From a virus (taxonomy: Duplodnaviria > Caudoviricetes), in the IMG/VR virus record IMGVR_UViG_3300032030_000037, positions 1-64,000 of that record: a stretch of 64,000 bases of DNA; one strand, given 5' to 3'. Positions 1 through 64,000 of this stretch are shown one piece after another. The position numbers and the translations under genes were made by a program. Positions within the stretch are counted from its first letter, which is position 1; every line of letters starts with the position of its first letter. The notes under the pieces are model-generated. The model was not told the DNA's origin, did not search any database, and was given only the letters and a program-made list of their open reading frames with translations.

Positions 1-1586
1 AGTTCATTATTAATCAGGTTCTTCAGATAAATGGCAGGCTCACAAGGGACGCGGTCGGTAGATATAGTTCCAACGTTTTTAATATTATCCCTCGTGCAGT
101 CCTGGAGTATCTGTCTTGAAAATGCTTGGTCGGCAGCTACTATGATGGAATAGAGTTTATTGAGGTCTTGAAGTAGTTGGTAGATATGGAATAATGATAT
201 CTCTTGTCCTGACTTATTTCGAATGGCCACAGTGAACCAACAATGAACGAGAGGTAGCTTAGTTCCTCCTATATCTTTCCAACCTTCGAATGATACGGCC
301 GAAATTCCAGTCATATCTCCTCCCTGTGCAGCGCTTAAGTCCAGCCCAACCCAAAGCGGTGTATGGGAGGGCATCTGACTTAGCATCGGCCGGAGTTTAT
401 CGATTAGTCTTTCTTGTTTATTATAAAAGTCAACTTCGATTATCTCTGGTATCTTATTGGGAATCTTTGAACAATTAATGAGATGTTCTATATTTCCACC
501 AAAGAATGACTCGGAATCTCCTCCCGCTGAAATACCTGAGAAGTCTTGAATAGCCTTTAGGACGTTAGCTTTATATTCCCCTAAGAGCTGTTTAGGAACT
601 TCTATGACTTTATCTTTATCTATTCCAAGGTCCTGGTCATATTTCTCGTCGGAATATAGAATTCTAGGCGGAAACTTCTGATTACCTATGAAAACCCTAA
701 ATGTTTCACCAGCCGATTCTGTGTACATGCTTTTTCTGACTTCATAGTGGGCAGGATGACAGTTCCATGTATACTTAGGTTCTGTATTATCAAGGAACCA
801 TTCTGTAACGGATTGACTTCCACGAGCACTAGAGTCTATTATGAATTGTCCACAAAGTTGAAGTGCGTCGGTCGAGAATCTAGACTTAAATCGGATAAGG
901 GATTCAGAGACCCTAAGTTGTGCATTCGCCTGATTATCCCAGAAATTAACCTCACCTAAGATATAGAAAATAACATCAGAACCTAGACCACCAGAGCCTC
1001 TAGGGCCTGAAGTTATCAGTCGGAAGCTTAAGGCATTATTCTTGGTATTCTTGAAGAATGGTGAATATTCGAGGACATCTTTAAACCAGTTCTTAAATTC
1101 TTTGACAGCAGTTTCTTCCGACCTATGGAAAATAACGCAGCTAAGAGGTTTTGGTGCAAGTCCTAGTGTCTTAGAGGGATTTCGCATTGCCAGAAGTCGT
1201 GCATAAGTTAAGGCTAGACAAATTTTAGATATCGTTGACTTACCTATACCAATTGCCCCTGATAGGATAAGGAAAGGTTTTCTTGTAAACAGCGGCTGTG
1301 TATCCCCCGGAAAGAATATTTCATTTTGAAGTGCATCTTTCCAGTAATCAAAAATAACACGTCCCTCTGAGAAAAAATCCTCTCCCCCTAGATAATATGT
1401 ATCACTGTACAGTCTTTCTACTGATGGAGGTATAAATGTATAACCTTTTCTACTTGCGAAGAACATTAATTTTTCTTCTTGAGTCATAGAATTATACATT
1501 GCCTCTACCGAAGAAACGTTCTTAAGACTTTGATCCACTGGCTTTGTCGGATCGTCTCCATGTTCGATGTAATTAAAGCTCTTCAT
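1..1586 (-). CDS. terL: Terminase large subunit (3' end runs off the window)
   Basis: Manual translation from ATG at 1586 stays open to the window edge, so it is absent from the ORF track. Walker A LSGAIGIGKST, Walker B-like VIFYILGE, coupling motif IIDSS, RNase H-like nuclease motif WVGLDLS...GDMTG. Confidence 0.85.
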   Translation of the reverse strand, partial: MKSFNYIEHGDDPTKPVDQSLKNVSSVEAMYNSMTQEEKLMFFASRKGYTFIPPSVERLYSDTYYLGGEDFFSEGRVIFDYWKDALQNEIFFPGDTQPLFTRKPFLILSGAIGIGKSTISKICLALTYARLLAMRNPSKTLGLAPKPLSCVIFHRSEETAVKEFKNWFKDVLEYSPFFKNTKNNALSFRLITSGPRGSGGLGSDVIFYILGEVNFWDNQANAQLRVSESLIRFKSRFSTDALQLCGQFIIDSSARGSQSVTEWFLDNTEPKYTWNCHPAHYEVRKSMYTESAGETFRVFIGNQKFPPRILYSDEKYDQDLGIDKDKVIEVPKQLLGEYKANVLKAIQDFSGISAGGDSESFFGGNIEHLINCSKIPNKIPEIIEVDFYNKQERLIDKLRPMLSQMPSHTPLWVGLDLSAAQGGDMTGISAVSFEGWKDIGGTKLPLVHCWFTVAIRNKSGQEISLFHIYQLLQDLNKLYSIIVAADQAFSRQILQDCTRDNIKNVGTISTDRVPCEPAIYLKNLINNE

Positions 1587-1605
1587 AAATTTTATGTTAT
1601 AATGT

Positions 1606-1640
1606 GATCCTATAGAGGTACATTCAAACCTCTATAGAAT
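1606..1640 (-). promoter_or_regulatory. Conserved-loop hairpin, copy 1 (upstream of terminase)
   Basis: GATC-ctatagagg-TACATTCAAA-cctctatag-AAT; perfect 9-bp stem; same loop and flanks as copies at 7502 and 33851. Confidence 0.75.
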
Positions 1641-1644
1641 TATT

Positions 1645-1839
1645 TTAAGCCGGTGCAAATATATACCTGCCGAGCTTAGTTTTTGCTTTTCCGGCTAAAC
1701 TAGTTAACTCTTTTCTTTCTTTTTCCTCTAGTCCATCAAGAAATCTATCTTTAAGCCAAAGCTTTATAGCTCTCTTTTTACCTGGACCTGGACTTAGACT
1801 TAGAGCATATTCTTTTTGACGTTTTCTCAAGATTATCAT
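1645..1839 (-). CDS. Small basic leader-bearing protein (MIILRKRQKEYA)
   Basis: ORF track 1645..1851; start moved to ATG 1839, which gives the shared leader. Confidence 0.7.
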   Translation of the reverse strand: MIILRKRQKEYALSLSPGPGKKRAIKLWLKDRFLDGLEEKERKELTSLAGKAKTKLGRYIFAPA

Positions 1840-1840
1840 A

Positions 1841-2719
1841 TTACCAATCAAAGTTATTTCTATCTATCCTGGTATTATTTCTGGACTCATTGTAGGTATA
1901 TCCTCCAGACATGGATGCACGTTCTCTAGCTTCCCTGGCGTCTTCTCTATCCTGAGCACGATGAGAGTCTTCCCATTCCATTTTTTCGCGACGAATCTTG
2001 TCCTCTCTTGCTTCCTGACGTCTCTTTTCAGCTAATTCAGCGGCTCTTCTTGCGGCTTCTCTCTTAGCTTCTTCTCTCTTGTCTATTTGTCCCTGAATTC
2101 TAGATTCGAAGTCTGCATCATCGCCTTTTCTTCTAGCCTCATCGTCCATTCTTCGTGCTAGTTTCTTAGCTCTAGTATCTGAGTCGTGAAGGTCTTCTTT
2201 AGCATATTTTAAGCCTCTTGTCTGACCTTTCCTTCTTCCTTCGGCTTCACCAGAATCTCTACCAGCCTTCTTTCCGAGAGCTCTTCCTAGTAATCCTCCA
2301 CCAACTGCTCCAATAACACCAAGACCGGCTTTTTTAGTTGCAATGCCAAGGCCTAGACCTCCTAATACGCTTCCAGCTATAGTTCCTGCCTTCTTTCCTT
2401 TCTTTTCACCTATTTCAGCCCCTTTCTTAGCCTCGTGTTCTCCATGATGCTTGACATACTTCTTTGTATTTCTTTTAGCTCTCTCCTGTTCTTCTTCAAG
2501 AGCATCAAGCATTTGTCCACGAGTCATGTGTTTTAGATCATAGTCAGAATAATCTTCTAGGTCTTTTGGTTTTCTAGGGAAATCGTCACCTTCATCGTCA
2601 TCATCATCTGAGAATTCACGCTGAGCATAATCATAACCATCTTCTAGTCCACTGTAGTAAACTTCCTGAAGAATAAGATCTAGTTTTTCATTTCCTGTTG
2701 AAAATAATTTCTGTTTCAT
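1841..2719 (-). CDS. Putative internal head protein: KLFSTG..EVYYSG..QREFS module, glycine zipper, charged coiled coil
   Basis: N-terminal module shared with 33889..34416 and 34442..35620; GxxxG-rich segment (AGTIAGSVLGGLGLG). Confidence 0.75.
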   Translation of the reverse strand: MKQKLFSTGNEKLDLILQEVYYSGLEDGYDYAQREFSDDDDDEGDDFPRKPKDLEDYSDYDLKHMTRGQMLDALEEEQERAKRNTKKYVKHHGEHEAKKGAEIGEKKGKKAGTIAGSVLGGLGLGIATKKAGLGVIGAVGGGLLGRALGKKAGRDSGEAEGRRKGQTRGLKYAKEDLHDSDTRAKKLARRMDDEARRKGDDADFESRIQGQIDKREEAKREAARRAAELAEKRRQEAREDKIRREKMEWEDSHRAQDREDAREARERASMSGGYTYNESRNNTRIDRNNFDW

Positions 2720-2732
2720 TTTTTTTTAGATT

Positions 2733-3302
2733 CTATTTTTTGTTCCATTTCCCGCTCTGATATGCACGAAGACAATTCTCGGCGGATTCTCTCGATTTGT
2801 AGATTGGTTTCCAGTAGACGGGTTGTCCACCAGGTCCATTCATATTAATAATTCTCCATCGTCCCTGTGAATCTTGCTGTACGACGCCTTTTTTCTCAGC
2901 CTTCTTAGCAATTTTCTTTGGGACTACTTCTCGTGGCTTATATCCAAGTTCTGGGTCGGGTATGGTTTCTGCAAATCTCTTTTCAAAATATCCGGATTCC
3001 CACATCTTGTCTATAACACTATATCCACGCTCCTGGGCCCTTCTTTCTCTTCTTCTCTTTAGGAGTCTGTGTATTCCATAGAGTGCAAGAGCTCCTGCGG
3101 CTACCGGATGTGCTGCCATTAACATAGCACCTTTGGCGAGAAGACCCGAACCTAGAGCTGTTCCGGTTGCTGCAAGTTGTCCGATTCCCGCCGCTCCGGT
3201 GGCACCGGCGACGGCCGCAGCTTTTCCAGCCATTCCAAGGTTCTGAAGTCCAGCCCCTAGGACGCCCCCAACTGCATATTGTTTTTCTTTATATATTATC
3301 AT
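2733..3302 (-). CDS. Leader-bearing protein with Gly/Ala-rich hydrophobic segment and small C-terminal domain
   Basis: MIIYKEKQYA leader; internal RGYS and KRFA sites. Confidence 0.75.
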   Translation of the reverse strand: MIIYKEKQYAVGGVLGAGLQNLGMAGKAAAVAGATGAAGIGQLAATGTALGSGLLAKGAMLMAAHPVAAGALALYGIHRLLKRRRERRAQERGYSVIDKMWESGYFEKRFAETIPDPELGYKPREVVPKKIAKKAEKKGVVQQDSQGRWRIINMNGPGGQPVYWKPIYKSRESAENCLRAYQSGKWNKK

Positions 3303-3312
3303 ATGATATTTT

Positions 3313-4155
3313 TTAAGTTTCTGGAACTGCCTGACCAGCTTTTGTTTTTGTTATTGTTATATAATGTCCACTGGAACTGGTAGTTCTTTTTAAATTGTAT
3401 GAATAATTAAATGCCCCATCACTTACATAATTACAGACCCTGCTTTCTCCGACGGGCGTAGCAGTATCAAAATAGAAGTAAGTAAATTCACGATCTTCAG
3501 TAAATCGGATATAGGCACCGGCTGTATCACAAGTCCAAAAACCCTGATAATCATCAAAGAGGGCATAGTCTGAGTCTATCGAAATACCAGTAATGTGAAT
3601 CTCTGCATAAGACTGGTTTGGCGTGACTGGAGTTGTTGGATCATACGGTGTAGGGTCTGGAAGATTACCGGTTGGCATATTAAAAGACGAAGCAGTAATT
3701 GCAGCATTAGTATTAGATAGCCACCAATTTCCATATACGGCATCTTGAACGACATAATATCCACTACTAGAGCTCGTTATTCCAGTTCCACTCAGAGAAG
3801 TAATTAATGATGGAGTTCCCGAGGCTGGGACGGTATATAGTTTTCCATTACTGCTAACTTGATATAGGGCAGTATGATACCTTCCTTGAGAACTATTTAC
3901 ACTAGATTGATATACATAACATCCGGCTGAACCATCAAAATCTGGACTGGACTGAAGAGGTACTATTATTCTAGAACTAGATCTCATGGCTGATATACTA
4001 TTTCCACATGCATAGGGGTCGTTCGCATCTAGTGTAGCAAATTTTTTTATACTCGGTCCGAAGGCGTTCATCTCTTCAACTATAAAAAGAAATGTAGACC
4101 GCATCCTTGACCATAAGTGACCTAAGCCACTTCCATTTAAATATTTTTCTGCCAT
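3313..4155 (-). CDS. Fiber-like virion protein (KYL..GL..LW anchor)
   Basis: N-terminus KYLNGSGLGHLWSR; Ser/Thr/Tyr-rich beta-type body. Confidence 0.6.
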   Translation of the reverse strand: MAEKYLNGSGLGHLWSRMRSTFLFIVEEMNAFGPSIKKFATLDANDPYACGNSISAMRSSSRIIVPLQSSPDFDGSAGCYVYQSSVNSSQGRYHTALYQVSSNGKLYTVPASGTPSLITSLSGTGITSSSSGYYVVQDAVYGNWWLSNTNAAITASSFNMPTGNLPDPTPYDPTTPVTPNQSYAEIHITGISIDSDYALFDDYQGFWTCDTAGAYIRFTEDREFTYFYFDTATPVGESRVCNYVSDGAFNYSYNLKRTTSSSGHYITITKTKAGQAVPET

Positions 4156-4164
4156 ATCATTTTA

Positions 4165-5508
4165 TTACCAAAGTCTACCATCAAGTGTTACAGTTCCAAA
4201 TAATCCGTTCGTTCCAGAGGTTGTACATTTAGGTCTTGTGGTCATTGATGGTTTAGTGAATGCCTGTGTAAATGATCCAGTGATTGTTGATGTATTGCTG
4301 CTCGGCCAATACCCTATATACTGATCCTCTATACCTTTATCTGTGTTGCTAAGATAAGCGTCCATTATTATATATGTCGTAGTCACTGTTCCACTACTAG
4401 GGATATCTACAAAGTAATTATTTACATCCGTGAAATTAAATGTCATATATCCACTTCCAGTTGTTATACTACTGTTAACAAGGCCCCTTTGAAAGAAAGT
4501 ATATGGAGTACTATTATAAGTTCCAAAATAGGCATACATCTTAATCAGAATTCTATCGTTGGGAAGAATACCAGAAATATAGAAGGTTGCAGAAGGAAGG
4601 GTTCCGGAATATACACAAGCTCCTGTAGACCTATACCATCGTAGAGTTGGTTGTAAGTTTCTTTGCGCCCAATTATAAATATTAATCGTAACATTAGCGG
4701 GAAGGGATGTATAGGCTCTTTCTTCATTAAATATAAGATGTCCTTCCGGCGGATTAACCAGAGAAGACACTATTGGAGATAGTCTATATCCGAAAGATGT
4801 TGTTCCGTCGGTAGCTGGAACTATTGGAACATTAGTTAGGCTTGTGGTAGTTGAATTAGCGCTTATGGTTTGTTGGGCTGTTTGATAATAAACACTCTCT
4901 CCGTTGACTGGTTTACATACCTCTATAAATGTATTCACCTGAGGCTTGGTTTCAGCATCTGTAGTCCTAGTTAGTGTTCCGCTTACAGTCATAGTGTGCC
5001 AATCAACTGATGCATTCTCAAGGGATATAGTATGTCCATATATAGCCCCTACTTGTTGAAAGTCTACTGTAAACGTATATTTACTCGCTAAGGTAGAGAC
5101 ACTTAAGATATTCACTTCTCTAATCCAATATAGTCTATATGAGGTGCTGCCAGTTCTAAGATATATATCTTGAAATGTAATAGAAGTTTTCCCGGCCAAA
5201 AGATTAAAATATTTTACTCTGGGATTACTACCAGACGTCCAGTTTAGTTCAAATACTAAGTTTACATCTACAGGCTGAGACAGGGAACAGACCATGGTAT
5301 CACAATAATAGTTAGAATAAAGATATCCATCCTCACCTCTATAAAGACTATGTTCTACTAAAATAGTAGCTGTAACTGGTATTGGGGAGTTTCCGCCCAC
5401 CGAATGAGTATAAGTTATAGAAGGGAGCTCGCTAGATTTAAGTTCATATCTTTGTTTATATTTAGACCATAGATATCCGAGTCCCGTATTTCCTAGATAT
5501 TTTCCCAT
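4165..5508 (-). CDS. Fiber-like virion protein (KYL..GL..LW anchor)
   Basis: N-terminus KYLGNTGLGYLWSK; Thr/Ser-rich beta-type composition. Confidence 0.6.
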   Translation of the reverse strand: MGKYLGNTGLGYLWSKYKQRYELKSSELPSITYTHSVGGNSPIPVTATILVEHSLYRGEDGYLYSNYYCDTMVCSLSQPVDVNLVFELNWTSGSNPRVKYFNLLAGKTSITFQDIYLRTGSTSYRLYWIREVNILSVSTLASKYTFTVDFQQVGAIYGHTISLENASVDWHTMTVSGTLTRTTDAETKPQVNTFIEVCKPVNGESVYYQTAQQTISANSTTTSLTNVPIVPATDGTTSFGYRLSPIVSSLVNPPEGHLIFNEERAYTSLPANVTINIYNWAQRNLQPTLRWYRSTGACVYSGTLPSATFYISGILPNDRILIKMYAYFGTYNSTPYTFFQRGLVNSSITTGSGYMTFNFTDVNNYFVDIPSSGTVTTTYIIMDAYLSNTDKGIEDQYIGYWPSSNTSTITGSFTQAFTKPSMTTRPKCTTSGTNGLFGTVTLDGRLW

Positions 5509-5525
5509 CTTTTACTTTCTCCCTA

Positions 5526-6071
5526 TTAATATCCATATGTTGGACGGACTCCATCATTTCTATAAATTTCCCAACTGTGGGGAGTCATTCTTCCAACGGT
5601 ATCTCCTTCTACAGGCAGATGCCAGGAAGTTGTAGTACTTCCGTTTGCTTTATACCATCCTATTGCTCTCTGTGTTCTCTTCGCTGATTCATTCCAAAGA
5701 CTATCTGAATTAAGCGTATAGAATGTACTAGGCCAGGGTTCAGAAGATGAATTTCTGGTTCTAATCATGGTATACTCATTGTTCTCACCAAATACAACCG
5801 TCTGTGTAGTTCCATTGTTTGACACCGTTATACTTTTTGGGCTGTCATAGTAGATACTCGTTCCTAAGTATATCATCTTAGTCTCAAATCCTACTTCATC
5901 TGGCGCTACACACTTTATTCTTTCTCCCGCACCCCAGAATACAATTATATTAGTTTCGTTAGAATATCCAGGGTCTGTTATTTCTTCAAGACTTCTAACT
6001 ATATGTGCATCAGCGACACTAGTAAAATAGCTTAGTCCTTCTCCACTCAAGTATTTATCTTCTGTATCCAT
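5526..6071 (-). CDS. Fiber-like virion protein (KYL..GL anchor)
   Basis: N-terminus KYLSGEGLSYF. Confidence 0.55.
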   Translation of the reverse strand: MDTEDKYLSGEGLSYFTSVADAHIVRSLEEITDPGYSNETNIIVFWGAGERIKCVAPDEVGFETKMIYLGTSIYYDSPKSITVSNNGTTQTVVFGENNEYTMIRTRNSSSEPWPSTFYTLNSDSLWNESAKRTQRAIGWYKANGSTTTSWHLPVEGDTVGRMTPHSWEIYRNDGVRPTYGY

Positions 6072-6085
6072 ATTTGTTTTTCTTT

Positions 6086-6304
6086 TTATAGTGTATTTTC
6101 TTTAGCCATTATATATCCAAGCTCTGCCCTTAAGTCTTCCAGATCCTCATCGATATATTTAAGATCTAGTCGATAGGCTTTGTCGTCGGAGTAGTCAGAT
6201 TGGTGGGATTTGATTCTCTCCCTATCTTTCTCAAGTTGTTTTATTTCTGCCCTTATTTCATCGACGGATCTTTCTCCTAGGGCAAGCTTTCTTTTAATTA
6301 TCAT
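6086..6304 (-). CDS. Small coiled-coil protein, MIIKR leader
   Basis: ORF track; overlaps neighbour; MIIKRK start. Confidence 0.7.
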   Translation of the reverse strand: MIIKRKLALGERSVDEIRAEIKQLEKDRERIKSHQSDYSDDKAYRLDLKYIDEDLEDLRAELGYIMAKENTL

Positions 6305-6683
6305 AGATTATACTATGTATATTATTATTTTTTATTCCCTTTACAGATAATAGGTCTTTATATAAATCGAATAAAGAATCATAATCTTTATCTAGTCCAG
6401 ACACTTTATTTCCCCTACCCTCTCTATAAAACCATTTATTCTTGTCTACTATATATCCAATCCAGCAATTATCGTCTTTGGAAATAAGCAAATCTATTGT
6501 AACACCTTTCCAGTTTTTAATTTTCCACTCTTTCATCCTAGCCTCTATATGGTCTCTATCAGGAAGCGGAAGGTTTTCCGGTAAGGATTTATATTTATTT
6601 TCTGGAAGATCATTTAGCCTTTCCTCGAAGACTTCAAAATCAACAGGAGGCATAATTATAGTATCTCTTCTTTTAATTATCAT
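6294..6683 (-). CDS. Hypothetical protein, MIIKR leader
   Basis: ORF track; MIIKRR start; ATGA-type overlap with upstream gene. Confidence 0.7.
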   Translation of the reverse strand: MIIKRRDTIIMPPVDFEVFEERLNDLPENKYKSLPENLPLPDRDHIEARMKEWKIKNWKGVTIDLLISKDDNCWIGYIVDKNKWFYREGRGNKVSGLDKDYDSLFDLYKDLLSVKGIKNNNIHSIIYDN

Positions 6684-7195
6684 AGCTTAGTTTTAATAAT
6701 CTCTATTGACTTCTTTAGATAATCTACTATACTAGAGTCTTCATCCCAGGCGTCGTGTTCATTCCAATCACTAAGATACTCTAGGAATTCATCTAAAATT
6801 ATTTGTTTTACTTGATTCCAGGATAATTGTTTCCCTGGAATGTAATCAAAAGGATTTTTCTTTTCTTTTTCAAGCAATATCCAAGTTTTCTTTTTAAAAT
6901 CATAAGAAATCCCTTCAGTCCTAGGCGTTATGATTTTATTTGTTTTTCTTGGCATTGGCTCTATTATAATGATAGACTCTGGAATAAATCCATTAAGAAA
7001 TTCTAATATCTCTTCCTTCTTATAGTAATTATCTATACTATCAATGGCACTATCTAGGTTCGGAACATTTACGTCTGCCCCAAACCTAGGATATTTAGAA
7101 TTAATCTCCTTCTGGGCTTTTCTAAATTTCTTCCACTCTGACGGAAGATTGGCTTCTATTAGCTTAATATTATTGGAGCTTCTTTTAATTATCAT
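6680..7195 (-). CDS. Hypothetical protein, MIIKR leader
   Basis: ORF track; MIIKRS start. Confidence 0.7.
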   Translation of the reverse strand: MIIKRSSNNIKLIEANLPSEWKKFRKAQKEINSKYPRFGADVNVPNLDSAIDSIDNYYKKEEILEFLNGFIPESIIIIEPMPRKTNKIITPRTEGISYDFKKKTWILLEKEKKNPFDYIPGKQLSWNQVKQIILDEFLEYLSDWNEHDAWDEDSSIVDYLKKSIEIIKTKL

Positions 7196-7196
7196 A

Positions 7197-7487
7197 TTAC
7201 TTAATGAATATTTTTCCGAGGATACCTAGAATTCCATATCCCAATCTTTTAAACAAACCCTGTGGATATTCTAGGTCAACATCGGCGGTTTTATCTTTCC
7301 TAATTCCCATCCGGAAGAGAAAATTATGCGCCATCCATTCCAAGTACATAGATCTTCTTGTTCTCTTGAAGGCAATATGGGAAGGATAGAGTTTTTGTAT
7401 TTCATCTAAGGCACTATAGAATTCAGCCTTAGACATCATATAAGAATCAAGAATTTTAATTCTATTTTCTAGTATTTTGTATCTCAT
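7197..7487 (-). CDS. Hypothetical phage protein
   Basis: ORF track; tight operon packing. Confidence 0.7.
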   Translation of the reverse strand: MRYKILENRIKILDSYMMSKAEFYSALDEIQKLYPSHIAFKRTRRSMYLEWMAHNFLFRMGIRKDKTADVDLEYPQGLFKRLGYGILGILGKIFIK

Positions 7488-7501
7488 AGTTTTTAGATTT
7501 A

Positions 7502-7536
7502 GATCTCAGGATAGTACATTCAAACTATCCTGAAAT
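7502..7536 (-). promoter_or_regulatory. Conserved-loop hairpin, copy 2
   Basis: GATC-tcaggatag-TACATTCAAA-ctatcctga-AAT. Confidence 0.75.
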
Positions 7537-7572
7537 ATTATTATTTATTTTCTTTTTGAATGGGTTTTGCGA

Positions 7573-7908
7573 CTATTTCTTAGGTTTTAATTTATCTACG
7601 GCTTTCAAAAATTCAGTCATTTCATCTTGACCCGGATATTTAGGGCCATACATAGATTTTTCGAGTGAGTTCATTGGTTTATATTTTCTATACGCTGTTA
7701 TCTTTCCAGCTCCTCCTTTGGCTTTTGCGTTAATTAGATTCTGTATATTAGAAGCCGGTAGCGAACCACTGTAGTCTCTCAGTCTTTCTCTGGCCTGTTT
7801 TGTAGCTTCAGCACCAGTCTTTCCATGACCAAATATACTATTTCTTATTGCTTTATTTGTCGCCTTAGTCACAGCTCTAGAATAGAGTTTTTGTCGTAGT
7901 AATATCAT
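7573..7908 (-). CDS. Basic leader-bearing protein (MILLRQKLYS), paralog of 7925..8236
   Basis: Leader followed by shared VTKAxN..IR and I..LIN segments. Confidence 0.75.
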   Translation of the reverse strand: MILLRQKLYSRAVTKATNKAIRNSIFGHGKTGAEATKQARERLRDYSGSLPASNIQNLINAKAKGGAGKITAYRKYKPMNSLEKSMYGPKYPGQDEMTEFLKAVDKLKPKK

Positions 7909-7924
7909 AGAATAATATTTTTTT

Positions 7925-8236
7925 TTAATTTAAGCCTCTCCTTCCATGATCATAAATCCACTTAATTCTCTTCTCTTTTTCTGGACCACCTTCTTTAAGA
8001 TAGGTTCTAAGACTTTTATTCGCACCTGTAGTCTTAAGAAGGACAGCGCCCGTGGTCTTAGATTTCATTAGTGCTCTATTATTTATGACATCATGAATAT
8101 TTTCGGGAAAGTATTCGTAGTTGACAACAAATTTATCACCAATTCTTTGTTGTTTGTATCCCAGTCGTCTCCTTATTTCTCTATTGGCTGCCTTGGTAAC
8201 TCCCTTAGAGAACACTCTCTGTCTTAGTAGTATCAT
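7925..8236 (-). CDS. Basic leader-bearing protein (MILLRQRVFS)
   Basis: Leader; paralog of the adjacent gene. Confidence 0.75.
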   Translation of the reverse strand: MILLRQRVFSKGVTKAANREIRRRLGYKQQRIGDKFVVNYEYFPENIHDVINNRALMKSKTTGAVLLKTTGANKSLRTYLKEGGPEKEKRIKWIYDHGRRGLN

Positions 8237-8253
8237 AGTAGTATTTTATTTTT

Positions 8254-8291
8254 CTAACCCCACCACAGGATAATTGCTACAGTGGGGTTAG
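8254..8291 (-). promoter_or_regulatory. Hairpin downstream of tail tube gene
   Basis: ctaaccccac...gtggggttag stem, extended by G-U pairs on the minus-strand RNA; no U-tract on that strand. Confidence 0.55.
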
Positions 8292-8302
8292 GTGTTTTAA
8301 TT

Positions 8303-8893
8303 TTAGATATTGTCAAAATCTCTCTGATAATGTTCGAACTGCATTGAGAGTTGGATGTCAGCTCTATCGGTACCATCCTGATCCATACCATTTTCATCCA
8401 TAGTTCCATCCATGATAATACAATTGTAGAACTTTAGACGTCTTACGCTGATACGACTTGAGTTAGTAATAATAAGCTCAATCATAGGAGCCACCAGGTC
8501 ATCTTTTCTGAAAGAGAATTTAGTGTCAGGGTCAGCAACACGATTTCTCCAGTCAGTAACAAAATATGTAATAGCTTGGTCTTCCTTGTCGACGAAACTT
8601 AAGGATAGAGTGCCACTAGTATCTTGTCCTGTCTGTTGAATGATTGTGAAGTTTCCTCTCATTCTCTTCTGGATTCCGGATACACTATAGTTAAGCTGGA
8701 CGTTGACGGAATTAAGTCTAGCATTAATTATAGAGTCTCCTGGCCAGTAAACGATTGCAGGTGGGGTCCATTTAAGCTCCCACATATCACCTCTAAGGAA
8801 CTCTTTATTATCGTCCCTATAGGTATTGGTGTAGTCAATAAAGTCCATGTATCCTTTATTTCCATGGACTAGGTCTTGCATTTTAGTTGCCAT
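8303..8893 (-). CDS. Tail tube protein (T4 gp19-like)
   Basis: 196 aa; tube-like pattern (GTLSLSFVD..D..I..F..DW; KFYNC; IQLSMQFEH); adjacent to a sheath-like gene. Confidence 0.65.
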   Translation of the reverse strand: MATKMQDLVHGNKGYMDFIDYTNTYRDDNKEFLRGDMWELKWTPPAIVYWPGDSIINARLNSVNVQLNYSVSGIQKRMRGNFTIIQQTGQDTSGTLSLSFVDKEDQAITYFVTDWRNRVADPDTKFSFRKDDLVAPMIELIITNSSRISVRRLKFYNCIIMDGTMDENGMDQDGTDRADIQLSMQFEHYQRDFDNI

Positions 8894-10841
8894 ATTTTTT
8901 ATAATTAATAGTTATGTCTAAGGTTATATTATTCTGTAGAAGTTCTCTTGTCCATATATCAACTTCTATATCTAATGATCCTAGTTCTGGATAAGGAAAA
9001 TAATTTGATATCTGTATTGATTTAACATTTGAGAATATAGCTACACTTTGAACTATTTCGTTTATCTTATTTTCTATCAGTGCATTAAATCTTTGACCTA
9101 TTATTTCCCATCTCCTCTTTTGAATTTCTCGATATACCTTTCCCATAATGAATCGCATAAGACCAGAAGTTATGTAATTTTCCCCATTCTGATATTTATT
9201 GTAGTAATATACTTGATTATTTGATACTAGGTAATTACATTTATATCTTTCTAGTTCTTCTTTTTCTATATATGGGCTATCTTCCGAATTATATATTATA
9301 TCTTTGGTTTGATATCCTTGATTATTTTCCAGCAGGCATCTTAGGTATATATAATAAGCTGGTCGTATCTGACGCATATATTGTACCTCACCATAGAAAT
9401 ATAATAATCTATTCTCTTTGTCTTCTAGATAATTCTTAATGTATTCTTCTTCAGATGTTTCAGAAATTAAGTATTGAAAATTTCCGGCCGTTGCATAAGG
9501 AAGAAACACCTGCTCGTCCTCACGCTCACCATATAAAGATAAATCTGGTATCATGAAAAAGTCTGGAACTACTGAGTCTTCGAGCGTCCAGCCCACGAGC
9601 ATATCCATAGATTTCTTATACCATCCGGCCGAGGGAGTCTCTACTTTAGCTCCATCTAAATAAAAATCACCCTCAGGAAGTTTATTTATATTATCAGCAC
9701 TACAGTAGATTAATTTAGAATTTTTATTAATCTTATCAAAAATTCCTTCGTCCTCTGGAGTCCCTATTAGGTGTCCGATATAGTATTCAGTATATCCATA
9801 TCTAGATATTCTAATAATATATCCATCCTCTAGTGCATCCTCTATAGAGACTTTTATTCTGGATTCATCTATATCGTACTCATTTGAATCTTTCCCGATA
9901 GTCCTAGACCAGAAAGATAAAGCTCCATCTCCTGACTCTAGGATATTAGAATATAGCAGGCTTTCTTCTTCCTCTATCGCCCAGGATATAGATACAGACG
10001 AAATAGAATTCATACTAATTAAGTCTCTCTTAGTTTCAGAAAATATAAGATGTTCTCTTTCAGAAATAGCCTTTCCAAAAGAATAATCACTCTCAATGAT
10101 ATTAACTAAGTCATTAAAACTGTTTATCTTTTTATAGGTAATATTATTTCTTCCAAATTTATCTTTAATTTCTGATTCTTTTCCTTTGTAGCATATTATC
10201 CATCGCCCTGAAAAAGATTTAAAACCAAGATATTCCCCGTCTTTAATAGCGTCTCCAGACCATGAAAATCTAGTTGCATATATTCCAGGTCCTTCAGAGT
10301 ATACTATATTTCCTAGTGCCTCTGGGGTTTCAAAAATTTTATCATCCTCTGGAAAATATTTTGGATGACAGAAGTTACCATTTTCTAATAGTACCAGAGT
10401 ATCTCTATTTAGAATGGATTCTGATGGTTTTTCTGAAACTAGATCTCGCTCTCGAATCCAAGAATCATTTTGAAATATCCATACTCCATCTCCTGAATGA
10501 TACCTGATATTTTCTTGTCCCTGTATATATTCTTTAAGATAGTCTATTGTGGGAAATGGCGTATTTCCTTCAAGATATTTATCTAAATACTGCGAAGTGT
10601 CTAGAGTTCCTGGATCTATGGGTTTATATAGATACAGCGTTATACCAGATTCTATCAATTCTCGTAAATACTGGTACTCTTGGTATGATTTCCCAAACCA
10701 AATATCAAGTTCGTCCAGAGATCTGACTCGAGTCGGAGATTCAAAGGACATAGAAGAACTTGGAACCTCGGACAAAATTATAAAATCGTCTGGATCATCA
10801 TAATATCGATTAGCTTTTATTGTTCCAAGTTTTATATACAT
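8883..10841 (-). CDS. Tail sheath-like protein (second, divergent)
   Basis: N-terminal PTRVRSLDELDIWFG resembles the sheath P..I.S..E....FG motif; C-terminal LDIEVDI...NITLDITI strand pattern. Confidence 0.55.
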   Translation of the reverse strand: MYIKLGTIKANRYYDDPDDFIILSEVPSSSMSFESPTRVRSLDELDIWFGKSYQEYQYLRELIESGITLYLYKPIDPGTLDTSQYLDKYLEGNTPFPTIDYLKEYIQGQENIRYHSGDGVWIFQNDSWIRERDLVSEKPSESILNRDTLVLLENGNFCHPKYFPEDDKIFETPEALGNIVYSEGPGIYATRFSWSGDAIKDGEYLGFKSFSGRWIICYKGKESEIKDKFGRNNITYKKINSFNDLVNIIESDYSFGKAISEREHLIFSETKRDLISMNSISSVSISWAIEEEESLLYSNILESGDGALSFWSRTIGKDSNEYDIDESRIKVSIEDALEDGYIIRISRYGYTEYYIGHLIGTPEDEGIFDKINKNSKLIYCSADNINKLPEGDFYLDGAKVETPSAGWYKKSMDMLVGWTLEDSVVPDFFMIPDLSLYGEREDEQVFLPYATAGNFQYLISETSEEEYIKNYLEDKENRLLYFYGEVQYMRQIRPAYYIYLRCLLENNQGYQTKDIIYNSEDSPYIEKEELERYKCNYLVSNNQVYYYNKYQNGENYITSGLMRFIMGKVYREIQKRRWEIIGQRFNALIENKINEIVQSVAIFSNVKSIQISNYFPYPELGSLDIEVDIWTRELLQNNITLDITINYKKYGN

Positions 10842-10844
10842 ACA

Positions 10845-13800
10845 TTAATGTTTTTTATAAAAGAACCCATGAGACCTTGTGCTGACAATTGAGTAGTTAT
10901 CATAGTCTGAGGATGAAGCGTCATCTACTTCTTTCACTTCTCCAGTCATAGATGCTGCTTCTCTTAGTTTAGCTTTAATTATTTTATTTAATTGCGTTTC
11001 ATAAATATCTGGATTCTCTCCGACAATAGAAAATGATATACTTAGGTCTTGTCCACCTCCATCTATCTCACCTGCATACTCTTCACCAAAGTCTTTCATA
11101 ACGCAAAGAAGATCAAACTTTTTTATCGTAGAATATTGTGGTGTCATACAATAGATTCTTACCCGAAAAGTAACATTTTTATAGTAAGCAATACATATCA
11201 TCGATTTATCTATTGCTGTTGGAGTGGCTTCACATTGAATAAGACCCTGTCTATAAAATTCATCATTATGTGCTTCTGAGAAATATGTAGATACATCAGC
11301 ACATCTCTGAAAATATCTTCTCCAAGACTTATATTGGTCGTCAACTACAGAAATTCGAAGTTCATTAGTATATTCTACGGATACCGGATAGCTTATTTCT
11401 CCATCATAAAGTCCAACGGTTTTAGATACTAGTTTCGATTTCTGAAGCTCAAATCCATTTATAGGTATCCAAGAAGAGTACCTAGTTTTATGATTGTGCT
11501 CAACTCTATTTTCGGTATTTATTTCAGCAATCGACGGAAGATATGACCATCCTCCGTTTTGTTCATCACTCACATAAGGCTCAATAACAACTTCCCAGTA
11601 AGCATTGGTATCAAGAGTTAAATTTCCATCTTCCCTTTTCATTAGTTTTTCAGGCGTTGTTATATATGGGCTTTTAATAAGTGCTTGTTTGAAATCCTCT
11701 AGCGTGTTTATTTTATCTGCGTCTATATTAGGACAGAGGTCTTTAAGAGTAAGTGCAATACCTTTGCCTGCAAAATATCCACCAAGGAATGTATTAAGTG
11801 GAATTTCCCCTTTGGCTAATGCGGATATATTTTTAGATAATCCGCCAAGTTGATTAGATAAAAGCTTTGATTTTTGTATTAAGTCTCCTTCTGTAGAGTT
11901 TAGCGAGTTTAATATTGCACCAGATACCTCATCCCCGCGATCTATAAATGATTCAATAGTTGATCTAGTACTTAATAGTGCTGAATTATTTTTCTTAATT
12001 TCTTCCTCAATTCTAGACTGATCAGCTTTTAGAGAAGGAATAAACTGTTTAGATATTGATGAATTAGCGGATTCTTTATTTAGTCTCTTTAATTTTTCTG
12101 TTTTAGTTCCTTCTAATTGCCCTGTCCAAATATTTGAGCTTCCTTCTGGTCTATTCTGAGGAAGAGCAGTCTCATTTGCGATCGTATTAATAGCAAGAGT
12201 TCCAACACCTCTTATAGCACCCTCTACGCCTCTATACCCAGTTAGTCCTCCTTGAACTAGCTTTTGTACGCCTTGCCATATTATATTACCACCAGGAAGT
12301 CTAGATCTATCAGTTTTTGTAGCTCTCTCTAGTTTATTCCTGGCCATAACAAGAGCCATTAAAGTATTTTTAAGGATATACTCTCTTGAGGCTGATGAAA
12401 TTTTGCCTATATTCAAATCAGCAGAGACTCCATTAAGTGAGCTTGTCATCAAATCTACTCCTCTATCTGCAGCAAGTTCAGCAAGTCTTCTTATATATCT
12501 ATCCTGATCATATAAAGCTGGATTTAAGAAGCTAGTTGGATTTTTAGTTGGGTCTTCGTTATCTGATACTTGATATTTTATCCTGGGAATTCTGTTCTCT
12601 TCCCCATACTCTTGTCTATACTTTTGTTCAGTATATTTTGATAGAATTGATTCTTTTTCTGGAATATCTAAGGATTGTGATTTTGTTGCTTTTTCTTCTA
12701 ATGTTGCCTCTCTATCTAGTCCGTCTCTGCCAACATACCCAGCATAATTTAGAAGCTTTTTCTGTTTTTGAAGAGTGTCTATAATTTTTTGAGAAACTTC
12801 TTGTGCTCTTTGATTAGTTAGGTTTTGGTCTCCAAGATAAGCAGATATAATTCCCGCTAATTCCATATTCCCTTGACCAGAAGATTCAGCTCCTGTCTGA
12901 CCTGGAACTAAGAGATTCATTACCTCTTCGTATAATTCATTAGCAGACATTGAATCTAGAACTTCCTCTATTCTTTTTATATCTGGAATGTCAATAGATA
13001 ACCTATCGCCAGGAAGTTCCTCGATTTCTTCTGGTTTAATATCAAGTCTTGAGTTTGGAAGTTCTGGATCTTCTGGTTTAATATCAAGTCTTGAGTTTGG
13101 AAGCTCTGGATCTTCTGGTTTAATATCTAATCTGACATTAGGAAGCTCTGGATCTTCTGGTTTAATATCTAATCTGACATTAGGAAGCTTAGGGTCCCGT
13201 GGATTTATATCAAGTCTAGTATTCGGTAATTTATCAGGATCTTTGGGATTAATTTCTAGAATTTCATTTGGGAGTCTGTCTGGTTCCGTAATATTTAGTC
13301 CAAGTCTTTTCTGCCTTAGGCTGTCAGGCTCTTCTGCAAATAATCCTTCAATATGCTGTCTAAGATCATTAGGTTCTTCTGGACTGATATCAATTCTGGT
13401 GCCTGGAAGCTCGGACGGTTCTTTTACAAGCAATCCTTCTTTTCTTCCAGGAAGTTTTATATCCTTCGGTTCTCTCTGAAGTTCTACAAATCCCTCTGGA
13501 AGTTTAGGATCTGATATATTGTTTAGTGTTTCTTTCGATTTAGGTAGAGATACGTTTTCCTGTGGATAGATTTTCTTTTTATCCTTTGGAAGCTCCGGAT
13601 CACTTACGTCTATTTTAATTAAAGAATCTGGAAGTTCCGACGGTTCTTCTATAACTAACCTCTCTTTCCCGAGCGGAAGTTTTGGATCTGTTATATTCCG
13701 TAGTCTCTCTTTACCCTCAGGAAGAGAATTGGGGTTTTCCGGACTTATTCTTAGAACGCTATCAGGGAGAGATTCTACTTCTCCAGGACTTAATCTCTCC

Positions 13801-14051
13801 TTCTGGTTAGGTAAGACTATTTCCTTTGTTCCATCTAGCTTTAATCTTTTGTCCGGAAGCTTTATAGTTTTAAGTTTAGCATCCTCCGGCCGGGAGAGCG
13901 GGCTATCTGGCATATTTTCAGATATCCACTGCTCCTGCGTATCCCTTATTGCCCCTAGATATTTAGACAGTCCTTTAATTTCTTCGGGGCGAGTCAATTT
14001 TTCACACCCCGGTATCTTATTCCCGGAAGTTATTTTTCTTTTTTCTTCCAT
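10845..14051 (-). CDS. Large tail/baseplate-associated protein with Pro-rich repeats and C-terminal tube-like domain
   Basis: 14-15 aa LP..RL.I.P..P repeats; C-terminus YTNELRISVVDD..SWRRYF...LSISFSIVG resembles tube-fold proteins. Confidence 0.5.
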   Translation of the reverse strand: MEEKRKITSGNKIPGCEKLTRPEEIKGLSKYLGAIRDTQEQWISENMPDSPLSRPEDAKLKTIKLPDKRLKLDGTKEIVLPNQKERLSPGEVESLPDSVLRISPENPNSLPEGKERLRNITDPKLPLGKERLVIEEPSELPDSLIKIDVSDPELPKDKKKIYPQENVSLPKSKETLNNISDPKLPEGFVELQREPKDIKLPGRKEGLLVKEPSELPGTRIDISPEEPNDLRQHIEGLFAEEPDSLRQKRLGLNITEPDRLPNEILEINPKDPDKLPNTRLDINPRDPKLPNVRLDIKPEDPELPNVRLDIKPEDPELPNSRLDIKPEDPELPNSRLDIKPEEIEELPGDRLSIDIPDIKRIEEVLDSMSANELYEEVMNLLVPGQTGAESSGQGNMELAGIISAYLGDQNLTNQRAQEVSQKIIDTLQKQKKLLNYAGYVGRDGLDREATLEEKATKSQSLDIPEKESILSKYTEQKYRQEYGEENRIPRIKYQVSDNEDPTKNPTSFLNPALYDQDRYIRRLAELAADRGVDLMTSSLNGVSADLNIGKISSASREYILKNTLMALVMARNKLERATKTDRSRLPGGNIIWQGVQKLVQGGLTGYRGVEGAIRGVGTLAINTIANETALPQNRPEGSSNIWTGQLEGTKTEKLKRLNKESANSSISKQFIPSLKADQSRIEEEIKKNNSALLSTRSTIESFIDRGDEVSGAILNSLNSTEGDLIQKSKLLSNQLGGLSKNISALAKGEIPLNTFLGGYFAGKGIALTLKDLCPNIDADKINTLEDFKQALIKSPYITTPEKLMKREDGNLTLDTNAYWEVVIEPYVSDEQNGGWSYLPSIAEINTENRVEHNHKTRYSSWIPINGFELQKSKLVSKTVGLYDGEISYPVSVEYTNELRISVVDDQYKSWRRYFQRCADVSTYFSEAHNDEFYRQGLIQCEATPTAIDKSMICIAYYKNVTFRVRIYCMTPQYSTIKKFDLLCVMKDFGEEYAGEIDGGGQDLSISFSIVGENPDIYETQLNKIIKAKLREAASMTGEVKEVDDASSSDYDNYSIVSTRSHGFFYKKH
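13028..13230. repeat. 42-bp tandem repeat encoding LPN(V/S/T)RLDI(K/N)P(E/R)DP(E/K)
   Basis: About 5 near-identical units visible in DNA and protein, flanked by degenerate units. Confidence 0.85.
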
Positions 14052-14485
14052 TATTCATCTAGGGTTTCAATTATTGATGATAGTGTGTATACAAAAAGAA
14101 CATCAGCGGTTTCTGAGTATCCTTGTTTCATAATAATCTTAAATCGGTATGTTCTCTTATTTCTTGTATACTGAAGCTCATCACCCACCTCAAGAGATCC
14201 ATCTGGGCTATAAGACTCAAGTGTATCTCGGTTTCTAGCCCAGACATCTCTCATTTCATTTTGATTAACGATTAATCTTGTGTGAAATTCATCATAATCG
14301 TTTTCAAGTGCTGACTGAGAAGAGTATGTGCCGCCAAATACATTTTTCCATTTAGAATTATCTTTAGGGCGTAAGACAACGAAGTCAGTTCCCATAAGAG
14401 CCATATGTAATTTAATATTCTTCATTCCTAGAGCATAGAGTTCGTTGGCTCTGTCCAAACTCTTAGCAGCCATATCTTCAGCCAT
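14051..14485 (-). CDS. Putative head-closure/neck protein
   Basis: 144 aa; LEVGDELQY..R.YRFKI pattern typical of head-tail joining proteins; position in the structural module. Confidence 0.45.
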   Translation of the reverse strand: MAEDMAAKSLDRANELYALGMKNIKLHMALMGTDFVVLRPKDNSKWKNVFGGTYSSQSALENDYDEFHTRLIVNQNEMRDVWARNRDTLESYSPDGSLEVGDELQYTRNKRTYRFKIIMKQGYSETADVLFVYTLSSIIETLDE

Positions 14486-14487
14486 AA

Positions 14488-15156
14488 TTACTTATCGTTT
14501 TCTAATATTGTAACAAATTCATTCTCCTCAATAATATATTTGAGAAGTTTAAAGTATTGTATTTCATTCAATCTTCCACCATAGACAGTCATAACATAGA
14601 TATCTCCGTCCGGAACAGTCTTAGTTCTAAACGCACCAGACATTCCGCGTATAAAATCATCTATATCATACTGGCTGTATTCATATTCATATGGAAGATA
14701 TAATTTAAGATTTCCCAGGTCAGAAGTTATAGATATAGAATCTTTAGAAATTCTGGACGCTATATCATAATCGTCGAGACCTGCGTTATCTAATTTCTTT
14801 GTTATTCTATCAATCATTTGTCGATTTCCTGAATATAGTCTCTGTTCTGAAGCTTCTTTATATTGAATAAGAGAGATATTATCATCAGAGAGGTACGCTG
14901 TGAGTGTTTTATCCGATCTAGAATGTTTTATTTCCAGAAGAATTTTATCTGGTTCTATATGTTTTCTAGATGCTATTCCCATTTCACGTATAAAATCATC
15001 CTCCTGATATCCAAGACTTTTGGCATCATCTTCTATCTCTTCTAATATACCTGGATGATCATATATTTCATCTCTGATTTTCCCTAAGAGATGTGTATAT
15101 TCATCCTTTCCAGTTTTTCCGATGTAAGTAAATCTCTTAGTTCGTAAAATTATCAT
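14488..15156 (-). CDS. Leader-bearing two-domain protein (MIILRTKRFT; internal QRLYS)
   Basis: ORF track; motif at the N-terminus and mid-protein. Confidence 0.7.
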   Translation of the reverse strand: MIILRTKRFTYIGKTGKDEYTHLLGKIRDEIYDHPGILEEIEDDAKSLGYQEDDFIREMGIASRKHIEPDKILLEIKHSRSDKTLTAYLSDDNISLIQYKEASEQRLYSGNRQMIDRITKKLDNAGLDDYDIASRISKDSISITSDLGNLKLYLPYEYEYSQYDIDDFIRGMSGAFRTKTVPDGDIYVMTVYGGRLNEIQYFKLLKYIIEENEFVTILENDK

Positions 15157-15158
15157 AA

Positions 15159-15308
15159 CTATCTTCCTTGTCCTCTGTATGGTTTTACATAGTGCTTGGA
15201 TGACTTAAGCTTTGACGTTCTGCATTTTGAGTGAATTCCGCGTCTTTTCTTATGCCTATTATCCCTGCCTCTAGTTCCCGTTGTTACTATTTGTTGTACT
15301 CTTGCCAT
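15159..15308 (-). CDS. Small basic protein ending KPYRGQGR (49 aa, below ORF-track cutoff)
   Basis: Manual translation MARVQQIVTTGTRGRDNRHKKRRGIHSKCRTSKLKSSKHYVKPYRGQGR*; fills the gap between neighbours. Confidence 0.7.
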   Translation of the reverse strand: MARVQQIVTTGTRGRDNRHKKRRGIHSKCRTSKLKSSKHYVKPYRGQGR

Positions 15309-15546
15309 ATATTACATTTCCATATTTCTGCTGTTGCCAGGAATTAAACTCTTTTCTGGTTTTTCCAGCGTTTATTCTCCACTTATTTCCTCCTGTTTCG
15401 TTATTAAACCTTTTCCACCGCAGACTATTGGCAGCTCTTTTTCGATTCGGATTAAGGTTTTCTACTCCTTCTGGTTTCTTTTCAACCTTTCTCCTATTAT
15501 TGTCTATTGTTTCAGACAGAGAAAATGTTTTTCGTAGTATAATCAT
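15271..15546 (-). CDS. Basic leader-bearing protein (MIILRKTFS)
   Basis: ORF track; leader. Confidence 0.7.
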   Translation of the reverse strand: MIILRKTFSLSETIDNNRRKVEKKPEGVENLNPNRKRAANSLRWKRFNNETGGNKWRINAGKTRKEFNSWQQQKYGNVIYGKSTTNSNNGN

Positions 15547-16787
15547 TTGTCGTATAAATTTATATTTCCTTGATAGGTTTTCATTATTTTTTGAATAATT
15601 AGCTCTATCTCTTTCCTACTCTGGATACTATATGTCCAAACTATAACTTTTCCCGTATCTTTTCTTCCCATTTTTAGGATCCAAGGCTTAAGAATCTTAT
15701 CTAGCTCTTCAGAATCTTTTCCCTTATCTGCTGTAATTATTAGAAGCCCTGAAATTATAGATACTTGAATCGGTGCATCAGATTTAGAACCTACTGTATA
15801 ATGAAATCCCTCTATATATCTATTTTTCTTAAGGATATCCTCAAGATAGACGTTTCCGAAGTTTTCTCTCGGCGCAGGATGTCCTGTCTTGATTAGTTCA
15901 TCAGTGTTTATTTTTTCAGCCGCACTAGAAATAAGCGTAGTTATGAAATTAGAAAAAGACGTTCCAATTCCTCGTCTTGCTCCTATAAAAGCGGAGCGTC
16001 CCGCTTTCCCTAATATTTTCATAATCTCATACTTATTTAGTACGGCAACACTAAAATTTTTAGTGGTTTCCTCCCCGAGACCGCCCTCCTCACTTGCCTC
16101 TTTTATTCTTGAGTCTACAATTGCCTTATTATCAAGTAAATTTATTTTACACTCAAGCACTTGAGAAAGTTCCATAATAAAATTACTAATAACTTGATAA
16201 TTTGTAAATATTATATCGACGGAATAAGAATTTAGTTTATAGTTTATTACACTACTATTATATTCCATACCCGTATATTTCTTACAATAATAATCAAGAG
16301 TTTTGTCAACTTTATCTAATTCGTCATTAGATAGGTCGAATGTATACATAGTAATTTTATTATCTTGAACTGCAAAATTTAATTTATACTTGGATACTTG
16401 TCTGTCAGAGAACCCAAATTTTTCATCAATATCAGCTCTTTTATCTAATTTATCTCCAACCGTTATTCCTGCCATTCTGTAAATTCCAAACTCTCTTCTG
16501 ATATTTCGATCGATCTCTTGAAATTTAACTTTTGACATGGGTTTGTGAAGATAGTTTATAAAGACCTTAAGAAAAATTCCAGCAATGCCTCCAGCTTTAG
16601 TTCCAGTTTTAAATCCTTCCCAAGCAGTTGAGTCTTTTAGTGCTGCACCAATTGCGCTTCCGGCAAGAGCTCCACCAATTGCGCTTTTTCCAACTACCTC
16701 TACAGCCCCAGGAACTTTGTCCATGTCTTTAGGGCCAGTGTAGTGCCCCTCTTTAAGGCTAAAATCTTTTTGTCTAAATCTAATCAT
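15543..16787 (-). CDS. Leader-bearing protein with glycine zipper (MIRFRQKDFS; internal KNFS)
   Basis: GGALAGSAIGA...GGIAG segment after the leader. Confidence 0.75.
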   Translation of the reverse strand: MIRFRQKDFSLKEGHYTGPKDMDKVPGAVEVVGKSAIGGALAGSAIGAALKDSTAWEGFKTGTKAGGIAGIFLKVFINYLHKPMSKVKFQEIDRNIRREFGIYRMAGITVGDKLDKRADIDEKFGFSDRQVSKYKLNFAVQDNKITMYTFDLSNDELDKVDKTLDYYCKKYTGMEYNSSVINYKLNSYSVDIIFTNYQVISNFIMELSQVLECKINLLDNKAIVDSRIKEASEEGGLGEETTKNFSVAVLNKYEIMKILGKAGRSAFIGARRGIGTSFSNFITTLISSAAEKINTDELIKTGHPAPRENFGNVYLEDILKKNRYIEGFHYTVGSKSDAPIQVSIISGLLIITADKGKDSEELDKILKPWILKMGRKDTGKVIVWTYSIQSRKEIELIIQKIMKTYQGNINLYDK

Positions 16788-16796
16788 ATATGTCTT

Positions 16797-17342
16797 CTAT
16801 GCCATTCCAAGAGCTAAAGAGTCTCCTCCAACCTTGATTATCTTTCTCAGCTTTCCTTTATCATATTTTGCCTTCAGTCTCTTTGTTCTCCTACCATAAC
16901 CTGGAAACATCTCTCTCATTTTAGCTTCGAGAAACCAGGATGCCGCTGATGTACCTGGTACTAATTTTCCAAGAGCTAGAGTTCCATATCCAGCGGCAGT
17001 ACCCCCGGTACCTACTGGATTTTCTACTAATTTTCCAACAACTTCTGAAGCGGCATCACCAGGAGAGTGAGTATTTATATAGTTTTCTGCCTTTACTATT
17101 TTCTCTAGAGTCTTGACTCTTTTTTTATTTGCAGCCAACTTTAATTCTTCTTTTGTAAGGGGAATTTTATTCACTGCTTCGGAGACTCCTTTTTTGCTTT
17201 TCTGTCTGAGTTGTTCTCTAGCTATTGGATTTCCTAAACCAAGAGATTTACTTAAAGCATGCCTAGATTCAACTAGTTCATTCCCGGCTTTTTCAAGAAG
17301 TGCTTTAACCTTAGAATGCTGTTTTTGTCGTAATATAATCAT
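16797..17342 (-). CDS. Basic leader-bearing protein with hydrophobic hairpin (MIILRQKQHS)
   Basis: ORF track; variant leader. Confidence 0.7.
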   Translation of the reverse strand: MIILRQKQHSKVKALLEKAGNELVESRHALSKSLGLGNPIAREQLRQKSKKGVSEAVNKIPLTKEELKLAANKKRVKTLEKIVKAENYINTHSPGDAASEVVGKLVENPVGTGGTAAGYGTLALGKLVPGTSAASWFLEAKMREMFPGYGRRTKRLKAKYDKGKLRKIIKVGGDSLALGMA

Positions 17343-17353
17343 AATTATATATT

Positions 17354-17908
17354 TTAAGCTGGTGCTACTTCAGGCTTTGGATTGGCTTTCTTTTTCTTTT
17401 TCCTATTAAGCAAAATTCCGCCTCCAACAACAGGAACTGCTGTAGTAAGACCAAGTCCCGTATAATAAACGCCCTTAGGTAGTTCAAAATTATTATGAAA
17501 TCCTCTAGTAGAGTTCTGTGCTTTTTTATATAAATTAGTATTTTTTAAATAGTTTGCTATACTATCACTGGCTCTTCCTATTGGCTTAATTCTTCTAAGT
17601 CCCTTTCCCATAAAGACCATAGCCCCTCCTATTCCTGTACTTACGAGTTCAGGTGCAACAAGAAGAGGCATACCAGCTGCTTCAAGTGGTCGGGAGACTA
17701 GACTAACTGTTGCATCTGAAGCAACCGCGAGCGGCTGTCTTATAACTCTATTAATACTTCGTCCTATTCCAGTTGCGCTCTCTACAATTTGTTTGTCAGA
17801 TTTTTTTAATATTGGTTGAAGAAATTTTCCTGTCCTATACCAAATATTTCTAGCTACTCGTGCACCAGCCTCTAATTTAGCAAATGATTTTTGTCGTAGT
17901 AATATCAT
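17354..17908 (-). CDS. Basic leader-bearing protein with C-terminal TM segment and poly-K tail (MILLRQKSFA)
   Basis: Start moved from 17929 to ATG 17908 (ATGA overlap with upstream stop). Confidence 0.75.
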   Translation of the reverse strand: MILLRQKSFAKLEAGARVARNIWYRTGKFLQPILKKSDKQIVESATGIGRSINRVIRQPLAVASDATVSLVSRPLEAAGMPLLVAPELVSTGIGGAMVFMGKGLRRIKPIGRASDSIANYLKNTNLYKKAQNSTRGFHNNFELPKGVYYTGLGLTTAVPVVGGGILLNRKKKKKANPKPEVAPA

Positions 17909-18672
17909 AATACTAATTGTCCATACCAAGAAGATTGTAGTGCATAATTATCACATCTTGCACGTAGTTCTTGGTATGCTATATCTACGTGACTAAGAAT
18001 TTCTAGTGGTGAGTTTGGAAGTTGGACGGATGCTTTAAGTTGACGGATGTAATCTAGAACATGGACCATACAAAGATCCATGAAGTAGTTCCCTTGTGCA
18101 CCTTCTTCTACATTAAGCCAGTATATTGCTCCCTTGTTAGAATTTGGATTGAATGATTTATCTTCCGCAAAATCTGGAATTACTGGTCTTGCGCATATTC
18201 CTTTAAGATAAAAGCATTGATATGGGTCCCACCAATCGCCTAAGAAAACATAAGGTCTTCGATAGTCTGTAACGTGTTGGTACTCTCCTGCTGTTGGCCA
18301 TGAACCTGGGAATCTTATATACGGAGTCGATACTGGTACTAGAACAATCTGGTCTTCGGCAATCATACAATCTAAGAATAGTGTGAAATTAGATTTAATT
18401 TCATACCACCCATTTCTATCTGTCCAACCCCAACCTTCATAATCTCCCATATTATAACAGGTCTTCATCTGGCCTTTATTTAGTCTCATCTCTAGCATCA
18501 GCGGAAGAGTTATCTCAAACTCTCTTAGAGCTTTTTTTATAATTTCTAGGAGAGCTTCATCGGCAGAGATATAATCATTTAGTCCAAGAATTTCTTCTAA
18601 GGAGCTTATAGCTAACATACTAGACCTAATTAAAATTTTCTTCTTAAGGTCTACTAATCTTGTTTTATCCAT
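17905..18672 (-). CDS. Putative neck protein (gp13-like)
   Basis: 255 aa, next to the sheath gene; helical N- and C-termini (IIKKALREF; AYQELRARC). Confidence 0.4.
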   Translation of the reverse strand: MDKTRLVDLKKKILIRSSMLAISSLEEILGLNDYISADEALLEIIKKALREFEITLPLMLEMRLNKGQMKTCYNMGDYEGWGWTDRNGWYEIKSNFTLFLDCMIAEDQIVLVPVSTPYIRFPGSWPTAGEYQHVTDYRRPYVFLGDWWDPYQCFYLKGICARPVIPDFAEDKSFNPNSNKGAIYWLNVEEGAQGNYFMDLCMVHVLDYIRQLKASVQLPNSPLEILSHVDIAYQELRARCDNYALQSSWYGQLVL

Positions 18673-18691
18673 TTTCTCCTAGTTATAAAAT

Positions 18692-18746
18692 AAAAGGAGA
18701 GGAGCTAAAGATATGTAGGAATCACACGAGGTTTAGCCCCTCCCCT
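18692..18746 (-). terminator. Rho-independent terminator-like hairpin after sheath gene
   Basis: Minus strand ggggaggggctaaa...tttagctcctctcc followed by a T-run. Confidence 0.6.
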
Positions 18747-18761
18747 GTATATTATTGGTTA

Positions 18762-21143
18762 TTACATGTCACTGCTTATATCCATCCCAGTATCAAAGTA
18801 CTGAAGAAGAACATTGACAAATTTCAGAGCTCTAGCGAATCTGACGTTAATGCAGACTTTAATCTTATTCTGACGAGCAAGTACTGGATCATAGTCACAG
18901 AATACTTGGAAAGCCTCTGGTCTGCAATCCGGATCTAAGCTCATAATCTGAGTATTGAGGAAATATTCTTCAACGCTCTTTACTTCAGCACAAAGTCTTT
19001 CTGTAATTTTCTTACCGATGAACTGGGCGAGAAGGATTGGCTGTACCTTAGCAATATGAATACCAAGACGAACGTTTCCTTCGTCATTCATAATAGTATT
19101 TTCTGACTGCTTGGTATAGTTATCATTCATTTGCCAAATCTGAGCGTTGGTATTCCACATCGCAGTATTGATTTTCTTTGAGAGAAGTAGTTGTCTTTGT
19201 CTCTTGTTAAATTCTACTACAGGTCTTTGATATCCAACCTTACCATATGTCTGACCAAAGAGGCTTACATATGGACGATTGTTTCTGTAATTTTGAGAGA
19301 CACCTTCCCAGAATAGAACCGATGGAGATGCCATGAACTTGAATCCTAGAGTTCCAGTGTCAATATCCCAAGGGGCGCTCATATAAAGTTTCCAGGAATC
19401 CTGAGAAATTCTGTTGGCTCCATTTCCGATAGTCATATAGTTTGTGCTATTGACTGTAGAAATTGGATAGAAGTAATTGCCATCCTCGGACATTGCGTAG
19501 TTGGCGAGATAGGATTGGAAACTAGGCTCAGTGTTTCCAAGATCACTAAGACCTTCTACAATATAAACCTCATTTTCCTGAATCTTATCGATAGCTCTCT
19601 TAAGGTCACCATCAGTTATATTGAGAATTCCACAAGTATCGGGGTCAATGGATAGGTCTACATAAATTTGAGACTCTTTCTTTCCATTATCACTCTGCCA
19701 CTGTTCATCTCTGGTACCATTTTCTTCATATCTGTATAATCCGGCCTCAGCACCCTCCGTAACTCTAAAGATAGCTCCGACAGGTACATTATCCTTAGGG
19801 AGATCAGAAATTCCAGAGATAGTATTTACACTAAATCCTGCTGCTTGTTCTTCAGAGATCTTAACCCAGTGATAGTCATCGTTGTCATATCCAAAGTAAT
19901 TCAGTCCTAGGTCATGGAGATCGTCAGGAAGCTCTAAGGAAATCATCTTTAGCATCTCATTGATTTCTGAGACTTCCATATCACCTCTACCGAGAATATT
20001 TCCTACGGTGAAGAATGATACTTCTTCATTTACACTTGGATCAAAAACAGCAATCTCAAAGAAATCACGGTAGAGAATCTTTTCGTCTGGTTCCTTAGTG
20101 CCGTTCTTAGTGAAAGTATCTAAGACCGTCGGAAGAACAGTATATGGAGATTCTCCTTCTCTGTTGAGTTGCTTTTTGTTGGTGTCTGAAATTGACTTAG
20201 CAACAACAGCATCGTGATTAAATCTTCTAATTCTAACTTTAAGTTCTGAACTAGAGTTGTAGATATTTAATGCAAAATACTTAGATTCATCAAAACCGCT
20301 AGCTGCACCAGAGTTAAGATCAATCCAAGCTTCCTGTGGTAGGTTATTCTCTGTCCAGTCAACCTGACATGGAATAATATACTTACAAGCATCCATTGTT
20401 ATTTCTCTCGGTTCGGTTTTTTCGCTCTCAAGAAAACCTGATGCAAGATAGACTTCTTCGAAGACTACACATTTGATCTCGTCTTCTACACTCGACTCTT
20501 CTTGCATCTTAGCATCTTTGTAGAACTTATACTTCGGAGAGAAGAACATTGATGTCTCATTAAGTTGATCTACAAGGTCGACAAGATTGCCTACATAGTA
20601 ATCATACTGTGCACCATCGTCTGTAGTTCTGTTACCGAAGATACCAACATTACTTACTGCAATAGACCAACCGTCAGTATCGTGATCGGCATTGTCTCCT
20701 GGTGCATCAATGACAAATTTAAATCCACCAGAGATTTTCTTTAGGAGATTTCCATCTTTAAGAACATACTCGTCCAGTCCAGAATTGATATCTAGTGGTT
20801 TTGCGTAGTATAAATTATCTGCCTTAGAAGCACGGACGCAAAGCATCTTAGTACTTCCTGCCAGACGATATGCATTAGCCCACATAGTTCCAGCTAGACT
20901 TGAATCGTCTCCCATGTAAAATCTATTAAGTCCTTCAATATATTCTTTAGTCGGTTCACCTGAGGAATAAGTCTCGATAAATTCCTTCTGGCTTGTAATT
21001 AAAGTTGGAGTTGAAGGGCCTGCGTCTGATATAAAAGCTGCCCCAACTATCAAATCTTCACCGACCGTAGGATTAAGGGCCGCTGTTCTAATTCTTTCCT
21101 TGACCTTTACGTATGGTTCAAGGGTTTGTTTCCATTCTGCCAT
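18762..21143 (-). CDS. Tail sheath protein
   Basis: 793 aa; PYVKVKE start, GP..PTLITSQKEF, LCVRA; C-terminal QLLLSKKINT..., NVRL, KIKVCINVRFARALKFV. Confidence 0.8.
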   Translation of the reverse strand: MAEWKQTLEPYVKVKERIRTAALNPTVGEDLIVGAAFISDAGPSTPTLITSQKEFIETYSSGEPTKEYIEGLNRFYMGDDSSLAGTMWANAYRLAGSTKMLCVRASKADNLYYAKPLDINSGLDEYVLKDGNLLKKISGGFKFVIDAPGDNADHDTDGWSIAVSNVGIFGNRTTDDGAQYDYYVGNLVDLVDQLNETSMFFSPKYKFYKDAKMQEESSVEDEIKCVVFEEVYLASGFLESEKTEPREITMDACKYIIPCQVDWTENNLPQEAWIDLNSGAASGFDESKYFALNIYNSSSELKVRIRRFNHDAVVAKSISDTNKKQLNREGESPYTVLPTVLDTFTKNGTKEPDEKILYRDFFEIAVFDPSVNEEVSFFTVGNILGRGDMEVSEINEMLKMISLELPDDLHDLGLNYFGYDNDDYHWVKISEEQAAGFSVNTISGISDLPKDNVPVGAIFRVTEGAEAGLYRYEENGTRDEQWQSDNGKKESQIYVDLSIDPDTCGILNITDGDLKRAIDKIQENEVYIVEGLSDLGNTEPSFQSYLANYAMSEDGNYFYPISTVNSTNYMTIGNGANRISQDSWKLYMSAPWDIDTGTLGFKFMASPSVLFWEGVSQNYRNNRPYVSLFGQTYGKVGYQRPVVEFNKRQRQLLLSKKINTAMWNTNAQIWQMNDNYTKQSENTIMNDEGNVRLGIHIAKVQPILLAQFIGKKITERLCAEVKSVEEYFLNTQIMSLDPDCRPEAFQVFCDYDPVLARQNKIKVCINVRFARALKFVNVLLQYFDTGMDISSDM

Positions 21144-21167
21144 ATTTTATCAAATAATTTTAAACTA

Positions 21168-21797
21168 TTATCCAACCTCAATAAGATAAACTGGATATCC
21201 TGAATGTATAAATCTTTCAGCTATACCAGTTACTAATCCTGCATCGGCTGAAGAATCTGATATAGTGGTTATAATAATGTCATTAAATCTATCGGACTGT
21301 CTTTCTGTAACTGCAGAATAATTTGGCAGGTTCTTGACTAAGTCCTTAGTTAATTCTTTAAGTTTTGGATCTGAGACCTGATTAACCAGTATCCTCAATT
21401 CTCCATCAACTCTAGATATTGAAATACAAATTTTTGTTTTAAGTCTAGACGATTCTTTTGAATCTCTAGTAAAATCACTTCCTTCTTTTAGCCCGGCTGA
21501 TTTTAGTGCATCTACTACTTTATTCATCAGCCTGTTGTTGACTGTAGAGCGAATGTTAGATTTTTTGGAAATACTATCCGCCCCAGAACAGATGGCACCT
21601 ACAAGAGCACCCAATCCTGCTCCGACAAGGACAACACCAGCAGATTCCAATGCAGACAGGTCTAATGCATTTTTCTTCCTGAATAATCGGCTAATTCCAT
21701 TTATTCCTGCCAAGACAGTTCCTGCACTGGCTCCCAGACTGGCTCCAGTTGTAACACTAGAAAGAAGGCCAAAGTCTTTTTGCCTAAATTCTATCAT
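21168..21797 (-). CDS. Leader-bearing glycine-zipper protein (MIEFRQKDFG)
   Basis: Start moved from 21884 to ATG 21797; GASLGASAG and GAGLGALVG segments. Confidence 0.75.
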   Translation of the reverse strand: MIEFRQKDFGLLSSVTTGASLGASAGTVLAGINGISRLFRKKNALDLSALESAGVVLVGAGLGALVGAICSGADSISKKSNIRSTVNNRLMNKVVDALKSAGLKEGSDFTRDSKESSRLKTKICISISRVDGELRILVNQVSDPKLKELTKDLVKNLPNYSAVTERQSDRFNDIIITTISDSSADAGLVTGIAERFIHSGYPVYLIEVG

Positions 21798-21798
21798 T

Positions 21799-22170
21799 TT
21801 ATTTCTTTTTATAAAATATCGCCTGTTTTGCTTTTTCAGTAATATAGGGGTGCTGGTCATCTGGATCAGCTTTTTTATAGGCACGCCTAATATTTCTTGC
21901 GTGTTTTTTTGCTTCTCTAGTTTCTAATCCCTCTATTTTTTTCAAAGCTTCTGCCAATTCTTTAGTAGCCTTAATCTGTTCTTCTCTAAGTTCTTGATCA
22001 GCTTCTTTTCTTTTTTTATTAACGCTATAGTTGGCGATTCCGTATCCAGCACCAGTACCTGAAATAGCAAGCATTGCAGGGTTGGTTGTTTTTGCCTGTT
22101 CTAATGCCCACTCTCCAACCTTTCTTAGACGAAATTTTTTATCAAAAGATTTCTGTCTAAATTTTATCAT
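21799..22170 (-). CDS. Leader-bearing protein, hydrophobic segment plus coiled coil (MIKFRQKSFD)
   Basis: ORF track. Confidence 0.75.
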   Translation of the reverse strand: MIKFRQKSFDKKFRLRKVGEWALEQAKTTNPAMLAISGTGAGYGIANYSVNKKRKEADQELREEQIKATKELAEALKKIEGLETREAKKHARNIRRAYKKADPDDQHPYITEKAKQAIFYKKK

Positions 22171-22174
22171 ATTT

Positions 22175-22660
22175 TTAGTATGAATATCCGTCTCTTTGTG
22201 TCATGTTAGCCTTCCAGTCTGCCTTTTCTCTTCTCATTGCCTGGCGCTGCGCATATTCAAGACGGCGATTATAAAATTGGTTCTCTTTCTTTTCTTTTCC
22301 GCGTTTATATAGTGCTGTAGCTGTTCCTATCGCTGCACCAGCTATCAGGCCGGTACGGCCGCCTTTTCCAAACTTACGCAAAGCATTAGAAGCATTTGCT
22401 CCAGCTCTTGATAACGCTTTTCTAACACCCTTTCCAGCAGGACCCGAAGGAACTATTCTTCCAGGCTTCGCCGCTGATATGGCACCAAGTGCAATGCCAC
22501 CTAGTGCCGCACCTTTTGCAGCGCTAAGCGCTACTGCATTTGCATCAGTCGTGGGCTTCTTTAACTTCTCAGCAAGAATATCTGAGTCTTTTGCTTTTTT
22601 TAAATTATCTGTATCATCATACTTAGTGAACAGCTTTCTTTTTAATCTATATATTCCCAT
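22175..22660 (-). CDS. Leader-bearing glycine-zipper protein (MGIYRLKRKLFT)
   Basis: GAALGGIALG and GLIAGAAIG segments. Confidence 0.75.
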   Translation of the reverse strand: MGIYRLKRKLFTKYDDTDNLKKAKDSDILAEKLKKPTTDANAVALSAAKGAALGGIALGAISAAKPGRIVPSGPAGKGVRKALSRAGANASNALRKFGKGGRTGLIAGAAIGTATALYKRGKEKKENQFYNRRLEYAQRQAMRREKADWKANMTQRDGYSY

Positions 22661-22665
22661 AATTA

Positions 22666-24279
22666 TTAATCATTAAGTACTGGTTGTTCTTTAGATTTCT
22701 CATATGCATAAGCATTTTTATCTACAGCCCCAACGACTTTTTTAGTTGCAGCATCTCCCCACTCATAAGGCTTAAATGCAACAAGTCCTAGGCCAATAGT
22801 TCCAGCTGCAGCAGTTCTTTTGTGACGTTTTAAGAAATTAGCAAAATCTTGGGTCTCTTTTGAATAAATAGTTCCAGAGTTTTTATTAGTATTCGTCATT
22901 TTATTTAAAAAACTTGTAGTTCGTTTTTTATTAATTCCAAAAATACTGCTAATACCTTCTAATACTCCTTGTCCAATTTTTCTTGATGCTTTTCCAGTTT
23001 GAATTTTTCTTAACCTTTCTTTGGCTATATTATTTGCATCTAATTTCCCGATAGATGTTGTGGCTTTTCTTCCACGGGCAGCAATTTTTTGAAGTTCTTC
23101 TGGGGATCTTCCAAGTAAGTCTTTGCCTTTAAATTTTAGACGTATATTATGTCTATCAAAAAATCCTCCTCCGTTAGCTGCTTTAGTTCCAGCTTTTATT
23201 TGTTTATTAAGAGCCCTCTGTCTATCGCTAACCACAGCCTTTCCGTATTGCTCAGATCCCGACTTCATCATCCAATCACCTAGTTTTTTAGTACTAGTTT
23301 TTCCTGCCAGCTTATTACCGTAGGTCATGTACATATCATTTATGCCCTTACGTAATCCAGTAGGTCCGGCTCTTCTTAGTGTTGCAATAGTTCCAACAGT
23401 AGCAAGGGTTCCTATTGCTGCTTTTTTAAGGCCAGACCATCGCGATCGCTGTTCTTCAGTGTATTGTTTTTGTTGTGCCACTTGATCTTTGAGCTGTCTT
23501 CTTTCTGCTAGATATGGTAACGCAAATAGTCCAGCAAAACCAGCTCCAGCCAAAACAGAACCACCAGTCATTCCTTTTTTAAAATTATGTTTTGCAGAGT
23601 CTACTATTGGCCTTAGATTCATTTTAGCAGTACCAGCACTATTAAGTCCCTTAGAAAGATTTTGTACTTTACTTCCAAGCGCACCTTTTCTTGCTGCTAA
23701 AATAGTTCCGGCAGTAACTACTGCTCCTGTTGCTAATTTTCTAAGCTTCTTTTTCTTTTCAGCAGATAGTTCTTCTGGAGATTTTTGAGCAGAGGGAAGA
23801 GGTGCACCGCCTGTTATTTTCTTTCTATCAGCCTGGATTGCTTTATCCAAAGCATAACTTCCTATCGCCAGGGTTGTACCCATAGCAAGTCCATTTCCAA
23901 TAGTTTTTCCAATTCTCTTTTTCCCAATGCCCTGAGCAAATTCATATGCAACTGTGCCTCCTTTGTTGAGAAGGTTCTTTCCTTTACCTAGAAGTTTGCT
24001 TCCGTTTTTAAGAATTCCGGAAATAGCTGCATATTCTTTTTGTCCGAACATGGACTGAACAGCCTGTACTTTTGATGGATCTTTTTCAGCAGCTTTTGCT
24101 ATTCTATTCATAGCTTCATTTTGTTTTTCTTGAAGCTTAGCGTTCTGTCTTTGAAATTCTTCCTGTTGTTCGGCGTTTTTCTTATTTTGGTTATGTCCTT
24201 GAATCAATCCAGGAGCTACCATTGCAGCAGTCGACGCCAAAAAACTAACAACAAATTCTTTTTGTCTAAACTGTATCAT
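22666..24279 (-). CDS. Large cationic multi-module protein (MIQFRQKEFV; internal QKEYA, QKQYT)
   Basis: Several hydrophobic Gly/Ala helices separated by basic stretches; modules match neighbouring small genes. Confidence 0.75.
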   Translation of the reverse strand: MIQFRQKEFVVSFLASTAAMVAPGLIQGHNQNKKNAEQQEEFQRQNAKLQEKQNEAMNRIAKAAEKDPSKVQAVQSMFGQKEYAAISGILKNGSKLLGKGKNLLNKGGTVAYEFAQGIGKKRIGKTIGNGLAMGTTLAIGSYALDKAIQADRKKITGGAPLPSAQKSPEELSAEKKKKLRKLATGAVVTAGTILAARKGALGSKVQNLSKGLNSAGTAKMNLRPIVDSAKHNFKKGMTGGSVLAGAGFAGLFALPYLAERRQLKDQVAQQKQYTEEQRSRWSGLKKAAIGTLATVGTIATLRRAGPTGLRKGINDMYMTYGNKLAGKTSTKKLGDWMMKSGSEQYGKAVVSDRQRALNKQIKAGTKAANGGGFFDRHNIRLKFKGKDLLGRSPEELQKIAARGRKATTSIGKLDANNIAKERLRKIQTGKASRKIGQGVLEGISSIFGINKKRTTSFLNKMTNTNKNSGTIYSKETQDFANFLKRHKRTAAAGTIGLGLVAFKPYEWGDAATKKVVGAVDKNAYAYEKSKEQPVLND

Positions 24280-24542
24280 GAGTTAGCTATATTATTTAAT
24301 TGATTCAACTTATCTCGTTGGGCTTGGAGAGCTTGATTATTTTGTTCAGCTGTTTCAGCTCTTTGCTTTTTTCCTTGGACAGCAGTAACGCCCATAGATC
24401 CAAGACCAAACACTCCCCAGCCTTTACTTCCGCCTCCAGCAAGCTCAAGTGTTTTTCCACCAAGAGTTTTAGAAGTAAATTCAAAGCCACCACCAGGTAA
24501 AGTATTTCCAAAATACTTTCTTTTTAATATATATGTGGCCAT
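24276..24542 (-). CDS. Leader-bearing small protein (MATYILKRKYFG)
   Basis: Start moved from 24638 to ATG 24542. Confidence 0.75.
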   Translation of the reverse strand: MATYILKRKYFGNTLPGGGFEFTSKTLGGKTLELAGGGSKGWGVFGLGSMGVTAVQGKKQRAETAEQNNQALQAQRDKLNQLNNIANS

Positions 24543-24555
24543 AATCAAGTTTTCT

Positions 24556-24843
24556 TTACATTTGCATATCTTGCCCAGCATTCTTGACACTCTTTCCAAC
24601 GCTTCTAACAATTTTTCCACCTGCCATAAATCCGGCAATAGTTCCTAGTGGACCAAAAGCACTACCAGCTACAGCGCCTCCAATTCTACCTGCAAGGCCT
24701 CCTACACTAGTATCCAGGGTTTTACCAGTTCCCTCCAGAACACCACCAACGCCAGATTTAATAGCACCGCCAACCGTTCCCAATGTATTAGATGCGGCAT
24801 CAGCTAGTCCAAAATATTTTCTTTTTAATCTGTATGTAGCCAT
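24556..24843 (-). CDS. Leader-bearing glycine-zipper protein (MATYRLKRKYFG)
   Basis: GGLAGRIGGAVAGSAFGPLGTIAGFMAGG glycine zipper. Confidence 0.8.
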   Translation of the reverse strand: MATYRLKRKYFGLADAASNTLGTVGGAIKSGVGGVLEGTGKTLDTSVGGLAGRIGGAVAGSAFGPLGTIAGFMAGGKIVRSVGKSVKNAGQDMQM

Positions 24844-25112
24844 TTTCCTGTTCTTCCATTATTTAATTCTTTCCTATTCTTCTGTATCTCTGTATTTATA
24901 TCCTCAGTCTCTTTTAGTTCTTTTTGTGCTTTTTTCTTAGCTTCTTTGAGTTCTGAGGAAAAATTCAGCTTACCTATATCTTTACTTAATTCTCTTTGAG
25001 TACTAGATCTCCCTAGTCTATCAAAGTCGGTATCATATTTTCTTCCTTTAACAAACCCTGTCGAAGAATTTGTATCAAGAACTTTAGTTGCTGAGAATCT
25101 TTTTATTATCAT
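24825..25112 (-). CDS. Leader-bearing small coiled-coil protein (MIIKRFS)
   Basis: ORF track. Confidence 0.7.
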   Translation of the reverse strand: MIIKRFSATKVLDTNSSTGFVKGRKYDTDFDRLGRSSTQRELSKDIGKLNFSSELKEAKKKAQKELKETEDINTEIQKNRKELNNGRTGKWLHTD

Positions 25113-25714
25113 AGATCTAGAAGATAAACTTTATAATTAAGTCCGAAAGGAAGAATGTTAAGAGCATTAATTGCGTCTTGAACTGTATCAAATTCAAGAA
25201 CAATTGATCTGCTCTTTTTATCATAATCAATTGTATCTCCTCTTGGTACTGTGGTTTCGTATTGAATCTCTCCGGAGAGAGGGAATAATTCAGTGGACAC
25301 CGTTGGCTTTGGACCACCTCCATTATTTTTCTTCTTATCAAACTCTTTTTGTTTAAATGTTGTTGGTCCTTCTATTTCTGAATTATTTTTTTGTTTATTA
25401 AAGATACTTCCACTTATTTTTAGAGAAGACCCCCAAAGCTTATTATTTTTAGTATATCCAGGAAGTCGGACGGCATCTGGCATTTTAGCTTTAGCGCCAA
25501 TTTTAAGATACATTCTATATCTGTCTTTATGAAAGGCTCTTGTAGATATTACAAACCTTTCAATAACTATATTATTTCCTTTGAGTATTGGAATGAGAGA
25601 GTTTGAATCTATAATCTGTATTCTTCTTTTCCATGCATCGTTTTTCTGAAGCTCTGTCCAAAGATATCTCATAGCATCATACTCAGAAAATTCTTTTTGT
25701 CTAAATTCTATCAT
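25109..25714 (-). CDS. Leader-bearing protein (MIEFRQKEFS; internal FKQKEFD)
   Basis: ORF track. Confidence 0.75.
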   Translation of the reverse strand: MIEFRQKEFSEYDAMRYLWTELQKNDAWKRRIQIIDSNSLIPILKGNNIVIERFVISTRAFHKDRYRMYLKIGAKAKMPDAVRLPGYTKNNKLWGSSLKISGSIFNKQKNNSEIEGPTTFKQKEFDKKKNNGGGPKPTVSTELFPLSGEIQYETTVPRGDTIDYDKKSRSIVLEFDTVQDAINALNILPFGLNYKVYLLDL

Positions 25715-26085
25715 GATTTAACAACTGATAAATTTTTTTCCCATGCAAGTGCTTCTATAACATTAAGTACTTTTCCGAGATAATCATCTTCGGCAGTATA
25801 TGTTCTAGATTTTTCATCTGCGCCTGTAACTCTCATTCCGCATTTTTCCTCTAGCACTTTTCTAGTATATCTGTAAAACTCCTTATCCCTAATTTGTATC
25901 TCATAGTAGCCGGAAGTATTTTTCTTAAAAGATACTAGGACCAAAGACTTTGAATTAACTCTGGAAGCTTCATCTGCTTTGTCAGGAGTTATTATATTGA
26001 ATGGTGCGCCTTCTTTCTTGAGATATTTTATTGCTTCCGGCATCATATCTTGCTCAAGAAATTTTCTCTGTCTAAATTCTATCAT
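25711..26085 (-). CDS. Leader-bearing protein (MIEFRQRKFL)
   Basis: ORF track; N-terminal part resembles 25109..25714. Confidence 0.75.
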   Translation of the reverse strand: MIEFRQRKFLEQDMMPEAIKYLKKEGAPFNIITPDKADEASRVNSKSLVLVSFKKNTSGYYEIQIRDKEFYRYTRKVLEEKCGMRVTGADEKSRTYTAEDDYLGKVLNVIEALAWEKNLSVVKS

Positions 26086-27192
26086 TTAACATCTATTTAA
26101 TTTTTCACCGGTATCTGAAGCTACCAGAATAGTATTTATCTCTTCTACAAAATTATATCTGTCGTCTAGTACCTCGTAGAAAAATAGTTCAGCACTAAAT
26201 TGACATTGATTTGAGAAGTTTGAATTATCGTCGGACTGATACATGTGATTAAAGTCCTCCGTAATTTGTCCCCACTTAACCCCACAACTCCATCTTTGTC
26301 CATATCTGTCAGAAGTTTTAAATTCACAGAGGTTAGTGAGAAGATTTACATTATTGTATTTATTTTTAAAATCAAAGAACATCGGCGTATCTGGGGTTCG
26401 AAGAGTGAATTGAATTGGAACTCGATGCTGCATAACTCTATCCCAGTCATCTCCATAGTTTGGGTGATGATTTCGGACAGGGGTTTGGTCGAATCGATAG
26501 GATATATAAGAGGTTTTTGCTAATGTTTCCTCTCTATTCCACCGGACGAGTTCAATTCCATAATCGGACAGGATACGTCTGAGTTCCAGAATAAATTGAT
26601 CTTGATAGTCTATGGATCTTATAACATAGTCGTCATATCTTCGGCGGAGAGAATAGACGGTCGTAGAATCCGAAGTAAGAGTCAGATCTGAATCCTTGAA
26701 AAGAAGTTTTGGAAAGTTTCTGATTTTATAACACTTCGGCTTATTTCCGACCGGTCGTAGAAATTTTAATCCGCCGGACCAAAACAAGAAATCTATAAAT
26801 TCTTGATTATCTATATCTTCTTCTGAAACAACTATTGTAGTAGAATTATAATCTTGTACTACCCTAGACTCACTGTCAGATACGATAATCATATGAAAGA
26901 TGTGCGGGTCTGCAGTCATTTTTTGAAACTTCAGCCCGTTTAAAGTTACATAGGTTGTAGTAAATTTTTTAAGTCCTGTTAAAGCCTCTAGAACTTCGTC
27001 TGGATTTCCGTAGAATTTAATTCCTAATTCATCTACTAAAAGGCCTAGTGGAGTTCCTGGGACAAAAGTTAGAGTTAGTGTAGAAGTAGCTGTATCCTCA
27101 ACCAGTGAATTTACTTTTCCTTCTTTTATATTAAAAAACTTACAACCTTTCTTAGAAACTAAGTCTAGGCCTTTATAGATGATTTCAGACAT
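26086..27192 (-). CDS. Structural protein, possible tail-completion/terminator domain at C-terminus
   Basis: 368 aa; no leader; C-terminal alpha/beta pattern; position only. Confidence 0.35.
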   Translation of the reverse strand: MSEIIYKGLDLVSKKGCKFFNIKEGKVNSLVEDTATSTLTLTFVPGTPLGLLVDELGIKFYGNPDEVLEALTGLKKFTTTYVTLNGLKFQKMTADPHIFHMIIVSDSESRVVQDYNSTTIVVSEEDIDNQEFIDFLFWSGGLKFLRPVGNKPKCYKIRNFPKLLFKDSDLTLTSDSTTVYSLRRRYDDYVIRSIDYQDQFILELRRILSDYGIELVRWNREETLAKTSYISYRFDQTPVRNHHPNYGDDWDRVMQHRVPIQFTLRTPDTPMFFDFKNKYNNVNLLTNLCEFKTSDRYGQRWSCGVKWGQITEDFNHMYQSDDNSNFSNQCQFSAELFFYEVLDDRYNFVEEINTILVASDTGEKLNRC

Positions 27193-27195
27193 TTT

Positions 27196-27597
27196 TTATG
27201 GTTTTGGTGCGAGGAGTTTACTGGTTGCCTCTCTTGCCTCTTGTCCAGCCAGTCTCTTTATTTCTTTAGTAGATCCACTGCCTGCTAGAATCCCTTGTGC
27301 ATTGTTGTATACAACTCTTCCATGAGTTTTAAGAGCGTTCTTTTCCATGTTTGTTCCAACTTTTTGAAGACCTTCGAAACCAGATTTTTGCAATTTTTGT
27401 CCGGCTTGTCCCCAAATTCTATTAGTAGCTCTGGAAGCTCCAACACCAAATGCACCTCTTCTAGCTGCACCATATGCTAGCGCCGCCGTGCCAATTCCAG
27501 CTGCAATTTTAGCACCAGTAGACATACCTTTCTTCTTTTCCCCTGATTGATTAGGGTCTGCAAAGGTTTTTCTCTTTAATGTATATGTAGTTGCCAT
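27196..27597 (-). CDS. Leader-bearing cationic amphipathic protein (MATTYTLKRKTFA)
   Basis: ORF track; homologous to an internal module of 22666..24279. Confidence 0.8.
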   Translation of the reverse strand: MATTYTLKRKTFADPNQSGEKKKGMSTGAKIAAGIGTAALAYGAARRGAFGVGASRATNRIWGQAGQKLQKSGFEGLQKVGTNMEKNALKTHGRVVYNNAQGILAGSGSTKEIKRLAGQEAREATSKLLAPKP

Positions 27598-27617
27598 ATT
27601 AGAATTTATTTATACTA

Positions 27618-27920
27618 TTAACCATCGGATGCTCCTAATGCTAGTCCACCAGCGATGGCGGTACCACCAACAACAGCGCCAACTTTGCCAATGCCTTTTG
27701 CTGCTTCTCCTACTCTTTGACCTGTAGATAATTTAGCTACAGCCTCTTTACCTTTTTCATTGACCATGGTTTGTGTACCATTCCACATGTTTTTGAAATT
27801 ACCAAAAAGCCCATTTCCAGCCTTTTGAAATCCCTTATTTTGTAGTTGTTGTACAGTTTTTGTGGCGGCAGCAGGCAAGGCGGCAAAAGTTTTTCTTTTT
27901 AGCCTATATGTAGTTGCCAT
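27618..27920 (-). CDS. Leader-bearing amphipathic/glycine-zipper protein (MATTYRLKRKTFA)
   Basis: ORF track; C-terminal GIGKVGAVVGGTAIAGGLALG. Confidence 0.8.
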   Translation of the reverse strand: MATTYRLKRKTFAALPAAATKTVQQLQNKGFQKAGNGLFGNFKNMWNGTQTMVNEKGKEAVAKLSTGQRVGEAAKGIGKVGAVVGGTAIAGGLALGASDG

Positions 27921-28095
27921 ATTAATTTTTATTATTGCTTAATAGTCTAATTTGCTCAATTGTTTTTCAAATTTTGAGCTCATTAGAACTAACTATCATA
28001 ATAAGTTTGTGATTTTTTAGTTCTGGGCACTATTCTAAAATTTCTGAATAGGTTTCCAGTTAATTTAAAATACTATATTATAATATAGTTTTATA

Positions 28096-28147
28096 AAAGA
28101 AGAGAGAACCTACCCACAGGATAAATTCATATGGATAGATTCTCTCT
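28096..28147 (-). terminator. Terminator after major capsid gene
   Basis: Minus strand agagagaatctatcca...tgggtaggttctctct followed by tctttt; G-U pairs favour the minus strand. Confidence 0.7.
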
Positions 28148-28189
28148 TTGAGATTTTATTAATTAATCTAAGATACTTTAGATCTAAGA

Positions 28190-29641
28190 TTAGAAGCCGT
28201 ACTTGAAGACAACCTTCTGTGCGAGCTCAGGAGCCATGTACTTGGTGCCTTCCTGATAGTAGATACCGGAAGCCATCTGAGTCGGGTTATTGTAGTTGCC
28301 AATAGTAGGAGTGTCAGTTAGAGGCATGTAGATACCACGAGCTAGAGGAGCCATCTGACCGTCAGCAGTCTTGTGGATTGCATAGAAGGTGGCTTCGCCT
28401 TCACCCTCAACGATATCGGTGGAACGGAGCACAGGAATGCCGTTGTACCAACCTAGGAGGTCGTTGATGTATGAGCTCTTAGTATTTCTTTCCCACTTGC
28501 CGATGAAGGAACCCTTTTGGAACTGGTTGCAAGCCTGATTACCAGCAACATAGGCAGTAACGGTTACACCCTTGACAGCCTTGTTAGCGAGAGCGGACTC
28601 AACATTTACAAGATAAGCGTCGAAGAGGTCAACCTGGCTGCGATAGTCATGGAATCTCTGAACCATATCGCCAGTAGCTCTATTGAGGTCGAGGTCATCC
28701 ATTACGGAACCTACATAGCCTTCCTCAAGAGTGGAGACGAGTTTGAAGTTGATAACCTTGGTGTAGATCTCACGAAGCTTAGTGAAGAGGAAGGTAGCCA
28801 TGTCAGCGCCAGTGGCTTTCTTCATAGCACCAAGAGCGGCGATATTGTATTCAGCTACGAGCATATCAGGAACGGTAGCAAGACCGATCTGCTGCATCTT
28901 AGCAAGAAATCTCTTATCGAACTGGTGAGCGTTGCTAGCACCGATAGTGTTAGAAGGAGTGCCAGTGACATCCTCTTTACCTACGATGGTAACAGACTCT
29001 TTAGCTGCATCACCAGCAAGGGCTTCGCTGAGCTCGAACTCAATTCTACCATTGAGGTAGTTGAGGGAACCCTTGGAGATTTTACCAGCAACAGCCATGA
29101 AGTTACCCTGACCGTCATCAACAAGTTCATATTTCTCAGTCTCGGTGACGACCTTTACACGGACAGTACCAGGGATGAGCTTTCTACCAACAAGAGCGCT
29201 GTAAGCGGTAGATGTGGTAGGAGTAATTGAAAGCTGGAAGTTACCCATAGCCTGGATATCCTGGTAGTTATCAGGACCGAGGTTAGGAATAACGCTTCTC
29301 ATGTCAGTAACACCAAGAACATCGAACCAATAGAATAGACCGTTTGGCTGATCGAAGTCCTTTTCGATTGACATGTAACCTGCGAAGGAGCTTACATAAG
29401 AAGCTACTGAGGCATTGAAGTACTGGGTGCTTAGAAGTGGAGTCTCGGCATAGCCAGAGAAGGTCTTCTGAAGAAGATTATTTCCAGTTCCAAGTCCAAA
29501 GACATCTTTCATCTCGTCGTTACGAGAGAAGAGCTTTGCATATTCGTTAGCACGAATTCTTGCATCCTCTACGGATACTGAGCTATTTACAAGAGCCGCC
29601 ATCATTTCGGGCGTCTGCATGAACTGTGAATAGTTATTCAT
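28190..29641 (-). CDS. Major capsid protein (T4 gp23-like HK97 fold)
   Basis: 483 aa; QPNGLFYWFD, LGWYNGIPV, GIYMPL motifs; strongly biased high-expression codons; follows protease and scaffold. Confidence 0.85.
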   Translation of the reverse strand: MNNYSQFMQTPEMMAALVNSSVSVEDARIRANEYAKLFSRNDEMKDVFGLGTGNNLLQKTFSGYAETPLLSTQYFNASVASYVSSFAGYMSIEKDFDQPNGLFYWFDVLGVTDMRSVIPNLGPDNYQDIQAMGNFQLSITPTTSTAYSALVGRKLIPGTVRVKVVTETEKYELVDDGQGNFMAVAGKISKGSLNYLNGRIEFELSEALAGDAAKESVTIVGKEDVTGTPSNTIGASNAHQFDKRFLAKMQQIGLATVPDMLVAEYNIAALGAMKKATGADMATFLFTKLREIYTKVINFKLVSTLEEGYVGSVMDDLDLNRATGDMVQRFHDYRSQVDLFDAYLVNVESALANKAVKGVTVTAYVAGNQACNQFQKGSFIGKWERNTKSSYINDLLGWYNGIPVLRSTDIVEGEGEATFYAIHKTADGQMAPLARGIYMPLTDTPTIGNYNNPTQMASGIYYQEGTKYMAPELAQKVVFKYGF

Positions 29642-29673
29642 AATTAGTATATTCCTTTTATTAATTGTTTATA

Positions 29674-31893
29674 TTATTTCTTTGTTCCTAACCAAGAAAC
29701 AAGTGTATCTGATTCACTAAAGGTTTTTTCTTCGCTCTTTTCTGAGAATTGAGCTTCCTGAAGGTCTTGCTGTGCACCATCGACGGGAGCAGCTTTAGCA
29801 TTTAGTATCTGAGCTTCGGCTTCCGCAGCGGCAGCCTGAATAGACTGAACAGCAGCAACAGCTTTGTCTTCGATTGCCTCAGGAGTCATAATAGGCTGAG
29901 CTGCAGCTGCAGCGGCTTCCTCTGGAGAAACAACAGGCTGAACTGGGTTGCCTTGCTCATCTACAATAAACTCTGCGGTTTGGGGAGCCTGAGCTGCATT
30001 AGGATCTGCAGCTGGTGCTGCTAATCCAGCGTCGGCAAAGAATTTATCAAGAGTCGTGGAGAATTTCTTTTCTTCCTTAGGCTCATCCTTAGGCTCTTCT
30101 TCTTTTGGCTCATCCTCTTCCTTAGGTTCTTCTTCCTTTTCAGTAAGTTTATTAGCTTCTTCAGCACTGATTGGATGAAGCTCGATTTCGCCTTCACTTA
30201 ATTCTGCCTTAGTAAATTCGCCATTTTCTTTGTCTTCTACAACAGCGACTTTTTCATCAACAGGAGTGATTACTTCAGATTCATTTTCAATCTTTTCTCC
30301 GGACTCAATAGCTTCCTCAATCTTTTCAGAATCAGATTCGTCAGAGAATAGGCGAACCATGTAGTCTGTCATCTCTTCGTCTTCTGAGAAGAACTTAGTT
30401 TCTGCTTCATCACTGTAGATATCAGATTCAGTGTCTGAAAAATAGCGGTCTACGATATAATCGCTTTCATTCTCATACTCTGAGAAGTCTTTTGTTTCCT
30501 CCCTACCTTCTTCTACACGGTCAGGATCTGAGTCGTGACCAGCACCTTCGGAGTCAACCTGGAGATGTGAGGTTAATTCTTCTGCCTCAGACTCTCCGAT
30601 AGGGCGGAAATGAAGCTCGTCATTATTAATAGTAACCTTTGTGAATTCGTTGTTCTCTTTATCTTCAATAACTGCGGTATTCATATCTACCGGAGTTACA
30701 ATTTCGGATTCATTCTCAATCTGCTCGCCATTTTCAATAGCATCTTCGATTACTTCTTGAGAAGTTTCAACATCATTAGCAGCTTCTGAGAATAAACGAT
30801 CCATGTATACAGTATTGTCGCTATAGTATTTAGTTACATAGAGATCAAACTCGTCGGTATCTGAGAAAGTAGCCTCTTCTGGCTCATCAACATCGGTAGC
30901 ATCGAGACCGTCAAGGAGATTCTGAGCATAATCACGAGCTTCCTCAAAGGTATCAAATACCTGAACAGCGTCTACGCCCTCTTCCTGTAGTCTTGCAACA
31001 AGTTCCTGTGCATCTTCCTCAGAATATACAGGTGCATCAACAATTACATGATTAAATGCATCTACACCAACGACGTGCATCGGAAGGAACTGATCGTCAT
31101 AATCTTCTGCGGCAGGTGAGAAAGCCTCATCGTCTTCCTCTACACTTGAAAAGTTTTTACTATCAAGTTCAGTAACTTCCATCTCGTCATCCTCGAGAGT
31201 AACTTTTGCCTGATCACCAGTTGACTCAGAAGTAACAACAACTGCGTTATCGTCTACTTTTTCAACCTTAAGATCACCAACTTTAGCAGTCTCTTCAGAC
31301 TCTAGGACCTCGCTAAATAATCTTTCGCAGAATTCCTGGTCTGAGAAGATTCTAAGAACAACCTCGTTATCAGTAGAGACGGAGAATTCTTTCTCTTCGC
31401 CTTCGCACTCACAAGGATTCTTTCCGCACTCAGGGCAAACCTGATCTTCAGCATCCTCTGCTCTAGGCTCTCTTCCTGCTTCTGCAGTTCCCTCAACACT
31501 AGGTTCATTTCCTGCTTCAGGATTGACATGCTCTTCAACCTGAGCCTGAGGATCCATATGTTCCTCATAATGCTCGTCGGGAGCACCAACCTGTGGACCT
31601 GGAGTTACACCATCCCCTTCCGGGTGGACATATCCCTCAATCTGTTGACTCATTTCTGCAGGGTAGAGATCATAATTTCCATCATCTGCTTTTTCTGCAA
31701 TAGTAACCTCGCCATTTCCTAGATCGGTTATAGCAACTTTTCCTTCACCTAAATTTACATACTTAAGTTCATCGGTGTCAACGGAACCACCTTCTTTTGC
31801 AGCCTCGATATCATTGGCTACCTGTTCTGTGAGTTCCTGATCTTTTTCTTCGGTCGCACTAAAAAGGCGATCCATTAGTCTTGTATTCTTCAT
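29674..31893 (-). CDS. Prohead core/scaffold protein (very acidic, internal repeats)
   Basis: Directly upstream of MCP; D/E-rich; repeated ~50-aa domain (AIE.GE.IENESE..TPVD...AV.EDKEN.EFTK); 14 [KR]x[FY][SA] motifs. Confidence 0.75.
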   Translation of the reverse strand: MKNTRLMDRLFSATEEKDQELTEQVANDIEAAKEGGSVDTDELKYVNLGEGKVAITDLGNGEVTIAEKADDGNYDLYPAEMSQQIEGYVHPEGDGVTPGPQVGAPDEHYEEHMDPQAQVEEHVNPEAGNEPSVEGTAEAGREPRAEDAEDQVCPECGKNPCECEGEEKEFSVSTDNEVVLRIFSDQEFCERLFSEVLESEETAKVGDLKVEKVDDNAVVVTSESTGDQAKVTLEDDEMEVTELDSKNFSSVEEDDEAFSPAAEDYDDQFLPMHVVGVDAFNHVIVDAPVYSEEDAQELVARLQEEGVDAVQVFDTFEEARDYAQNLLDGLDATDVDEPEEATFSDTDEFDLYVTKYYSDNTVYMDRLFSEAANDVETSQEVIEDAIENGEQIENESEIVTPVDMNTAVIEDKENNEFTKVTINNDELHFRPIGESEAEELTSHLQVDSEGAGHDSDPDRVEEGREETKDFSEYENESDYIVDRYFSDTESDIYSDEAETKFFSEDEEMTDYMVRLFSDESDSEKIEEAIESGEKIENESEVITPVDEKVAVVEDKENGEFTKAELSEGEIELHPISAEEANKLTEKEEEPKEEDEPKEEEPKDEPKEEKKFSTTLDKFFADAGLAAPAADPNAAQAPQTAEFIVDEQGNPVQPVVSPEEAAAAAAQPIMTPEAIEDKAVAAVQSIQAAAAEAEAQILNAKAAPVDGAQQDLQEAQFSEKSEEKTFSESDTLVSWLGTKK

Positions 31894-31913
31894 AATACCT
31901 CGTTTTGTTTAAT

Positions 31914-32576
31914 TTATTTTATGATTTCTACATTATCTCCATCGATCTTTACGATACCTTTGTTCTTAAGTACCTCCATTATGTCGGTAGGAGCGTCTTC
32001 GTATCTTTCGTGTATAATTTTTTCAAAGTCTGGTTTTCTTAGGGCTCTTCCGCCAAATTCAAGAGGAAGATCATGAGAAATTCCAGAATCATGAAGGTAT
32101 CTCTCTTTATCATCTTCGGCCGGAATTTGATGAGCCTTTTTAAGCAGTACAATAGCCTTAGGTGGGAAATTACCTCCTTCCTCTAGGCGATTTATAACTG
32201 CTTCCTTTGGCTCACTCATAACGGCCGGATCTAATTCGAGAGTCTTAGTAACAGATATAACAATCTTAGAGAACATTCTAGACTCACAAAAAGCACTGGG
32301 GGAGATTTTTATATTTCCATCTTCCAAGGTCTCCGCAAATCCACGCTCTTCTAAGTTCTGGCCTCCGAAGATCTCACTATATTTTTCAGGGTCTAGTGTT
32401 TTTCCGCTATACTCTTTAAGTTTAAGCTCAAGTTCATCAGAAGTATCAGAAAAAACTCTCTGAAATGCTTCTTCCTCTGAGGTTTCAGAAAATAGTTTTA
32501 TATTTCTTGTCTCAGGTGTGGGAGTTGAGAATAATTTCCGACGCTCCCTTGTTTCAAATAGTTTACGTCTTTCCAT
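31914..32576 (-). CDS. Putative prohead core protein
   Basis: Between protease and scaffold; multiple KLFS/RVFS/RMFS motifs. Confidence 0.6.
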   Translation of the reverse strand: MERRKLFETRERRKLFSTPTPETRNIKLFSETSEEEAFQRVFSDTSDELELKLKEYSGKTLDPEKYSEIFGGQNLEERGFAETLEDGNIKISPSAFCESRMFSKIVISVTKTLELDPAVMSEPKEAVINRLEEGGNFPPKAIVLLKKAHQIPAEDDKERYLHDSGISHDLPLEFGGRALRKPDFEKIIHERYEDAPTDIMEVLKNKGIVKIDGDNVEIIK

Positions 32577-32577
32577 A

Positions 32578-33819
32578 TTATTCTTCCCCTTCTCCCTCTT
32601 CTTCGAGGTTCATTTTATCACTGTTTGGTCCAAAAACTTCTTCTGTAACTGCCTTGGTAAATTCAAGATATGCAGCCTGAAGTTTTTGATATCTCATCTT
32701 AGTTACGTATCCCTGCTTTCTAGCCTCTAGGTGTGCCTGACGAAGCGGTAACTGAAGTGCCTGACCTGCTACTCTTAGGTTCTTTGATATGGAGCTGGTT
32801 CCTAAGAGAGTATTTATCTGCTTGCCTTCTATCACCTGCTCTGTACATTTGTTAAGAATCATCAGAACCTCAGAGTTAAGCATAGACTTCAATGTTTTAA
32901 GATCTTCTGGGTCTATCTTATCTGTTCCGCCCATAGACTTAATTGCCTGACGATAACTTAGAAGACATCTTCTGAAAGACATTCTAAGACCAAGCTTCAT
33001 CTCTCTAAGTTCCTCACGAACTCTAGCTTGTGTGAACTCTCTTTGTTCAGGCACCGATTCCTCAAGAACTGGGGTCGACTCTATTTCTGATACAACACCG
33101 TCAGCGGAGAAAACTTTTGCTTTAAGAGTTGTATAGTGTCCATCGATTTTACTTGACTTAGGACCACTATAGATAGAACTTAAGTCAGAAAAAGCTTTTA
33201 CCTTAACGCCCGAGAATTTGAAATCATCAGGTGTATATTCTATCTCACTAAATTCTTTTTCAGGATCAGTGTTATCGTCCTCAACATTAAGAATAGTTGC
33301 TGCTTTCCATGAAGGATTAAGTGTAACGTCGATACCCTTAAATTGAACAAGTTTCTTAAGATAGTCCCCATGAACACCATTATCAGACTGCCAGAAACCG
33401 ACAATTACTGCACTAACCCCAGGCATAATTCCATTTCGAAGCATGCCTTTAAGTCTTTTTATATTTTGTGCAGCAAAGTCATCCATGACCGTCTCATCAA
33501 GAAGTTCAATTTCACAAATTAGCCAACCGTCCTCAATATACATTTTATCCACATAGTGAGTTGGTGCAGGAGCTTTATCAGAAACGATTATCATGCTATC
33601 ATCTTTACCAACTACCTTGCTTAGAGTAGTTCCGGTATCTGGGAAATTAGCATTAAGTGCACGAGCTCTGTGGCTTAGAGATCCAATCATCTTATGCATC
33701 TCTAGGGCATTCTGACACTCTTCACTTCTGATATAGGCTTCCATCACGTCCTGGCTCACGATACTGCCATCTGATGCTGGTATCCCAGCGACGCTCAGAA
33801 CTCTACATTTACATCTCAT
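32578..33819 (-). CDS. Prohead (capsid maturation) serine protease, gp21/S77-S78-like
   Basis: GSLSH, GVSAVIVG and IDVTLNPS fit the His/Ser/Asp motifs; position upstream of scaffold and MCP. Confidence 0.8.
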   Translation of the reverse strand: MRCKCRVLSVAGIPASDGSIVSQDVMEAYIRSEECQNALEMHKMIGSLSHRARALNANFPDTGTTLSKVVGKDDSMIIVSDKAPAPTHYVDKMYIEDGWLICEIELLDETVMDDFAAQNIKRLKGMLRNGIMPGVSAVIVGFWQSDNGVHGDYLKKLVQFKGIDVTLNPSWKAATILNVEDDNTDPEKEFSEIEYTPDDFKFSGVKVKAFSDLSSIYSGPKSSKIDGHYTTLKAKVFSADGVVSEIESTPVLEESVPEQREFTQARVREELREMKLGLRMSFRRCLLSYRQAIKSMGGTDKIDPEDLKTLKSMLNSEVLMILNKCTEQVIEGKQINTLLGTSSISKNLRVAGQALQLPLRQAHLEARKQGYVTKMRYQKLQAAYLEFTKAVTEEVFGPNSDKMNLEEEGEGEE

Positions 33820-33850
33820 ATTCGTATAATTTTGGTTTTTAAGTTTGATG

Positions 33851-33885
33851 GATCTCAGGATAGTACATTCAAACTATCCTGAAAT
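33851..33885 (-). promoter_or_regulatory. Conserved-loop hairpin, copy 3 (upstream of prohead protease)
   Basis: 35-nt identical to the copy at 7502. Confidence 0.75.
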
Positions 33886-33888
33886 TAT

Positions 33889-34416
33889 TTAGTTTTTAGA
33901 TTTCTTATTTTCAGAATCTTTTAATTTTTTCTTATTTCTTTTATTTTTTATAGCATTTGCTGCTAAGAGACCTGCTCCGGTCAACGCCAGTGCAGTTCCA
34001 CCAATATCAGCTCCTTTTGCTAATTTCATGGCCTTGCTTCCCTTAATGATTTTGGTAGTAAGCTCTGAACCTTTTTTTGCTTCAGGACCAAAGAATGTAG
34101 TAGTGCTACCCCAACCAACTTTAGATAATCCTTTCTTTTCGGCCACTTTCTTAGCAACCTTATTAATAATTACGTGTTCTCCGACACCACCAGCAAGAGC
34201 TGTTGCTCCTCCAACACCTAATGCAACTTTTCCGGCTGTTTTTAGGCCGCTTCCTTTCTTTTCTTCTTTTTCAGAAAATTCACGTTGAGCATAATCGTAG
34301 CCGTCCTCGATACCAGAATAATAAACTTCTTCGAGGATATCATCTAGCTCTGAATCACCTGTAGAGAAGAGTTTTTCATCTTCAAAAGACTCAATAAACT
34401 GTTTTCCAGTAATCAT
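33889..34416 (-). CDS. KLFSTG..QREFS-module protein with two hydrophobic Gly-rich helices
   Basis: Start moved from 34512 to ATG 34416; module shared with 1841..2719 and 34442..35620. Confidence 0.75.
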   Translation of the reverse strand: MITGKQFIESFEDEKLFSTGDSELDDILEEVYYSGIEDGYDYAQREFSEKEEKKGSGLKTAGKVALGVGGATALAGGVGEHVIINKVAKKVAEKKGLSKVGWGSTTTFFGPEAKKGSELTTKIIKGSKAMKLAKGADIGGTALALTGAGLLAANAIKNKRNKKKLKDSENKKSKN

Positions 34417-35523
34417 AACTTTATTTTTGTTTTTAGATTTATTATGCTCTTGCAGAACCTCTCTTATTTTTACTGTTTCCCGCAGCAATTCCAGCAGCCG
34501 CTCCAGTTGCAACTAGTCCTGTTCCGATTAGTGCCGCTTTGCCTGGATTCTTTCTAACCCATTTTCCAGCTCTTTCTAAAACAGATTTTCGTCCTGTCTT
34601 TCTAGTTGTCGAGGTAATACCATTATTAATTAGTGTTTCTCCTTCAGCTCCAAATACATTACCTTTGGCGTTTTTTATAAGATTAGAAGAGCTTGCATTA
34701 TTAACCTTTCCATCTTTAATAGTAGAGCCTACTAATTTATTACTTCCAAGAGAGTCTATAGTAACATCGTTTCTCATTATCCCTTCGGGAACATTTTGAT
34801 TTTTTTTATATTTACTAGGAACAGACCCTCTCTTCTTCTTTCCAACTCTTGTATTATTTTCTGGAGCAGGTACTTCTCTATTCGCTACATCTGCCCTTCT
34901 TTTGTTTGATTTAGATAATGTTGTTGTTGACCTATTGCCTTCTAGTTCTCCAGCACTTGTAGTTGTAGCGGCAGATCCAGTATTATTGAGTTTAGTTGTG
35001 ACTTTTTTCCCTTGAACTTCAAAAGTATTGCCTGCATCTGTTTGTACGGATTGACGAGTTTTTCCGTAAGCAGCAGTAGCATCAGCGCCTCTTTCAACTG
35101 CAGTTTCTGCGGAATGAGCAGCTTTTTCTACTATCTGCGTCTTTGAAGGATCGATTCCTTTTAGAACTTGCTCTAGTCCCTCTCTTTGTGAGCCAGACTT
35201 GAACATTCCATTATATTTCTTAAATTCATTATGTCTTCCTTCTTTCTTTAGAGATTCTAGCCACTTGTCAATATCTCCATTGTATTTTTCTTTAATTTCT
35301 GGAGCTATTTTAGCGAATCGACCAGCATTATCTACTAGTTTCGCAGATTTCCCGGCGGCCTGGATTTGAGAGTTTGCTATATTATTTCTTTGATTCCATT
35401 TTCTTCTACCAAACTCTCTCTGTTCGTAGTTAAAATATTCATATCCATCTTCAATACCAGAATAATAAACTTCTTCGAGGATATCATCTAGCTCTGAATC
35501 ACCAGTTGAGAAGAGTTTTTCAT
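34310..35523. repeat. 70-bp near-identical direct repeat (34310-34379 and 35454-35523) encoding EKLFSTGDSELDDILEEVYYSGI
   Basis: Two mismatches by eye; a more divergent third copy near 2610-2713. Confidence 0.85.
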
Positions 35524-35620
35524 TCTCTTGTTCCTGAAGCTCAAACTCATTGGTGCTGAATAATTTTTCTTCTCCGCTCTCGTCTTTTAGGAGGGAGAAA
35601 ACTTTACGTCTTATTTCCAT
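34442..35620 (-). CDS. Leader plus KLFSTG-module protein, basic low-complexity body, C-terminal TM segment
   Basis: MEIRRKVFS...EKLFS...EKLFSTG...QREFG. Confidence 0.75.
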   Translation of the reverse strand: MEIRRKVFSLLKDESGEEKLFSTNEFELQEQENEKLFSTGDSELDDILEEVYYSGIEDGYEYFNYEQREFGRRKWNQRNNIANSQIQAAGKSAKLVDNAGRFAKIAPEIKEKYNGDIDKWLESLKKEGRHNEFKKYNGMFKSGSQREGLEQVLKGIDPSKTQIVEKAAHSAETAVERGADATAAYGKTRQSVQTDAGNTFEVQGKKVTTKLNNTGSAATTTSAGELEGNRSTTTLSKSNKRRADVANREVPAPENNTRVGKKKRGSVPSKYKKNQNVPEGIMRNDVTIDSLGSNKLVGSTIKDGKVNNASSSNLIKNAKGNVFGAEGETLINNGITSTTRKTGRKSVLERAGKWVRKNPGKAALIGTGLVATGAAAGIAAGNSKNKRGSARA

Positions 35621-35628
35621 ATTCTATA

Positions 35629-36528
35629 TTATTTATCTTTATTAGTTTTCTTTTTCTTGGCCTTATTATACATTCCAAGTCCAGTTCCAGCAGCAAGTAA
35701 TCCAGCAGAAGTAATAAGTGCTGCTTTAGTACCTTTTTCTCTTCGAAGAGTTTTTCCTACAGTAGAATTATTAAACTCTCTTAAAGTCTTTATTCTATCT
35801 TCTCTGATGTACTTTCCATTCTTAAGAGCAGACTTAAGCTCTTTTTCAGTGATTTTTCCTCGTTTTTCCTTAAGTTTATTTATTTTATCCTCTATTCTAG
35901 ATTTTTTTATATCTAGTTTTCCGGCTTTTTTCAAATCTCTTCCTGCTTCAAGAGCTTTTTCCATTTCTTCGGCTGTCTTGTATTCCCCAGCTAATTTATT
36001 TTTAGCTGCACCATATCTAAGAGCCTCTATTAAACTCAAACTTGCAACACCAGTTCCAGCTATATTTGCTGCATCCTCTAGTTTTTCAGATTTTTCACTG
36101 AATTCTTTTTCTGTACATAAACCAAAGAGGTATTTATATTTCTCAATAGTCTGAATAAAGCTTTCCACTTCGCCGGAGAGTCCTTTGTACCTTGGATCAT
36201 CGGCCGGAAGAAGATTATAGAATTCAAGCGTCTTATCTTCTACTTCTTTAATGAACGCTTGTGGATTTATTTTTTCATCGGCCGGAATATAAGGTATATC
36301 CTGAGCGGCGAATTGACCTCCTATTCCCATAAACCCTTCGGCCACAGTATCTTGAAATTCATAAAGCTCTTTCCATAATCCATCAAGGTATTCGTGTATG
36401 TCTTTTCCACGAGCTCCCCAATGAAGAGACTTAGCTCTTGAGATAAAACCACTAAGGCGACCAAGATATTGAAGGACTACAGAAGAATCAAGATCTGAAA
36501 ATAATCTTTGTCTGTATAATTTCATCAT
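35629..36528 (-). CDS. Leader, ferritin/Dps-like domain, KEFS site, basic TM-containing module
   Basis: LHW..G..IHEYLD.LW.EL..FQD.VAE matches the Dps/ferritin-like helix-1/2 motif; YKYL end. Confidence 0.65.
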   Translation of the reverse strand: MMKLYRQRLFSDLDSSVVLQYLGRLSGFISRAKSLHWGARGKDIHEYLDGLWKELYEFQDTVAEGFMGIGGQFAAQDIPYIPADEKINPQAFIKEVEDKTLEFYNLLPADDPRYKGLSGEVESFIQTIEKYKYLFGLCTEKEFSEKSEKLEDAANIAGTGVASLSLIEALRYGAAKNKLAGEYKTAEEMEKALEAGRDLKKAGKLDIKKSRIEDKINKLKEKRGKITEKELKSALKNGKYIREDRIKTLREFNNSTVGKTLRREKGTKAALITSAGLLAAGTGLGMYNKAKKKKTNKDK

Positions 36529-37109
36529 GATATTAATCCTTTTGAACGTAAATAAGCAATTATAGCCGCCGACGTTGGAATTTCATTTGATGATTCTGAT
36601 AAAGTGGTTGTGGCTATAGTTTTTGTTCCCATTGCACCATTAGTTCCCGTATAATATGGAATAGTATTGGAGGTAGTTCCAGAGGTTTGTCTACTTAGGA
36701 GATATTGACTTCCTGAAGTATTGGTGGGAAGATAGACAGAAATATTTGATGCAGTAGTATTTATTAAAGTTGCACTATAGGACGTATTTGTAGACCTGAG
36801 CTTAAGTCCTCCTGAATAAAATGTTTTAACTCCAGCAATAGCCTCAGTTCCTGACAGATGTACATACCCGTCAGAGTCCTCTCCGTCACTAAGACTTAGC
36901 GTACTGCTTCCACTTTTTGGAGCCGATGCCATCATTAATGAACTGTTCGTACTATTAGTGCTACTTCCAGCTACACCATAAGTTGTTGCAAGCTTATAAT
37001 CTACTTCTGCCTTCGAATATACAGAATTTCTATCTGCTTTTCCCGCTAAAGCTGCAACTACTTTATTCCATAATGCAGTAAGTGCGGTTTGTCCTGCGTA
37101 TGATGCCAT
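36525..37109 (-). CDS. Fiber-like virion protein
   Basis: YAG..AL..LWNK anchor; VYSKAEVD, YVHLSGTEAIAGVKTF and IPTSAAI motifs typical of phage fibers. Confidence 0.65.
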   Translation of the reverse strand: MASYAGQTALTALWNKVVAALAGKADRNSVYSKAEVDYKLATTYGVAGSSTNSTNSSLMMASAPKSGSSTLSLSDGEDSDGYVHLSGTEAIAGVKTFYSGGLKLRSTNTSYSATLINTTASNISVYLPTNTSGSQYLLSRQTSGTTSNTIPYYTGTNGAMGTKTIATTTLSESSNEIPTSAAIIAYLRSKGLIS

Positions 37110-37115
37110 ATTGTA

Positions 37116-37823
37116 TTATTTTTCTAAGTTTTCTTTTCTAAATAACTTCATAAATTCTTCAATAGCCGCCCTTGACTCTGGACTATCGAGTGTTGTATCG
37201 TTTTTATCTTCACTTAGTTTCTTAAGTACCTGATCGGAGTCTTTAATTTTAATCTCATTAAACATGTCGTTTAGGGTAGTGATATACCCAATGAGCTTAT
37301 CTACTACCAAAAGCATATCAGCGGAATTAAAATCTGGACTGTTCAAGAGCTTTTCAGGACTTAGGACATTGTCTATAACTAGCCAAAGTTTTTGAATTAT
37401 ATTTAAGTATAGGATAGGCCTGATACTTTGCATAACCTCCGAGAGATATAGTTCTAAGACTTTTCTTTTCTCTGGAGTTGCTATAGCTGTCAGAGAGTCT
37501 GACATAGAATCAAGATTAAGATTAAGGTCAAGGCCATATTCTTGATTGTATTTAGTCAGAACCTCATTCATAGCTAATTTTATTTCATTAGCCTTAGCCT
37601 CTCTTTCCGTTCGTGCTAGTGCAGATGCGTCGTGAATAACAGTTTTTGCACTCTTCGGTATGACAGGGGCATTTGTTATAATACTTCTCAAATCCTGTCC
37701 CTGACTTTCTGATTGATCATCTGGAAGTTCTGTAAATGAATCAGGGCCTAGTCTCCCCTCCTTCGAAAGGATCTGTCTTCGTAGGTCAGAATCTCCAGAA
37801 AAAGGATTGACACTATTTACCAT
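37116..37823 (-). CDS. Hypothetical helical protein of the head module
   Basis: Start moved to ATG 37823. Confidence 0.7.
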   Translation of the reverse strand: MVNSVNPFSGDSDLRRQILSKEGRLGPDSFTELPDDQSESQGQDLRSIITNAPVIPKSAKTVIHDASALARTEREAKANEIKLAMNEVLTKYNQEYGLDLNLNLDSMSDSLTAIATPEKRKVLELYLSEVMQSIRPILYLNIIQKLWLVIDNVLSPEKLLNSPDFNSADMLLVVDKLIGYITTLNDMFNEIKIKDSDQVLKKLSEDKNDTTLDSPESRAAIEEFMKLFRKENLEK

Positions 37824-37915
37824 AATTTTGTTTATTTTATTATTATAATTGGCTCCTAAGTTCCACAATCAAGGGAACTTAGAATAGTATTTAAATAAGT
37901 TTTCTCTATCTAAGG

Positions 37916-38041
37916 TTAATATTTTTTCATCCAATCAGAGTCTAGTCGCTCTTTGTTTGGATTATACTGTTCCTCTCTATCTCTTTCCTCAAGGGCATTT
38001 TCACGACCTTCAGTGAAAGTTTTTTCTTTTAGTTCGTTCAT
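37916..38041 (-). CDS. 41-aa peptide with KEKTFT motif (below ORF-track cutoff)
   Basis: Manual translation MNELKEKTFTEGRENALEERDREEQYNPNKERLDSDWMKKY*; starts 4 nt after the upstream stop. Confidence 0.55.
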   Translation of the reverse strand: MNELKEKTFTEGRENALEERDREEQYNPNKERLDSDWMKKY

Positions 38042-38045
38042 AATA

Positions 38046-38381
38046 TTATCCTCTCATTGGAATAGGAGTTACGATTTTAGATTTTGATTTGTAGAGACCT
38101 TGATTTTCTGGCTTATTATTCTCTTGTTCAATCTTTTTTGCCTTTATCTGATCGTCTCTTTCCTTATCGTTCTTCTCGTCTTCCTGTTTTTGAAGTTTTT
38201 GCATCATAGTCATCCTCTTTCTAGCCTCTTCAGATCTAAGCTTATCTCTTTGTTTTTGCATTTCCATAGCTTGCTTCTGAAGTTTCATTTGCTGTACCAT
38301 GAGCTCGCTAGAACTAGGTTGCTGATTTCCATTTTGTGCCTGCTCAGCAAACACTTTATCCCTCTTTCTCAATATAACCAT
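38046..38381 (-). CDS. Leader-bearing Q/K/E-rich coiled-coil protein (MVILRKRDKVFA)
   Basis: Start moved from 38423 to ATG 38381. Confidence 0.7.
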   Translation of the reverse strand: MVILRKRDKVFAEQAQNGNQQPSSSELMVQQMKLQKQAMEMQKQRDKLRSEEARKRMTMMQKLQKQEDEKNDKERDDQIKAKKIEQENNKPENQGLYKSKSKIVTPIPMRG

Positions 38382-38625
38382 CTTTTTTATCTTGTTTTTT
38401 CTTCCAGGATATAAGTGATCCACAAATCATAAATAGAACACAAAGAACAGAAACTATAATTAATCCTAGAACATGATGATTTCTAAATATTTCAATCATT
38501 CCTAGAGCAAATACAGTCAAGATAGTACATTTAGCTAAGAAACATGGGATATTCTTAAAAACATCGCTCTTCCGGTCAACTTTGTTTTCGGATTGAGGTG
38601 TTGGAGTTTTATCGTTATCTATCAT
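38356..38625 (-). CDS. Small two-TM membrane protein
   Basis: Two hydrophobic helices and a basic C-terminus. Confidence 0.6.
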   Translation of the reverse strand: MIDNDKTPTPQSENKVDRKSDVFKNIPCFLAKCTILTVFALGMIEIFRNHHVLGLIIVSVLCVLFMICGSLISWKKKQDKKDGYIEKEG

Positions 38626-40352
38626 AGGCCTGGTTTATTTTTCTGTTCTTCAATGATTGGATTAAATATCTGCTCGACGATACTAGAATCCATTCCCTGT
38701 TGTTCAAATTGTGCTTGCATCTTCATCTTTAAGACCTGAAGATAGTTTTCTATAGATTGATCATCGACTATAGCTTCTGTATTCGGGTCTATATCCTTCA
38801 AGAGATTCTGAATATACTCTAAGAATGCCTTTGGATTGATGAATGGCGCAGCAGTATCCAGAGTCTGAAGTGCATTAACCACAATACCAGAGACACCCTG
38901 CACAAGAGAGTTGATAGACTCAGATTGGTTGATCTGATTATTATATTCAACACTAGTCTTCTCTGATATATGAAGCTTGACCTGGCTTGGATCTAGTTCT
39001 TCGTTGTATAGAATTCTATAAAGAGTACATACAAGATTAGTTACAGAGTCTTTAATTCCTGCCATATATGTTGCTACTCTAGAATTGGCACGCTCGGATT
39101 GTTGAAGAACCTGCCATTTACTTCCGGATGTTGAATCTAAGATAGTAGATGGCAAACCTAGTGGACCGAGAACATTATTTTTACAGGTCTCGACGGACTG
39201 CATAATATCCAAAAGTTTATCACTAAGTTTATCAAGTGGAAGGAGTGCATTTTTACCTCCAAGCGTTGAATTATAGTCAGGAATAAATTTAGCAGACTGA
39301 GTTAGGGTATTCTCGATGAAAGACACTACATCAAATTGTGATGTAAGGAAGGAGCTTAACTCATTTGTATTATTTGCTAGTTTTGTAGCTCTAGCACATA
39401 ATTCATTTGCTGCTTCAAGGGGAACGGATTTATCTACCTGAAGAAGGAATATTTGTATGGAAGATAAATCTCGTAGGCTAATAAGAGAAACCAGAAGCTC
39501 TTTTACCGCAAGCTCTTTGACTTTTAAGATTAGCGAATAGAATAAGGGCTCGGATGCAGTGTAGGACTCTCGCTGCATTACTTTCTCTCTGTTTTCTTTC
39601 TTCCCTTCTTTTGGCTTTTCCCGGAGTTGCTTTTCTCTTTCTTTCCAATCTTCTCTAAGGTCATTGACGAGTCTGAGATTATTGGAAGCTATATACAGTA
39701 TTTCATTCTGAGGGATTTCATACATACAGTTATCATCACCTCTCGCTAGAAATACCTCTTCCATGTCGCCGTCTTTAGATTTTTTCTTCTTGACGATGAC
39801 AGCAATTGGGTCATAAAGCTCTTCGACTCTGAATCTAGTGTGACCTTGCTCGTCTTTGTAAGATTTGAGCATAGAATAATAGTCACCATAGAAAACATAA
39901 TCTTGTACGTGATCTCTTAAGTAATCAAAAATCCTAATGTCCTTTGTTAGAATTTCATTTATTCGTTCAGTTTTTTGTTCATCAGTACTTCCATCTTCAT
40001 TAAGGACTGTCACCACCTGAGTTCCATTTCCTTCGTCAGCCAGGAAGTTGATGATATAATCTGAAAAGAAGTTCGTCGCAAGTTTTGAAATATCCAAGAG
40101 CTGATATCCACGAAGCTCACCGATTTTATCGAGATAAGACGACATTAGATTAGAGCTCGAGTAATTTCCCAAGAGCGGCGACTTTCTATCTGCATTAGAA
40201 AAAGGAGAGGAGCTCGAATGGCCGATAGGGTTAAATCCATGTTTTCCTGGGTTTCCATTTCTTACGATATTTGACTTCAATGGTATTAATCCTTTCTTTC
40301 CAAAACTAGCTCCAAACAATTTTTCAATTAAATTACTGTCGTTTCTTTTCAT
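38622..40352 (-). CDS. Portal protein (gp20-like)
   Basis: 576 aa; first gene of the head operon; DYVFYGDYY, LGPLGLP..IL, and C-terminal helical pattern. Confidence 0.7.
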   Translation of the reverse strand: MKRNDSNLIEKLFGASFGKKGLIPLKSNIVRNGNPGKHGFNPIGHSSSSPFSNADRKSPLLGNYSSSNLMSSYLDKIGELRGYQLLDISKLATNFFSDYIINFLADEGNGTQVVTVLNEDGSTDEQKTERINEILTKDIRIFDYLRDHVQDYVFYGDYYSMLKSYKDEQGHTRFRVEELYDPIAVIVKKKKSKDGDMEEVFLARGDDNCMYEIPQNEILYIASNNLRLVNDLREDWKEREKQLREKPKEGKKENREKVMQRESYTASEPLFYSLILKVKELAVKELLVSLISLRDLSSIQIFLLQVDKSVPLEAANELCARATKLANNTNELSSFLTSQFDVVSFIENTLTQSAKFIPDYNSTLGGKNALLPLDKLSDKLLDIMQSVETCKNNVLGPLGLPSTILDSTSGSKWQVLQQSERANSRVATYMAGIKDSVTNLVCTLYRILYNEELDPSQVKLHISEKTSVEYNNQINQSESINSLVQGVSGIVVNALQTLDTAAPFINPKAFLEYIQNLLKDIDPNTEAIVDDQSIENYLQVLKMKMQAQFEQQGMDSSIVEQIFNPIIEEQKNKPGL

Positions 40353-40419
40353 AAATATCTCGATTCAAAATTAAAGATAAAGATAATTTCACTTAAATAC
40401 TCTAGAACAATTATCTTTA

Positions 40420-40509
40420 TCATATATAAGGCTTTTTAAGAAAAATTGCTCAAAAAGTGGGGGAAATGGAGCGATTTTTGTATTTTTTGCCCCAAAACCT
40501 TAAAAATGA
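40420..40509. promoter_or_regulatory. Divergent promoter region with CCTTA-N4-TGA on both strands
   Basis: Minus strand CCTTATATATGA at 40420-40431; plus strand CCTTAAAAATGA at 40498-40509; 44 bp nearly identical to 60540-60583. Confidence 0.65.
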
Positions 40510-40531
40510 ATGAAAAACATTAAAAATTACA

Positions 40532-40954
40532 ATGAAAAAGAAAGAAGTTAGTAGAATTAGCCATCGAGCTGATAAAATACGAGTAGGTTCGCTGGTAAGA
40601 TGGCCTGAATTTCCTGACAGGCTTTATTACGTTAAGGAAATGCCAATCTGGTTTTGCGGCAATTCAGAGTGTGCAAAACTAGAGACGATAGATCATAAGC
40701 ATGTGGCTATCGTTGGTATAGATAATTTGATTCTTGATGATGTTGACTATGATGAAGTTACATATATCAGTTATTCAAAATATTATATGAAAAAGACTCT
40801 CTATTACATTCTACTTCCGCTCCTCTTCGTTTTTGGTCTTCCATTTATGATTATAGATAAAGAAGGCTGGAACGCTTTCGGTAGAAAAGTTGATAAATTC
40901 TTTGGTGTTGAATCTAAACATTCTAAGAACTATGCCTCCACTGACAATAGGTGA
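40532..40954 (+). CDS. Hypothetical protein with C-terminal hydrophobic segment
   Basis: ORF track. Confidence 0.6.
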   Translation: MKKKEVSRISHRADKIRVGSLVRWPEFPDRLYYVKEMPIWFCGNSECAKLETIDHKHVAIVGIDNLILDDVDYDEVTYISYSKYYMKKTLYYILLPLLFVFGLPFMIIDKEGWNAFGRKVDKFFGVESKHSKNYASTDNR

Positions 40955-41120
40955 GATTGAGAACACCAAGAAACTTGAGAAGGCATCTAAAACTTTTAAG
41001 GATTCTGTAGATAAGTTGATTAAACTTGAAGCAATGAAAGCCACAAACCAAGAGAGGCTTTCTAGAGGTGAGGCTCTGGCTTATGGTGAGGATGCATTTC
41101 TTAAGCTCTTAGAAGAATAG
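40932..41120 (+). CDS. Hypothetical protein
   Basis: ORF track 40890..41120; ATG start at 40932 more likely. Confidence 0.6.
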   Translation: MPPLTIGEIENTKKLEKASKTFKDSVDKLIKLEAMKATNQERLSRGEALAYGEDAFLKLLEE

Positions 41121-41123
41121 GAT

Positions 41124-41471
41124 ATGGAAAAGATAATTTATACAGCTGAATTAATAGGAGACCTTAACCTATTTCTTAATATAATCATGACTATCGGATG
41201 GGTAGTCTTTGTGATATATTTTTGTGCATCCGGAGAAAGTGGCAGTCTTGAATATCCTAAAACTCGGAAGCAGCTGGGAATACTTTTCTGTATTGCCATG
41301 ACACTAACCCTTGCAGTTGTCTTTATTCCCAGCAAAAGAACATATCTTCGAATGCACGCCGCTGAAGTTATAGAAGAATACCAAGAAAATAACTATTGGA
41401 AGAAAGCGCTTCCAGAAAGTACAGTTCAGATTATAAACGAATGGGTAAAAGAAAATGAGCAAAGCAAATAA
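41124..41471 (+). CDS. Two-TM membrane protein
   Basis: Two TM helices then FIPSK.T motif. Confidence 0.7.
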   Translation: MEKIIYTAELIGDLNLFLNIIMTIGWVVFVIYFCASGESGSLEYPKTRKQLGILFCIAMTLTLAVVFIPSKRTYLRMHAAEVIEEYQENNYWKKALPESTVQIINEWVKENEQSK

Positions 41472-42225
41472 ACCAATCTTAGCCGTCTATAGTGGAAGTT
41501 TCAATCCTTTCCACCTTGGCCACTTAGATATAATTCAAGAACTACATAAAAATCCTTGGGTTTCTAAAATTATGGTGGTAGTAAGTCCTCAAAATCCGGG
41601 AAAATCGCCCTCCATATATATCCAAACTCCGACGGAAAGATTAGAGGCGGTTCAGGATGCAGTCTGGAAATATAAACTCTCTGACAAAGTTATAGTCAGT
41701 GATATTGAATTTTCCCGGACACCGCCTATCTGGACCGTCGATACCTTAAGAGAAATACGGGCGAAGTATCCGGATTACAAAGTCGTCTACGTTTCTGGTA
41801 TAGACTGTCTTGATAAAATTCGAAGATGGAGAAATGGAGAGGAAATACTTTGTGATTTTGGAATGATTGTTTTCCCAAGAGAGGGCTATGATACAGGAAA
41901 GATAATAAACGATACTTATAAAAAACATCCAAAAGCAATCCTAATGTTAGCGGTAAAGGCGCCTATGGAAGTATCGTCAACGGAGATACGAAGAAGAATG
42001 ACTGCTGGTGAAGACTATAGTTCCTTAGTTCCGGAAAAATTAACAGAAGAAGAAAAAGAAGAAATTCTTAAAAATCTTGTGGTTTCTGATGACTCTGACA
42101 TTATTAAAAATAAGTCTGAGTTAAATGACCCCGACTCTGTGAAAGCAACTGTAGATATTAACAAAAAGATGACTAGCCTAGAGCAGAAGGCAAAGCAGAG
42201 AAAGGGAAAGCTTACAGAACAATAA
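41455..42225 (+). CDS. nadD: Nicotinate/nicotinamide-nucleotide adenylyltransferase
   Basis: GSFNPFHLGH (HxGH), VSPQNP, SDIEF...TVDTL, G.D, W, SSTEIR motifs. Confidence 0.85.
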   Translation: MSKANKPILAVYSGSFNPFHLGHLDIIQELHKNPWVSKIMVVVSPQNPGKSPSIYIQTPTERLEAVQDAVWKYKLSDKVIVSDIEFSRTPPIWTVDTLREIRAKYPDYKVVYVSGIDCLDKIRRWRNGEEILCDFGMIVFPREGYDTGKIINDTYKKHPKAILMLAVKAPMEVSSTEIRRRMTAGEDYSSLVPEKLTEEEKEEILKNLVVSDDSDIIKNKSELNDPDSVKATVDINKKMTSLEQKAKQRKGKLTEQ

Positions 42226-42226
42226 T

Positions 42227-42439
42227 ATGAAAGTAGATGAGTTTATAAAGAGGCATCTGTGGCCATTAGTCGATTCCTATATAGCCTGGAAATACTATGG
42301 TGGAGAGGAAATAGAAACTACAAAGGTCATGGAGAAAGCACGAGAACTAGATAAGATTCTAAAAAATGATGAAGAATCTACAGAATCTAGTATTGAACAA
42401 GCTAAATTTATTATTAGAAATATATTTAAAAATCTATGA
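42227..42439 (+). CDS. Hypothetical protein
   Basis: ORF track; operon packing. Confidence 0.65.
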   Translation: MKVDEFIKRHLWPLVDSYIAWKYYGGEEIETTKVMEKARELDKILKNDEESTESSIEQAKFIIRNIFKNL

Positions 42440-42822
42440 CAGAGGATTACGTCAGCTTTGAGACTGCTAAACTCCTGAAAGAGAAGGGGTTTGATGAAGA
42501 TACATCTGTCAACTATTTCGTTGGTGATGATAAGCCGCGTGGATGCGTGGTAGGCGAAATGATTTACCACAAAAAGTCTGAAAGTGATACACATCTCATT
42601 GCTTGTCCAACTCTTCAAACAGCAATGAAATGGCTAAGGAAAAAGAAAGGTATCGCCATCATACCTATCATTAGTAGTATCCTCGATAATGAGAGGTTTC
42701 TTTGGGACATCAAGATTGTTGTTGCAAAAACCAATGAAACATATTCTCAAGGGTGGATTTACGAAGAGCCCGAGGAAGCCTATGAGACAGCCATTAAATA
42801 TGCACTTGAAAATTTGATATAG
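42436..42822 (+). CDS. Phage hypothetical protein (EDYVSFETAKLLKEKGF type)
   Basis: N-terminal motif plus PTLQ.AMKWLR, a pattern I recognise from Bacteroidota phages. Confidence 0.75.
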   Translation: MTEDYVSFETAKLLKEKGFDEDTSVNYFVGDDKPRGCVVGEMIYHKKSESDTHLIACPTLQTAMKWLRKKKGIAIIPIISSILDNERFLWDIKIVVAKTNETYSQGWIYEEPEEAYETAIKYALENLI

Positions 42823-42824
42823 AT

Positions 42825-43112
42825 ATGCCAGTCTACGAAATAGTCAGTATCGTTGTGATTATTATAGGCCTTATAGCGCTTATTGTTTATGAGCTCTTTT
42901 ATGACTCCCCTAAAGATAAATGGGTAGCAGTAATTCTTATTGTCCTTACTATTTCAATGATTGGAATTTTAGCAGGAGAGAATAGTCAAACTAAATATGC
43001 TCCAAAAGAATTTCCAGCCAAAGAATATGACTTAGGGTATAAAGTTATAGAAGAAGGTAGTCAGAGAGATACTATCTATACGCTAACTAGAAAGAGAGAA
43101 AATAATGTCTGA
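42825..43112 (+). CDS. Two-TM protein, paralog of 44153..44446
   Basis: Shared PK.F.AKEY.L...DT.Y..T C-terminus. Confidence 0.7.
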   Translation: MPVYEIVSIVVIIIGLIALIVYELFYDSPKDKWVAVILIVLTISMIGILAGENSQTKYAPKEFPAKEYDLGYKVIEEGSQRDTIYTLTRKRENNV

Positions 43113-43299
43113 CGAAATTAGGAAAGCTGTCGAAGAACTAGATGCACTAATTATAGAACAAAAGTCTTTAATACATCAGGCCTGGGAAGAAGGAGATTGG
43201 CAAAGATATAATGAGCTATCTTCTTATCAGAATGGCCTTAAGAAAGCAAGGAAGATACTGTGTCCTGGGAGTTCTGATTTTATACCTCCTCTTAAATAA
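43105..43299 (+). CDS. Hypothetical protein
   Basis: ORF track. Confidence 0.6.
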   Translation: MSDEIRKAVEELDALIIEQKSLIHQAWEEGDWQRYNELSSYQNGLKKARKILCPGSSDFIPPLK

Positions 43300-43544
43300 T
43301 GAAATTTTCTGATATCGCTGAGTTCCTACGAAAACACGGCTATACAGAAAAAGAAACACTACCGCATCATCGAGTCTTCTATGAGTTTGGGACAATGGAT
43401 TTTCTTATTTCTAACGTTGCAAAGAAATATGAAATGGACTACTTTGATGGTGAAGTGGAAAAAGTTATTATGACACAGTATTGGTTCGGGACAACAGAGT
43501 TTAAGACCATATTAACCTTAGACGAACTTTATAATAGCTTATAG
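43299..43544 (+). CDS. Hypothetical protein
   Basis: ORF track. Confidence 0.6.
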   Translation: MKFSDIAEFLRKHGYTEKETLPHHRVFYEFGTMDFLISNVAKKYEMDYFDGEVEKVIMTQYWFGTTEFKTILTLDELYNSL

Positions 43545-43546
43545 GG

Positions 43547-43903
43547 ATGGCATTTAAATTTATTATAATAGCACCGAGAGAATCCTTTAGTCATTTTGAA
43601 CCAGAAGGAAGATTAAGATTTGGAAACGTGTGCTATCATAAAGACCTCCTAGGAACAGGGAATTATGTCTTTGGCGGAGGAGATTTTATGATAGATGATG
43701 AAACTATGACTGTCAAACTCTCTGGAAATAGCGGAGACTTTGGATATCCTCAACTTGATGGTGAGATGTGGGATTGGAAGAAACTCTACGTCGACGAAGA
43801 GTGGTCTGAAGATGGTGGATACAAATTCATTTATCAAGATCCATACTACAATAATGGAAAAGCAATAGACCTAACTCCACTAATCGAATATAAAGATGAG
43901 TGA
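43547..43903 (+). CDS. Hypothetical protein
   Basis: ORF track. Confidence 0.65.
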   Translation: MAFKFIIIAPRESFSHFEPEGRLRFGNVCYHKDLLGTGNYVFGGGDFMIDDETMTVKLSGNSGDFGYPQLDGEMWDWKKLYVDEEWSEDGGYKFIYQDPYYNNGKAIDLTPLIEYKDE

Positions 43904-44105
43904 TTTTTATATAGGCTCGGGAGATTTCTTTGGCGAAAACGGGCCAAATGAAAAGTTTAATAAAGAAATAGTCCCGGAACTCCTTAAGATGGGAATAAAA
44001 GAAAAAGATCTTAAAGAAGTAGCTAGGATGTTTACAGAAATCTATGATATTGGATATTCTAATGGGGCTGATAATGAAGCTGGGGCAAGGTCTGAATATC
44101 CATAA
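43896..44105 (+). CDS. Hypothetical protein
   Basis: ORF track. Confidence 0.6.
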   Translation: MSDFYIGSGDFFGENGPNEKFNKEIVPELLKMGIKEKDLKEVARMFTEIYDIGYSNGADNEAGARSEYP

Positions 44106-44108
44106 AAC

Positions 44109-44147
44109 AAAAAGAAGGACTACGGTATCCTTCTTTATTTTTTTTAT
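44109..44147. terminator. Bidirectional terminator between convergent operons
   Basis: aaagaagga-ctacggta-tccttcttt with A/T runs on both sides. Confidence 0.7.
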
Positions 44148-44152
44148 TTCAG

Positions 44153-44446
44153 CTATTGAACAATTTTTGTAATTATATAAGTCGTATCATTATCCTTAAT
44201 GACAGTCTCTAGTGTGTATTCTTTGGCTTGGAATACTTTTGGCCTCATCTCTACTTGTCTTTCTTTTTCGCCAATAATTAAACCAATTGATACGGCTATA
44301 ATGACAACTCCAACGACAACTAGAAAGGTGTTTAATCTCTCGCCGCCCCTGGCTTTAGCACTTCTAAATATGCCAATACCCATCATCGCCCATCCAATAA
44401 CAAACAAAACGAGCGAAATTATAATTACCATAGTAAACTTAATCAT
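44153..44446 (-). CDS. Two-TM protein
   Basis: ORF track; paralog of 42825..43112. Confidence 0.7.
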   Translation of the reverse strand: MIKFTMVIIISLVLFVIGWAMMGIGIFRSAKARGGERLNTFLVVVGVVIIAVSIGLIIGEKERQVEMRPKVFQAKEYTLETVIKDNDTTYIITKIVQ

Positions 44447-44919
44447 AATCTATCTAATTTTATATACATCTCTTTTGGTGCTTCTAACGCTAGGCCTTTT
44501 TCAATCAGGCCTTGATAGTCGAAATGATGTTTATTAAGCCAGTTGATAAGATATAGATAATCCTTTAAACTACACTCTGTATCATTGTCCCACCATCCCT
44601 CCATATGATAACGTATTGTTATACTACCAAAATCTGAGAAGTTATAAGATTTATTAATTTCTTTTCTCTCCTCTTCTGTCATAGATGATAGTGGACGAAG
44701 AAATGGCTTGACTTCAGATAAAAGACATGACCAATCTCTTATACGACCATTTTCATCGTAGGTAAATTCAACGGTTTCCTCCGTAATTGTATCTATAGTA
44801 GCAATACAGTCACATTCCCTATGATTACAGTCTTCTTCCTTATGGTATGGAAATTTAATTCCATACGGAAATTTAAAACAAAGGTCTATAAATAGCAGCT
44901 CTTTGTCTTCCTGTGTCAT
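44443..44919 (-). CDS. Paralog family member 1 (LL.DL...PYG / KPYLRP.SSMTEEE / HFD..GLI..GLA)
   Basis: Conserved motifs shared by four genes. Confidence 0.8.
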   Translation of the reverse strand: MTQEDKELLFIDLCFKFPYGIKFPYHKEEDCNHRECDCIATIDTITEETVEFTYDENGRIRDWSCLLSEVKPFLRPLSSMTEEERKEINKSYNFSDFGSITIRYHMEGWWDNDTECSLKDYLYLINWLNKHHFDYQGLIEKGLALEAPKEMYIKLDRL

Positions 44920-45122
44920 AATTCTTCTTCTTTTTTACTGTATGAATTGAACGGACATTCTAAACAAGGATATGGAACTACTTCATCCATTACGCTATGT
45001 CCTGGTTTTTTGTCCAATATTTCACAATGAGCAATGTACTTGTCTAATGGCATTGGAAAATCAAGCCAGTAATGCTCGCAAGTCATGCACAAATCTTTCT
45101 CTTGTCGCTCTTCTCGTGTCAT
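44916..45122 (-). CDS. Small Cys-rich protein (possible Zn binding)
   Basis: CxxC...C...CxxC pattern. Confidence 0.6.
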   Translation of the reverse strand: MTREERQEKDLCMTCEHYWLDFPMPLDKYIAHCEILDKKPGHSVMDEVVPYPCLECPFNSYSKKEEEL

Positions 45123-45126
45123 ATTT

Positions 45127-45339
45127 TTAATCTTCGAAATCGTCTAAATATACAAAATCACCGTCAAGCCTATCAGGACCGTTGCCGTCATATTCAATAT
45201 GCCAGACAACAACGCACGGATATTTTTCCGGTTCAAACCAAAAATCAGATTCCACATTACCATGCCCTGGAATGTAACCGGTATTATAGTTCACGAAAGA
45301 ATCAAAATCTTCCTTACTTTTGAGTAGTGTTTTATTCAT
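45127..45339 (-). CDS. Hypothetical protein
   Basis: ORF track. Confidence 0.6.
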   Translation of the reverse strand: MNKTLLKSKEDFDSFVNYNTGYIPGHGNVESDFWFEPEKYPCVVVWHIEYDGNGPDRLDGDFVYLDDFED

Positions 45340-45342
45340 AAT

Positions 45343-45765
45343 CTATTCAGTTTTATACATTCCTTCTGGTGCCTCGAGAGCGAGACCCATAGGAATCAAG
45401 CCACGGAAATCAAAATGGTTTGCAAGGAGCCAATCAATGACAGCGGAAAAATCTTCTACATAAACAAACATAATAGATTCACCCTCGCTGTTGAGTGTGG
45501 CCCCAAGCATATGCCTGTATATATATTTTTCTTCTTCTGTCATAGAAGACATTGAACGGAGGTAGGGCTTGATGTGTTCCGCAGGGAACTTGAATGCGCC
45601 AGTATCAACTTTTACAATAATTGACTTGTTATCGTTAGGCTCAATACCTAATAGTGTGCAAGTATGATTTTCCCTTATTGCAGAAGTATAAAAGTTTAAC
45701 TTAACTCCATACGGCAATCTTGCACAAAGGTCTTTAAGTAGTAGTTGTTTTTCTTCTTTAGTCAT
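45343..45765 (-). CDS. Paralog family member 2
   Basis: Same motifs as member 1. Confidence 0.8.
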   Translation of the reverse strand: MTKEEKQLLLKDLCARLPYGVKLNFYTSAIRENHTCTLLGIEPNDNKSIIVKVDTGAFKFPAEHIKPYLRSMSSMTEEEKYIYRHMLGATLNSEGESIMFVYVEDFSAVIDWLLANHFDFRGLIPMGLALEAPEGMYKTE

Positions 45766-45768
45766 AAG

Positions 45769-46029
45769 CTAAAATCCTAATATTACTTGAAGATAGTTAT
45801 CAATAAAATGAATTGGAAGTGATGGTGTGCGACCATCCTTGCCGATTGGGTATTTTTTGCCTTCATAAACAATATAGTATCCGTCACTTTCGCTTTCTTT
45901 TACTTTGCAAAGAAAAGCCAATAATGATGGGTCGTGCCGCACAACCCCCAAAAAGCGGTCACTTGGTGAATAAAGAAAAGCTTCAAACTCTCCTGCGTGA
46001 TTATCAAAAGTTAATTCTTCTTCAATCAT
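45769..46029 (-). CDS. Hypothetical protein
   Basis: ORF track. Confidence 0.6.
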   Translation of the reverse strand: MIEEELTFDNHAGEFEAFLYSPSDRFLGVVRHDPSLLAFLCKVKESESDGYYIVYEGKKYPIGKDGRTPSLPIHFIDNYLQVILGF

Positions 46030-46032
46030 AAT

Positions 46033-46458
46033 TTATTCGGTTTTATACATATCTTCTAGTGCCTCGAGAGCCAACCCCATTGGAATCAGCCCTCGGTAGT
46101 CAAAATGATGGGCATTCAACCAATCAATATGACAATATTGCGGAGTAAACTTATTTTCAGGATGAAATGTCCCTGCCTCGAACTGTTCTCTTAACCCGTC
46201 AGCAGTTCTGTCCAAATCTATATCGACTTGCTTATGGTATTCTGTCTTTTCTTCCTCAGTCATACTTGACATTGGACGAAGATATGGGATAATAGTTACA
46301 TCATCATAGTCAAGTATATAGTTATTCAAAGATAAATTTGTGATATATGGCTCCTTTGTTTCATTAAAGTATTTTTCCCCTTCTATTCTTACCATCACCC
46401 CATAAGGTAATCTCCCACAAAGATCAACCAATAAAAGTTGTTTTTCTTCTTGTGTCAT
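46033..46458 (-). CDS. Paralog family member 3
   Basis: Start moved to MTQEEKQ (46458) by paralog alignment. Confidence 0.8.
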   Translation of the reverse strand: MTQEEKQLLLVDLCGRLPYGVMVRIEGEKYFNETKEPYITNLSLNNYILDYDDVTIIPYLRPMSSMTEEEKTEYHKQVDIDLDRTADGLREQFEAGTFHPENKFTPQYCHIDWLNAHHFDYRGLIPMGLALEALEDMYKTE

Positions 46459-46463
46459 ATTAT

Positions 46464-46637
46464 CTAATACAGTGGTTTCCAATTTAACCTATGATTCTTT
46501 TTGATATGTCGATGATACACTCTTAAAGCTTTCATCCATCTTGGCGGTCCAAGTAACCAACCATAGTGATTTGGCTTACCATTTACAGCTTTTTGTAGTT
46601 CTCTAACGATTATCTTCTTAGCTTGTCTAAATTTCAT
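46464..46637 (-). CDS. Small basic protein (MKFRQAKKI..., 57 aa)
   Basis: Manual translation; fills the gap. Confidence 0.55.
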   Translation of the reverse strand: MKFRQAKKIIVRELQKAVNGKPNHYGWLLGPPRWMKALRVYHRHIKKNHRLNWKPLY

Positions 46638-47119
46638 ATCTTATACATTTCAGGTTTGGCCTCAATTGCTAACCCTTTTTCAATAAGATGGTTAATATCA
46701 AAGTGCCTTTCAAGGAGCCACGAAATTGCAAGAAAGGCCTCTTCCATAGAAGTTCCTACATCATAAATATCATTATGAAAGGCTCCATCATAGCATACAC
46801 CAAGTTTTCCAACCTCCCTCTCTTCTTCCTCTGTCATACTCGACATTGGACGAAGATAAGGTTTGATTTTATATTCTTCAATATTAAATCCTCCACATCT
46901 TACATCGTATTGTGCTATCGGCTTATCAAGTTCATCGACAATAATTCTTTCTTCATCTGGAAATATAGCATCTAGAACACCAACAAGAGTTCTTCCATTT
47001 TCATAGGAAAACTGATTAGTGAACTCAGTTCTTTCAGGTTCAGTTACAGATATTTTTACTTTATATGGCAACCTTGCAGATAGGTCCTTCAATAGCAGTT
47101 GTTTTTCTTCTGTAATCAT
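46634..47119 (-). CDS. Paralog family member 4
   Basis: Same motifs as member 1. Confidence 0.8.
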   Translation of the reverse strand: MITEEKQLLLKDLSARLPYKVKISVTEPERTEFTNQFSYENGRTLVGVLDAIFPDEERIIVDELDKPIAQYDVRCGGFNIEEYKIKPYLRPMSSMTEEEEREVGKLGVCYDGAFHNDIYDVGTSMEEAFLAISWLLERHFDINHLIEKGLAIEAKPEMYKI

Positions 47120-47121
47120 AT

Positions 47122-47451
47122 TTATTCATCGACAAAATCTTCCCAATTTCTAGCCTCTTCGTCTGTCATGTTTAGGGAACGCTGTCTAAATGCTTTACAC
47201 AGTTTATCTCTATCCATGTTTTCATAAAAAGAAGATGTCTTCAGCTCTTCTAGTATTTCTTCATATGATGCTGCAGCCAGACAATCATTCGGATGACAGA
47301 TAGATTTATAATCGTTATACTCTTTATAAAGTATCCATTCATAGAAATTATACTCAGGTACAGAGACCCAGTATGCATAGGGTTTGTCATTATAGTACAT
47401 CTGAGAATAGTCAAAATATTCTGGAAATAGTGTTGTTCCTTTTTCTATCAT
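47122..47451 (-). CDS. Hypothetical protein
   Basis: ORF track. Confidence 0.65.
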   Translation of the reverse strand: MIEKGTTLFPEYFDYSQMYYNDKPYAYWVSVPEYNFYEWILYKEYNDYKSICHPNDCLAAASYEEILEELKTSSFYENMDRDKLCKAFRQRSLNMTDEEARNWEDFVDE

Positions 47452-47463
47452 GTCTTTAGAAAT

Positions 47464-47670
47464 TTATTCATTAAAAAATGGCCAACAATAGTACCAGATA
47501 TCTTTTTCTATGAGATATCTTATCATATGTTCATTCCACTTATAGGAAGCGCAAAATCTTCTAGTCCGCTTTTTCATCTTTCTAAAAATTGGCTCACTAT
47601 AACCGGGAGGAATAATATCAAAGACTTTTTCTAAAATCTTCTTGTGCTTAGTATTTCTTAGTTTGTGCAT
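47464..47670 (-). CDS. Hypothetical basic protein
   Basis: ORF track. Confidence 0.55.
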   Translation of the reverse strand: MHKLRNTKHKKILEKVFDIIPPGYSEPIFRKMKKRTRRFCASYKWNEHMIRYLIEKDIWYYCWPFFNE

Positions 47671-48161
47671 GGAATTTCGATACGATCTCCAAACCAGACA
47701 TCATAAGAGTGTCCATTATACTTAACAACTCCAATTTCATTCTCTCCAATTCCATCCGACAAACATCCATCTAAGAAGCTAGTAATCGCATCTTTAAGAG
47801 TTCCATGTCGAGTGCAAAGAGGGTCTCGATATCCATTATCCCAAGATACAGGAGAGTCTAAGGGGAGATCAGATAAGAATTCTGCGACATAATATCCATC
47901 CTTAAAATAGACTTCCATCACAACCTCCTTTATCGTAAATCCCTTTGATTTTTTCTCACAAATGTAGAATTGGTTTTCCTCTATCCCACTGTCCTCCGGA
48001 GTATCAATCCAGCAATATTGTCCATATAAGTCTTCTATTCCAGAGACCCTAGTTATATCTAGATCCTCCATATTCCTAACGAGACAGCAGTTCCTATTCT
48101 CTGGGTCTATCTCGTCGTGCGAATACATTAAAAGCGGAAGTTTGAATCTTAGTGTCTCCAT
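47658..48161 (-). CDS. Hypothetical protein
   Basis: ORF track. Confidence 0.65.
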   Translation of the reverse strand: METLRFKLPLLMYSHDEIDPENRNCCLVRNMEDLDITRVSGIEDLYGQYCWIDTPEDSGIEENQFYICEKKSKGFTIKEVVMEVYFKDGYYVAEFLSDLPLDSPVSWDNGYRDPLCTRHGTLKDAITSFLDGCLSDGIGENEIGVVKYNGHSYDVWFGDRIEIPCTN

Positions 48162-48167
48162 TTCCCG

Positions 48168-48422
48168 TCAGTCTTCATACCATTCAACACTAAAGTATTC
48201 ATAGGGTTGCCAGACTTTATTAATATCAAATCCATCTTCCCTAAGCCGAGTTATTGTTTCAGGACAAACAACCCAATCAAATTGACTTTCAAATTCGGGC
48301 TTGGGAAGATATACATAGTTCTCTCCTCTTAACATCGCCTCTTTAATTCTTCTCTGGGCTTCCTGATAATTGGCTTTCCCTGATGTTGCAAGGTAAAGCT
48401 CTTTCATTTCTTCTTTAGTCAT
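48168..48422 (-). CDS. Hypothetical protein
   Basis: ORF track. Confidence 0.65.
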   Translation of the reverse strand: MTKEEMKELYLATSGKANYQEAQRRIKEAMLRGENYVYLPKPEFESQFDWVVCPETITRLREDGFDINKVWQPYEYFSVEWYED

Positions 48423-48624
48423 CTTCGTATAGTTTTTCGGCTGAAGTTTCTAAAACCTCATATGCATCATAAGGCATTTGTTCTTGTGCTGCTTCGGCTT
48501 TTACTTTCCTGACGGCCTCTATAGAAATTCTTAGGGCCTCGTTAAATGTATCCTTCCCAGTCAGGACTTTAATAAGATCCTTTAAGATATTTATTTGTGA
48601 ATCTTTATCAAATTTGCTGCCCAT
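48415..48624 (-). CDS. Hypothetical protein
   Basis: ORF track. Confidence 0.6.
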   Translation of the reverse strand: MGSKFDKDSQINILKDLIKVLTGKDTFNEALRISIEAVRKVKAEAAQEQMPYDAYEVLETSAEKLYEDD

Positions 48625-48625
48625 A

Positions 48626-49012
48626 TTATCCTTTCTTGATTATAATTTCTACTTCCATCGGTACACTTTCCCAGGTGACTTCTGGAAATGCTTCATCAGG
48701 GAGTCTTTTTATTTTATTTCCTTTCCAATACCCAGTTCTTTCTTTCCTAGGTCTAGAGGAATATAAAATAAGGGCGCCGTCGTTGTCTCGTGCTATCCAA
48801 CCTTTTATTGTTGGAGATTCAAGAATTTTTATAGCAGTATCAAGAGTTACGTTTTCTTCTTCTAGTCTTTCTTTATACCCGTCGAAAAGGCCTTGCATAT
48901 ATCCTTCTCTTCTTTCTTCATTGGTATCTTTTCCTCCGTCATAAGGATCAATAGCCCCAGCCATAGGATACTTATCATATCCTTTTCTTAAAACATCCTT
49001 ATCTGTTAACAT
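48626..49012 (-). CDS. Hypothetical protein with GWI.RD...FPEVTWES domain
   Basis: C-terminal domain shared with 49006..49500. Confidence 0.7.
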   Translation of the reverse strand: MLTDKDVLRKGYDKYPMAGAIDPYDGGKDTNEERREGYMQGLFDGYKERLEEENVTLDTAIKILESPTIKGWIARDNDGALILYSSRPRKERTGYWKGNKIKRLPDEAFPEVTWESVPMEVEIIIKKG

Positions 49013-49500
49013 TTATTTCCTGTTTTAATTTCTACCTCTACTTCCTTCGGTTCGGATTCCCAAGTTACTTCGGGGAACATGTCGGCTGGAAGATGCATCA
49101 TTATCGTCTGATTTGACCACTCATTTCCAGTCCTCCAAGGCTTCTGGCTATGAATGCACAAACCAAGGCCATAGACAGGGTTTTCTACCTCATCTCGTGT
49201 TATCCAACCTTTGATTTTTGTAGTCTTCCTGTCCTCTCCTTCATCTTCAAGTTCCCGCATGATTCCTTGAGCACAGTTATGAAATCCGTCCCACCAGGAA
49301 TATGAACCTTGATCACCCTCGCTCTGATCCATGCAGCGTTCTCCTTTATCTACGAACTCTTGGACAGCCTCTTTTATTTGAGCCCCTCTTAGTTCATAAA
49401 ATTTCTTAGCACACTTAGCGAGACGATCATATTCTGCATGAGTCATCGGTCCATTTTCTTTCCAGAACTTCTCAATCTCTTCTTTTAGGGTCTCTTTCAT
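49006..49500 (-). CDS. Hypothetical protein with GWI.RD...FPEVTWES domain
   Basis: C-terminal domain shared with 48626..49012. Confidence 0.7.
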   Translation of the reverse strand: MKETLKEEIEKFWKENGPMTHAEYDRLAKCAKKFYELRGAQIKEAVQEFVDKGERCMDQSEGDQGSYSWWDGFHNCAQGIMRELEDEGEDRKTTKIKGWITRDEVENPVYGLGLCIHSQKPWRTGNEWSNQTIMMHLPADMFPEVTWESEPKEVEVEIKTGNKC

Positions 49501-49826
49501 ATCTTTTGTATTTCGTAAGTGTCAATATATTCTTCGTACTCATCCCAACATGCTAAGGTAAGAGTGAGTCCATATTCTTCATTCTTAAACTCACCCTTCC
49601 CGACATTAGTACCATTTCCCCAGACCGCAGTTATTTTCCATCGGCCGGGGATACGAGAGTTAAGATACTTGTTTATAGAGCCGTTCTTTTTGCTCTCACT
49701 GAAATCATTAAAGAACCAGGCATCAAGGTCACGGCTCTGTATATGTTGATCTAGACTCTTCTTTAGACTCTCGATAAATTCGGCCGGTGTCATATTCATT
49801 AATCCTGTTATTTTTCTTTCGGACAT
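49497..49826 (-). CDS. Hypothetical protein
   Basis: ORF track. Confidence 0.65.
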   Translation of the reverse strand: MSERKITGLMNMTPAEFIESLKKSLDQHIQSRDLDAWFFNDFSESKKNGSINKYLNSRIPGRWKITAVWGNGTNVGKGEFKNEEYGLTLTLACWDEYEEYIDTYEIQKI

Positions 49827-49975
49827 AAGTATATTCCTTTATCCGGAGTCTCACCAGTCTTTACGAGATAGTAATTTAGATCTCCGAAAGCGTTAGGCCA
49901 GGAAGCGATATAGTATCCTTTTTCTAGAATCTTTTTTATTCTAGAGGCATCATCTGTAAACTCTTTATTTGCCAT
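49808..49975 (-). CDS. Small hypothetical protein (55 aa)
   Basis: Manual translation MANKEFTDDASRIKK...; fills the gap. Confidence 0.5.
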   Translation of the reverse strand: MANKEFTDDASRIKKILEKGYYIASWPNAFGDLNYYLVKTGETPDKGIYLCPKEK

Positions 49976-50216
49976 CTTTCTCCCCTCCTAGTTTTTCGTT
50001 TATCCACCAAATGAGATATCCGAAGCGACTCATTAGGATATAGAAGATAAGTATTATTATAAAGAGAGGCCAAAGAAGCGACACCCCAGCCATAGGAATC
50101 GGGTCATCTAAAGTAAAATATTCTGCAAATTCCTTGATTCTTTTAAACAATAGGCATGCAACGACACCTAAAATAAGATATCCTACAATTCCTGCTAAAA
50201 CTAAGTACCAAGCCAT
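49965..50216 (-). CDS. Two-TM membrane protein
   Basis: Hydrophobic helices; LLWPLF motif. Confidence 0.65.
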   Translation of the reverse strand: MAWYLVLAGIVGYLILGVVACLLFKRIKEFAEYFTLDDPIPMAGVSLLWPLFIIILIFYILMSRFGYLIWWINEKLGGEKDGK

Positions 50217-50218
50217 AA

Positions 50219-52504
50219 TTATTTTAATGCTTTAATGTTAATTTTCGGTTTCAAGATAAATTCTACGGATGCACAGGGGTCGAGGTTCTCTAAGATTTCA
50301 TCCTTAGGTTTATACGCCATAGGAGATTCATCTAGAGTTTCCCGACAGACAGAAGTTGAGTAGATTCCCTTCATACTTTTCTCAAAGTCCTTCAGAGATA
50401 TCTTAGACTTAGCCGCCGACCTAGACATTAATCTTCCTGCACCATGAGGGGCGCTGAAGTTTGTGTCGGGATTTCCTTTCCCTCGACAGACCGCAACTCC
50501 ATCTCTCATATTAAGTGGGAGAAGGAAAATCTCATTCTTCTTCGCCGAAACCGCACCCTTTCGTATAATTGGAGTGGGACCAGAAAAGTCAATGTAGTTA
50601 TGTCGTGTGGTGATTCGTTCTTTCTCTAGGCCCCCAGTAAGTTTTGTATAGACGTCAAGAATCCTGTCCATAATTATCTTATGATTCCAAGATGCATATG
50701 ACATACAAACTACCATGTCCGTTAGATAGCCACGAAGATTCTCACCACTAAGATAGCCTAAGTGGATATTTTCTTCTTTCCATTTCTTAAGCTCCTCATC
50801 TATAGTAGGCTTAATCTGATGCTTGTCTATCCCAGGCCTTGACTTCACCTCTTCCTGGATGGCTCTCTGAATATCCTTCGGCACCTTATCACACATAGCC
50901 TGAGATTTCCAGTATTTATTTACTTTCACCCCCAAGTTTCGTGAACCCGTGTGTACAGATATTCCTTGAAATTGTGTGAACGTAGGATGTGAGAACCCGA
51001 GAGGATTACTACCAAAAGAGTCCCAGGTATTCTCTCCTTCATCATACTCAATATAATGATTCAATTTGTTACGCTGTATTTTTAAAATATTCTATTCTTA
51101 TAACTAGACCTCCATGGCCTAGCTGGAACTGTTCTAGTCCAACTCTGTAATTCTACAGCAGAATTATATTTTCTATCTATGTATATTTCTGGATTTCCAA
51201 AGATATACAATAGCTTTGCTAAGTCTACTGCAGCTTCATTAGTTACTACAATATTATATACATTATCTCTTTTATTTCTAGTAGCTGACTTTTGCAAGTT
51301 CATTCTTTTATCTAAAAATTCAAGAAACTTTGTTTTCATATCTTCGCTTTTTGTAACTAGCCCTATAAATGGAACACTGCTTTTGCTAATGCCCAAGCTC
51401 CCGTCCCCATCTATAACTCCTCTCCAAAAGTCTACCTCACTATATTCAACTATTGGGGTGCTAGCTAGACTTGTTTTATCTTTCTTAGGATATCCAGAGT
51501 TTATTAGATCTGTCCTAAAATCTAACATTCCATCAACAAAACTATAACTAGTATAACTTTCGCTAAAATTTGTAGATCTAGTTCTAATTCTAATATGTGA
51601 TTCTGGATATAAATTATGTAATTTTTCTACTATATCTTTGTCTTTTTCACTAACCTCTAAGGTAACTCTTCCTCTATTTCTTACTTTAGCAAGATACAAG
51701 TTTCCGTCAGTTATTAAAAGTCCAAAGACATAGCTTTTTATTTTATCTAACACAAATCTTCCCTCCTTTTATATAATACAGCGACTAGGTCATTTCTGCC
51801 TAGTTCTGCAAGTTCGTATTCCTTGCAGTTCGGAGCACACCTTCAGCTTTTACCGCTGCTCAAGTCCCTCTGCTCTCTACGGGGGTATTTAAACCTTCCC
51901 TCGGAGATTGGCATCACAGCCTCTCCCGATATGGACGAGTTTTACAATGAACGATTATTAGTCGTTCTGGAGGCAATCAAGTCTCACCTCCACCTAAAGT
52001 TCCAATACTTTTATAGAATGTTGCCAGATCCATTCCAATTCCACTACACCATCTCTTCAAGTCATCCTCATCATTGAAATCAGGAATCCAAGTGAGTCCG
52101 TGAGTGTTCTGATATGCTTTCTGAAGTTCTGACCTGAGATAGGCTAGAAATTCTTTAACATCAAAACACCGAGAGGGTTGGATTTCGTCGCCCGTTGGAA
52201 TTGCCTTCCTGACACGATGTTCAAATAATGCATAATCCTTCGGGTCTAATGGTTTATCGAGGAATAGCATTGAAACACTACACCCTATATCAACCCCTAT
52301 ATAGTCGGGATCTATGTATTCGCCAAGTTCAGAGGTAAATCCAATACAGATTCCACTCCCCGCATGAACATCCGGCATAATCCTAACTTTAAGTCCCTTC
52401 CACTCTGGAGCTTTAATTGTATCATAAACCTGCTGAAGTGCGGCAGGTTCAATATTATCTGTAAAAATTTTACAGTCTAATCCATTATTATTTATTTCTT
52501 TCAT
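50219..52504 (-). CDS. rtcB: RtcB-family RNA ligase, two exons (52504-51986 and 51061-50219; 453 aa spliced)
   Basis: MPDVHAG, GVDIGC, GTLGGG|NHYIE (restored by splicing), VHTGSR, HNY, IRKGA, SAPHGAGRLMSR, DESPMAYK. Confidence 0.92.
51062..51985 (-). mobile_element. Group I intron in rtcB
   Basis: 5' exon ends in U (GGAGGU), pairing with IGS GCCUCC (P1, U-G at the splice site); UGAUU pairs with 3' exon AAUCA (P10); terminal G at 51062; CGCUGUAUU/AAUACAGCG helix encloses the endonuclease ORF. Confidence 0.88.
51082..51753 (-). CDS. Intron-encoded LAGLIDADG homing endonuclease (two-motif)
   Basis: YVFGLLITDGNL and FWRGVIDGDGSL motifs; C-terminal DRKY. Confidence 0.88.
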   Translation of the reverse strand: MLDKIKSYVFGLLITDGNLYLAKVRNRGRVTLEVSEKDKDIVEKLHNLYPESHIRIRTRSTNFSESYTSYSFVDGMLDFRTDLINSGYPKKDKTSLASTPIVEYSEVDFWRGVIDGDGSLGISKSSVPFIGLVTKSEDMKTKFLEFLDKRMNLQKSATRNKRDNVYNIVVTNEAAVDLAKLLYIFGNPEIYIDRKYNSAVELQSWTRTVPARPWRSSYKNRIF

Positions 52505-52505
52505 A

Positions 52506-52517
52506 ACATATATAAGG
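52506..52517 (-). promoter_or_regulatory. CCTTATATATGT promoter-like motif directly before rtcB ATG
   Basis: Matches the CCTTA-N4-TG consensus. Confidence 0.55.
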
Positions 52518-52548
52518 AAAACAAAGAGAGCATTAATCTTTGCTCTCT
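52518..52548 (-). terminator. Terminator-like hairpin
   Basis: agagagca...tgctctct stem with T-rich tail on the minus strand. Confidence 0.55.
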
Positions 52549-52561
52549 ATATTCAACTCTT

Positions 52562-52957
52562 TCATGCGTCAAAATCTAAGAATCCCGAAAGAAGTTCTGT
52601 ATACTCTTTCTTCTCAATTTCTATATAATTGTTTTCTTTAAATTCACGAACAGGCAAAGACTCCTTGGTATGAATAAATACGCTCATATCCCCCGGCGTA
52701 AATATAGTTCCTTGAGCCTGAAATCCTGTAATAAGAACTTGATGATCCTTGGCGCTTGATTCTACCGGATGAAAGACTTCTATGCCTCCAGCAAAGGTAT
52801 CTCTCTTAAAGTATTTTCCAACGAGACTATTGGCAAACTCTATATGTTCTTGATATTCTAATTTAAACTTTAGGCCATCAAGCTCTCTTACTTTCTTGTA
52901 GTGTTCAGAAATCTCAGCATTAATAGCATCTAATTTATTTTTTGTAAATTCATCCAT
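52562..52957 (-). CDS. Hypothetical protein
   Basis: ORF track. Confidence 0.65.
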   Translation of the reverse strand: MDEFTKNKLDAINAEISEHYKKVRELDGLKFKLEYQEHIEFANSLVGKYFKRDTFAGGIEVFHPVESSAKDHQVLITGFQAQGTIFTPGDMSVFIHTKESLPVREFKENNYIEIEKKEYTELLSGFLDFDA

Positions 52958-53838
52958 TATCTTAAAACTTTATAAGTTAGGCTATTCACTTCATTTATAT
53001 ATACATCAATCATATCTTGAGTTATACTAAGATTAACCACAGTGATATGATCTGGACAAAACAAATGATTCCTTCTACCGGGGGTGAAATAGGAACAATT
53101 AGTCTTATCCTGTTTTGATTTTTCTAGTGTTGGCTTGACTGTATTTTTGAGCCAGGCATTATAGTCTACCAGTTGCTCAGGAGTCTTAATATTTGATAAT
53201 GGAACACCAACACCAAAATTCTGAACATAAATATCCCAATCAGATAAGTCATAAATTCCTGGTTTTCCGTCGGCCTCTTTTATCTTCTGGTCCTTGTTCC
53301 ATAAAGTTAGCTTCCCCTTTGGTAAAGTTATTTTCTTCTTTTTCTTTAGCCAATTTATAAGTGGAAGAACTGCTTTTGGATAGTTTAGATATGGAAGAAA
53401 GTAATGATGAATAAATCCGCCATCTCGAATAGAAAATACATATCCTCGTGTCGGGCCATACTCTTCTTTCTTCTTTAGAGGTAAGATAACCTCGCTAGCA
53501 TCCATATATACATCTGTCCATCCGATATCCTGTGGCTGGTGATATAGTGAGAAGTCTTCGAAGGAGAGCTCATAGTATCCATCTCCGAGAGGTCTTAGTT
53601 CTGGAGATTTAGCTTTAGCCAGACTCTCAAAGAAACTAACACAGGCAGAAGCTCCTTTATTGATTACCCAGAGTTTCTTCCCGGCTAGTTTTTCTGCTTT
53701 CTGTCTTTCGGCTTCAACATAGGAATCTGGGGTAACCTCTCTTGAACTGGGGTCTATATAAATTCCTACACTAGACCCCTTAATTTTATCTACGCTCTTT
53801 CCTATAAATCCAGAGTCAATAAATTCTTGTAATTTCAT
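52957..53838 (-). CDS. Hypothetical protein
   Basis: ORF track; preceded by CCTTACTAATGA (53859-53870). Confidence 0.7.
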   Translation of the reverse strand: MKLQEFIDSGFIGKSVDKIKGSSVGIYIDPSSREVTPDSYVEAERQKAEKLAGKKLWVINKGASACVSFFESLAKAKSPELRPLGDGYYELSFEDFSLYHQPQDIGWTDVYMDASEVILPLKKKEEYGPTRGYVFSIRDGGFIHHYFLPYLNYPKAVLPLINWLKKKKKITLPKGKLTLWNKDQKIKEADGKPGIYDLSDWDIYVQNFGVGVPLSNIKTPEQLVDYNAWLKNTVKPTLEKSKQDKTNCSYFTPGRRNHLFCPDHITVVNLSITQDMIDVYINEVNSLTYKVLR

Positions 53839-53870
53839 AATTCGTTTTTACATCTCTTTCATTAGTAAGG

Positions 53871-53902
53871 AAATAAAAAGAGAGGAAATTAATCCCCTCT
53901 CT
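53871..53902 (-). terminator. Terminator ending the cargo cassette
   Basis: Minus strand agagagggg-attaa-tttcctctct followed by a T-run. Confidence 0.6.
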
Positions 53903-53912
53903 GTTATTATTT

Positions 53913-54122
53913 TTAAAATTTTCCCATCCTAATTTTATAGGTCTCGGGATTATTTTTAAATTCATCTTCTGCAGCTACCTCTTTATAGGCCTGATGATTT
54001 AAAGCTTCATAGGCAGGATTTTTTGCTTGGATATATGAAAAATCCCCATTCCTAAAACGCTTTCTGAATTTGGGTTTGAAAGAGGCAGCAGTAGCATAAG
54101 TTTTTTGTCGTAATATAATCAT
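53913..54122 (-). CDS. Leader-bearing small protein (MIILRQKTYA)
   Basis: ORF track. Confidence 0.7.
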   Translation of the reverse strand: MIILRQKTYATAASFKPKFRKRFRNGDFSYIQAKNPAYEALNHQAYKEVAAEDEFKNNPETYKIRMGKF

Positions 54123-54292
54123 ATAATTCCTCTTCTAATTTTTTCTTTCCCTAACCACTCCAGGGCACGAACATATCCAATCTTCCACATAGTACTTCCT
54201 GGCTTGAATTGCTTATTAATTCTAGCTCTCATCTTAAGTAGTTCGTTAGCCAGGAAATTACGAACTCTGGAAAACACGCGTCTAATTACCAT
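54119..54292 (-). CDS. Leader-bearing 57-aa basic protein (MVIRRVFS), below ORF-track cutoff
   Basis: Manual translation; overlaps both neighbours. Confidence 0.65.
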   Translation of the reverse strand: MVIRRVFSRVRNFLANELLKMRARINKQFKPGSTMWKIGYVRALEWLGKEKIRRGII

Positions 54293-54665
54293 ATTCCATC
54301 TCTATTTGCTTTGGGCCTAGGTTAGTATTATTAGCTTTAAATCCTACTTTTGTATATAGATTAATTGCAGCTTGATTATTTCGTGAAACGCTTAATTTTT
54401 TACAGCCAGATTTTATTGCCGTCCTAATCAGCTTCTCTCCAAATCCTTTCTCACGGTATTTAGATAAAACTTCAAGAGCGACTATATAATCTCCTTTCCA
54501 AGCACAATATCCTATCAAATCATTTCTATTTTTAGAGACGAACATAACTCCTTCAACGTCTGGTCCTATTTTAGCATGACGTAGTAAGTTATCGGGGCTC
54601 TTATACTTTTCAACCGCTTCTTTCGTATACTGAATTTCACGGTATTGCTTTCTCTTTACTATCAT
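54282..54665 (-). CDS. GNAT-family acetyltransferase with leader (MIVKRKQYR)
   Basis: LEV..KYREKGFGEKLI (acetyl-CoA motif A) and N..AINLY.KVGF (motif B). Confidence 0.8.
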   Translation of the reverse strand: MIVKRKQYREIQYTKEAVEKYKSPDNLLRHAKIGPDVEGVMFVSKNRNDLIGYCAWKGDYIVALEVLSKYREKGFGEKLIRTAIKSGCKKLSVSRNNQAAINLYTKVGFKANNTNLGPKQIEMEYGN

Positions 54666-54797
54666 ATTTCTATCCTTATAATATTAGATTCCAGACTCCA
54701 CATCAAAGGATAGTCTCTATGAACGGTCTGGTATTAAATCTTTCTACCCCCCAGTATTTAAATTATTGAGGATAGAAATAAAAGAATAGTACAAACT

Positions 54798-55209
54798 TTA
54801 TTTTGCGTATTCTATTTCAATTATACTATGTCCGAGAAGATTGGTTACTAGAATATAGTTAATGCTTTTAAAAATGAGATAGTTAACTCGGTTCTCGCTA
54901 TCAATCTCAGCACTCCAAATTACACACTCGTTGTCCTCATCATAAAACTCCCACAAAGGGTGCTGACCATAATTTCCTTGGAATGGCTTTGTTTCTAGCT
55001 CTTTTAGTATAGAGTCTACTATCTTTTGCTGTTTATCGTCAAGCTCTTGATATTCATCACAAGCATTTTCAGACAAACTAATCTCCCATGGTCCAAACTT
55101 TTTATAACTAGAGCTCCTCTTAAAAAATTCTAGTTCTTTTTATTTTACCTTTCTTCCCACCAAATCCATCCTGAAGGCCAACAAAAAGTTTCTGTCTACC
55201 TAATATCAT
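54798..55209 (-). CDS. Txe/YoeB (RelE-superfamily)-like RNase domain, joined to the leader ORF only by a +1 frameshift
   Basis: WEISLSENA.DEY...IVDSILKEL...PFQG.....PL....WS..ID.ENRVNY...LGH resembles YoeB; upstream 29-codon ORF MILGRQKLF... (55209-55120) ends ATT TTT TAA. Confidence 0.65.
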
Positions 55210-55357
55210 CTCTCTTGTCCCCAAACTCTTTTTGTTTTCTTCTTTCCTTACTTTTCTTCTTAAGTTCAGCAAGAAGTTCTGGTGTTACTTTGTATTTCTT
55301 TCCCTCTAATGCCTCATTTATCTTACTCAGCGTATATTCAATTTCTTTCTCATTCAT
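55196..55357 (-). CDS. 53-aa basic protein upstream of the YoeB-like gene (antitoxin candidate)
   Basis: Manual translation MNEKEIEYTLSKINEALEGKKYKVTPELLAELKKKSKERRKQKEFGDKRDDIR*; own promoter motif at 55374-55385. Confidence 0.55.
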   Translation of the reverse strand: MNEKEIEYTLSKINEALEGKKYKVTPELLAELKKKSKERRKQKEFGDKRDDIR

Positions 55358-55519
55358 AATATTATCTCCTTTTTCAATTATAAGGTTCTAGATTTCTCAT
55401 GGAGGCAGATTAATTAAGAGAAGATAAGGGAATTTCACAACTGCCTTCTTCCCTTGCCACACTATATCTAATTACCTCCTTCCTTTAATTAAACATTGAA
55501 AAATCTGTGTGGACTTTAT

Positions 55520-55867
55520 TTATTTCTTTCCTTCAAAGTATTTCTTCTTTTCTTCTCTCCAATATTTTTTGACATCAGACATTGGAGCATCAAACACTAA
55601 TGGAAGATATCCATCAGTTTCATATACATTTGGATATTCTTTCCTAGTTCCAGTTTTCTTATCTACCCTAATTACCTTTCCGTCTTTTGCCTGATAGAAT
55701 CGGTACTTACTATCGGCATATCCTCCTAAGCCTTTATAACCTTTTTCCTTAAACTCCTTATCATCTTCTTCCCATCTAGGATCAGATATAGGCTTTTTAA
55801 TAGTACTGCTTTTATCTGGGGTTCTGGGCGCAAATTTCGTAAATGATCTTTGTCGTAGTATTATCAT
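55520..55867 (-). CDS. Leader-bearing protein (MIILRQRSFT)
   Basis: ORF track. Confidence 0.75.
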   Translation of the reverse strand: MIILRQRSFTKFAPRTPDKSSTIKKPISDPRWEEDDKEFKEKGYKGLGGYADSKYRFYQAKDGKVIRVDKKTGTRKEYPNVYETDGYLPLVFDAPMSDVKKYWREEKKKYFEGKK

Positions 55868-55882
55868 AGCTTATAAATTTAC

Positions 55883-56173
55883 TTAGTCACCAGCCTCTAA
55901 AAACTCACATTCGCCAGTTTTATTATTTTTCCGTATTGCCCAATAAAAGTCAGGGCCGTAAGTATTATAAATTTTAGATCCTACCTTTGCTTGGAAATAG
56001 ACATCAGTATACCTTGGGTCTTTATCATTTTCATCAAATTTTTCTAGACTCGCGGCAAAATCATTTGGCAAGTGCTTCGTTTTTCCGTATTTCTTTTCAT
56101 ACGAATAAATCTTGTCTACAGCTTTATCGAAATCTGTCTTTCCTGAATATAGTTTCTGTCTTAATAGTATCAT
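55883..56173 (-). CDS. Leader-bearing protein (MILLRQKLYS)
   Basis: ORF track. Confidence 0.75.
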   Translation of the reverse strand: MILLRQKLYSGKTDFDKAVDKIYSYEKKYGKTKHLPNDFAASLEKFDENDKDPRYTDVYFQAKVGSKIYNTYGPDFYWAIRKNNKTGECEFLEAGD

Positions 56174-56667
56174 AGCTTATAAATTTTTCTTGTTCTTGAA
56201 TCTACTGCAATCCAGCCTTCCCGACCAGATCCAAACACATAGAGTGGATGGATATAGCCTTCTGGTTTTTGAATTACAAATATCTGTGTCTGTGGGAGTA
56301 TGTAATTTGCATCTCTTAGAATCTCAACGGCCTCTAAGAATGTCAACTCAAGCTCTCCCGGAAGTATATCCATCTGTCCGCCAGAGGTTCTTCCTTTAAT
56401 TGTATGAAGAGTATCGGGATAAACTACCACACATCCGTCCCTCAGTTCATAGACTTCTGTATAGTCAATTATCCTTATTGTATCACTATAGTTCTTTAGG
56501 TCCCCAGAGAATATACATGTGGCTGTTTTTAATTTAGCCTCTGGATATTCTTGGAGAACCGTACTATAGTCTCTACCTAATGTTTCTATGTAATCTTGTT
56601 CTTTCGGTTTTTCCTTACATGATCCTACGAAAACTATTCCTAGGAAAATAATTAATATTTTACGCAT
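56170..56667 (-). CDS. Predicted lipoprotein
   Basis: MRKILIIFLGIVFVGSC signal peptide with lipobox-like Cys. Confidence 0.65.
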   Translation of the reverse strand: MRKILIIFLGIVFVGSCKEKPKEQDYIETLGRDYSTVLQEYPEAKLKTATCIFSGDLKNYSDTIRIIDYTEVYELRDGCVVVYPDTLHTIKGRTSGGQMDILPGELELTFLEAVEILRDANYILPQTQIFVIQKPEGYIHPLYVFGSGREGWIAVDSRTRKIYKL

Positions 56668-56938
56668 GTGCTGGAGTTAATTTATTCTTTGATCTAACTA
56701 AGTTATGTACCTCGGCTTCCTGCTCTAATCTTAATTTTTTAGCTTCCTTTAAGGCATTAGTAACTCTATTTTTTCTTGGGCCGAAGAAGTCAGAATATTC
56801 TCCTCTACTGCGTATCTTTAAGACTTTATCCAAAGTCTCTCCTCTTTTCATTTGTGCTTTAAGTCTCTCTATTGGGCCTAGTTTCTTTAAAGATTCTGTA
56901 TAGGCTCGATTAAATGATTTTTGTCGTAAGAGTATCAT
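56660..56938 (-). CDS. Leader-bearing basic protein (MILLRQKSFN)
   Basis: ORF track. Confidence 0.75.
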   Translation of the reverse strand: MILLRQKSFNRAYTESLKKLGPIERLKAQMKRGETLDKVLKIRSRGEYSDFFGPRKNRVTNALKEAKKLRLEQEAEVHNLVRSKNKLTPAHA

Positions 56939-57441
56939 AATTTCTTTGTTTTTCCTTTTTTATCCCACTCTGGCAATATTTCTTTCCATGAATACCGGGT
57001 AAGCTTAGATTCTTGGACTGCTGCATTTTTCTGATTCCTAAGTCCATATCTAAATTTCCTTTCTCCAGAGACACCAAGAACCTCAATATCTGCTATCTTT
57101 TCCATTCTCAACGGAAGAAGACACCAATACTCATGGCCTTCTAAGATATCACGATAGGGGCATTGGGAAAGGTCGGTGGGGAGTGTATTTTCATCTCTTA
57201 ATCCTCTCGGCCGATATACTCCCAGCGTTTTTCCGACCAAATCACGACCCCCTAAGCCAAAGACAGAAATAGCATCGTCCAAGGAATCATAGAGAAGTAT
57301 TCTTTGAGTCTTGTGGTCGATACATTTACGCTGGACCAAGAAATTTTGCGGAACGGCCGGATTTATAGGTTGTTCAGAGAGTCCAAGATTTTCCGATAAC
57401 CAGTATAGGGACTTAGGATTTTTTCTTCTTAGTATTATCAT
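56935..57441 (-). CDS. Leader-bearing protein (MIILRRK), possibly degenerate ADP-ribosyltransferase-like fold
   Basis: P.VP.NF....D..T.RI....S...AI...VY.P...E.W pattern; fold call is tentative. Confidence 0.45.
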   Translation of the reverse strand: MIILRRKNPKSLYWLSENLGLSEQPINPAVPQNFLVQRKCIDHKTQRILLYDSLDDAISVFGLGGRDLVGKTLGVYRPRGLRDENTLPTDLSQCPYRDILEGHEYWCLLPLRMEKIADIEVLGVSGERKFRYGLRNQKNAAVQESKLTRYSWKEILPEWDKKGKTKKL

Positions 57442-58003
57442 ATCCGCTAACCTTTTTTCTTAGATCTTCGGACTTCTTCTTATCCTTATAGTGTTTATAT
57501 GCCTTGATACCACCATAAGTTAATCCGGACGCAGCAAGAACAGAACCACCAATTATAAGGCCTTTTTTATTATTTTTTAGAATCTCTGAAAGTTTTTTCT
57601 TTCCTTTCTTGACAGTCTCAACTTCAACCTCAACCTTGGGCTTTGGTTTATCGAAAGACTTGGCAAAATTTTCTAGATTTTCTTCTTTTGGTTTTGGTTT
57701 ATCTTGATAGAGGTAGTTCTTTAGGCCATACTTTTTTCCATTCAGCTCCTTTCCCGCCTTATCTAGCTCTTCTTTCCAATTATCATTAACCTTTTTAACT
57801 GCTTTCTTATAAGGCTTGCTTCCCTTTTCAAAAACTTCTTCAATTCTATTAATATCCTCTTCTGCTTTTCTATCTATTTCAGCCTTTCGTTGTTTAAACT
57901 GCTTAGCTAATTCATTTCGTTTTTGTAGAAGCTCTTCTTTTCCTTTTTCAGTAAGCCCTTCAAGATCTGCTTTAGAATACAATTTTTGTCGTAGTAATAT
58001 CAT
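57413..58003 (-). CDS. Leader-bearing Lys-rich coiled coil with C-terminal TM segment (MILLRQKLYS)
   Basis: KKGLIIGGSVLAASGLTYGGIKAY. Confidence 0.75.
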   Translation of the reverse strand: MILLRQKLYSKADLEGLTEKGKEELLQKRNELAKQFKQRKAEIDRKAEEDINRIEEVFEKGSKPYKKAVKKVNDNWKEELDKAGKELNGKKYGLKNYLYQDKPKPKEENLENFAKSFDKPKPKVEVEVETVKKGKKKLSEILKNNKKGLIIGGSVLAASGLTYGGIKAYKHYKDKKKSEDLRKKVSGYDNTKKKKS

Positions 58004-58491
58004 TTTTCTATGCTCTCACAATGAGCCCTCCAATTATTTTTATTCTTTTTCCACTCCTCATGACGTAGGAAAAGAGGAGTTCTATATTTCTTCAAGTTCT
58101 CCTTCGTGGCCTTGTATTCTAAGTTACCCTGATTTCCATAGGCTTGTTTTTCTACAGATATAAGATAGTAACTTCCAGAAAATCCAGTCCACGTAAATAG
58201 GAGATTAAGAAGATATTCTCCCAGATATCTAAGATAAAACGAAAACCAAGTCTTCCCCATCATTTGAGCCTGTTGAAGGTGTATCTCCTCATGTTTCTTA
58301 GTCCATACAGAGATGTCTTCTGGATTTTTTCTTGTTATTAATTTTCCTGCCCATGACATAGCACCATAGCCTTGCCATGGATAATATTTCATTTGAACAA
58401 CTTCTAAGTGTTCATTATCTTTTGACATCCTAGAGAACAAAGTTTTCACAAGATACCAAGTTTCTGCAAACCACGTTTTCATATTATACAC
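58000..58491 (-). CDS. HExxH zincin-like protein
   Basis: HEEIHLQQ...FY..Y..E....IS.EKQAY. Confidence 0.6.
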   Translation of the reverse strand: MYNMKTWFAETWYLVKTLFSRMSKDNEHLEVVQMKYYPWQGYGAMSWAGKLITRKNPEDISVWTKKHEEIHLQQAQMMGKTWFSFYLRYLGEYLLNLLFTWTGFSGSYYLISVEKQAYGNQGNLEYKATKENLKKYRTPLFLRHEEWKKNKNNWRAHCESIEK

Positions 58492-59143
58492 AATTTGAAT
58501 TAATCCAGGTTGTTGTTATTTCTTCCATACTGCTTTCACTCATAGGTCTTGATAGAGTTACTATTGAATTTATAACTGTTCCAAGCTCTGCATAGGTATC
58601 TGCTGTAACCGTGGAAGGGTCTATTAAAGTGCAAGTGAAAGCATTAGATAAATCACTGGGAGTAGCAGACCAATAAAATTGTGCATTTACTACTTCAACA
58701 GAATTATATCCATTAGCATGAACAGCAAACCAAATTTCCCCATCACCATCTTTACCGAATATTACTTTAGAGTTAACCCCACTAAGAGCACCAGAAGCAC
58801 CGAGACAAAATGCAGTAGGACTATACCACCCTTTATTAGTTGAATAGTTATATCCACCTATATTAATAATTCTATGAGTATATCCGCCCGCAACTTTTAT
58901 GGTTATGGAAAACATACATCCATAGTTTATATTAATTCTTATCTTAAACCACTTAGCTGCACTAGCTTCACTAAATTTAATTCTGTGACTAAATGTAGAA
59001 GCATGATATCCATCCAAGAGGTCTGCATTTAGATTGGTAACTTTATTTGTATTGCTCATTGTTCCACCGGATAATGGAAGGAATAACGACTTTATTTTGG
59101 CCCATACTTTTTGAAGTCCAGAGTATGATAAATATTTTGCCAT
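58484..59143 (-). CDS. Fiber-like protein (KYLS.SGL..VW.KIK anchor; LNADLLDGY)
   Basis: LPLSGGTM and NADLLDG fiber motifs. Confidence 0.7.
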   Translation of the reverse strand: MAKYLSYSGLQKVWAKIKSLFLPLSGGTMSNTNKVTNLNADLLDGYHASTFSHRIKFSEASAAKWFKIRININYGCMFSITIKVAGGYTHRIINIGGYNYSTNKGWYSPTAFCLGASGALSGVNSKVIFGKDGDGEIWFAVHANGYNSVEVVNAQFYWSATPSDLSNAFTCTLIDPSTVTADTYAELGTVINSIVTLSRPMSESSMEEITTTWINSNCV

Positions 59144-60042
59144 TCCTTAGTCCTCCCTAAAATTCTGGTGCTTTGGGTTCTTCGGCCGGGAAATCTTCAT
59201 AGTCTCCTTCCCCAGACTCTTCGGCGGTATCATCATCAATCGGCGCATTAAGGTCATAAGGGTCGGAAGAATCATCATAACTTCTAGTCCTAGGTCTTCC
59301 AAATCCGCCTCCATATCCTCCGCCATACATTCCACCGCCGAAGTCTCTATCACGATGAGAAGCAAAATCTCGGCCGGTGTCTCTTTCATATTTTTGGTCT
59401 TTTGTTCCTACCCTATATCCTACAAAACATAGAACTAAGAGAACAAGAACAGTTATTCCAATTACTATTAGCTCTTTCATATTATACACAAATATTATTA
59501 ATTTCTGTAGTTGTCATTTCGTTAGTTTCCGTAATATTTTTTATTGGAACCACAGTTACTAGATTAGTTATCTCAGAGCTGTCAGGCATGGCAGAGTTCG
59601 TTATACTTGCTACATGATTAGTGTGTCCATTAGAAGACTGTGTATACCATCTAACGTAAAATGTTTGATATGATCCAGTTCTATAGAACCATATACATAC
59701 TTTTCCATTATATCTGAAAAGTTTAATCTCCTCTATAGAATTGTTTCCAAGGCTTATTGCTTTAGGAGACCCAATTATACCACCAGACGAGGTGTAGTCA
59801 TAGAAGTTTAAAAGAATCATAAATGGGGTCTTATCTCCTCCGCTTCCATAACTATTTCCAGTAATCTCTACATAACACATGTTTGAGCCTGCTGCAGCAA
59901 AGTCTGAAGTAACTAAACATCCATTTCCAAAATTATATGCCATCCTAACAAGAAACATGCTGCTATCGTATCCATCTAAGAGGTCTGCATTTAGGTTAGT
60001 AACTTTATTTGTATTGCTCATTGTTCCACCAGATAATGGAAG
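59007..60042. repeat. 74-bp direct repeat (59007-59080 and 59969-60042) shared by two fiber genes
   Basis: Encodes LPLSGGTMSNTNKVTNLNADLLDGY in both. Confidence 0.85.
59157..59489 (-). CDS. Small membrane-anchored protein with Gly-rich/acidic tail
   Basis: N-terminal TM helix. Confidence 0.6.
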   Translation of the reverse strand: MYNMKELIVIGITVLVLLVLCFVGYRVGTKDQKYERDTGRDFASHRDRDFGGGMYGGGYGGGFGRPRTRSYDDSSDPYDLNAPIDDDTAEESGEGDYEDFPAEEPKAPEF

Positions 60043-60396
60043 ATAATTTCCTAAATTTCCTAAAGCTACCTCTTTCCATCCATCAGAACCAGATCCACGA
60101 ACATAAAATTTCTTAGTTGAGACGTTCCATCCAATACCCATATGATACCCATATCCACCTATATTGAGACCAACAGCATAGTTACTACCACCTGGAACGA
60201 CTCCCTCATCTAAAGGTGCTTGACCATAAGAAGACATTATTGATAGTCCAGCACCTGAAGCAGGAACAGCCCAATATCTATAATTTCCAAATTTAATCGG
60301 GGCTGTCATTGTTCCTGTTCCAGAAAGATCTAGAAAAGTCCCTTTTATTTTCCCCCATACCGTTTCTAACCCCGATAGAGATAAATATTTTACCAT
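59482..60396 (-). CDS. Fiber-like protein (paralog of 58484..59143)
   Basis: Start moved to MVKYLS (60396); shared N-terminal anchor, mid repeat and C-terminal E.TTT.IN..CV. Confidence 0.7.
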   Translation of the reverse strand: MVKYLSLSGLETVWGKIKGTFLDLSGTGTMTAPIKFGNYRYWAVPASGAGLSIMSSYGQAPLDEGVVPGGSNYAVGLNIGGYGYHMGIGWNVSTKKFYVRGSGSDGWKEVALGNLGNYLPLSGGTMSNTNKVTNLNADLLDGYDSSMFLVRMAYNFGNGCLVTSDFAAAGSNMCYVEITGNSYGSGGDKTPFMILLNFYDYTSSGGIIGSPKAISLGNNSIEEIKLFRYNGKVCIWFYRTGSYQTFYVRWYTQSSNGHTNHVASITNSAMPDSSEITNLVTVVPIKNITETNEMTTTEINNICV

Positions 60397-60420
60397 ATTT
60401 TTGTTGATTTTAAAAGTAAT

Positions 60421-60510
60421 AAAAAAGAAAGACTCAAACACGTCCTCGCCGGGATAGCTATAGTAGCCTACTATAGTATCTCCACAACAAGAAATAAACG
60501 TGCTGAGCCT
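60421..60510 (-). promoter_or_regulatory. Long nested hairpin with U-tract in the 5' leader of the second cassette
   Basis: Outer ggctca.cacgt/acgtg..tgagtc, inner gatactatagtag/ctactatag.tatc, followed by tttctttttt. Confidence 0.5.
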
Positions 60511-60539
60511 ATCCCTGAAATAGCTTTCCTTGACTTATT

Positions 60540-60600
60540 TCATATATAAGGCTTTTTAAGAAAAAATAGCAAAAAAGTGGGGGCAAATCCTTACATATGA
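60540..60600. promoter_or_regulatory. Divergent promoter region with CCTTA-N4-TGA on both strands
   Basis: Minus strand CCTTATATATGA at 60540-60551; plus strand CCTTACATATGA at 60589-60600, directly before ATG 60602. Confidence 0.65.
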
Positions 60601-60601
60601 T

Positions 60602-61453
60602 ATGACATACGTTATAAAAAATAAATCCAAAAACTGTATTTGGATAAAATCAAGCTATACCATACCAGAGAACGAAGACCCAGACGCTTATTCTCTAGTA
60701 TATGCTTTTCCTTGGGATATTCAGGATCTTAAAGCTTATCTTAGACCATGGATAGTTCCAAGAGAGGAATACTATCAAATTGAGGTTATAAATGCTATAG
60801 AGGAAATTAAAGATCTTAAAGAACCCCCAAAGACAGAGCTTAAACGGATATATCAAATTCCAGAAAAAGTTTCTAAATTTGAAGAAGGAATTCGTGAGCT
60901 TATTAAATTTGGGCTTCTTCATGACATCGAATTCCCCAAAGGAGATTATTCATGGATTATATATAAAGATGACTTAATTTCTTATCTATACTCGCTCTGG
61001 CCTGAAAAATATGTAGACTTAGGACTTGAATACCTAGAACTAGACCGAGAGGAAAGAGGGTTGATTCAAAAACTTTATGCTTTTAATACTAGACCTCAAC
61101 AAGAAAAGTTTCTAGAATCTGAGGGACCTAGAATATTACCAGAGTTTCTAATATCTTCTCTTAGAGCAACTCAAAAACTCTTAGGAGAAAATATAAAAGA
61201 AATCAAGCCAGAATTTGTAAATAATAACTGTATTTGGAAACCAGAAGGGCCAAGTGAGGAAGAACTAAAAGATAGGATTCTGAAGGATTTTCCTATAGGC
61301 TCATATTGGGAAAGAACAGAAGCGAGAGAGAAGCTAGATAAAATAGAAACAGATCTTGGACTTCCTGGAAAAATTAGAATTACTGACTTAGAAAAATATT
61401 TTGAACTACCTGGAGTTAAAAATAAAAAATTCAAAATCCTTAGAAGAAAATGA
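60602..61453 (+). CDS. Hypothetical protein
   Basis: ORF track, 283 aa. Confidence 0.7.
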   Translation: MTYVIKNKSKNCIWIKSSYTIPENEDPDAYSLVYAFPWDIQDLKAYLRPWIVPREEYYQIEVINAIEEIKDLKEPPKTELKRIYQIPEKVSKFEEGIRELIKFGLLHDIEFPKGDYSWIIYKDDLISYLYSLWPEKYVDLGLEYLELDREERGLIQKLYAFNTRPQQEKFLESEGPRILPEFLISSLRATQKLLGENIKEIKPEFVNNNCIWKPEGPSEEELKDRILKDFPIGSYWERTEAREKLDKIETDLGLPGKIRITDLEKYFELPGVKNKKFKILRRK

Positions 61454-62565
61454 TAGAAATTAAAAACACAGACAAAGAATTTTTAAAAGACCTACTAAAT
61501 GCATCATCTCCTAGTGGACAGGAACAGAAAGCTACAGAAATTTGGAAGAAATTTTTAAAAGACAATATTCCATTTCAGGCTCTGCCCCTTGACTATTATC
61601 AGGATAGAATTGGAAATAATGCCTGTTCTGTAGGTACTGGAGATACTAAGCTTCTTCTATCTGGCCATATCGATCAGGTAAATGCTAGAGTATCCTTGAT
61701 TCATGATTCTGGCCTTATCTCAATTCACTATACAGGTGGAATTGATAATCGTTGTCTCCCGGGATCTAAGGTATCTATTCTCTTAGACTCCGGCGAAGAA
61801 CTTGAGGGCGCAGTAATTAAACAGGCTATGCACTTAGATGAAAATGACAAGTGGCCTGAAAACCATCGTGACATGTCTCAAATGAAGATAGATGTCGGTG
61901 CAGAGTCTAAGGAAGAAGTCTTAGAGCTTGGAATTCATCCTGGAAGCCTAGTGTGCTATCGACCAGAAGTAAATCTAGAGTTTGGGAAAAATAGGATTTG
62001 TTCAACTTCCCTTGACGATAAGATAGCTGTCTTTATTGTAGCAGAAGTACTTAGGATTCTAGGAGAGGATTGTGCATCCTGTGGAACTTCTATTCCGGAC
62101 TCACATTGGTCAAAGAAATATCAAGTTATAGGGCTTGCTGCAACTCAAGAGGAAACTGGACTTCGAGGAGCAACAGTAGCAGCACATGGAATAAACCCTG
62201 ATATTTCACTGGATATTGATGTAGATTTTGCTTCCGATGATGAGATGTCTGGGCCTAAAGAAAAAATAGGAGATATTAAACTTGGCTCTGGCCCTATCAT
62301 TGCTTGGGGCTGTGATAAGAGTCTAAGAATTAATGTCCTCTTAAAAAATCTTGCTAAAGAAAAAGATATTAAAATTCAAGAAGTAAGCACAGGTACTGGA
62401 GGGACTAATACCGACGTTCTTCAACTTGCTTCTAAGAATTGTGAGACGGCTCACCTAGCAATTCCGAATCGTAGTATGCATTCACAAAACGAAGTGTGTG
62501 ATTGGAGAGATATTAGAGGAGCTATTGATCTTATTGTTAATGCAATTATCGAAAAGAAGATATGA
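61450..62565 (+). CDS. M42-family (M20/M25/M40 clan) metallo-aminopeptidase
   Basis: SPSG.E, GHID, LDDK, QEETGLRGA, DVD, GGT..D, MHS..E motifs. Confidence 0.88.
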   Translation: MIEIKNTDKEFLKDLLNASSPSGQEQKATEIWKKFLKDNIPFQALPLDYYQDRIGNNACSVGTGDTKLLLSGHIDQVNARVSLIHDSGLISIHYTGGIDNRCLPGSKVSILLDSGEELEGAVIKQAMHLDENDKWPENHRDMSQMKIDVGAESKEEVLELGIHPGSLVCYRPEVNLEFGKNRICSTSLDDKIAVFIVAEVLRILGEDCASCGTSIPDSHWSKKYQVIGLAATQEETGLRGATVAAHGINPDISLDIDVDFASDDEMSGPKEKIGDIKLGSGPIIAWGCDKSLRINVLLKNLAKEKDIKIQEVSTGTGGTNTDVLQLASKNCETAHLAIPNRSMHSQNEVCDWRDIRGAIDLIVNAIIEKKI

Positions 62566-62831
62566 TAGAGATAGAAATAGAAAGACGTCGCGCACTTCCC
62601 TGTTGCTTGAAAGTTTTTAAAATTAATGGAAAAGACGCATCTGAGTATGATTTTGGTGAAGGGAAACTAAGTGGATATGCTATGGAAGGGACTTGTCATC
62701 ACGAATTCAAACCAAAGATGCCGACGGAAGAAGTCTTAAAGAAATATAATATTACGCTTTCAGAATATGCCGAAATTGTAGATCGTCTTGAGGATGAGCT
62801 CTATATAGGAGGCTGTGGATGGTGTAGTTGA
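62562..62831 (+). CDS. Hypothetical protein (C-terminal CGWC)
   Basis: ORF track. Confidence 0.7.
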   Translation: MIEIEIERRRALPCCLKVFKINGKDASEYDFGEGKLSGYAMEGTCHHEFKPKMPTEEVLKKYNITLSEYAEIVDRLEDELYIGGCGWCS

Positions 62832-62834
62832 AAA

Positions 62835-62870
62835 ATAAAAAGAGGGATTTAGGTCCCTCTCTTTTTTATT
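62835..62870. terminator. Bidirectional terminator
   Basis: agaggga-tttagg-tccctct flanked by A/T runs between convergent genes. Confidence 0.7.
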
Positions 62871-64000
62871 CGAAGCTTACGGATACTTCATCGCTCTCTC
62901 CTAGGTCTACAGAAATTTTTTTCTTTTCAAGATCTATATCAGGATTAAGCATCGCCTCTACAATCTTATCCTCAATCATAGTTCCAATTCCCTTTGTCAG
63001 GTCTCTGGCGCCATACCTAGTATCTGTATCTTTAACAATCTTCTCCTTCAGTTTCTTTCCAACTTTCAGAGAATAGCCTTTTTTCTTAAGTCTCTCTTTA
63101 AATTTGGCAAGCTCAAGGTCGAAGATCTTCATCATCTCGGGTTCTCCAAGACTATTGAATACGGTGATTCCAGTCAAGCGCCCTCTGAATTCCGGTCTGA
63201 ATTTCTTTTCCAGGGCCTTCATTACAGTAGACTTGTCAATCTTTTTTCTTTCTGCTTTTCCTGGTTCGATAAATCCAATTCCAGCTCCCTTAAGCTCTAA
63301 GTCTTTTGTTCCTTCATTAGACGTAAAGACTATGATAGCATTTCTGAAACTAACGTCTGTTCCATTAGCCATCTTAACCATACCAGTATCCATCATGTTG
63401 AGGAAAATGGTATTGATTATTTCTTGATTCATCTTCTCAACCTCGTCGATAAGAACAACCACACTTCCTCTGTCTCTAACCTGGTCAAGAACTGCTTTAT
63501 CTCCGTATCCAACAAAAGATGCAGTAGAACCAACGAGTTTAGTCACAGAGTGGCTTTGAGCATATTCACCTCCATCTATCCTTATCAGCGCCTTCTTATC
63601 TCCATAGATTGTCTCTGCAATCTTCTCAGCAATTAGAGTCTTTCCAACTCCAGAAGGCCCAGTAAATAGAAGTGATGCTACGGGTCTATTTTCATTTCGT
63701 AACCCGAGGAAGCTCTTAGACAATACTTTGACGACAGAGTCAATAGCTTCATCTTGACCGATAACAACTTTCTTAAGGTCATCACGCATGCTTCTGATTT
63801 TCTCCATCTCTGGCTGAATAATTTTATCTACAGCAACACCAGAAATTTTCGAAATAACTGCAGCAACGTTTTCCACGGTCACCTCAGGCCAAGATGCTTT
63901 TCCAGAAGACATCTTTTTCTTGGCATCTGCTATTTTCTTGTCTATGTCAAGGCCTACTTCTCTCAGTCTTTTTGCCTCTTCAAAATCAGAATCATCGAGA
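62866..64000 (-). CDS. clpC: ClpC/ClpA-like AAA+ chaperone (C-terminal part; 5' end outside the window)
   Basis: Frame open to the window edge (UVR-like DFEEAKRLRE); IGQDEAI, GPSGVGKT, LIDEVEK, FTSN, GIGF ClpP-docking loop, FRPEF, YGAR. Confidence 0.85.
   Translation of the reverse strand, partial: LDDSDFEEAKRLREVGLDIDKKIADAKKKMSSGKASWPEVTVENVAAVISKISGVAVDKIIQPEMEKIRSMRDDLKKVVIGQDEAIDSVVKVLSKSFLGLRNENRPVASLLFTGPSGVGKTLIAEKIAETIYGDKKALIRIDGGEYAQSHSVTKLVGSTASFVGYGDKAVLDQVRDRGSVVVLIDEVEKMNQEIINTIFLNMMDTGMVKMANGTDVSFRNAIIVFTSNEGTKDLELKGAGIGFIEPGKAERKKIDKSTVMKALEKKFRPEFRGRLTGITVFNSLGEPEMMKIFDLELAKFKERLKKKGYSLKVGKKLKEKIVKDTDTRYGARDLTKGIGTMIEDKIVEAMLNPDIDLEKKKISVDLGESDEVSVSFE

Follow-up and report, generated by a model that had tools for sequence, protein, structure and literature searches.

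What would lead some 40 unrelated proteins, mostly small and basic, of an uncultured giant phage (genome of ~370 kb) to open with one common leader of 6–13 residues? The question was raised by a first-pass annotation of a 64,000-nucleotide stretch of phage DNA (the window, whose numbering is used here), and was followed up on the 100.1-kb contig, which represents about 27% of the phage genome. All genes given below with coordinates lie on the minus strand. Each of the 36 starts named in that annotation was confirmed as an ATG on this strand, with the quoted N-terminus opening the ORF, and the statement that the bodies are mostly unrelated was borne out as well, since sensitive BLASTP on leader-stripped proteins detected similarity in a single group of three only. 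The front half of a class I leader reads M-I-(I/L/x)-(L/F)-R, class II being a related form, and the last part of the leader is [K/R]-x-[F/Y] with [S/A/G/T] directly behind it; in this clade, Gln usually stands ahead of the motif. Among 277 ORFs of 10 genomes, the aromatic residue stands at position 9 (n=53) or 11 (n=27), over a background of 1–3 per position past residue 14.

A front half was defined as M-[IV]-x-[LFKRYG]-[RK], and a site as [KR]-x-[FY]-[SAGT] inside the first 17 residues. On the whole contig, both elements are present in 18 genes, the site without the front half in 16 and the front half alone in 11, the site being missing or non-canonical in this last group; the residue behind the aromatic is non-canonical for the starts at 54665 (R), 55209 (V), 22170 (D), 24279 (V) and 26085 (L). 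The leader or part of it is found in 41 of 61 genes of the late blocks (1.6–40.4 kb and 53.9–58.1 kb) and in 4 of the 96 genes elsewhere on the contig (Fisher p = 4e-18). For the front half alone, the figures are 29/61 vs 0/96 (p = 6e-15). Moreover, all 29 occurrences of M-[IV]-x-[LFK]-R in a six-frame translation of the contig are on the minus strand, almost all of them at ORF starts, and the front-half pattern follows an internal Met in 1 case out of 591. The median pI of tagged proteins is 9.7 vs 5.4 for untagged ones.

Such a pattern could also be a nucleic-acid or translation signal, i.e. an A/T-rich start favouring translation initiation on late mRNAs, the host being one that makes no use of Shine-Dalgarno sequences. 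Upstream regions are indeed A-rich, with a Shine-Dalgarno-like sequence in only 22 of 157 genes, and leader codons are A/T-rich, the first five being identical in DNA across three adjacent genes that have the front half without the site and encode neutral or acidic products (72 aa, 6086..6304; 129 aa, 6294..6683; 171 aa, 6680..7195). Nevertheless, invariant residues use differing codons (Arg AGA x15, CGA x9 and AGG x1; Leu TTA/CTA/TTG; Ser TCT/AGC), the peptide motif also recurs within proteins, and the probable capsid and sheath genes, for which high expression is expected, lack the leader. This explanation is therefore highly implausible. Given this codon variation, it is as a peptide that the leader, which is specific to late genes, is under selection.

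The second half of the leader recurs in proteins of head assembly. The [K/R]-x-[F/Y]-[S/A/G/T] tetrapeptide occurs 91 times in the late blocks (38 expected) and 40 times elsewhere (44.5 expected). An acidic scaffold-like protein (29674..31893; 739 aa, pI 4.1) has 15 such motifs against 0.8 expected, the first with its aromatic at position 11, and its orthologues in nine relatives have 11–19 against at most 1.2 expected. A core-like protein (31914..32576; 220 aa) has 6 motifs, 0.56 being expected, all within residues 1–103 and resembling leaders in a tandem array; the enrichment recurs in nine relatives (6–8 motifs, ~0.6 expected). The starts of these two genes (31893 and 32576) are among the 36 named earlier, and belong to head-assembly proteins and not to cargo. 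The probable major capsid protein (28190..29641; 483 aa), which matches the putative MCP of E. coli phage IME392 (hhalign probability 96%, E 2.6e-9), has motifs at residues 36–39 and 59–62 and none in the remaining 421 residues. Both sites are kept in 10 of 10 orthologues, the sequence being near-invariant from about the second site onward. A conserved 576-aa portal candidate (38622..40352) with a site-only N-terminus (aromatic at position 13) had no match in family or PDB searches. The capsid, portal and sheath assignments are tentative, drawing on weak matches or on gene position.

Directly next to these genes lies a putative prohead protease gene (32578..33819) encoding a protease (residues 1–185) that is fused, through a linker, to a helical scaffold-like domain at the C-terminus. 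Its AlphaFold model (pLDDT 72) resembles T4 gp21 (5jbl; Foldseek E 3e-4, prob 1.0; VIA Z 11.4, rmsd 2.8 over 133 residues) and, at Z 6–7, herpesvirus assemblins, the fold of the enzyme being that of gp21 and the assemblins. Residues H50 and S136 are invariant and, judging from this invariance, presumably catalytic. The linker (residues 188–263), directly behind the catalytic domain, contains 4 cut motifs, 0.8 being expected in the protease. This protease family is rare (87 clusters), and among the members listed all long ones keep the motif, with 2–6 copies behind the catalytic domain down to ~25–30% identity.

The motif could alternatively be an uncleaved docking element, [K/R]-x-[F/Y]-S, anchoring scaffold, core, protease and cargo to a pocket of the inner capsid, portal or core. 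Encapsulin cargo-loading peptides are short motifs of this kind that dock in a shell pocket, and Dps/ferritin-like proteins are a typical class of encapsulin cargo. Many copies in scaffold, core and protease linker would suit multivalent anchoring, and one tagged protein (35629..36528; 299 aa, site-type leader) has a Dps/ferritin-like N-terminal domain (PHROG 2.9e-6; NCBIfam Dps 2.7e-5, not reaching the curated cut-off; PDB Dps chains 0.003). Its internal motif at residues 141–144 lies just beyond the matched region (~residues 15–130). Sites are often found at or near boundaries, which speaks against docking. An acidic module common to three proteins has homology that ends exactly at a site; a clade-conserved 201-aa protein with a full class I leader (25109..25714), for which fold comparison gave no clear match, has a conserved internal motif in the variable, disordered linker joining its two folded domains; and the protease has motifs at its catalytic/helical junction. 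The small residue behind the aromatic and the position of the capsid copies just ahead of the conserved body also fit propeptide removal better. Moreover, C-terminal autocleavage has been documented for the proteases of phiKZ and SPN3US (PMC5694885). Docking without cleavage is thus improbable.

Other tagged genes surround the head-assembly genes. Between 21 and 28 kb, class I leaders are found on proteins of 209 aa (21168..21797; full leader, with a hydrophobic segment), 123 aa (21799..22170; aromatic then Asp), 537 aa (22666..24279; aromatic then Val, internal motifs at residues 81 and 271), 95 aa (24825..25112; short, aromatic at position 6) and 124 aa (25711..26085; aromatic then Leu, clade-conserved). 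Class II leaders open proteins of 88 aa (24276..24542), 95 aa (24556..24843), 133 aa (27196..27597; pI 10.6) and 100 aa (27618..27920; pI 10.1), with a class II-like leader, aromatic at position 11, on a 161-aa protein (22175..22660). Beyond the protease gene, a class III leader, in which an acidic propeptide module lies between two sites, is found on a 175-aa protein (33889..34416), and a 392-aa protein (34442..35620) has a short leader followed by a class III module, with 4 motifs in residues 1–71. A 111-aa protein (38046..38381) has a class I leader two residues longer, and a 41-aa ORF with a site-only N-terminus (37916..38041) is a weak member.

The block at 53.9–58.1 kb encodes full class I leaders on proteins of 69 aa (53913..54122), 115 aa (55520..55867), 96 aa (55883..56173; two more motifs in residues 1–30) and 196 aa (57413..58003), a short class I leader on a 57-aa protein of pI 11.6 (54119..54292), and a class I leader with aromatic then Asn on a 92-aa protein (56660..56938). 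A 168-aa protein (56935..57441) has the front half only. The 127-aa product of 54282..54665, with the front half followed by Tyr-Arg as a non-canonical site, is a GNAT acetyltransferase (Pfam Acetyltransf_7 3e-10 and Acetyltransf_1 1.2e-9, both above cut-offs), and a class I leader also opens an ORF of 29 aa (55120..55209), possibly a decayed tagged gene.

A further set of about 12 tagged genes is interspersed with tail-module genes at 1.6–17.9 kb. These include a 64-aa protein with front half and site of class I (1645..1839), a 292-aa class III protein with a long acidic propeptide module between two sites (1841..2719), and a 189-aa protein with a class I leader and two internal sites (2733..3302). 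Full class I leaders are found on proteins of 111 aa (7573..7908; pI 10.2), 103 aa (7925..8236; pI 10.4), 222 aa (14488..15156; body acidic, pI 4.7), 414 aa (15543..16787; three internal motifs) and 184 aa (17354..17908; pI 10.7), a 91-aa protein (15271..15546) having a short class I leader with the aromatic at position 8, and a 181-aa protein (16797..17342) a class I leader with His replacing the aromatic.

This mixing of tagged and tail-module genes is what might be expected of a general propeptide of late proteins, which would mask or regulate virion-associated or toxic membrane-active proteins, neck and tail parts included, and be removed outside the prohead by the protease or another peptidase. 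Genes for an M42 aminopeptidase and for a ClpB-like ATPase are also present in the phage, and several tagged proteins have hydrophobic segments. The searches recognised no protein of the neck or of head completion, and none of the neck in the untagged genes that separate capsid from sheath; therefore some tagged proteins among the tail-module genes may be neck or tail parts, which a head protease does not normally meet. On the other hand, the motif is most concentrated in head-assembly proteins, and the leader is missing from the 793-aa and 196-aa tail-module proteins as well as from other large ones (1068 aa and 652 aa), all with the motif at or below chance. The earlier statement that sheath and tube lack the leader holds for the 793-aa and 196-aa proteins, whose identities come from weak sheath and tube matches; for the terminase, also said to lack it, a search with PF03237, the single terminase family tried, found none on the contig. 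Prohead proteases of the T4-type systems studied act within the prohead (PMC5694885). A general late propeptide that is not specific to the capsid is accordingly very improbable.

The remaining issue is whether the front half has a role of its own. The leader might simply be an optimal protease substrate placed at the N-terminus. Entry into the prohead would then depend on the basic bodies, through their binding to the acidic scaffold or core, and the peptide, once clipped off, would play no part in sorting. The cut-site evidence given above serves this explanation equally well. Charge alone could recruit the tagged proteins, given their strongly basic bodies and the acidity of the scaffold-like protein (pI 4.1); moreover, the second capsid site, with two Leu and then Gln-Lys ahead of the aromatic, resembles a class I leader. 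However, internal sites have acidic instead of hydrophobic or basic residues at P4–P10, and no front half, and appear to be used all the same. The front half is retained on genes without the site, and the acidic-bodied protein at 14488–15156 is tagged too. Leaders of a distant clade, again found on small basic proteins, have the same cut site and a different front half. Variation of the front half by clade beside a constant site points to a constraint other than the shared protease pocket, and, together with its absence from internal sites, agrees with an address that is distinct from the cut site. Processing without sorting is for these reasons unlikely.

We favour, with a probability of about 0.6, the explanation that the leader marks internal head proteins and is a propeptide of two parts, with an address in front and a prohead-protease site behind it. 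The second half, [K/R]-x-[F/Y] before [S/A/G/T], would be where the prohead protease encoded by the phage itself (32578–33819) recognises its substrates and cuts them, behind the aromatic. This enzyme would make ~15 cuts in the scaffold-like protein and 6 in the core protein, release itself from its own C-terminal scaffold-like domain at 4 sites, and trim ~61 residues off the capsid protein. The front half would most likely be the address that brings ~35 small, basic, unrelated proteins into the assembling prohead, where they probably bind the acidic core; once they are loaded the leader would be clipped off, and the proteins would stay with the DNA. Packaging, cutting at the motif, loading via the front half, presence in the virion and delivery to the host are all inferred here.

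In phage T4, a tag of this kind has a protein loaded into the head and is then clipped, the kind being known from T4 and phiKZ, and T4 internal proteins are small and basic, like the tagged proteins here. The T4-like reading proposed by the first-pass annotation gains partial, indirect support from the enrichment of the site motif in scaffold-like protein, core, protease linker and capsid N-terminus, from the gp21 fold and from the basic proteins. Its description of the system as independent of that of T4 is open to doubt, since protease and gp21 are homologous in fold; separate invention and divergence within a single ancient system are equally likely. Several of the tagged genes belong to the conserved core set that lies from capsid to sheath, which is not an obvious swappable arsenal, and some may encode parts of the neck or tail. 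Use of the leader as a portable tag is speculation. The system differs from that of T4, most likely, in being a much enlarged "load, then clip" tag with another cutting rule. What would be new, if this is true, is cleavage after Phe/Tyr and the number of tagged proteins.

In the two late blocks of the window (1.6-40.4 kb and 53.9-58.1 kb), gene after gene on the minus strand begins with a leader of 6-13 residues built from two parts, a front half M-[IV]-x-[LFKRYG]-[RK] and a site [KR]-x-[FY]-[SAGT]. Each start listed in the first-pass annotation is a minus-strand ATG with the N-terminus quoted there, and the observation of a shared leader stands; its count of 36 leaders with the aromatic site and 4 with the front half only is close but generous. 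When leaders are scored by the front half and by a site falling inside the first 17 residues, a leader or part of one is carried by 41 of the 61 late-block genes versus 4 of the 96 genes elsewhere (Fisher p = 4e-18), and the front half alone by 29 of 61 versus 0 of 96. Over its full length, the contig in six-frame translation contains M-[IV]-x-[LFK]-R 29 times; every occurrence is on the minus strand and almost all of them open an ORF, and the front-half pattern follows just 1 of 591 internal Met residues. Leaders are kept on orthologues in 9 of the 9 diverse relatives examined, and among 277 ORFs from ten genomes the aromatic residue lies at position 9 in 53 cases and at position 11 in 27, the background past residue 14 being 1-3 per position. 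That the bodies behind the leader are mostly unrelated, as also claimed at first pass, was borne out by sensitive BLASTP of the leader-trimmed proteins, which linked one three-protein group only. When IMG/VR was scanned with a degenerate DNA pattern for the leader, most matches were due to chance and the others were contigs of the same clade, and the motif [K/R]-x-[F/Y] cut ahead of [S/A/G/T] was described nowhere in the literature found. The leader also aids gene calling, in that it selects the right start in at least five ORFs for which a longer upstream start is possible (starts 17908, 21797, 24542, 34416 and 38381). A 29-aa ORF with the full front half of the class I leaders (front half plus site) overlaps a 53-aa ORF by 14 nt (55120-55357, minus strand), and may be a decayed or frameshifted tagged gene.

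It is the peptide, and not the underlying DNA, that appears to be constant. The invariant Arg is encoded by AGA in 15 cases, CGA in 9 and AGG in 1, the leader Leu by CTA, TTA and TTG, and the leader Ser by TCT, TCA, TCC and AGC; moreover, the probable capsid and sheath genes, which are expected to be highly expressed, have no leader. Codon variation at constant residues and these leader-free genes together make a translation or promoter signal unlikely, and the reading of the leader as a translation signal, dropped on the codon variation, is highly improbable.

Mature tagged proteins are basic (median pI 9.7 versus 5.4 for untagged proteins) and short (median length about 110 residues), and almost all were left unnamed by PHROGs, Pfam and NCBIfam. 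Recognisable domains are present in two only, a GNAT acetyltransferase (54282-54665, minus strand; Pfam 3e-10) and a Dps/ferritin-like protein (35629-36528, minus strand). For a conserved tagged protein of 201 aa (25109-25714, minus strand), which could be a cargo, head or neck protein, Foldseek found nothing at E <= 0.001, the best VIA Z was 4.9, and the ESM Atlas gave no usable match. Three consecutive genes at 6086-7195 (minus strand), identical in DNA over their first five codons, carry the front half only, with no site; their bodies are neutral or acidic, which places them outside the cargo picture. Other modules are shared by untagged genes. A second N-terminal module, approximately K-Y-L-x-x-x-G-L-x-x-(L/V)-W-x-K, lies within the first 25 residues of six untagged fibre-like proteins (3313-4155, 4165-5508, 5526-6071, 36525-37109, 58484-59143 and 59482-60396, all minus strand) and may be a common tail-fibre attachment domain; the proteins at 58484 and 59482 also have an internal segment in common. 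Four paralogues of 140-161 aa, which have a conserved N-terminus and a C-terminal domain in common, are encoded at 44443-47119 (minus strand) in an untagged block.

The second half of the leader recurs within the head-assembly proteins. Late-block proteins contain [KR]-x-[FY]-[SAGT] 91 times versus 38 expected, and proteins encoded elsewhere 40 times versus 44.5 expected. A scaffold-like acidic protein of 739 aa (29674-31893, minus strand), encoded upstream of the capsid gene, has 15 copies (0.8 expected); the adjacent core protein of 220 aa (31914-32576, minus strand) has 6, all within its first 103 residues (0.56 expected); the 413-aa protease (32578-33819, minus strand) has 4, in the linker after its catalytic domain; and the probable capsid protein (28190-29641, minus strand) has 2 in its first 62 residues and none in the other 421. 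The pattern is conserved, with 11-19 motifs in scaffold orthologues (at most 1.2 expected) and 6-8 in core orthologues (about 0.6 expected). Both capsid sites are kept in 10 of 10 orthologues, and the sequence is near-invariant from about the second site on, as would be expected for a propeptide boundary. The motif is at chance or below in the large tail-module proteins (793, 1068, 652 and 196 aa). Tagged genes are interspersed with tail genes, and no neck protein was recognised on the contig; there is only a slim chance that the leader is a general late-protein propeptide serving neck or tail proteins as well.

Sites also lie at or close to boundaries in other proteins. An acidic module of about 35 residues, bracketed by two sites, is common to three proteins with otherwise unrelated bodies, the homology of which stops exactly at the second site. 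An internal site of the 201-aa tagged protein falls within the variable linker joining two folded domains, and that of the Dps-like protein just beyond the matched Dps-like region. From the sequences we infer that the motif is cut by the phage protease. Encapsulins offer a different precedent: their cargo-loading peptides, usually C-terminal and uncleaved, bind the shell protein directly with neither protease nor scaffold, and they too are short terminal peptides that send unrelated cargo, including ferritin-like proteins, into a shell, here presumed to be of the HK97 fold. An uncleaved docking motif of this kind is nevertheless distinctly unlikely for the present leader, since the placement of sites on or close to the boundaries of domains and of homology favours cleavage.

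Ten orthologues were included in the modelling of the 413-aa protein (pLDDT 72). Residues 1-168 of the model match T4 gp21 (5jbl; VIA Z 11.4, rmsd 2.8 over 133 residues; Foldseek E 3e-4, prob 1.0) and, at lower scores, the herpesvirus assemblins (VZV protease Z 6.9, HCMV protease Z 6.2); the catalytic domain thus has the assemblin-like fold of the gp21/assemblin-fold prohead serine proteases, and the remainder after the linker is a helical, scaffold-like domain. H50, S136 and S19 are invariant, and H88 nearly so, in close relatives, and in the distant set the His and Ser at the corresponding positions do not vary either; H50, which borders a low-confidence loop of the model, and S136 are the putative catalytic residues. 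Its gene has those for the scaffold and the major capsid protein as neighbours, in a minus-strand order (protease, core, scaffold-like, capsid) that is kept in relatives. Searches with the protein gave no Pfam-A family at E <= 0.1, no PHROG and no PDB sequence match with the family profile, and neither the S77 (T4 gp21) nor the S78 (HK97) Pfam/MEROPS profile was matched, so that it is not filed as a sequence-level member of S77 or S78. The family is a rare one, with 87 clusters (50% identity) in a set of 1.8 billion proteins, and its long members among those listed, down to about 25-30% identity, have 2-6 motifs after the catalytic domain (at most 1.2 expected); for the distant protease P0198, no viral locus was obtained. 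A complex prediction for protease residues 1-185 and the first 40 residues of a tagged protein scored 0.14 (mark 0.32) and is given no weight for or against. In many of the protease-family proteins P0128-P0200 the opening strand, at about residues 5-10, resembles the cut motif (K/R-L-F/Y, then S, N or D). The window's protease, as modelled, has this stretch as the first beta-strand of its fold; the stretch could be a pseudo-substrate or the resemblance a coincidence. The capsid protein was assigned by hhalign, which matched it (96%, E 2.6e-9) with its putative, distantly related counterpart in E. coli phage IME392, the gene for which likewise comes after that for a head maturation protease; phage IME392 has neither such a leader nor the motif. 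No match came from PDB profile searches with the capsid protein, the sheath candidate, the portal candidate (38622-40352, minus strand) and a 368-aa protein.

Comparison between clades separates the two halves of the leader. In N-terminal leaders Arg or Lys occupies the fifth position ahead of the cut in 76% of cases, with Leu, Phe or Ile at each of the three preceding positions, and internal sites have acidic residues at the corresponding positions. Three assembly components, namely the core protein, the scaffold-like protein and the portal candidate, carry the site only at their N-termini. At two loci of a distant clade (L193 and L194), many small ORFs start with a leader ending in the same cut site, and the proteins that bear it are again basic (pI 9-11.5). 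Their front half differs, being longer and containing acidic and polar residues, with one sub-class still starting M-I-x-F. The cut site tracks the protease family, and the front half, constant across any one genome, is clade-specific. A clade-specific front half joined to a constant site behaves as would be expected of an address co-evolving with its receptor. Among the weak points of the proposal, 11 front halves are followed by a poor site or lack one. Processing in which the leader plays no part as an address is, in our estimate, unlikely.

The contig is linear, 100,100 bp long and without terminal repeat, with ORFs cut at both ends, and the window is its first 64 kb. Its completeness of 27% (CheckV) implies a genome of about 370 kb, in line with relatives (capsid protein 62-84% identical) whose contigs reach 330-408 kb, and for these reasons a full genome probably holds far more tagged genes than this fragment. 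Megablast against a phage collection gave zero matches and no cultured relative was found; a search with PF03237 identified no terminase. Shine-Dalgarno-like sequences precede 22 of 157 genes and upstream regions are A-rich, which suggests a Bacteroidota host. Past the window, the contig encodes proteins resembling the RNA polymerase beta subunit, CCA-adding/poly(A) polymerase and IMP dehydrogenase/GMP reductase. The first of these, of 1055 aa (94688-97855 of the contig, L081:12688-15855, minus strand), matches RNA polymerase Rpb2 domain 6 (2.5e-13), indicating that the phage has its own multisubunit-type RNA polymerase; it has no leader, so that nothing suggests that the tag loads this polymerase into the head. 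A protein of the M42 glutamyl-aminopeptidase family (61450-62565, plus strand; Pfam 1.6e-54) is encoded next to a ClpB-like double AAA+ ATPase (62866-65499, minus strand, running past the window end), and the two might have a role in peptide debris or unfolding.

We propose that the N-terminal address would recruit small basic proteins into the prohead, probably onto the acidic core, and that the gp21-fold protease would then cut after the aromatic residue. The same cutting would remove the leader, dismantle scaffold and core, trim the capsid protein and release the protease from its own helical domain, while the basic proteins would remain with the DNA, and might be injected with it. The motif statistics, the protease fold and the conservation are what the analysis shows. 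We assign a probability of about 45% to the overall reading, namely that a rare gp21-fold protease family of uncultured phages of about 330-400 kb cuts after Phe or Tyr, at a site preceded by a clade-specific address, such that head cargo could be read from the genome and the tag reused as a loading signal. This reading would have at least 40 proteins loaded from this quarter of a genome, the GNAT and Dps-like proteins included, and possibly more than 100 per genome.

Known systems offer partial parallels. In staphylococcal phage 80alpha, the leaders of the capsid and scaffold proteins are cut by the host L27 protease Prp. There too the end of a short N-terminal leader is marked by aromatic residues with a small residue after them, and the leader is taken off in the course of assembly, but a host cysteine protease does the cutting, no more than two phage proteins undergo it and the hosts belong to the Firmicutes. 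The logic of the leader system is, by analogy, that of the T4 capsid-targeting sequence (CTS) and of phiKZ/SPN3US head proteolysis. The T4 CTS is found on internal proteins IPI-III, Alt and gp24, from which the prohead protease gp21 cleaves it (Mullaney and Black 1996, as cited in PMC5694885). As in T4, an N-terminal peptide of about 10 residues is common to otherwise unrelated small basic proteins, it would end in the motif that the phage's own prohead protease cleaves, as judged from enrichment and conservation of that motif in scaffold, capsid protein and protease, and one protease of the same fold would trim capsid protein, scaffold and itself. Unlike T4, where cleavage follows Glu in (L/I)-x-E, the predicted cut here follows Phe or Tyr with Lys or Arg at P3; leader and T4 CTS have unrelated sequences; about 40 genes are tagged on 27% of a genome, compared with a handful in T4; the protease matches no Pfam family; and the phage belongs to a separate, uncultured lineage with probable Bacteroidota hosts. 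Mainly because what recurs is [K/R]-x-[F/Y] and then a small residue, with no Glu, the system is regarded as a variant and not a member of the T4-type CTS system.

In phiKZ, 201phi2-1 and SPN3US, head propeptides are cut at (A/S/G)-x-E, and 8 of the approximately 50 head proteins of SPN3US are processed, mostly via propeptides of more than 100 residues (PMC5694885, PMC10052503). The present phage resembles these three in its giant genome, its many head proteins, the extra predicted cleavage motifs inside propeptides, an N-terminal segment common to diverged proteins and a predicted C-terminal autocleavage of the protease. It differs from SPN3US in leaders of 6-13 residues, and from all three phages in a protease family with no sequence-level link to theirs, which all cut after Glu. 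Every protease described for T4 and phiKZ/SPN3US head proteolysis cuts after Glu (PMC5694885), and a cut after Phe or Tyr by T4-type head proteases is unreported in the literature found, the cases cited all being after Glu.

What would be new, then, is the cut rule, after an aromatic residue in a distinct and rare protease family; the two-part architecture, made clear by comparison between clades; and the scale, at about two thirds of late-block genes. If true, the T4-type head proteases, for which cutting after Glu is reported, would gain a second class of specificity, with cutting after aromatic residues, and sister clades with the same site and different front halves would provide a natural comparison separating address from cut site. 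If the rule holds, the internal, probably injected, proteins of an uncultured lineage of giant gut and rumen phages would become predictable from sequence alone, yielding a list of candidate host-takeover and anti-defence proteins.
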